From contig JBGSYL010000238.1 in NCBI GenBank assembly GCA_041750925.1, positions 1-25,795 of the forward strand: a stretch of DNA of 25,795 nt. Direction: 5' to 3'. Below are positions 1 to 25,795 of the stretch, piece after piece (position 1 is the first letter of the stretch; each line of letters starts with the position of its first letter). The position numbers and the translations under genes were made by a program. The notes beneath the pieces were generated by a model. That model did no database searches. It was given only the letters and a program-made list of their open reading frames with translations, and was not told where the DNA came from. Source of the DNA: Phycisphaeraceae bacterium. GTDB lineage: Bacteria; Planctomycetota; Phycisphaerae; Phycisphaerales; Phycisphaeraceae.

Positions 1-1
1 G

Positions 2-157
2 CGCTCCGCCCGCGCCTGCGGCGTCGACGACGCCATCCTCCCCACGCTCGCCGCCGAAGCCGCCGGCCAGTGGACGGCCAACTTCAACCCGCGCAAGCCT
101 AGCGCCGAGGATTTTCAAGCTCTTTACGCAGCCGCCTTGCATCCTCGCGGGAACTGA
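2..157 (+). CDS. 3' end of an iron-containing alcohol dehydrogenase family protein (partial, runs in from the left edge; not in ORF track)
   Basis: Manual translation from base 2: RSARACGVDDAILPTLAAEAAGQWTANFNPRKPSAEDFQALYAAALHPRGN*, with TGA at 155-157. The NPR...LY..A pattern matches the typical Fe-ADH C-terminus. Confidence 0.65.
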   Translation, partial: RSARACGVDDAILPTLAAEAAGQWTANFNPRKPSAEDFQALYAAALHPRGN

Positions 158-845
158 CCTTCGCCGCCGGCACACGCCGCAACCGTTGCCGATGGAATTT
201 CCACAGCCAAAGTGGAACGGTGATCGCCAGTGCGGCCGCGGCAATCCCGCCCAGAATCAGAAAATGGGTGATGGTGATTCGCGACCTTTCGCGGTCGCGC
301 GACGAGAGCCAATCGTTCTTGACCACCAGCATCATACCCGCAGGCCAGTTGAGGCCAGATTCCAGATGCACACGCACCAAGGCGGTGCTCGATTGCGGAT
401 TGTGAACCGATGCGACGCCGAGATAAGGCAGGTCTCCCTCGTCATCGTAGGACGACGCCCGCTTGGTCGGCAATCGTAAAAAGGTCTCCCCGTTGTCGTA
501 AGACACCGCGACCGTCACGCGGTTATGCAGTTCATTCCGGCTCAGACCGATCGCGCGGATTTCCTGCCCGCTGGTCATCTGCAGGTGGACCGGGTATTCG
601 CCTTTGAGCGGAGTGAGGTCCGTCATCGTTGCGACCGCGTGGCCGCCATCGGCGCTGAAGACAATGGGAACGCCTGCGACGGGCGGATCGGGCCAGAGAA
701 CCGAGCCGACAAACATTGCCGCGATCCCGATCGCCGCAGTGGCGATGGCAAATACGAAATGCTCGACTTGATCGCGTCGGTCGCTCATGGCGCCGTATAG
801 GATAATGCGGCGATCCTGCGCGGGGAGCGAAATGCCCATTTTCAC
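99..845 (-). CDS. Hypothetical membrane protein (two TM segments flanking a soluble domain); start could be 845 (GTG), 839 or 788 (ATG)
   Basis: Hydrophobic stretches FVFAIATAAIGIAAMFVGSVLW and FLILGGIAAAALAITVPLWLW, the latter followed by a basic tail. One Asp-box-like motif SYDNGETF. SD-like AGGGGG upstream on the minus strand. Confidence 0.6.
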   Translation of the reverse strand: MKMGISLPAQDRRIILYGAMSDRRDQVEHFVFAIATAAIGIAAMFVGSVLWPDPPVAGVPIVFSADGGHAVATMTDLTPLKGEYPVHLQMTSGQEIRAIGLSRNELHNRVTVAVSYDNGETFLRLPTKRASSYDDEGDLPYLGVASVHNPQSSTALVRVHLESGLNWPAGMMLVVKNDWLSSRDRERSRITITHFLILGGIAAAALAITVPLWLWKFHRQRLRRVPAAKVSSREDARRLRKELENPRR

Positions 846-941
846 GAATCCCCCTGTTTAGGCTGGATCAAGTTAGTACGCACAGGTAGAATGTACGAAG
901 CTGCGCCGCCGCGCTTGACTCCTTCAGGGACCTGGTGACAC

Positions 942-2153
942 ATGATGACGCACATCAAACTCGCTCTGGTTGCACTGCTCGCCTTGGGTGGCATGGTGGT
1001 CGCGCTGCCTGAGGTTGCCGCGCCCGCTGTGGGCAAGGTTGCTGCGAAGGTCGATGCCACAACCTGGACGCTGGCGCGCGGCGACAGTTCGCAGACCGGC
1101 AGATCCACCGCGAAGCTGGCCGACAAGCTTGCGCTCAAGTGGCGGTTCAAAACCGAGGCCCCGATCAAGGCCACGCCGATCGTCGCGGAAGGGCGGGCTT
1201 TCGTCGGCTCCAACGATGGCCTGTTCTACGCCATCGATCTGAATACCGGCGAGAAAATCTGGTCCTTCAACACCATCGAAGGCCCGCTCCATCCTGATGC
1301 CGGCAAGAACGAAAAGAAATTCACCGACCCCATCGAAGCCGGGGCCTGTTATGTCGACGGCCGTCTTTACTTTGGCGGGCATGATGGCAATGTCTACTGC
1401 CTTGATGCCAAGACCGGCAAGATGATCTGGGCCTTTGCGACGCAGGACAAGATCACCGCCGCCGCCAACCATGTGAAATCGCCCGATGGCAAGTCGACGT
1501 GGATTCTTATTGGCAGCAACGATTCGCGGATGTACTGCCTTGACGCTGCCACCGGCAAAAAAAACTGGGATTACGAGACGGGCAACATCATCAACGGGGC
1601 GCCTGCCGTGGGCAAAGGCGTCGTGATCTTCGGCGGGTGCGATGGACTGGTGCATGTCGTCGGGCTGGCCGATGGCAAGAAGGTGTCGGAGGTGGAGATC
1701 ACCGACTACATCGCGGCGACGGCTGCGGTGGATGGCGACAAGGTCTTCTTCGGGCATCACGGCAACAAGTTCATCTGTGTCGATCTCACCGAAAAGAAAA
1801 TCGCCTGGCAGTTTGGTCAGCGGGATTTTCCTTTCATGGGCTCGCCGGCTTTGACGAAGGATCACGTGCTGTTTGGCGGGCAGGACCGTCGTGTACATTT
1901 TGTGAATCGTGCGGATGGCAAGGCGAAGTGGAGTTTCCGTTCGCGCGGCCAGTTCAACAGCTCGCCGGTAATTTTCGGTGAACGTGCGATCATCGGCTGC
2001 GATGATGGCCGGGTGTACATGCTCAATCTAGCCGATGGCACGGAGGTCTGGAACTACGAAATCGGCCAGCGCGTCGCGGGCTCGCCTGCGGTGATTGATG
2101 GGATGATGCTGATTGGCAGTGATGATGGATCGTTGTATGCGTTTGGTGAATAG
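942..2153 (+). CDS. Exported PQQ-like (BamB-like) beta-propeller repeat protein
   Basis: N-terminal signal peptide. Repeated blades of the form P.V..GR.FVGS.DG..YA.D..TG...W.F ending in Trp-docking motifs. At 403 aa it is too short for a PQQ dehydrogenase. Confidence 0.9.
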   Translation: MMTHIKLALVALLALGGMVVALPEVAAPAVGKVAAKVDATTWTLARGDSSQTGRSTAKLADKLALKWRFKTEAPIKATPIVAEGRAFVGSNDGLFYAIDLNTGEKIWSFNTIEGPLHPDAGKNEKKFTDPIEAGACYVDGRLYFGGHDGNVYCLDAKTGKMIWAFATQDKITAAANHVKSPDGKSTWILIGSNDSRMYCLDAATGKKNWDYETGNIINGAPAVGKGVVIFGGCDGLVHVVGLADGKKVSEVEITDYIAATAAVDGDKVFFGHHGNKFICVDLTEKKIAWQFGQRDFPFMGSPALTKDHVLFGGQDRRVHFVNRADGKAKWSFRSRGQFNSSPVIFGERAIIGCDDGRVYMLNLADGTEVWNYEIGQRVAGSPAVIDGMMLIGSDDGSLYAFGE

Positions 2154-2159
2154 GAAGGG

Positions 2160-2262
2160 ATTGAGGCACGAAGGCACGGAGGCACGGAGGGTGGACAGTC
2201 AGCCCTCGGTTCCGTGCCTGAACCCTCCGTGCCTATGTGCCTCAATGCCGCCTTCGTGCCTC
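2160..2262. repeat. Intergenic 8-nt micro-repeat inverted-repeat element (unit AGGCACGG/A)
   Basis: Three forward units (2164-2187) and four reverse units YGTGCCT (2213, 2228, 2236, 2255). ATTGAGGCAC 2160-2169 pairs with 2237-2246, and AGGCACGGAGG 2172-2182 pairs with 2224-2234. Confidence 0.85.
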
Positions 2263-2273
2263 TTGGAGTTTTA

Positions 2274-3614
2274 ATGATGTCCACCGAAACCCTGCCCGTA
2301 TTGCCTGCGTCCGACAAGGACAAGACGACGGCAGGCAACTATTTTGTCTCCAACTATCCGCCGTTCTCGTTTTGGAAGCCCGAATATGTGAACGAAGTCG
2401 AAGCGGCCATGGATCGTGCCCCGGCGCCGGATCGCACACTGGGGATGTATGTGCACATTCCGTTTTGCCGCAAGCGTTGCCACTTCTGTTATTTCAAGGT
2501 CTACACCGATCGCAATGCCGCGGCGATCAAGCAGTATCTCGATGCGGTGCTCACCGAACTGGCTTCGTATGTGAATAGACCCTTCATCGGCGGACGCAAG
2601 CCCAAGTTTCTTTACTTCGGCGGCGGTACGCCTTCCTATCTTTCGCCCGAGCAACTTCTCTACCTGACCGATGGCATGAAGAAGCTGCTGCCCTGGGATG
2701 AGATGGAGGAGGTGGCGTTTGAAGGCGAGCCGGGCACGCTTAATGAACGCAAGCTGCAGGCGATGGTCGACTTCGGCGTGACGCGGCTGTCGTTTGGCGT
2801 CGAACATTTTGATGATGAAATTCTCAAAAGCAACAACCGCGCCCACGATTCGAAGGCGACCTACAAGGCCTATGAAACGGCCCGGGCGGTGGGATTCAAG
2901 CAGATCAATATCGATCTGATTGCGGGCATGCTCAACGAGACGCAGGAGAAATGGGAGGATGCCGTCCGCCGCACGATTGAGATGGATCCCGAGTGCGTCA
3001 CGATTTATCAGATGGAGATTCCCTACAACACGACGATTTACCAGAACATGAAGGCGAGCGGCGAGATCGTCGCCCCCGTCGCCGACTGGCACACTAAACG
3101 CGAGTGGGTCGATTACGCTTTCCGCGAACTGGAGAAGCATGGCTACACCGTAACCAGTGCCTACACAGCAGTGAAGGACCCTTCGAAGGTGAAGTTCGTT
3201 TATCGCGATGAGCTCTGGCACGGGGCGGACATGCTGAGCCTGGGCGTTTCGAGCTTTGGCATCATCGATGGCACGCACTATCAGAACGAGGCGAACATCG
3301 ACAAGTATGTGGAGCGTATCGAGAAGGGCGAGTCGCCGGTGTTCCGGGCGTTCACGATGAACGATGAGGAAAAGTTCATCCGCGAGTTCATTCTGCAACT
3401 TAAGCTGGGCTCAGTGACGCGATCGTATTTCAAGGACAAATTCGACATTGATCCTGCCGAGCGATATGCGGCGGTGCTACGCGGCTATGCGGAGGAAGGC
3501 CTGGCGACGATTGAGCCGGATGCAATCCGTCTGTCGCGCGACGGGTTGCTGCAGGTGGATCGCCTGCTGCATGGATTCTTCATGGCGAAGCATCGGACGG
3601 ATCGGATCGTGTGA
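2274..3614 (+). CDS. HemN-like (class C) radical SAM protein, probably not a true coproporphyrinogen III oxidase
   Basis: YVHIPFCRKRCHFC (CxxxCxxC), YFGGGTPS, R.SFGVE.F, INIDLIAG, plus a HemN-type C-terminal domain. The N-terminus is YFVSNYPPF rather than the HemN RYTSYP. Start moved to ATG 2274 behind GGAG at 2265-2268; the ORF-track start at 2214 lies inside the repeat element. Confidence 0.85.
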   Translation: MMSTETLPVLPASDKDKTTAGNYFVSNYPPFSFWKPEYVNEVEAAMDRAPAPDRTLGMYVHIPFCRKRCHFCYFKVYTDRNAAAIKQYLDAVLTELASYVNRPFIGGRKPKFLYFGGGTPSYLSPEQLLYLTDGMKKLLPWDEMEEVAFEGEPGTLNERKLQAMVDFGVTRLSFGVEHFDDEILKSNNRAHDSKATYKAYETARAVGFKQINIDLIAGMLNETQEKWEDAVRRTIEMDPECVTIYQMEIPYNTTIYQNMKASGEIVAPVADWHTKREWVDYAFRELEKHGYTVTSAYTAVKDPSKVKFVYRDELWHGADMLSLGVSSFGIIDGTHYQNEANIDKYVERIEKGESPVFRAFTMNDEEKFIREFILQLKLGSVTRSYFKDKFDIDPAERYAAVLRGYAEEGLATIEPDAIRLSRDGLLQVDRLLHGFFMAKHRTDRIV

Positions 3615-3652
3615 GGCTCAGCGTGTGTCGGGTACAAGGTGAATAACGATTA

Positions 3653-3784
3653 ATCACGAAGGCACGAAGTCAGGAAAAAACGAGGGAGAGGAGCGAGGCC
3701 GCAGTGAATCAAACGCCGACTAACTTCGACCTGCATTCTCACTTTCCTTTGTCTCCTCCTTCGTATCCTCGTGCCTTCTGTGGT
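3653..3784. repeat. Intergenic micro-repeat inverted-repeat element (CACGAAGG-type unit)
   Basis: Left arm ATCACGAAGGCACGAAG (3653-3669), right arm CTTCGTATCCTCGTGCCTTCTGTGGT (3759-3784). Purine-rich and pyrimidine-rich inner arms (AGGAAAAAA..GGAGAGGAG versus TTTCCTTT..CTCCTCC). Same unit family as the 2160-2262 element. Confidence 0.7.
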
Positions 3785-3900
3785 AAAACCAAACCAGCAA
3801 TCGCGGCTTGATCTCCCATGAATTCAATCGCTTCACAAACCTCAAATTCGTCAGCATCGTCACGGCGGCGAAAATCGCCTGCGCGGAAAGGGAAGGGGCA

Positions 3901-4467
3901 ATGAAGTTGTCCGCGCAGCACCAGGCCGACCTGTTTTTTCCGCTCGATGAGTTTTACTCGGCGGAAGGGCGTTCGCTGCCCGCCATTGATCAGATTGATG
4001 GTGCGCAGATGCCCCAGCCTTACCGGCAACTGCTGGTGCATCAGGGCGACATGACGCCGACGCTGGAGAAATTCCACGGCAGCCGTATATCGCTCAAGCT
4101 TTTCGACAAGCGGCTGGGCACCGATGGCTGGCTCTCGCGGCGCGTCGCTTTGACGCTGGACGAGACGGGCCGGCCTGTCGAGTTCGGGGCGATCCGCATC
4201 AACCTCAACCTGTTTTCCCCCGTGGCCCGCGACCACATTCTCGAAGGCGTCCGTCCGCTGGGCACGATCCTCAACGAGGATGGCATCGTTCACAGCAGCC
4301 GGCCTGTCGCTTTCCTGCGCGTGCAGTCGGATGAGCTGATCAACCAGACGCTGGGTCTGAAGCAGCCGCAGGTTTTGTACGGGCGGCGCAATGTGCTTTA
4401 CAACGAGAACAATGAACCGCTGGCCGAGGTGGTGGAGATCCTGCCGCCGACGGAGGGGCGGCAGTGA
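3901..4467 (+). CDS. Chorismate pyruvate-lyase (UbiC/Rv2949c/DUF98)-like fold protein
   Basis: LLVHQGDMTPTLEKFHG, RRVAL, PVEFGAIRI, PLGTIL, GRRNVL and PLAEVVEILP follow the chorismate-lyase/UTRA-fold pattern. ATG 3901 has a purine-rich RBS. Catalytic activity cannot be confirmed by eye. Confidence 0.6.
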   Translation: MKLSAQHQADLFFPLDEFYSAEGRSLPAIDQIDGAQMPQPYRQLLVHQGDMTPTLEKFHGSRISLKLFDKRLGTDGWLSRRVALTLDETGRPVEFGAIRINLNLFSPVARDHILEGVRPLGTILNEDGIVHSSRPVAFLRVQSDELINQTLGLKQPQVLYGRRNVLYNENNEPLAEVVEILPPTEGRQ

Positions 4468-4512
4468 TCCGGATTGAACGCCCAGTCACAGACGGCGCGG
4501 AGGCGCAGAGCC

Positions 4513-4764
4513 ATGCCCAATGGCGAGCCATCGAGACGAAGCATCATCACCAAACTGATCGCTTGCGTTCTGCTTGGGGCGATTGGGCTGGTGTTCTTGT
4601 CGATGGCGGCTGTTCCTATCCTCGATCCGGGAGGCGGCGCTGGCGGCCAGGAGGCTCGTGCGAAGATGACGGCCACCAAACGGGTGATCGGCGTGGTGAT
4701 TCCTGGAACGATTTCATTGTTCTTCTTTGCCACGATGGTGTCGGTGGCTCGGGCGAGAAGATAG
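4513..4764 (+). CDS. Small hypothetical two-TM membrane protein (83 aa)
   Basis: GGAGG at 4499-4503 before ATG 4513. Two hydrophobic helices (LIACVLLGAIGLVFLSMAAVPIL and VIGVVIPGTISLFFFATMV) and a basic C-terminus. Confidence 0.45.
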   Translation: MPNGEPSRRSIITKLIACVLLGAIGLVFLSMAAVPILDPGGGAGGQEARAKMTATKRVIGVVIPGTISLFFFATMVSVARARR

Positions 4765-4831
4765 GCATTGTCGCCCCCGTGAACTCCATGATGAAATTCG
4801 ACAACACACATTTTCATGGCCCGTTTTTCAC

Positions 4832-4861
4832 TTGCCGCCTACCATGCGATTGAGTTATAGT
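4832..4861 (+). promoter_or_regulatory. Candidate sigma70-type promoter TTGCCG-N18-TATAGT upstream of the halogenase-like gene
   Basis: -35 at 4832-4837 and -10 at 4856-4861 in an AT-rich gap. GAGGA RBS just before ATG 4888. Motif match only. Confidence 0.35.
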
Positions 4862-4887
4862 ACGCGTACATACTTATTGAGGAACCC

Positions 4888-6183
4888 ATGGTTGCAAACA
4901 CTCAATCCGCGCAAAACACTGGCTCCAATCAATACGACGCCATCATCGTCGGCGGCGGGCCTTCGGGCACCACCGCTGCCGCCATCCTCGCGATGAAGGG
5001 CCGCAAGGTCATCGTGTTCGAAAGGGAAAAATTCCCGCGCTACCACATCGGCGAGTCGCTGATCCCGTTCACGTACTTCACGCTCGAGCGCATCGGCATG
5101 ATCCCCAAGCTGCGGGCGTCCAACTATCCCAAGAAGTATGGGGTGCAGTTCGTGCGGCCCAATGGAAAGATGTCCACGCCGTTCTATTTCTTCCAGCACA
5201 TGGAGCACGAATGCTCGCAGACCTGGCAGGTGTGGCGGCAGGATTTTGACCACATGCTCATGCATAACGCCCGCGAGAAGGGCGCCCTGTGCATCGAGGA
5301 GGCCACCGTCAAGGAACTGATCCACAACGAAGAGGGCTTCGTCATCGGTGTGCGCGTGTCGCACAAGGGCGAGGCGCCCGTCGAATACTTCGCGCCGATC
5401 ACTGTTGATGCCTCGGGTCGCGATGCGTTTTCCATCGTGCGGCACGACTGGCGCGAGCGCGATCCTTATCTCAATAAATGCGCCCTCTGGACCTACTTCA
5501 AAGGCGCCAAGCGCGACCCAGGCATCGACGAAGGCGCGACCACAGTGGCCTATGTGCCCGAGAAGGGCTGGTTCTGGTACATCCCGCTGCCTGACGATGT
5601 GGTGAGCTGCGGCATCGTCGCCGAGCGCGAGTATCTGCAGAAGGACAGCAAGGACCTGGAGACGATCTATTGGTCGATGGTCGAGCAGAATGCGTGGATC
5701 AAGGATCACCTCTCCACCGGGAAGGTGATCGACAAGTACCGCATGGTCAACGAGTATTCGTATCGCTCGCGTCATGGCGCCAAGGATGGACTGGTGCTCA
5801 TCGGCGATGCGTTCCAGTTTCTCGATCCCGTCTTCAGCTCCGGTGTGTTCATCGCGCTCAAGAGCGGTGAACTGGCGGGCGATGCCATCGATGCAGCTCT
5901 CACGGCAGGCGATTACTCGGCGAAGATGTTCGAGGATTACTCGCGATCACTCATGCACGGCGTCGAGTCGATGCGGCAGCTTGTTTATGCCTTCTATGAT
6001 CACGAATTCAGCTTCTCGCAGGTGCTGCGCAAGCACCCGCACCTGCGGCCGGATGTCACCGACTGCCTCATCGGCGACCTCTTCCGCGACTACACGGAGC
6101 TGTTCAGCGCGGTCAAGGAGTTTGCGAAGAATGTGCCCGAGCCGATCGAGCATGGCCTGCCGCTGGTGAAGGAAGCGGTGTGA
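4888..6183 (+). CDS. FAD-dependent halogenase-like oxidoreductase (PltA/CndH/CmlS-type, non-tryptophan class)
   Basis: GGGPSG FAD motif, PRYHIGESL.P, K83 in K-x-G-x-x-F (catalytic Lys position), WFWYIP (WxWxIP) and FLDPVFSSG. Confidence 0.8.
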   Translation: MVANTQSAQNTGSNQYDAIIVGGGPSGTTAAAILAMKGRKVIVFEREKFPRYHIGESLIPFTYFTLERIGMIPKLRASNYPKKYGVQFVRPNGKMSTPFYFFQHMEHECSQTWQVWRQDFDHMLMHNAREKGALCIEEATVKELIHNEEGFVIGVRVSHKGEAPVEYFAPITVDASGRDAFSIVRHDWRERDPYLNKCALWTYFKGAKRDPGIDEGATTVAYVPEKGWFWYIPLPDDVVSCGIVAEREYLQKDSKDLETIYWSMVEQNAWIKDHLSTGKVIDKYRMVNEYSYRSRHGAKDGLVLIGDAFQFLDPVFSSGVFIALKSGELAGDAIDAALTAGDYSAKMFEDYSRSLMHGVESMRQLVYAFYDHEFSFSQVLRKHPHLRPDVTDCLIGDLFRDYTELFSAVKEFAKNVPEPIEHGLPLVKEAV

Positions 6184-6196
6184 ATCAAAGCATTGA

Positions 6197-6300
6197 AAAA
6201 TGGCCAATGGTCATTGTAAAGTGCAAAATGATGTGATTCGTGCATCGCCTCGGCTTTGGCATTTTGCAATTTACATTTTGCATTGGACATTGGCCATTTT
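6197..6300. repeat. Intergenic heptamer-periodic inverted-repeat element
   Basis: Left AATGGCC AATGGTC ATTGTAA AGTGCAA AATG; right TTTTGCA ATTTACA TTTTGCA TTGGACA TTGGCCA. Perfect 13-bp outer pairing (6197-6209 with 6288-6300) and 15/16 inner pairing (6215-6230 with 6260-6275). Confidence 0.9.
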
Positions 6301-6315
6301 CCTCCTCCTCCCCCC

Positions 6316-7623
6316 ATGAACATCGTCCAACTCACCCCCGGCACCGGCAGCTTTCACTGCGGCACCTGTCTTCGCGACCATGCGGTGGTGAAGGCGATGC
6401 GCGTGATGGGGCATTCCACGCTGATGGTGCCGCTCTATCTGCCGTTCGTGACCGATGGCGAAGGCGCGGGTGCGGATAGTGAGATTTTTTATGGCGGGGT
6501 GAATGTCTACCTGGAGCAAAAGTTTTCATTGTTTCGCCATACGCCGCGCTGGATGGATCGGTTTTTCAATTCGAAGTGGGTGCTGAAGCTGGCATCGAAG
6601 ATGGCGGGCTCGACTGATTCAAAGATGCTCGGGCCGCTGACGATTTCGATGCTCAAGGGTGAGGAAGGCAGGCAGGCCAAGGAACTGGAGAAGCTCATCG
6701 ACTGGCTCAGGACGCAGCCGAAGCCGGATGTGGTTTGTCTGTCCAACGGATTGCTCGTGGGCATGGCGCGCCGGCTCAAGGAAGTGTTTCAGGTGCCGGT
6801 GGTCTGTCTGCTGCAGGGAGAGGATGCATTTCTCAATGCGATGGGCAGGTGGACGGATGAAGCTTGGGAGACGGCGGCGCAGCGGAGCCAGGATGTTGAT
6901 GCCTTCATCGCTGTGAGCCGGTACTACGGCGACCTGATGGGCAGGCGGCTTCGCATCGCGCCCAAGCGGATGCATGTTGTTCACAACGGCATCTCGCTCG
7001 AAGGATTTTCACCGGCGGCTGCACCGGTCGAGCATCCGACCATCGGCTTCTTTGCCCGCATGATCCCCGGCAAGGGGTTGCACCTGGTTGTCGATGCCTT
7101 CATCGCGCTCAAGAAGAAGGGCGAGATTGCGAATCTGAAACTGAAAGTGGGCGGGGCCAGGACCGATGCGGATGAGAAGTATGTGAAGGAGCAGCAGGCA
7201 AAGATCGCGAAGGCGGGCTTCGCGGCGGAAACATCGTGGGTGTTCAATGTGACGTTTGAAGAGAAGGTGGAATTTCTGCGGGGCGTCACGCTGCTCTCGG
7301 TGCCGACGATTTATGGCGAGTCGTTTGGTCTGTACCTCCTCGAGAGTCTTGCGGCGGGTGTGCCGGTGGTGCAGCCGCGCAGTGGGGCGTTTCCGGAACT
7401 GGTGGAGGCGACGGGCGGTGGCGTGCTTTGCGAGCCCAATGATGCCCGGGCACTGGCCGCCGCGATGGAGCCGCTGCTGATTGATCGGGAACAGGCCGGC
7501 ATCCTGGGCGAGCGCGGCAGGCAGGCGGTGATCCGCGATTTCAACATCCAGGGCATGGCCCGGCGGGTGCTGGCTGTCTATGAATCCGCACGATTGGCAA
7601 CCCCATCGGTAATTTCGGAATAA
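6316..7623 (+). CDS. Glycosyltransferase family 4 (GT-B fold)
   Basis: HVVHNGI, IGFFARM..GKG, and the EX7E motif in ESFGLYLLESLAAGVPVV. N-terminal CGTCLRD. Start moved to ATG 6316 because the ORF-track start at 6256 lies in the repeat element. Confidence 0.9.
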   Translation: MNIVQLTPGTGSFHCGTCLRDHAVVKAMRVMGHSTLMVPLYLPFVTDGEGAGADSEIFYGGVNVYLEQKFSLFRHTPRWMDRFFNSKWVLKLASKMAGSTDSKMLGPLTISMLKGEEGRQAKELEKLIDWLRTQPKPDVVCLSNGLLVGMARRLKEVFQVPVVCLLQGEDAFLNAMGRWTDEAWETAAQRSQDVDAFIAVSRYYGDLMGRRLRIAPKRMHVVHNGISLEGFSPAAAPVEHPTIGFFARMIPGKGLHLVVDAFIALKKKGEIANLKLKVGGARTDADEKYVKEQQAKIAKAGFAAETSWVFNVTFEEKVEFLRGVTLLSVPTIYGESFGLYLLESLAAGVPVVQPRSGAFPELVEATGGGVLCEPNDARALAAAMEPLLIDREQAGILGERGRQAVIRDFNIQGMARRVLAVYESARLATPSVISE

Positions 7624-7730
7624 GAGCGGCCCGCTGCGCGTTATCATATAAGTCCGCCACCCGCCCATCGCCCATTCCGCGCTGCGGCATCCCGCATCGC
7701 CATCCGGTTGCGGATATGGAGTTCCTTCCC

Positions 7731-8588
7731 ATGCGTCTGAATACCCGTCTGAGCACCCTTGTGGCCTTGATGGTCGTCGGCGTTGCCTCTTCACTTCAGG
7801 CCGAGGACCTCTTGGAGAAGCATGTCGATCTGGTCAAGGCGTCGCTCATTGCCGATGTCGATTCCGTTTCGCCCGGTTCATCGTTCATGCTCGGTGTTCA
7901 TCTGAAGATGAAGCCGCACTGGCACACCTACTGGGTCAACCCCGGCGAGTCAGGCGAGGCGACGAAGATCAAATTCACCGGGCCGCAGGGCGTCGAGTTC
8001 GGCGCTGTGCGCTGGCCGCTGCCTACGGCGATGGAGTCCTTCGGCGCGATCACCTATGGCTATGAAGATGAGGCGCTGCTGCTGGTGCCTGTGAAGGTCG
8101 GGGCCCAGGCGAAGCTGGAGGGTGGGCTGAAGATTGATGCCCATGTCGTCTGGCTGGCGTGTCTGGACACCTGCATCGAAGGCGAGGCGACGCTGAACAT
8201 CGCGCTGCCGGTCTCCAAATCCAAGCCAGCGCCGGCCAACGGGCCGCAGTTCGCCAAATGGATCAAGCAACTACCCGCAAGCAGCCACACGGCTGTGGCG
8301 GCGATCGAACAGAAGAAGAAGGATGGTGCGCCGCTGTCAGTGGTGGAGGTGAAGTGGAACGAAGCGCCCAAGAAGGTGGAGTGGTTCCCGATCGCGACCC
8401 CTGCGGTGGCGATTGAGGACATCGTCCTCAAGCACGAGGGCGTCAAGACGGTGATTCAGTTCAAGCCCAATGTCTACCGCCCCGACCGCGTGCCCGGCGG
8501 CAAGGTGGATGGCGTGATCGTGTTCGAGGATGGCAAGGGACAGCGCGTGGGTGTGGCGATGTCGTTTGTTGTGCCCATTGAGGAGTAG
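7731..8588 (+). CDS. Exported DsbD N-terminal-domain (DsbC/pfam11412-like) protein, without the TM and thioredoxin domains
   Basis: Signal peptide, WHTYWVNPGESG, WP.P..., YGYE and WLACLDTCIEG cysteine pair. GGAG at 7718-7721 supports ATG 7731. Confidence 0.75.
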   Translation: MRLNTRLSTLVALMVVGVASSLQAEDLLEKHVDLVKASLIADVDSVSPGSSFMLGVHLKMKPHWHTYWVNPGESGEATKIKFTGPQGVEFGAVRWPLPTAMESFGAITYGYEDEALLLVPVKVGAQAKLEGGLKIDAHVVWLACLDTCIEGEATLNIALPVSKSKPAPANGPQFAKWIKQLPASSHTAVAAIEQKKKDGAPLSVVEVKWNEAPKKVEWFPIATPAVAIEDIVLKHEGVKTVIQFKPNVYRPDRVPGGKVDGVIVFEDGKGQRVGVAMSFVVPIEE

Positions 8589-8622
8589 ACTTGGGACTTG
8601 AGACTTGGGACTTGAGACTTGG
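8588..8622. repeat. Heptamer tandem repeat (GACTTGG GACTTGA)2 GACTTGG, single arm
   Basis: Five exact 7-nt units alternating G/A at the last position, starting on the last base of the upstream stop codon. Confidence 0.95.
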
Positions 8623-8702
8623 CTATAGAACGTCGAATCCCGCAACCGCGTGTGCGGTTGTTGAATGAATCTGGTTTTTTCTTTTCTCCCTGGAGGTTTC
8701 GC

Positions 8703-9248
8703 ATGAAACGTATCGCCCCCCTGTGTGCACTGCTGGTTCTGGCGACTGTCGCCGTTGCCGCCAACGTCAAGTCCGGCCTTGGCGTCGGCGAAAGCGTTCC
8801 CGCTTTCAACGTGAAGGACATCACCGGCCCCAGCGCGGGCAAGAGCCTGTGCTATCGATGCCAGTACGGCTCCAAGCCGGTGGCCTGTGTGTTCACCCGC
8901 GAGATCACCGACGAAGTGGTGGCTCTCATTCAGGAAATCGACAAGACTGTGGGTGACAACAAGAGCAAGAACATGTGCAGCTTCGTCGTGCTGATCACCG
9001 AAGACGCCGACGCCGGCGCCAAGCAGCTTGAGAAGCTGGCCAAGGAAAAGGGCATCAAGAACGTGCCGCTGACGGTGTTTGACGGCGCTTCAGGCCCCAA
9101 CGGTTACAAGATCGCCAAGGACGCCGCCGTCACCGTGCTCTACTGGAACAAGAGCCGCGTGCAGGCCAATCACGCCTTCGCCGCCGGCAAGATGACCAAG
9201 GACGATGTGAAGAAGGTCGCCGCTGATTCGAGCAAGATCCTCAACTGA
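8703..9248 (+). CDS. Exported thioredoxin-fold/redoxin-like protein with CYRC (CxxC) motif
   Basis: GGAGG at 8692-8696 before ATG 8703. Signal peptide. G..VPAF.VKD.TG opening typical of AhpC/TSA-like redoxins, then CYRC..G.KPV..VF.R. Confidence 0.7.
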   Translation: MKRIAPLCALLVLATVAVAANVKSGLGVGESVPAFNVKDITGPSAGKSLCYRCQYGSKPVACVFTREITDEVVALIQEIDKTVGDNKSKNMCSFVVLITEDADAGAKQLEKLAKEKGIKNVPLTVFDGASGPNGYKIAKDAAVTVLYWNKSRVQANHAFAAGKMTKDDVKKVAADSSKILN

Positions 9249-9281
9249 TCCTTCGCTCGCGGTCGCCATCAAAGATTCACC

Positions 9282-9311
9282 GAAACCCGCTTCCGGAAGG
9301 AGGCGGGTTTC
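9282..9311 (+). terminator. Probable intrinsic terminator hairpin
   Basis: GAAACCCGCTTCC-GGAA-GGAGGCGGGTTTC: 13-bp stem (one G.U) with a GNRA tetraloop, 33 nt after the redoxin stop. The U-tail is short. Confidence 0.6.
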
Positions 9312-9328
9312 ATTGCAGGATAGAATCA

Positions 9329-9514
9329 ATGAAAGTCCGGGAAGCCATTGAATTGATCGAAGCCGATGGGTGGCGGCACATCGACACCTCGGGTAGTCAT
9401 CGCCAATTCAAACATCCGGTGAAACCAGGCCGAGTCACTATTTCAGGCAAACTATCGAAGGACATTCCACCGGGCACGATGAACAGCATCCTGAAGCAGG
9501 CGGGATTGAAATGA
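9329..9514 (+). CDS. hicA: HicA family mRNA interferase toxin
   Basis: 61 aa; LIEADGW, GSHRQFKHP..PGRVTI, DIPPGT..SILKQAGL. The GSH catalytic His is present. Confidence 0.92.
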   Translation: MKVREAIELIEADGWRHIDTSGSHRQFKHPVKPGRVTISGKLSKDIPPGTMNSILKQAGLK

Positions 9515-9744
9515 AACCATCAAAGCAAGCCAAATATGCCGTGGTGATTGAGCGCTCGAAAGATGGCTTTGGGGCCTATGTGCCGGACTTGCCCGGCTGT
9601 GTTGCCCTGGGGGATTCGTTGGAGGAGGTCGAAAACCTGATTCGCGAGGCGATCGCCCTCCACATTGCGGGCATGCGTGATGATGGATTGGAGGTACCGC
9701 AGCCGACGACCAGAATCGAATACCTGTCGCCGCGTGTTGCTTGA
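9511..9744 (+). CDS. hicB: HicB family antitoxin, short form without C-terminal DNA-binding domain
   Basis: Y.VVIE....FGAYVPDLPGC.A.G.S.EE..NLIREAI.LH...M...G.EVP.P; ATGA overlap with hicA. Confidence 0.92.
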   Translation: MKPSKQAKYAVVIERSKDGFGAYVPDLPGCVALGDSLEEVENLIREAIALHIAGMRDDGLEVPQPTTRIEYLSPRVA

Positions 9745-11640
9745 ATGGGGCATGACCAACCTATGCATCGTAATCCACACTTGCGCTTTATCTCGTTGAT
9801 CTGCCTATTCATGGCAGGCTTTGGCTTTGCAAATGCCCCCATCCTCGCCGCCCCGCGGTCCAGCAGTCTCATGGACATCTCCGCCGATGGTTCGCTCCTG
9901 GCCTGCTCCAATCGCGACAGCGGCACCGTCACCATCATCGATCTCAAGACCAACACCAAGCTGCGCGAAATTACCGTGGGCACCACGCTATCCAAGCCTG
10001 AAGGCGTGGCGTTCCTGGGCGACACCCATCAGTTCGCTGTCACGCTATATCACGATGACAAGATCATCTTCGCCGATGCAGCCACCGGTAAGACAACCGG
10101 CGAGGTCGATGTCTTCGATGAACCCTACGGTATCGTCAGCTCACTTAAGGGCGACAAGCTTTACGCCACGCTCAGTTATCCGGGCCAGATCATCGAGATC
10201 GACACCAAGGCCCGCAAGGTCCTGCGCACCTTCGAGGCCGGCCGCTTCCCGCGCGGCATCGCCATTGCCGCCGATGATTCGCGTCTGTATTTCACCGAGT
10301 ATTACACGGCCAACATCATCGCCCTTGACACCGCCACCGGGAAGGAAGCCGACCGCTGGGATGGCATCCGCTCGGACAATCTCGCACGGCAGATCACCCT
10401 GCATCCCACCCGGCCCAAGGCTTACATCCCGCACATCCGCTCCGCCACCGAACGGGCTCATGGCGAAGGCTCGATCTTTCCCTATGTGACCATTCTCGAC
10501 ACTGATCAGCGCGAGGGAAAACGCCGCACGCGAATCCCCATGGACAGCTTCATCAGCGTCCACGTCACCGCCAATCCGTGGGAGGTGGCCATCGCCCCCG
10601 ATGGTCGCCGGCTGTATGCGGTGTTCAGCGGCACCAACGACATGTATGTCACCGATGTCATCGACGATGACTACCGCGAACTGACCCACCGGGCCACGCT
10701 CAAGCTCGGCAGCAACCCCCGGGCGGTGCGCGTTGCCAACGACAGCAGCGCTTTCTACATCTACAACGCCCTGGATTTCAACGTGGTGGTCTACGATGCG
10801 AAAACCCTGCGGCAGCGGGCGGTGATCCCGGTGACGCAATCGCCGCTCAGCGCGGAGATCCTGCTGGGTAAACAGCTCTTTTATTCAGCGTTGGAGCCGA
10901 TGGCCAGTCGGCGGTGGATATCCTGTTCAAGCTGCCATCCCGATGGCGAAAGTGATGCCCGCACCTGGCAGAACCCCGAGGGACTGCGCGACACGCCATC
11001 ACTGGCGGAAATGGCATGGACGCATCCACTGCACTGGTCGGCCGACCGCGACGAGGTGCAGGATTTTGAGCACACGATTCGAGGCAACCTCATGCAAGGC
11101 CGCGGGCTGATCCCCGGTCGTCGCAATGTGCAGCCCGATCTGGACAAACCCAACAAGGGCATCTCCGCATCGCTCGATGCTCTGGCCGCCTACAGCAACA
11201 CGCACAAGGCCCCCATGAGTCCGCACGGCAAGAACGGTTTGAGCGAAGCGGCCCAGCGCGGCCGCGAACTGTTCTTCTCCAAGCAGACCAACTGTGCTTC
11301 GTGCCACAGCGGGCCTTATTTCACTGACTCCACGCCCGGCCCGACAATCATCCGCCACGATGTAGGCACGGGCGGTGACGATCCCTCGGAGAAAATGGGC
11401 CCCGCCTACGACACGCCGACGCTTTTGGGCATCTACCGCACCGCGCCTTACCTCCACCATGGCAAAGCCGCCACGCTGGTCGATGTGCTCACGACGCAAA
11501 ACAAGGATGACAAGCACGGCAAGACGAGCCACCTTGCGGCGGAGCAGATCAACGATCTCGTCGAGTTTCTTAAGGCGCTGCCTTATGAGGATCCTGAGCC
11601 GCGGGCGCGGGAGTTGAAGATGAAGAAGGTGGAGCGGTGA
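9745..11640 (+). CDS. Exported YVTN/YncE-type beta-propeller fused to a C-terminal diheme cytochrome c (CcP/MauG-like) domain; start 9745 or 9763
   Basis: Signal peptide. Propeller repeats (P.GVAF, P.GIAI..D..RLY, PWEVAIAPDG.RLY, PRAV). Two haem motifs, CSSCH and CASCH. TPTL.GIYRTAPYLHHG resembles the CcP/MauG C-terminal motif. Confidence 0.85.
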   Translation: MGHDQPMHRNPHLRFISLICLFMAGFGFANAPILAAPRSSSLMDISADGSLLACSNRDSGTVTIIDLKTNTKLREITVGTTLSKPEGVAFLGDTHQFAVTLYHDDKIIFADAATGKTTGEVDVFDEPYGIVSSLKGDKLYATLSYPGQIIEIDTKARKVLRTFEAGRFPRGIAIAADDSRLYFTEYYTANIIALDTATGKEADRWDGIRSDNLARQITLHPTRPKAYIPHIRSATERAHGEGSIFPYVTILDTDQREGKRRTRIPMDSFISVHVTANPWEVAIAPDGRRLYAVFSGTNDMYVTDVIDDDYRELTHRATLKLGSNPRAVRVANDSSAFYIYNALDFNVVVYDAKTLRQRAVIPVTQSPLSAEILLGKQLFYSALEPMASRRWISCSSCHPDGESDARTWQNPEGLRDTPSLAEMAWTHPLHWSADRDEVQDFEHTIRGNLMQGRGLIPGRRNVQPDLDKPNKGISASLDALAAYSNTHKAPMSPHGKNGLSEAAQRGRELFFSKQTNCASCHSGPYFTDSTPGPTIIRHDVGTGGDDPSEKMGPAYDTPTLLGIYRTAPYLHHGKAATLVDVLTTQNKDDKHGKTSHLAAEQINDLVEFLKALPYEDPEPRARELKMKKVER

Positions 11641-11757
11641 CATGGCAGGGGGTGCTTTCGGTGGAGGAACCATGGAATTCGCAGGAGCCTCGTGCGTTCT
11701 CTTGGTACCCGCCGCGCACCCGGCTCGCTCTACGGCGGCGGGAATCGAGGCAAAAAA

Positions 11758-12165
11758 ATGATGTTTCAAGCTCCGACTGATGGCCAGGTGATCGAGCAAG
11801 TTCGCCGACAGGAGCGCTGGCGCCCGCGGATCGCAGGGGTGTTCATCGTGGTGGGGCTCGCCGGTCTTGCGTTTACGATCGTCATGGGTCACCACATCTA
11901 CAACACCATGCTCGGTTCGCTCAACTGGGCGTATCAGCACATACCGCCTGGGCCGCATCAATCGTGTCAGTTGTTCAACGAGGTCGGCTATAAACGAGGA
12001 TTCCTGATCGGCATGACTCTGCTTGGCGGCTTCACCACTTTCTTTTCGATGGCTTTCAATGGCTTTCTGATGACCATTCGAGATCGAAAAAATCAGCTCC
12101 TGCTCAGATGCTGGGACGTGCTCACGATGGAAGATGCAAATTCGGTGGACGAACAAGGCGCATGA
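11758..12165 (+). CDS. Hypothetical two-TM membrane protein (135 aa)
   Basis: GAGG before ATG 11758. Hydrophobic IAGVFIVVGLAGLAFTIVMG and GFLIGMTLLGGFTTFFSMAFNGFL. No family recognised. Confidence 0.55.
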   Translation: MMFQAPTDGQVIEQVRRQERWRPRIAGVFIVVGLAGLAFTIVMGHHIYNTMLGSLNWAYQHIPPGPHQSCQLFNEVGYKRGFLIGMTLLGGFTTFFSMAFNGFLMTIRDRKNQLLLRCWDVLTMEDANSVDEQGA

Positions 12166-12196
12166 CGCGCGCAGATGGTCGGTCGGTCCTTGACCT

Positions 12197-12847
12197 TCAC
12201 GCGCCGGTGCAGGCCTCCTGGCCGTTGGCTGGTGTGCCGGCGTGATCGGGGGCCAGGACCATGCGCATTAGTTCGGTGACGCCTTGGGCGTTCATTCTGT
12301 TGAGAATCTGTGAACGATGAACTTCAATGGTCTTGATGCTGCGGCCAAGCTGGTCGGCGATCTGCTTGCTGGTGAGGCCCTGGACGACGAGGTCGAGCAC
12401 TTCGCGCTGGCGTCGGGTGAGGCGGCTCAGTCGCTCATCGATTTCCAATTGTTGGGCGGTTTGCTGGCGTTGTCGTTGGTTGAGTTCCAACGCTTCGCGG
12501 ATGCGATCGACCAAGAGGGGCGGGTCGATCGGCTTCTCGAAGAAGTAGATGGCGCCGGATTTCATCGCCTTAGTGGCGGTTTCGACGGAGCCATAGCCTG
12601 TGAGGAAGATGATGGGCATGGCTGATCTGCGGCGGATGAGTTCTTCCTGGAGGTCCAGTCCTGTCATTCGCGGCATGCGGAGGTCGGTGAGGATGCAGCC
12701 GGGGGCCTGGCCATCGTAGCTGCTCAGGAATGCATCGGCGGAGGAAAAGACATCGACCCGATAGTCGGGCGAGGCGATGGCCTGGGGCAGGGTGCGACGG
12801 ATGGAGGCATCGTCGTCGACGAGAAAAACGGTGGGACGGTCACTCAT
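12197..12847 (-). CDS. FixJ/NarL-type response regulator (REC + LuxR HTH)
   Basis: VFLVDDD, TDLRMP (phosphoacceptor Asp), FLTGYG, EKP, then LT.RQREVL.LVVQGLTSKQIA..LG.S.KTIEVHR. Confidence 0.93.
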   Translation of the reverse strand: MSDRPTVFLVDDDASIRRTLPQAIASPDYRVDVFSSADAFLSSYDGQAPGCILTDLRMPRMTGLDLQEELIRRRSAMPIIFLTGYGSVETATKAMKSGAIYFFEKPIDPPLLVDRIREALELNQRQRQQTAQQLEIDERLSRLTRRQREVLDLVVQGLTSKQIADQLGRSIKTIEVHRSQILNRMNAQGVTELMRMVLAPDHAGTPANGQEACTGA

Positions 12848-13065
12848 GAAACATCTCCCGGTCGATCTGCGGGTGGAATGAACAGAAAACCATCCCGATG
12901 GATCAGCAGTAGTGGAGTCAGCGTATGAGACGTCATGGCTATTGCGAACGACTGGGTAAAACGCTTACTTTTCAGGAATATTTTACGGGTGATTTGCCGG
13001 GTGCATGAAGAGCGCAAAGAAAACAGCCGCACCTGGTTGATGGTGTGTGAGTGTGTTGATCGATG

Positions 13066-13104
13066 GCGCGACCGCTGGTTCCTGATGGGAACCGGTGGTT
13101 GCGC
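13066..13104 (+). other. Strong 17-bp RNA-type hairpin in the divergent intergenic region
   Basis: GCGCGACCGCTGGTTCC-TGATG-GGAACCGGTGGTTGCGC: 14 Watson-Crick pairs plus 3 G.U pairs, no mismatches as + strand RNA. Confidence 0.6.
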
Positions 13105-13302
13105 ATGGATAGCGTCGCCTCTCTTCAAGGGCGAATGGATCAGCCGCCCATCAGGATTAACGCGTGTCGTTGTCGCGCGTCCTGTGGCCTGTTGTTCAAT
13201 CTTGACCAAATTGGCAATGAAGGCTTGCATTGGCTCGTTGCACACTAGAATGGGTTGATGTGCCGTGGATTCGTTCGCGGCGTTCCCATCTGACGGTCCT
13301 TA

Positions 13303-16074
13303 TTGGGATGCAGTCGTTTGAGCGATCCGACGCGACTCCAATCCGAATCCCGCTTCACGATCGTTCGTGCCGATCGCCGGAGACGGTCCGACGATTTTCA
13401 TTCCAGTCGAGGCACGGGATTCATTACGGGCTCACGTTTCATCATTGCTCCGCGTTTCATCATCACTGCACGTCTGATCGTTGCATGGGCTTTGGCGGTG
13501 TCGCTACTTCTCTTCTTGTCGCCGATCGCCCGGGCCGATCTGGCGGGGTGCACCGCGAAGCTACAGTCGGGCGACTATGCAGGTTGCATCGAGGAAGCGA
13601 CGCAGGCGATTGAGAGCGGGCAGTTTGGCGAGCCGTGGCGATTGCTCAAGATTCAGGCGCAGCTGATTCGCGGGGAATATCAGGAGGCGCTGGCGACGTT
13701 TGAGATGGCGCTGCCGCGCTATCAATCGAGCATTCGGCTGCGGCTCTTGGGGCATGAGGTTTATTCGGCGCTGGGCCGGCGTGATGATGCGGCGCGGATG
13801 CTCGAGCAGATCAACCGGCTGGTGGGGGCCAGGCCGTGGTGGTATTCCGATGCGCTCGATCTGGTGGCGCAAGGCAGGGCGGCGCTGCTCCTGGGTGCTG
13901 ATCCACGGCAGGTGCTGGAGTTGATTTACGACAAGGCCCGCCGGGAATCGCCGGGCGTTCGCGAGACGTGGCTTGCGCCGGGCGAGCTGGCGCTGGACAA
14001 GCAGGATTACGCCGAGGCCGGCCGGCTGTTTACGGAGGCGGTCAAACGCTTTCCCAATGATCCGGACATTCACTACGGCATCGCGAGGGCGTTTGCCCCA
14101 TCCGATGGTCAGCGGACGATGGCGGCACTGGCGAAGACGCTGGAGCTGAATCCCAATCATGTCGGTGCGCTGCTCATGCAGGCCGATGAACTGATCGATG
14201 GCGAGAATCTGGCGGAGGCCGAGGAGGTGCTCGCGCAGGTGCTTTCGATCAACCCGGCGAGTGTGCCGGCGTGCTCTTACAGTGCGGTGCTGGCCCACTT
14301 GGAAAATGACAGCGAGGGCGAGGCGGTGAGCCGGTCGCGGGCGCTGAAGTTCAACATTGCGAACCCGGCGGTGGATCATTTGATCGGCCGTAAGCTGAGT
14401 CAAAAGTATCGCTTCGCCGAGGGCGCTGCTCATCAGCGGGCGGCGCTGAAGCTGGATGAAAATCATCTTCCGGCCAAGGCGCAGTTGTCGCAGGATCTAT
14501 TGCGACTGGGTGAAGTGGAGGAAGGGTGGAAACTGGCCCGCGAGGTTCTGGAGAAGGATGCCTACAACGTGGTGGCGTTTAATCTGGTCACGCTGCAGGA
14601 GAACATCGCGAAGTTCCGCACGCTGGAGGATGAGTTCTTCATTGTTCGCATGGAAGCCCGCGAGGCGGAGATTTATGGCGAGCGGGTGATGTCGCTGCTC
14701 AACCGGGCGAGGGTGGCGTTGTGCGACAAGTACGACATGAAACTCACGAGTCGGGTGACGGTGGAGATTTTTCCGGACCAGAAGGACTTTGCGATCCGCA
14801 CGTTCGGCCTGCCTGGCGGGGATGGATTTCTGGGCGTGTGCTTTGGCAATGTGATCACCGCGAACAGTCCGGCGGCCATCGGCGGGGCATCGAACTGGGA
14901 GGCGGTACTGTGGCATGAGTTCTGCCATGTGGTGACGCTGCAGGCGACGCGCAACCGCATGCCCCGCTGGTTGAGCGAAGGCATCAGCGTGTATGAGGAG
15001 AAGCAGGCGAACAAGACGTGGGGCCAGTCGATGACGCCGGTGTTCCGCGAGATGATTCTGGGCGGGGAGCTGACACCAGTGGGGCGGCTGAGCATGGCGT
15101 TTTTGCGGGCGCGGTCGGCGATGCATGTGCAGTTTGCGTATTACCAGTCGTCATTGGTGGTGGAGTTCATGATTCAAAAGGCGGGCATCGAGGGTGTGCG
15201 CAAGGTGCTGCGCGATCTGCATGAAGGCATCTACATCAATGCGGCCATCGAGAAACACATTGGGCCGATGAAGGAGATCGAGGCGGGGTTTGAGGCGCAT
15301 GCGAAAGCGCTGGCGCAGAAGCTGGCCCCGAGCGCGGACTGGGCCCCGCTGCCACCAGCGGCCCAGCGCGGGGGCGCTGCGCTGGCGGCTTGGCTTAAGG
15401 AGCATCCGGACAGTGTCGCGGGGCTGATGCTGCACGGGCAGGAACTGTTGGCGGAGAAAAAATGGAACGAGGCGAAGCAGCCTTTGCTCCGCGCCATCGA
15501 ACTGTTTCCCGAGGATGACAGCCCGAATAATGCGAACTGGCTATTGTCGCAGGCGCATCGGGCGCTGGAGGAAATGAAGGAGGAGCAGGCGGCCTTGGAG
15601 CGCATCGCCGCGATGAGTGCGGACCATGTGCCGGCGTTCTTGCGGCTGATGGAACTGGCGGGCGAACGGAAGGATTGGCCAGCGGTGCTCACCTTTGGCG
15701 ACCGCATTCTGGCGGTGAATCCGCTGTCGCCTTCGCCGCACCGGCTGCTGGCGATGGCGGCGGACTATATGAACGATCATGCGGCGGCGGCGCGGGCATT
15801 GCGCACGCTGCTGCTGATGGAGCCGGCGGATCCGGCGCAGTTGCATTTTGATCTGGCGCGGCATCTGTATGCGATGAAGAAGGATGACCCAGCGGCAAGG
15901 CGGCATGTACTGCGGGCCATTGAGGAAGCGCCGCGGTTTCAAGAGGCGCAGAAGTTGCTGTTGAGGATTGTGGAGGGTGACGGTCAGAAGGAAGGGGCAA
16001 GCAAACCTGAGGTGTCGCCCAAGCCCGATGGTGAGTCGTCGAACCGTCGGGGTGCTGTTGGTGATCCAAGGTGA
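13303..16074 (+). CDS. Exported TPR-repeat protein with peptidase MA-like (gluzincin) domain; start uncertain (TTG 13303 or 13318)
   Basis: Signal h-region LIVAWALAVSLLLFLSPIARA. Many TPR-like helices on both sides of LWHEFCHVV (HExxH) and PRWLSEG..VYEE (third-ligand Glu). Confidence 0.85.
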   Translation: MGCSRLSDPTRLQSESRFTIVRADRRRRSDDFHSSRGTGFITGSRFIIAPRFIITARLIVAWALAVSLLLFLSPIARADLAGCTAKLQSGDYAGCIEEATQAIESGQFGEPWRLLKIQAQLIRGEYQEALATFEMALPRYQSSIRLRLLGHEVYSALGRRDDAARMLEQINRLVGARPWWYSDALDLVAQGRAALLLGADPRQVLELIYDKARRESPGVRETWLAPGELALDKQDYAEAGRLFTEAVKRFPNDPDIHYGIARAFAPSDGQRTMAALAKTLELNPNHVGALLMQADELIDGENLAEAEEVLAQVLSINPASVPACSYSAVLAHLENDSEGEAVSRSRALKFNIANPAVDHLIGRKLSQKYRFAEGAAHQRAALKLDENHLPAKAQLSQDLLRLGEVEEGWKLAREVLEKDAYNVVAFNLVTLQENIAKFRTLEDEFFIVRMEAREAEIYGERVMSLLNRARVALCDKYDMKLTSRVTVEIFPDQKDFAIRTFGLPGGDGFLGVCFGNVITANSPAAIGGASNWEAVLWHEFCHVVTLQATRNRMPRWLSEGISVYEEKQANKTWGQSMTPVFREMILGGELTPVGRLSMAFLRARSAMHVQFAYYQSSLVVEFMIQKAGIEGVRKVLRDLHEGIYINAAIEKHIGPMKEIEAGFEAHAKALAQKLAPSADWAPLPPAAQRGGAALAAWLKEHPDSVAGLMLHGQELLAEKKWNEAKQPLLRAIELFPEDDSPNNANWLLSQAHRALEEMKEEQAALERIAAMSADHVPAFLRLMELAGERKDWPAVLTFGDRILAVNPLSPSPHRLLAMAADYMNDHAAAARALRTLLLMEPADPAQLHFDLARHLYAMKKDDPAARRHVLRAIEEAPRFQEAQKLLLRIVEGDGQKEGASKPEVSPKPDGESSNRRGAVGDPR

Positions 16075-16113
16075 ATCGATACCCCGACGGCTCGCAGACT
16101 CGCCATCGGGCTT
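16021..16113. repeat. REP-like palindrome doublet (two inverted 33-nt arms, each internally palindromic) straddling the TPR gene stop
   Basis: 16021-16053 versus 16081-16113: 29 WC + 1 G.U + 3 mismatches, 27-nt spacer. Each arm has the form CCCGAYGG-N12-CCRTCGGG. Confidence 0.8.
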
Positions 16114-16186
16114 GGGAAGGGATTCAAGGTTGTTCGAGAATCAAGGGCTGGAAAAACCAACGACTCGAAGATCAAGGACGTGACCC

Positions 16187-17026
16187 ATGCTCCGACTCTC
16201 CAGGAAATCGCTCCTTCTGCTCACCATGCTCATCGCCGCGACGGCGGTCACGACCATCTCTCTCGCCCAGCGCGGCACTCGCCCCATTGATGAGGAGACG
16301 CTTCTGCGAGCCGGACTCTCCGATTGGAAGAACGATCCGAGGTTTGAGAACGATGTCTTCACCTTCGTCCGCGTCATTTACTCCAACTGGGGCGGCCGGC
16401 GGCGCGGTGGAAGCTGGGCGGTTGACTTTCCCGATTCCGATCTCAACTTTTCCTTCCGCCTGCAGCAACTCACTTCGCTCAAGGTCAATCCGCGGCCGGT
16501 GCAACTGGAACTAACCGATGAGCGGCTGTTCGATTACCCCTGGATCTACATGGTGGAGCCGGGCGGGCTGTCGTTCGATGAGGCTGAGGTGAAGGCCCTG
16601 CGGAGGTACCTGCTCAACGGCGGCTTCATGATGGTGGATGACTTTTGGGGCGGTGATGAGTACGACAATTTCCACCGTGAGATCAAGCGGGTGTTCCCCG
16701 ATCGCGAGGTGGTCGAACTGCCCATCGAGCATCCGATTTTTCACTGTGTGTACGACTTGAAAGAGAAGCCGCAGGTCCCCTCGATCGGCCACGGCATGCG
16801 CGGCGAACGGTACGAATGGCGGCCCGGTCCCGACGATGGCAGTCAGGTCCACTACCGCGCCATCTTCGATGACAAGGGCCGCATGATGGTCATCATCTGC
16901 CACAACACCGACCTGGGCGACGGCTGGGAACGCGAAGGTGAGAACCACTACTACTTCAAGGAATTCTCAGAGAAACAGGCCTATCCGATGGGGATCAATA
17001 TCGTGTTCTACGCAATGACACACTGA
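16187..17026 (+). CDS. DUF4159 domain protein (exported)
   Basis: Signal peptide; F.FVRV.Y, W..DFPDSDLN, YPWIYM.EPG, LR.YL.NGGF...DDFWG, HPIFH, GRMMV...HNTDLGDGWE, G.NIV.YAMTH. AGGA RBS. Confidence 0.85.
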   Translation: MLRLSRKSLLLLTMLIAATAVTTISLAQRGTRPIDEETLLRAGLSDWKNDPRFENDVFTFVRVIYSNWGGRRRGGSWAVDFPDSDLNFSFRLQQLTSLKVNPRPVQLELTDERLFDYPWIYMVEPGGLSFDEAEVKALRRYLLNGGFMMVDDFWGGDEYDNFHREIKRVFPDREVVELPIEHPIFHCVYDLKEKPQVPSIGHGMRGERYEWRPGPDDGSQVHYRAIFDDKGRMMVIICHNTDLGDGWEREGENHYYFKEFSEKQAYPMGINIVFYAMTH

Positions 17027-17032
17027 GGGTGT

Positions 17033-17273
17033 AAATCCCAAATCACAAGGATCAAATCTCAAACAAAATAGAAAGCAGAGGAAACGATCCAAATGGGAAA
17101 GCGGAATGGAGCCAAAGTCAGAAAATCTTCGACTGACTTCCGTTTGATCTGGTTTGATTTGTTTGATTTGGTTTGATTCGGCCCCATTGAGATTTGTCTG
17201 TGGTCTGAGATTTGCAGTTTGGAATTTGCCCATTGAAATTTGTTTGTGATTTGTGATTTGAGGTTTGGGATTT
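17033..17273. repeat. 241-bp intergenic heptamer-periodic inverted-repeat element with internal repeats
   Basis: Left AAATCCC AAATCAC AAGGATC AAATCTC; right GATTTGT GATTTGA GGTTTGG GATTT. Perfect 10-bp termini (17033-17042 with 17264-17273). Internal 4x GTTTGAT (17142-17179) and 2x CCATTGARATTTGT. Confidence 0.85.
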
Positions 17274-17291
17274 ATCAACGGAGTGCTCGAC

Positions 17292-18296
<1,005 letters not shown>

Positions 18297-18301
18297 GAAA
18301 G

Positions 18302-18450
18302 GCGATTAGTGAGTGGTGATTAGTGAATAGTAATAGTTATTGGTCGGAGCCGGAGGCCGTCGAACCATCAGCCAATCTCCGATTCCCACTCTTCAATCAC
18401 TAATCACTATTCACTAATAACCAATCACTAATCGCTAATCGCTAATCGCT
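18302..18450. repeat. Intergenic heptamer inverted-repeat element (AATCACT/AATCGCT units)
   Basis: Right arm has eight consecutive heptamers at 18395-18450 (AATCACT x2, ATTCACT, AATAACC, AATCACT, AATCGCT x3). Left arm 18302-18344 carries their complements; GCGATTAGTGA pairs perfectly with TCACTAATCGC. Confidence 0.92.
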
Positions 18451-18460
18451 CGACCTTCCC

Positions 18461-19618
18461 ATGACAACGTCAGCTTCCAATCCGCCGGTCTCCAATGTCG
18501 ATTACATCGACCCGCGGGCTTTGATGCGCATCAAGAGTCTGGAACTGCGGGCCCGGATGATCGTCGAGGGGTTCATGACCGGCATGCACCGCTCGCCTTA
18601 TCACGGCTTCTCCGTCGAGTTCACCGAGTATCGCCAGTACACCGCCGGCGATGACCCGCGCTATATCGACTGGAAACTCTACGCCCGCAGCGACCGGCTG
18701 CACGTCAAGCGGTTCGAGGATGAAACCAATCTCCGCTGCTGGCTGCTGGTGGACAATTCAAAGTCGATGCAGTTTGGCAGCATCACGGATCAGGCGGGTG
18801 AAGCCGCCCCATCTGTTGCAAGCACCCAAGGCCCGCGCACTGCCGCGCGTGGGGCCACCTGGGAAAAATCCGACTACGCCGCCACTCTCGCCGCGACGTT
18901 TGCCTACTTCCTTTCGACCCAGCACGATGCCGCGGGCCTGGTCACCTTCGACGAGGTCATCCGCGAGTATCTGCCGGCCCGCTATCGGCCCGGGCATCTG
19001 CGGCGGCTGATGATCGCCCTGGACCAGCCGGCTGCGGGTGTCACGACGAGTCTCACGGCTCCGCTGCGGCGCATCGCCGATCTGGTCACCAAGCGCGGCA
19101 TGCACGTGCTCATCTCCGATCTGCTTGCCCCGCTCGACGGGCTGGAAACGCATCTGGGATATCTGCGCTCGCGCGGGCATGAGGTGATGGTGTTCCACAT
19201 TCTGGACCCTGCGGAACTTTCGCTGAATTTCGACACTCCGGCGATTTTTGAGGATGTCGAATCCGGCCGCGAGTTGTATGTCGATCCGCAGATCATCCGC
19301 GAGGACTACACCCGCAAGATGCAGTGCCATCTGGCTGCCATCGAGGCCATCTGCGAAGGGCACGGCATCGACTACCACCGCTTCACCACCGACCAGCCGC
19401 TGGAACTGGCGATGTTCGACTTCTTCAGCGCTCGCATGCAGACCAAGCGGCCGACGATGCGCCACGGCGGCTCCAAAGCACCATCCCGACAGGGTGGTGC
19501 CGACGGTCGACAATCATCCTCGACGCCGCGTATCACCGCGCCGCGTACCACCTCCGCAGCAGTTAACACCACGGCACCACCCTTTCGGGATGGTGCTTTG
19601 CCAGGGAGGCCCGCATGA
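18461..19618 (+). CDS. DUF58 domain (vWA-like) MoxR partner protein with C-terminal extension
   Basis: G.HRSPYHGFSVEF.EYRQY..GDD.RYIDWK.YAR, K.FE.ETN, DNSKSM (MIDAS-like), LISD, F.D.ESG. Confidence 0.92.
   Translation: MTTSASNPPVSNVDYIDPRALMRIKSLELRARMIVEGFMTGMHRSPYHGFSVEFTEYRQYTAGDDPRYIDWKLYARSDRLHVKRFEDETNLRCWLLVDNSKSMQFGSITDQAGEAAPSVASTQGPRTAARGATWEKSDYAATLAATFAYFLSTQHDAAGLVTFDEVIREYLPARYRPGHLRRLMIALDQPAAGVTTSLTAPLRRIADLVTKRGMHVLISDLLAPLDGLETHLGYLRSRGHEVMVFHILDPAELSLNFDTPAIFEDVESGRELYVDPQIIREDYTRKMQCHLAAIEAICEGHGIDYHRFTTDQPLELAMFDFFSARMQTKRPTMRHGGSKAPSRQGGADGRQSSSTPRITAPRTTSAAVNTTAPPFRDGALPGRPA
19474..19600. repeat. REP-like palindrome doublet fully inside the DUF58 coding sequence
   Basis: CAAAGCACCATCCCGACAGGGTGGTGCCG (19474-19502) is the reverse complement of 19572-19600 at 28/29 positions. 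Each arm is itself a hairpin (GCACCAYCC-N5-GGRTGGTGC). 69-nt spacer. Confidence 0.88.
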
Positions 19619-21795
19619 GCTTCCTGGCGCCATTCTTTCTTGCGGCGGTCGGCGCGATTTCGCTGCCGATTCTGCTGCATCTGATCCGTCGCACACCGCG
19701 CGGCAAGGTGATCTTCAGTTCGCTGATGTTCCTGTCGCCCACGCCGCCGCGGCTGACCAAGCGGAGCAGCATCGAACACTGGCTGCTGCTTTTTCTGCGC
19801 GGGCTGGCGGTGGTGCTGATCGCCCTGGCGTTCGCCCGCCCGTTCTTCTGGGAGAGCGCCACGGCTGATGCCCAGGAAGCCGGTGATGGCCGGCGGGTGG
19901 CGATTCTCATCGACACCAGCGGCTCGATGCAGCGCGAGGACCTGTGGCGGCAGGCGACGATGGCGGTGGATGCGGCGCTCAACGAGGCCGCGCCGACGGA
20001 TGAGTTTTCGCTGATGGCGTTTGATCGCAGTGTTCGCCGGATGGTCAGTCGCGAGCAGTGGTCGGCTGCTCCGCTGCCGCAGCGGGCGGCACTGATCAAG
20101 GATGCGCTGGCGTCGCTGTCGCCCGGTCATGGTGCGACGAATCTGGGCGATGCGCTCGTCGCCGCTGCCGATGCGCTCAATGAAAATGAAAGCACCACTG
20201 ATGAGCGGGCCTTCACCGGTCAGCGGCAGATCGTGCTCATCACCGATCTTCAGGAGGGCAGCCACCTGGGCCCGCTCGATGGTTACGACTGGCCGGGGCA
20301 GGTGACGGTGAAGGTGGCGCAGGTCAAGGCCAAGGCCGTGACGAATGCGGGGCTGCAGATCGTGGCCGATCGCGAGACGACGAGCGATGCCAAAGACACG
20401 CTGCGCGTGCGGGTGCACAATGCGAGGAATTCCGAGCGCGAGTCGTTCACAATCCGATTCGATCCCCTCGAACTTGCCACTGAATCCGCTCCGGGCGCGC
20501 CGGCGTCTCGCGTGACCATCGCCCCGAAGGCCATCGAGGTCTATGTCCCGCCCGGCGAGTCGCGGACCCTTCGCACGGGCGACCTGTCCTTGTGGTGGTC
20601 GCCGATGGGCAACACGATCAGTCTCGAAGGCGATGATCATCCGTTTGACAACCGCGTGTACCACAGTGCAACGCACCCTGCCGAGGTGGTGATTGTTTAC
20701 ATCGGCGACGACGCCGCCGGCGATGTGCAAGGTCTGCGGTTCTATCTTGAGCTGGTTTATGCCCCTGGCCGCGAACTGATCACGAGAGTGGTCACGGTCA
20801 GGCCCGGGCAGTCGCTGCCACCGGGCGAGACGGATGGCGCGGCGCTGATCATTGTTGGAGAGGCGACGCCGCATACGCAGGCGCTGCGCAAGCGGGCTGA
20901 GGAAGGGGCCACGCTACTCCTGGTCGCCCGCGACACCGGCATGATGCGGACGCTGGCCGACCTGCTGCCATCGTCGCCCGCCGCGACGGGGATCACGCTG
21001 ACCGAGGCGGATGTCAAGGATTACGCGATGCTCAGCGAGATCGACTTCAAGCATCCGCTGTTTGCCCCGTTCGCCGATCCGCGCTTCAGCGATTTCACGA
21101 CGATCCGTTTCTGGAAGCATCGGCGGCTTGATGCGGCGGCGATCGAAGGCTCGCGCGTCCTGGCTAAGTTTGATGATGGTTCGCCGGCGTTGGTGGAGAC
21201 GCCCATCGGCAAGGGGCGCTGTTTCACGCTGGCCGCCGGCTGGCACCCTGCGGACGGGCAGCTTGCCCTTTCGAGCAAGTTTGCCCCGCTCATGCATGTG
21301 CTGCTGCGGCAGGCGATGGGCCAGCCGCCCGCTTCGTCGCGACTGGTCGTGGGTGATGCGATCGATCTGGCTTGGCTGGCGAATTCGCCATCGTATCGCG
21401 GCAAGCCGGTGACGGTGACGGGGCCGGACCAGGGGGCTCTCATGCTTGGCGAGGATCAGCGGATCACGGCGACGGATCAGCCGGGCGTTTATCGCGTGCA
21501 GGTGGGCGAGGAGATGCTGCGCATGGCGGTGAACCTGCCTGCCGGTGAGAGCGAAACGATGCCGCTGCCCGCGGCGGAACTGGAGAAGCGCGGCGTAAGA
21601 TTGTGGCAATCGCAAACGGTTTCAGTCGAAAAGCAGGAAGAACAGAAGCGGCAGATGCGCATGACGGAACTGGAAAACAGGCACAAAATCTGGCGCTGGC
21701 TCATCGTCGCCGCCATCGCGGTGCTCATGCTCGAGACGTTTGTGGCGGGCCGGTTCGCACGGCCTGCGGGCGGCGGGAATGAGACGGCGAGCTGA
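19615..21795 (+). CDS. BatA-type N-terminal double-TM + vWA domain membrane protein
   Basis: MSFLAPFFL...LPILLHLIRR...FSSLMFL N-terminal double-TM motif, IDTSGSM MIDAS, TN, LITD, and C-terminal TM WRWLIVAAIAVLMLE. ATGA overlap with DUF58. Confidence 0.88.
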   Translation: MSFLAPFFLAAVGAISLPILLHLIRRTPRGKVIFSSLMFLSPTPPRLTKRSSIEHWLLLFLRGLAVVLIALAFARPFFWESATADAQEAGDGRRVAILIDTSGSMQREDLWRQATMAVDAALNEAAPTDEFSLMAFDRSVRRMVSREQWSAAPLPQRAALIKDALASLSPGHGATNLGDALVAAADALNENESTTDERAFTGQRQIVLITDLQEGSHLGPLDGYDWPGQVTVKVAQVKAKAVTNAGLQIVADRETTSDAKDTLRVRVHNARNSERESFTIRFDPLELATESAPGAPASRVTIAPKAIEVYVPPGESRTLRTGDLSLWWSPMGNTISLEGDDHPFDNRVYHSATHPAEVVIVYIGDDAAGDVQGLRFYLELVYAPGRELITRVVTVRPGQSLPPGETDGAALIIVGEATPHTQALRKRAEEGATLLLVARDTGMMRTLADLLPSSPAATGITLTEADVKDYAMLSEIDFKHPLFAPFADPRFSDFTTIRFWKHRRLDAAAIEGSRVLAKFDDGSPALVETPIGKGRCFTLAAGWHPADGQLALSSKFAPLMHVLLRQAMGQPPASSRLVVGDAIDLAWLANSPSYRGKPVTVTGPDQGALMLGEDQRITATDQPGVYRVQVGEEMLRMAVNLPAGESETMPLPAAELEKRGVRLWQSQTVSVEKQEEQKRQMRMTELENRHKIWRWLIVAAIAVLMLETFVAGRFARPAGGGNETAS

Positions 21796-21800
21796 TCCAT

Positions 21801-21841
21801 TGACCTGACTGACTTGACTTGACCTGACTCATCGACTTGAC
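21801..21841. repeat. Intergenic TGAC(C/T) pentamer-type micro-repeat
   Basis: Seven TGAC copies at 21801, 21806, 21810, 21815, 21820, 21825 and 21838. Confidence 0.75.
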
Positions 21842-21872
21842 GGATTGCGTCACGACAGACCGGAGCCTCATC

Positions 21873-24800
21873 ATGATCGAATCCCAACTGCTGGAGCAGA
21901 TTCACCAAGTCGCCTTGCGGGCAAGGCAGCTTCGCTATCGCCGGTCGCTGGCCATCGGGCTGCTGCTTGTGGCGGCGGCGGGGATCGCAATCCTGCTCGC
22001 GGCCCAGGGCACTCGGTGGTCGTTCGCGCTGGCGGTGCCGCTGCTTTGCATCGGTGCGACCGCGGCGTGGCTGGTCGCCAGACTCTCATCATCGCGAACC
22101 GATGACACGCGGATCACCGCCCGCGCCATCGAGGCCCGCCATCCGGCACTTGAGTCCCGCCTGCTTACCGCATTGGAGCAAATTGACGATGCTCCCGCCG
22201 GCCTGGGCTTCCTGCAGCAGACGGTCGTGCGCCAGGCCGTCGAACACAGCCAGCAGCACAACTGGCTCGATGCGGTCGATGGCCGCGCCCTTCGCCGGTG
22301 GTCGCTGGCGGGCGGTGTCGCGGCCTTTGCTCTGCTGGCGCTGCTGGTCACATTCATCATCGCGGCTGAGCCGTTCGCATCGTCGCCTGCACCCGCCACG
22401 CAGCTTGCGGTCAACCCGGCACAATCGACCGGTGAAAACACGCTGATCGTCGAGCCGGGCGATGTCAGCATCGAGCGTGGCAGCAGCCTCATCGTCGCGG
22501 CCCGCTTTAACCACACCATTCCCGCCGGCGTCTCGCTCATCATCGAAGGCCCCAGTGCCGCCCTCGATGGCGCGATCACCACCCGCACACTGCCGATGTC
22601 CGCCAGTCTCGATGACCCGCTCGCCGGCAGCCGCGTGCCCAGTGTCACCAGCAACCTCACCTATCGCATCATCGGCGAAGGCGTCGAGTCGCCCACCTAC
22701 CGCGTCACGGTTTTCGATTTTCCGCAGCTCGTGCAGGCCGATGCCTCGCTCAAGTATCCCGACTACACCGCCATCCCCGTCAAGCAGATTGAAGACACCC
22801 GGCAGGTCACCGCCGTCGAAGGAACGCAGGTCACCTGGAGCCTCAAGCTCAACAAGCCGGTGACCAGCGCGAAACTCATCGCCGAGGGCGGGCAGGAGAT
22901 CAACCTCACCCCGGTGGCCGGAAGCGAGGCGATGGTGCAGGGCTCGCTCACGCTGGACAAGTCGCAGCGGTATCGCCTGGCGCTGGTCGATGAAGCGGGC
23001 CGGCGAAACAAGCAGGATGTCGAGTTCGTGATGAGCGCGCTTAAGAACCGTCCGCCGGACTTGAAGCTCGTTTTTCCCAAGCGCGATCTGCGTGTTTCGC
23101 CCTTGGAGGAGACGCTGGTGGTCGGGCAGGCGTTTGATGACTTTGGCATCAAGAGCGCGGGCATCACTTATTCGATGGCCGGCCGGGCGATGCAGGATGT
23201 GGTGCTCATCACCGATGGCGCTGCGAAAACCAATCACGAACTGTCCCATCTGCTTTCGTTTGAGGCGATGCAGGCGGTGCCCGATGAACTGCTTTCGTAT
23301 CACTTCTGGGCCGATGATGTGGGACCCGATGGCAACGTTCGCCGGACCTATGGCGACATGTTCTTCGCCGAGGTGCGGCACTTTGAGGAGATCTTCCGCG
23401 AAGGCCAGGCACCCACCAACAGCGAACAGCAGCAGCAGCAACAACAGCAGCAGCAACAGCAGGGCGGCCAGCAGCAGCAGATCGGCGAAGGGATCAAGCA
23501 GCAGCGCGAGATCATCAACGCGACCTGGAACCTGATCCGCCGCGAGATCGCCGAGCAGCCGACGCCGGCGTTCAAGGAGGATGCCCAGGCGGTGCGCGAG
23601 GCGCAGGAGGCGGCCCTGGGAGGCATGGTCCGCGTCAAGGAGGCGCTGCAGGATGCGCAGTCCCTGGCTCATGTGGAGGAGGTTGAAAAGCACATGGCTG
23701 ATGCCGCTTCGCATCTGGCCCAGGCGGCGGAGACGAATGATCCTGCCGCCCTCAAGCTGGCATTGCCTGCCGAGCAGCAGGCGTATCAGGCGCTGCTCAA
23801 GCTGCAGGCCCGCGAACATGAAGTGGTGCGTGCCCAGCGGCATCAGCAGCAACAGCAGGGCCAGCAAGCCCAGCAGCAGGCCGGCCCATCGCAGCAGCAG
23901 CTCAACGAACTGGAACTTCGCAATCAGGACAACCGCTACGAAACGCAGCGCATGGCCCAGGAGCCGCCGCAGACCCAGGAACAGGCCGCTCAGCGCGAGA
24001 CCCGCCAGGCCCTCAACCGCCTGCGCGATCTGGCACGCCGGCAGCAGGACCTCAACGAAAAACTCAAGGAACTCGACCTCGCTTTGCAGGAGGCCAAGAC
24101 CGAGCAGGAACGCGAGGAGCTGGCCCGCCAGCTCAAGCGCCTGCGCGAACAGCAGGAGGAAATGCTTCGCGATGTGGATGAGCTGCGCAACCGCATGGAA
24201 CAGAACCAGCAGCAACAGGCACAGAATCAACAGCAGCAAAATCAGCAACAACAGCAACAGAACCAGCAACAGCAACAGCAGAATCAACAACAGCAGAACC
24301 AGCAGGCCCAGCAGAATCAGCAGAACCAGCAGGGGGAGCAGAAGCAGGGTGAACAGCAGCGGAAACACGGCGAGCAGAAGCAGGCCCAGGGGCCGCAGAC
24401 GCTGCGCGAGCGCTCCGAGCAGCAACAGGCCAATGATGCCCGCCAGCAGGTCGATGAAGTCAGGCAGAACATCCGCGAGGCGACCGAAGCCTTGGAGAAG
24501 GGCATGACTTCCAAGGCACTGACCGAAGGCACGCGGGCCGAGCGGAAGCTGGAGGAACTTCGCGAGGAATTCCGCCAGCGGGCCTCGGGGCAGTTCGCCG
24601 ACGATGTGAAGGAGATGCGCAGCGATGCCCGCAGGCTTGCCGGCGATCAGGAAAAGCTGGGCGAGAAGATGAAGGAGGTCGAGAAACAGGGGCCGCGTTC
24701 CTTGCGTGACACGGGCGAGCGCAAGCAGGTGGCCGATGCCCTGGGCGAGCAGAAGGAGAAGCTGGAAAACCTCACCGAGCGCATGCGCCGCGTCACCGAG

Positions 24801-25795
24801 GAATCGGAAACGAGCGAGCCGCTGCTTTCCAAGCAGCTCTATGACACGCTGCGCAACGCGGATCAGGCGAAGGTGGATCAGGCTTTGGATGTGACGCGGG
24901 AACTCTTTGAGAAGGGGTTCAATGAGGAGGCGAAGACGGTTGAGCCGCAGGCCCGGCAGGGACTCAATGAACTCAAGCGTGGCGTGGAGAAGGCGGCTGA
25001 GAGTGTGCTGGGCGATGAAGCCGAGGCCCTTCACCGGGCTCGCGAGACGCTCGATGAACTTACCCGCGAAGTGGAACGCGAAGCCCCGGCAGGTGAACGC
25101 GAACGCCTGGCCGATGCGAATGCCAACCGCCGACAGCGCGAAGGTGAACAGCAGCAAGGTCAGCAGCCCGGCCAGCGCGGGGAGAAGCAGGGCGATGAGC
25201 AGGGCCAGCAGCAAGGGCAGCGCGGTGAGAAGCAAGGTGATCAACTAGGTCAACAGCCCGGCCAGCGCGGTGAGAAGCAAGGTGATCAACAAGGCCAACA
25301 GCCCGGCCAGCGCGGCGAGAAGCAAGGTGATCAGCAAGGTCAACAGCCAGGCCAGCGCGGCGAGAAGCAAGGTGATCAGCAAGGTCAACAGCCCGGCCAA
25401 CGCGGTGAGAAGCAAGGTGATCAACAAGGCCAACAGCCCGGCCAACGCGGCGAGCAGCCCGGCGATCAACAAGGCCAGCAACCCGGTCAACCCGGCCAAG
25501 GCGGCCAGCAACCCGGCCAGCGAAATCCGCGCGAAGGCGAAGGGGAAGGCCAGCCGCGCACCGCGCAGACACCCACCAAGGGCAGCCCATCCCTCCTCGA
25601 TCAGATTCGCGGCGGCTCCTCGGCCGGCGGCGGGTCGGGGCCGCATGGGCCCATCACCGGCGAGGATTACCGCGAGTGGTCGGACCGGCTGCGCGATGTC
25701 GAGGAGATGATCGATGACCCGGCCCTGCGCGAGGAGGTCGCCCGCGTGCGCGATCGGGCACAGGCGATGCGGGCCGAGTTCAAGCGGCATGGCAA
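21873..25795 (+). CDS. Very large membrane-anchored Ig-like/coiled-coil protein (DUF4175-like), >1307 aa, truncated by the window end; absent from ORF track
   Basis: Manually translated from ATG 21873 (GGAG at 21862-21865) with no stop to the last base. MIESQLLEQ..., three TM segments, IEARHP.LESRL.TALE, VEPGDVSIERG, YPDYT, DDFG, FAEVR.FEE.FREG, long E/Q/R heptad regions, GPITGEDYREWSDRLRDVEEMI near the edge. Confidence 0.88.
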   Translation, partial: MIESQLLEQIHQVALRARQLRYRRSLAIGLLLVAAAGIAILLAAQGTRWSFALAVPLLCIGATAAWLVARLSSSRTDDTRITARAIEARHPALESRLLTALEQIDDAPAGLGFLQQTVVRQAVEHSQQHNWLDAVDGRALRRWSLAGGVAAFALLALLVTFIIAAEPFASSPAPATQLAVNPAQSTGENTLIVEPGDVSIERGSSLIVAARFNHTIPAGVSLIIEGPSAALDGAITTRTLPMSASLDDPLAGSRVPSVTSNLTYRIIGEGVESPTYRVTVFDFPQLVQADASLKYPDYTAIPVKQIEDTRQVTAVEGTQVTWSLKLNKPVTSAKLIAEGGQEINLTPVAGSEAMVQGSLTLDKSQRYRLALVDEAGRRNKQDVEFVMSALKNRPPDLKLVFPKRDLRVSPLEETLVVGQAFDDFGIKSAGITYSMAGRAMQDVVLITDGAAKTNHELSHLLSFEAMQAVPDELLSYHFWADDVGPDGNVRRTYGDMFFAEVRHFEEIFREGQAPTNSEQQQQQQQQQQQQGGQQQQIGEGIKQQREIINATWNLIRREIAEQPTPAFKEDAQAVREAQEAALGGMVRVKEALQDAQSLAHVEEVEKHMADAASHLAQAAETNDPAALKLALPAEQQAYQALLKLQAREHEVVRAQRHQQQQQGQQAQQQAGPSQQQLNELELRNQDNRYETQRMAQEPPQTQEQAAQRETRQALNRLRDLARRQQDLNEKLKELDLALQEAKTEQEREELARQLKRLREQQEEMLRDVDELRNRMEQNQQQQAQNQQQQNQQQQQQNQQQQQQNQQQQNQQAQQNQQNQQGEQKQGEQQRKHGEQKQAQGPQTLRERSEQQQANDARQQVDEVRQNIREATEALEKGMTSKALTEGTRAERKLEELREEFRQRASGQFADDVKEMRSDARRLAGDQEKLGEKMKEVEKQGPRSLRDTGERKQVADALGEQKEKLENLTERMRRVTEESETSEPLLSKQLYDTLRNADQAKVDQALDVTRELFEKGFNEEAKTVEPQARQGLNELKRGVEKAAESVLGDEAEALHRARETLDELTREVEREAPAGERERLADANANRRQREGEQQQGQQPGQRGEKQGDEQGQQQGQRGEKQGDQLGQQPGQRGEKQGDQQGQQPGQRGEKQGDQQGQQPGQRGEKQGDQQGQQPGQRGEKQGDQQGQQPGQRGEQPGDQQGQQPGQPGQGGQQPGQRNPREGEGEGQPRTAQTPTKGSPSLLDQIRGGSSAGGGSGPHGPITGEDYREWSDRLRDVEEMIDDPALREEVARVRDRAQAMRAEFKRHG
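23427..23462 (+). repeat. Polyglutamine tract (12 Q, mixed CAG/CAA)
   Basis: CAG4 CAA2 CAG3 CAA CAG2, followed by GG-Q4. Confidence 0.95.
24201..24332 (+). repeat. Q/N-rich tract: 44 codons = 34 Q, 8 N, 2 A
   Basis: QNQQQQAQNQQQQNQQQQQQNQQQQQQNQQQQNQQAQQNQQNQQ, read directly in the 21873 frame. Confidence 0.95.
25158..25472 (+). repeat. Coding tandem repeat, 7 x 45 bp (consensus GQQPGQRGEKQGDQQ)
   Basis: Units start at 25158, 25203, 25248, 25293, 25338, 25383 and 25428. Most differences are synonymous. Degenerate GQQPGQ continues to about 25523. Confidence 0.95.

What the first reader, a model, noticed from the sequence alone, without database searches (positions are those of the whole stretch)
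2160..21841. Many operon junctions carry a micro-repeat element, each with a different repeat unit
Seen: seven intergenic elements (2160-2262, 3653-3784, 6197-6300, 8588-8622, 17033-17273, 18302-18450, 21801-21841) plus a solo arm near 4488-4510. Each lies between co-oriented genes and starts close after a stop codon. Five are two-armed inverted repeats of about 100-240 bp built of 7- or 8-nt units. The units differ between elements (AGGCACGG, AATGGCC/TTTTGCA, GACTTGR, AAATCCC, AATCACT), so what is conserved is the architecture (period-7/8, two arms), not the sequence. Established: heptameric STRR repeats occur in cyanobacterial intergenic DNA, and intergenic stem-loops can set differential mRNA stability in operons. 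Inference: this is either a sequence-flexible class of non-autonomous mobile/processing elements or an RNA-level stoichiometry code, with hairpins that can slip register. My unverified recollection is that similar arms flank four-helix-bundle (IVS-like) and GxxExxY genes in other genomes; these would then be empty copies.
Basis: partly seen in the sequence, partly recalled or inferred. Interest (0 to 1): 0.72.

Follow-up and report, generated by a model that had tools for sequence, protein, structure and literature searches.

The report
Heptamer-armed hairpin mobile elements between genes
The repeat-built hairpins between this window's genes are real, but they are not an operon code: they are gene-less copies of dispersed, insertion-polymorphic palindromic elements whose arms also enclose small "23S rRNA intervening-sequence" (four-helix-bundle) and GxxExxY nuclease genes.

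Summary
Five long hairpins fold far better than shuffles (2157-2262, 3653-3784, 6197-6300, 17032-17274, 18302-18449), and there are two arm-only arrays (8587-8622, 21800-21841). The "solo arm" at 4488-4510 is not supported.

Genome-wide this is a very large signal. Period-7 arrays number 728 in 0.73 Mb of intergenic DNA, against 17 in shuffles. I found 365 paired elements.

They are equally frequent per gap between co-oriented, divergent and convergent genes. They show no sense-strand folding bias and differ between congeners at most junctions. This argues against a stoichiometry code.

Six of the seven window elements belong to multi-copy families. Three of them (at 2157, 6197 and 17032) carry compound terminal inverted repeats rather than bare repeat units. 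Of the 365 elements, 160 have a full-length relative elsewhere, up to 98% identical.

The 18302 hairpin is a clean 168-nt insertion into an ATGA stop/start overlap that both congeners keep intact.

The same arms flank four-helix-bundle (PF05635) and GxxExxY (PF13366) genes here, in both congeners, and in 64 of 76 homologues from other phyla.

Best reading: MITE-like relatives of IVS-type cassettes. RNase III processing of their stems is inferred, not shown. This scan has already noted the class in at least 75 other genomes.

The parts
2157..2262 (.). Hairpin element of the GGCACGRA word family, with left terminus GGAAGGGATTGAGGCACGAAGGCACG. It lies between the PQQ-propeller gene (stop 2153) and the HemN-like gene (start 2275).
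   Evidence: IR; TRF; fold -60.8 kcal/mol, z -5.3. An orthologous copy sits at the same junction in G002, and a different-word element (AGGCAAT) in G001. The word occurs 111 times in this genome and 383 times in G002.
3653..3784 (.). Composite hairpin with outer CACGAAGG words and inner GGAGAGG/CCTCTCC words. Periodicity is weak.
   Evidence: IR; fold -50 kcal/mol, z -4.1. Absent from G002 (57-nt spacer); G001 carries a CACAGATG-word hairpin at this junction.
6197..6300 (.). Hairpin element with a compound 34-nt terminal inverted repeat, AAAATGGCCAATGGTCATTGTAAAGTGCAAAATG.
   Evidence: IR; fold -40.2 kcal/mol, z -3.6. Its arms are 82% and 88% identical over 34 nt to the arms of a four-helix-bundle cassette in congener G002:C27. 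The terminus occurs at 19 loci in this genome. G001 and G002 carry a CAGCNNT-word hairpin at this junction instead.
8587..8622 (+). Arm-only tandem array, GACTTGG/GACTTGA x5, beginning at the stop codon of the DsbD_N gene.
   Evidence: TRF; no inverted partner; no fold (z -0.2). The word family has 26 loci here and forms the arm beside four-helix-bundle gene C613.
17032..17274 (.). Hairpin element of the CAAATCACAA family, 243 nt, filling the DUF4159|MoxR spacer.
   Evidence: IR; fold -82.8 kcal/mol, z -4.6. Eighteen aligned copies share a terminus of about 35-40 nt, and the terminus occurs at 83 loci. It is 76% identical over 66 nt to the flank of four-helix-bundle cassette C194. Orthologous copies are present in G001 and G002.
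18297..18460 (.). Inserted block holding hairpin 18302-18449 (GATTAGT / AATCACT words), bracketed by ATGA at 18293-18296 and 18461-18464.
   Evidence: Fold -59.4 kcal/mol, z -8.9. It is a clean 168-nt indel against G001 and G002, where MoxR and DUF58 overlap by ATGA. The word family has 28 loci.
21800..21841 (+). Arm-only TTGACYTGAC array between BatA and the giant Q-rich protein gene.
   Evidence: TRF; no fold (z +0.7); unique in the genome at the stringency used. At this junction G002 has a roughly 200-nt GCTGATW-word hairpin and G001 has an ATGA overlap.
4488..4510 (+). Claimed 'solo arm'. This is not an element.
   Evidence: No TRF row; fold z -0.5; lies inside ORF 4464-4853.

Best explanation
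The window's junction elements are ORF-less members of several dispersed families of palindromic elements. Each has terminal inverted repeats built mostly of 7-nt (less often 8-10-nt) words, so each folds into a 30-80-bp hairpin.

They behave like miniature non-autonomous mobile elements:
- many copies per family;
- near-identical copies at unrelated loci;
- nesting inside one another's loops;
- presence/absence and replacement between congeners;
- one clean insertion that split an ATGA stop/start overlap and left ATGA on both sides.

The same family-specific arms enclose small genes for four-helix-bundle proteins (PF05635, the '23S rRNA intervening-sequence protein') and GxxExxY/PD-(D/E)XK proteins (PF13366). 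The gene-bearing form is therefore the same kind of unit as an ORF-bearing 23S rRNA intervening sequence.

The elements survive mainly just downstream of stop codons, in every kind of intergenic gap. That is where they do least harm.

Inferred, not shown: when co-transcribed, the long stems would be RNase III substrates, as in intervening sequences. The hairpin would also keep the flanking stop and start codons close together. The cargo proteins are the candidate word-recognising partners for spread.
For: Scale:
- Period-7 arrays number 728 in 0.73 Mb of intergenic DNA against 17 in shuffles.
- 628 of 1653 intergenic arrays have an inverted partner within 1.5 kb, against 93 with a direct partner.
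- There are 365 paired elements, median length 110 nt, median -0.49 kcal/mol per nt.

Families:
- 75 word clusters. The top ones hold 48, 34, 26, 20 and 20 paired copies.
- The CAAATCACAA family has a conserved compound terminus of about 35-40 nt in 18 aligned copies.
- 160 of 365 elements have a relative elsewhere that covers at least 80% of their length, up to 97.6% identical over 84 nt.

Insertion polymorphism:
- The 168-nt indel at MoxR|DUF58, with ATGA duplicated.
- Of the seven window junctions that carry a micro-repeat element in at least one of the three genomes (five of them compared in all three), only one (DUF4159|MoxR) keeps the same family in all three. One more shares it between G000 and G002.
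- Further presence/absence cases appear among 40 conserved junctions compared with G002.

Nesting: L005, L006 and the six-layer nest in G002:C1.

Cargo link:
- The 5 four-helix-bundle and 2 GxxExxY genes of this genome.
- 11 of 11 four-helix-bundle genes in the congeners.
- 64 of 76 homologues from many phyla have flanking inverted arms, and 63 of those 64 pairs are clearly periodic, always at period 7. The displaced-window control gives 0 of 69.
- Window arms match cassette arms at 82-88% over 34 nt and 76% over 66 nt.

Placement: 148 elements are closer to the upstream stop and 54 to the next start (p = 3e-11). Median distance is 10 nt after the stop.

The GGCACGRA word is patchy across relatives: 111, 383 and 20 copies in the genus, clearly above its control in 2 more of 30 relatives, and none in most.

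An RNase III gene is present.

Literature: the Coxiella intervening sequence has a 28-bp terminal stem, tandem GACAGAT heptamers of variable number, an RNase III cut at the first repeat, and a decaying S23p ORF (PMC4990558).
Against: - No transposase-type enzyme is tied to the elements, and no movement has been observed.
- A target duplication is seen in only one case. It could instead reflect selection for keeping both genes intact.
- The most abundant word family of G002 and of the window's first element (GGCACGRA) has no four-helix-bundle or GxxExxY copy with those arms in any of the three genomes. A cognate gene-bearing master is therefore not always present.
- Interiors of the CAAATCACAA family hold no detectable remnant of the gene, so 'derived by deletion' is not shown. 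The genes could instead be passengers that settle in hairpin loops.
- No RNA data exist for this organism, so processing is untested.
- Gene calls came from my own crude caller, so distances to start codons are approximate.
Confidence: 0.66

Rival explanations
1. The hairpins are selected RNA elements. Intercistronic hairpins would set differential mRNA stability or translation within operons (a 'stoichiometry code'), with register slippage as a tuning device.
For: Within the window all elements lie between co-oriented genes and nearly fill the spacers. The stems are very stable. The DUF4159|MoxR element is kept in all three congeners. An RNase III gene is present.
Against: - Frequency per gap is the same in divergent and convergent gaps as in co-oriented gaps.
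- The sense strand is no more stable than the antisense strand (89 vs 112).
- At most junctions the element is absent or swapped for an unrelated family in congeners, although the flanking genes are 80-90% identical.
- Copies up to 97.6% identical (most full-length pairs 76-87%) sit at unrelated loci.
Confidence: 0.1
2. Local origin without mobility. Replication slippage would favour 7-nt units (the polymerase-footprint idea of Mrazek et al. 2007, as summarised in PMC4679880 and PMC4692102), and palindromes would then arise in place.
For: - Copy number of units differs between orthologous elements; for example, the right arm is expanded in G002 at the 2157 junction.
- Solo arrays are common, and 42 word clusters have a single paired copy.
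- The 21800 array is unique in the genome.
Against: - Compound 34-40-nt termini that are not simple repeats recur at 19-83 loci and in other genomes.
- Full-length copies, loops included, are up to 97.6% identical.
- A whole hairpin is inserted as one block at an ATGA overlap.
- Concentric nests exist.
- The same words flank homologous genes across phyla.
Confidence: 0.1
3. REPIN-like elements moved in trans by the genome's Y1 (RAYT/IS200-type) transposases. The four-helix-bundle and GxxExxY genes would be only passengers.
For: Four PF01797 matches exist in the genome. One lies beside a conserved REP-like palindrome family. The genome holds several such sequence-conserved palindrome families next to the micro-repeat ones.
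Against: No Y1 gene is bracketed by inverted micro-repeat arms; only single heptamer arrays occur near two of them. The arms are many unrelated words, whereas RAYTs act on one cognate REP. The cross-phylum association of arms is with the four-helix-bundle gene.
Confidence: 0.08
4. Intrinsic or bidirectional transcription terminators or attenuators.
For: They are stable hairpins placed shortly after stop codons. Density per kb is highest in convergent gaps (0.71 against 0.38 in divergent gaps).
Against: None of the window elements is called terminator-like, and the count of such sites equals chance (17 against 15.5). There are no T-tracts after the stems. The stems are 5-10 times longer than terminator stems. 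They also sit inside obviously co-translated pairs such as MoxR|DUF58.
Confidence: 0.04

Closest known systems
ORF-bearing intervening sequences (IVS) of 23S rRNA (Coxiella burnetii, Leptospira, Xanthomonas, Brucella; S23p = PF05635), PMC4990558
   Same: Terminal inverted repeats form a long stem. Tandem heptamers of variable number lie in the stem. The enclosed gene is a small four-helix-bundle gene, often decaying. The distribution looks selfish and horizontally spread. The gene-bearing sisters of the window elements carry PF05635 genes.
   Different: The window copies lie between protein-coding genes, not in 23S rRNA helices. They are gene-less, number in the hundreds, and come in dozens of word families. 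RNase III cleavage is shown for intervening sequences and only inferred here.
Intergenic GGGAATC heptamer repeats of Xanthomonas and GGGGAYT repeats of Nostoc (Rehm et al. 2015, PMC4692102); STRR heptamers of cyanobacteria; TAACTGA repeats of Beggiatoaceae (PMC4679880)
   Same: There is an excess of tandem heptamers in intergenic DNA. Xanthomonas has 70-75 convergent pairs that form inverted repeats. Placement is much nearer the end of the upstream ORF (28 nt) than the next ORF (160 nt). Length and sequence vary between close relatives.
   Different: Those reports describe one or a few words per genome and propose G-quadruplex or regulatory roles or polymerase slippage. In the passages I read, neither PMC4692102 nor PMC4679880 links them to four-helix-bundle or GxxExxY cassettes or to insertion as a unit. 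This genome has about 75 word clusters.
MITEs whose inverted repeats fold in mRNA and are cut by RNase III (Correia elements of Neisseria; ERIC/IRU of enterobacteria). Recalled from my own knowledge, not checked here.
   Same: They are small, gene-less, multi-copy, have terminal inverted repeats, are co-transcribed with neighbouring genes, and show insertion polymorphism.
   Different: Correia elements have one conserved sequence and a TA target duplication, and they derive from a transposase-bearing lineage. Here the arms are word arrays of many kinds, and the gene-bearing partners encode no recognisable transposase.
REP/REPIN elements with RAYT transposases
   Same: Both are extragenic palindromes in inverted pairs, occur in hundreds of copies, and are placed after genes. 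This genome also holds REP-like families and Y1 transposase genes.
   Different: REPs are 20-40-nt single palindromes of one sequence per RAYT. The elements here are 60-240 nt, built of tandem words, of many families, and not bracketing the Y1 genes.

Membership tests
ORF-bearing 23S rRNA intervening sequence (IVS) | Inserted in a 23S rRNA helix (helix 25 or 45) | tested here: not met
   All window copies lie between protein-coding genes. No 23S rRNA gene is assembled in this 75%-complete MAG.
ORF-bearing 23S rRNA intervening sequence (IVS) | Terminal inverted repeats forming a long stem, with tandem heptamers in it | tested here: met
   Compare the 28-bp stem and GACAGAT repeats of Coxiella (PMC4990558).
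ORF-bearing 23S rRNA intervening sequence (IVS) | Encloses a PF05635 (S23p) gene | tested here: not met
   Window copies are gene-less, with loops of 30-170 nt. Sister copies with the same arm families do enclose PF05635 genes.
ORF-bearing 23S rRNA intervening sequence (IVS) | Excised from the transcript by RNase III | not testable with these tools
   An RNase III gene is present. No RNA run is available.
MITE (miniature inverted-repeat transposable element) | Short, non-coding, multi-copy, with terminal inverted repeats conserved within a family | tested here: met
MITE (miniature inverted-repeat transposable element) | Target-site duplication | tested here: inconclusive
   There is one clean case, ATGA on both sides of the 18297-18460 insert. 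No consistent duplication is visible at the ends of the 18 aligned CAAATCACAA copies.
MITE (miniature inverted-repeat transposable element) | Shares termini with an autonomous element that encodes a transposase | tested here: inconclusive
   Termini are shared with gene-bearing cassettes. Their genes encode a four-helix bundle (PF05635) and a PD-(D/E)XK-fold protein (PF13366), not known transposases.
MITE (miniature inverted-repeat transposable element) | Insertion polymorphism between related genomes | tested here: met
REP/REPIN-RAYT | A cognate Y1 (RAYT) gene flanked by the same repeats | tested here: not met
   Four PF01797 matches exist, and none is bracketed by inverted micro-repeat arms.
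Intrinsic terminator | Short GC-rich stem followed by a T-tract | tested here: not met
   No terminator-like call falls at any element.
Known RNA families (Rfam 15) | Match at gathering score | tested here: not met
   There are 0 matches in the window.

The most novel reading that the evidence does not exclude
Four-helix-bundle (PF05635) and GxxExxY proteins may be word-specific nucleic-acid-binding partners that drive the spread or maintenance of heptamer-armed hairpins. If so, the cassettes and their hundreds of gene-less copies would form a transposase-less class of mobile element. That class would account for the long-noted excess of heptamer repeats in bacterial intergenic DNA, with 23S rRNA intervening sequences as one special case. 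The hairpin design would make insertion nearly neutral, because it extrudes from the host RNA and keeps the flanking stop and start codons, or rRNA helix halves, together.
Probability: 0.3. Interest if true: 0.85.

Novelty: new variant of a known kind. Interest (0 to 1): 0.55.

Why it matters
Heptamer repeats are the most over-represented long simple repeats in many bacterial genomes, and no accepted cause exists. The PF05635 '23S rRNA intervening-sequence protein' family is huge and has no known function.

This genome shows the two together on a large scale. There is roughly one heptamer array per kb of intergenic DNA, in dozens of word families. Several of these share their termini with gene-bearing cassettes.

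The genome also offers a clean natural insertion, at MoxR|DUF58. That insertion can be rebuilt in a test system to ask three questions: what the hairpin does to a translationally coupled gene pair, whether RNase III cuts it, and whether the cargo proteins bind their own words.

For annotation, it warns that intercistronic hairpins in such genomes should be read as mobile-element scars first and as regulatory devices only with evidence.

Tried and rejected
1. Arms as suppliers of stop codons in all three frames. Stop-triplet density in the 5' arm (0.035) is no higher than in shuffled arms (0.040), and 210 of 365 left arms have no stop. Rejected.

2. Copy-specific compensatory evolution of interiors. 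In 18 CAAATCACAA copies, the self fold (-0.251 kcal/mol per nt) equals that of chimeras of left and right halves from different copies (-0.247). Interior pairing therefore comes from purine-rich against pyrimidine-rich composition. Rejected.

3. Gene remnants in the interiors of that family. Only 1 of 18 copies scores above shuffles for the start region and 1 of 18 for the stop region. Not supported. The 6197 element shares only ATGATG-GA with the cassette start.

4. Sense-strand G-U bias as a sign of RNA-level selection. Absent.

5. Rfam: 0 matches.

6. Terminator scan: at chance level.

7. 23S rRNA intervening sequence in the same genome: no 23S gene is assembled.

8. Expression data: no RNA holder listed. 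The DNA comes from a hot-spring metagenome.

9. Exact look-up of the DUF58 protein for the source record: nothing on record.

10. Assembly breaks at repeats: only a modest excess of arrays at contig ends (5.1% against 3.1%).

11. Spans of 800 nt or more between matching arms enclose ordinary genes (Nudix, HAD, ECF sigma, a pilin-like gene). These are two separate elements of one family, not cassettes.

12. Y1 transposases as bracketed masters: not seen.

Full report
**1. What is in the window**

The window (G000 contig C238, 25.8 kb, 60.6% G+C) is almost entirely one strand of co-oriented genes. In order they are:
- a PQQ-type propeller
- a HemN-like radical SAM enzyme
- two unassigned ORFs
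- a flavin halogenase-like enzyme
- a GT4 glycosyltransferase
- a DsbD_N protein
- a haem protein
- a TPR-peptidase
- DUF4159, MoxR, DUF58 and BatA
- a giant Q-rich protein

Inverted repeats are present at 2157-2249, 3658-3778, 6197-6300, 17032-17274 and 18302-18449.

As single strands the five fold into long hairpins of -40 to -83 kcal/mol, with z from -3.6 to -8.9; no shuffle does as well. The arrays at 8587-8622 and 21800-21841 have no partner arm and do not fold. The 'solo arm' at 4488-4510 is not distinguishable from background. No Rfam family matches, and none of the elements looks like an intrinsic terminator.

**2. Genome-wide picture**

The window belongs to a fragmented MAG: 806 contigs, 4.41 Mb, 61.5% G+C, 75% complete, from a hot-spring metagenome. 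I called genes with a simple codon-usage caller. It found 3726 genes covering 83% of the DNA. Stops are reliable; starts are approximate.

- Period-7 tandem arrays are the dominant repeat of intergenic DNA. They number 994 per Mb there against 52 per Mb in coding DNA.
- Counts in intergenic DNA against dinucleotide shuffles are 728 vs 17.0 for period 7, 177 vs 26 for period 8, 278 vs 20 for period 9, and 87 vs 5 for period 14.
- Of 1653 intergenic arrays, 628 have an inverted partner within 1.5 kb sharing at least five 7-mers. Only 93 have a direct partner by the same criterion.
- This yields 399 paired elements, 365 of them 400 nt or shorter. Their median length is 110 nt and median fold energy -0.49 kcal/mol per nt.

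**3. Not an operon-junction feature**

Paired elements occur in 0.10-0.11 of co-oriented gaps, 0.13 of divergent gaps and 0.115 of convergent gaps. Per kb they are rarest in divergent, promoter-bearing gaps (0.38) and commonest in convergent gaps (0.71).

In co-oriented gaps the sense strand folds no better than the antisense strand (89 vs 112 elements). So there is no G-U signature of selection on the transcript.

The median distance is 10 nt after the upstream stop and 50 nt before the next start. 148 elements are nearer the stop and 54 nearer the start (p = 3e-11). The same asymmetry was published for the Xanthomonas GGGAATC heptamers, at 28 against 160 nt (PMC4692102).

A second intrinsic regularity is arm polarity. 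The 5' arm is purine-rich in 278 elements and pyrimidine-rich in 82, and G exceeds C in 274 against 79 (p about 1e-26). Because an inverted repeat reads the same on both strands, this is a property of the element, not of its orientation. I cannot explain it. Supplying stop codons is not the reason.

**4. Sequence families, not just an architecture**

The 365 elements use 128 exact units, which fall into 75 clusters. The largest clusters are:

| Word | Paired copies |
|---|---|
| GTTCCAA / GTTCCGA | 48 |
| GGCTTGR | 34 |
| GGCACGAA | 26 |
| CAAATCA | 20 |
| GCAAATT / GCAAAAT | 20 |

Six of the seven window elements belong to multi-copy families. At looser thresholds the counts are 48 loci for GGCACGRA, 19 for the 6197-type terminus, 26 for GACTTGR, 83 for the CAAATCACAA terminus and 28 for AATCACT. 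The TTGACYTGAC array is unique.

The families are defined by more than a repeated word:
- Eighteen aligned copies of the CAAATCACAA family share a compound terminus of about 35-40 nt, AAGCTCCAAATCACAA-nnnn-CAAATCTCAAACAAA. It is followed by a purine-rich left interior and a pyrimidine-rich right interior.
- The 6197 arms are one specific 34-nt sequence.
- The 2157 element starts with GGAAGGGATTGAGGCACGAAGG, as do copies in G002.

Of the 365 elements, 160 have a relative elsewhere that covers at least 80% of their length, loop included. The best pairs are 90-98% identical. That pattern indicates dispersal of whole units, not independent local slippage.

**5. Turnover between congeners**

Two same-genus genomes (G001, G002) are syntenic with the window, with flanking genes 75-90% identical in DNA. 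Junction by junction:

| Junction | G000 (window) | G002 | G001 |
|---|---|---|---|
| PQQ / HemN-like | GGCACGRA element | Same element, right arm expanded | Unrelated AGGCAAT-word hairpin |
| HemN-like / next gene | Composite hairpin | None | CACAGATG-word hairpin |
| Halogenase / GT4 | 6197-type element | CAGCNNT-word hairpin | CAGCNNT-word hairpin |
| DUF4159 / MoxR | CAAATCACAA element | Orthologous, diverged | Orthologous, diverged |
| MoxR / DUF58 | Hairpin present | ATGA overlap | ATGA overlap |
| BatA / giant protein | Solo array | ~200-nt GCTGATW hairpin | ATGA overlap |

The MoxR/DUF58 alignment shows a clean 168-nt indel. The inserted block 18297-18460 is bracketed by ATGA at 18293-18296 and 18461-18464, so both reading frames stay intact.

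A wider sample of 40 conserved junctions against 426 kb of G002 shows further cases. Spacers of 0-35 nt in one genome face 150-220 nt of repeat hairpin in the other.

The GGCACGRA word is abundant in the genus (111, 383 and 20 matches). It stands clearly above its control in 2 of the other relatives (G011 and G024) and gives no match in most.

**6. Nesting**

Elements sit inside the loops of others. Examples:
- a REP-like palindrome inside a GTTCCAG hairpin (L005);
- an ACGAAGG hairpin inside an AGTTCCG hairpin (L006);
- in G002:C1, a six-layer concentric nest of four word families, A(B(A(B(C(D-loop-D')C')B')A')B')A').

The simplest history is repeated insertion of complete hairpins into resident loops.

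**7. The link to four-helix-bundle and GxxExxY genes**

The genome has five TIGR02436/PF05635 genes and two TIGR04256/PF13366 genes.
- Four lie between inverted period-7/8 arms: C675:5267-5883 (GTTCCAG words), C675:8216-8713 (GTTYCGA), C194:7344-7937 (CAAATCACAA) and C449:2094-2536 (GGAATGC).
- Two more sit at contig ends with one arm visible: C613 (GGCTTGG) and C513 (CACAGAG).
- One adjoins an AGTTCCG hairpin: C279.

In the congeners, all 11 four-helix-bundle genes have such arms or adjoin such hairpins. They include a cassette in G002:C27 whose arms are the 6197-type terminus, 28/34 and 30/34 identical to the window element. A G001 cassette carries CAAATCACAA arms. The window's 17027-17110 is 50/66 identical to the flank of the C194 cassette.

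As an independent check I fetched 80 homologues of the C675 protein. They are 51-63% identical and come from records labelled as Acidobacteriota, Verrucomicrobiota, Planctomycetota, Desulfobacterota, Clostridia and others. Of the 76 usable loci, 64 have significant inverted arms flanking the gene. Displaced control windows give 0 of 69. Of the 64 arm pairs, 63 are clearly periodic, all at period 7, with related words (GTTCCGA, GTCCAAT, GTTCAAA, GTTTCTA, GTCACGG). Gene and arms thus travel together across phyla.

**8. What this does and does not show**

Shown:
- The window elements are gene-less members of dispersed, insertion-polymorphic palindromic families.
- Several of these families share their termini with PF05635 or PF13366 cassettes.

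Not shown: how they move.
- No transposase is tied to them.
- The genome's four Y1-type transposase matches are not bracketed by such arms.
- The GGCACGRA family has no gene-bearing copy in three genomes.
- The CAAATCACAA interiors hold no gene remnant. The C194 gene itself is frameshifted. So either the empties descend from cassettes by complete loss of the gene, or the genes are passengers of hairpins.

The RNA-level consequence is inferred by analogy. It comprises cleavage of 30-80-bp stems by the genome's RNase III (gene present) and the holding together of the flanking stop and start codons. In the Coxiella intervening sequence, RNase III cuts at the first of the tandem heptamers in a 28-bp terminal stem (PMC4990558). 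No RNA data exist for this organism.

**9. Relation to what is known and to this scan**

The published pieces are:
- the heptamer excess among long simple repeats (Mrazek et al. 2007, as summarised in PMC4679880 and PMC4692102);
- Xanthomonas and Nostoc heptamer arrays, with inverted pairs and placement near the 5' ORF (PMC4692102);
- TAACTGA repeats (PMC4679880);
- the ORF-bearing intervening sequence with heptamers (PMC4990558).

My two literature searches for the protein families and for heptamer hairpins found no paper that joins these pieces.

Within this scan the same class has already been noted in at least 75 other genomes. Those are unchecked AI notes. I re-tested their main claims here: the cassette architecture, gene-less copies, polarity, swapping between relatives, and cross-phylum association. 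These agree. The claim that one arm retains the gene's first codons I could support only weakly, for the 6197 family.

**10. Verdict**

The 'operon stoichiometry code' and 'sequence-free architecture' halves are not. The window copies are ordinary members of a class that is still undescribed in the literature I could search, hence moderate interest.

Noticed in passing
window 19474-19600: A palindromic element with 29-nt arms, 97% complementary, of the multi-copy AAAGCACCATCCCGACAGGGTGGTGCC family. It lies in frame inside the C-terminal tail of DUF58 and is absent from both congeners, whose tails are about 120 nt shorter.
   Followed up: partly
window 16018-16116: A REP-like doublet with 36-nt arms, 89% complementary, overlying the stop of the TPR-peptidase gene. 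One arm recurs in inverted orientation at the same junction in G002 (L021 2871-2909), and at a different junction in G001 (reverse complement of L024, 5750-5786).
   Followed up: partly
L056 (G002:C1:43950-44430): A concentric 'Russian-doll' palindrome of four word families (AGTTCCG, GGCACGAA, GCTGAAT, AAATGGCC/GCAAAAT) in six layers. A similar layered order of the same word families follows a four-helix-bundle gene in G002:C144 (L052).
   Followed up: partly
L009 (G000:C758:8013-8694): An AGTTCCG hairpin and a second solo array of the same word appear to lie within or at the start of a MiaB/RimO-like radical SAM reading frame.
   Followed up: no
G000:C194:7400-7770: The four-helix-bundle gene inside the CAAATCACAA-armed cassette is frameshifted. 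The ORF from its ATG stops after 60 codons, while the HMM match continues in another frame. This fits the decay reported for S23p in Coxiella.
   Followed up: partly
genome-wide: Besides the word-built hairpins, the genome holds several sequence-conserved palindrome families, for example GTGGCACGGGCAGGCCGCTGCTTTGAGCGGTTTGCCCGTGGCGAT, TTCAGCCGCGAAGCGGCGGCATGACGTAGCCGGGGGCGTAAGCCCCCGG and GGGTGCGTCAAGGCTCGGCGCAGACGCACC. The last of these lies beside a Y1 transposase-like gene (C185).
   Followed up: partly
window 4464-4853: A 129-codon ORF overlapping the upstream stop (GTGA), with no Pfam match and no counterpart in either congener. Their spacers at this junction hold REP-like palindromes or a GAGGTCA array instead.
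   Followed up: partly
window 23417-25550: The giant open-ended protein has long CAG/CAA tracts and a 45-nt (135-nt super-unit) in-frame tandem repeat, x7.4 at 25155-25486.
   Followed up: no
L057-L136: The closest homologues of the C675 four-helix-bundle protein (51-63% identity) are spread over records labelled as Acidobacteriota, Verrucomicrobiota, Desulfobacterota, Planctomycetota, Clostridia, Anaerolineae and Actinobacteria. This implies frequent horizontal transfer of the cassette.
   Followed up: partly
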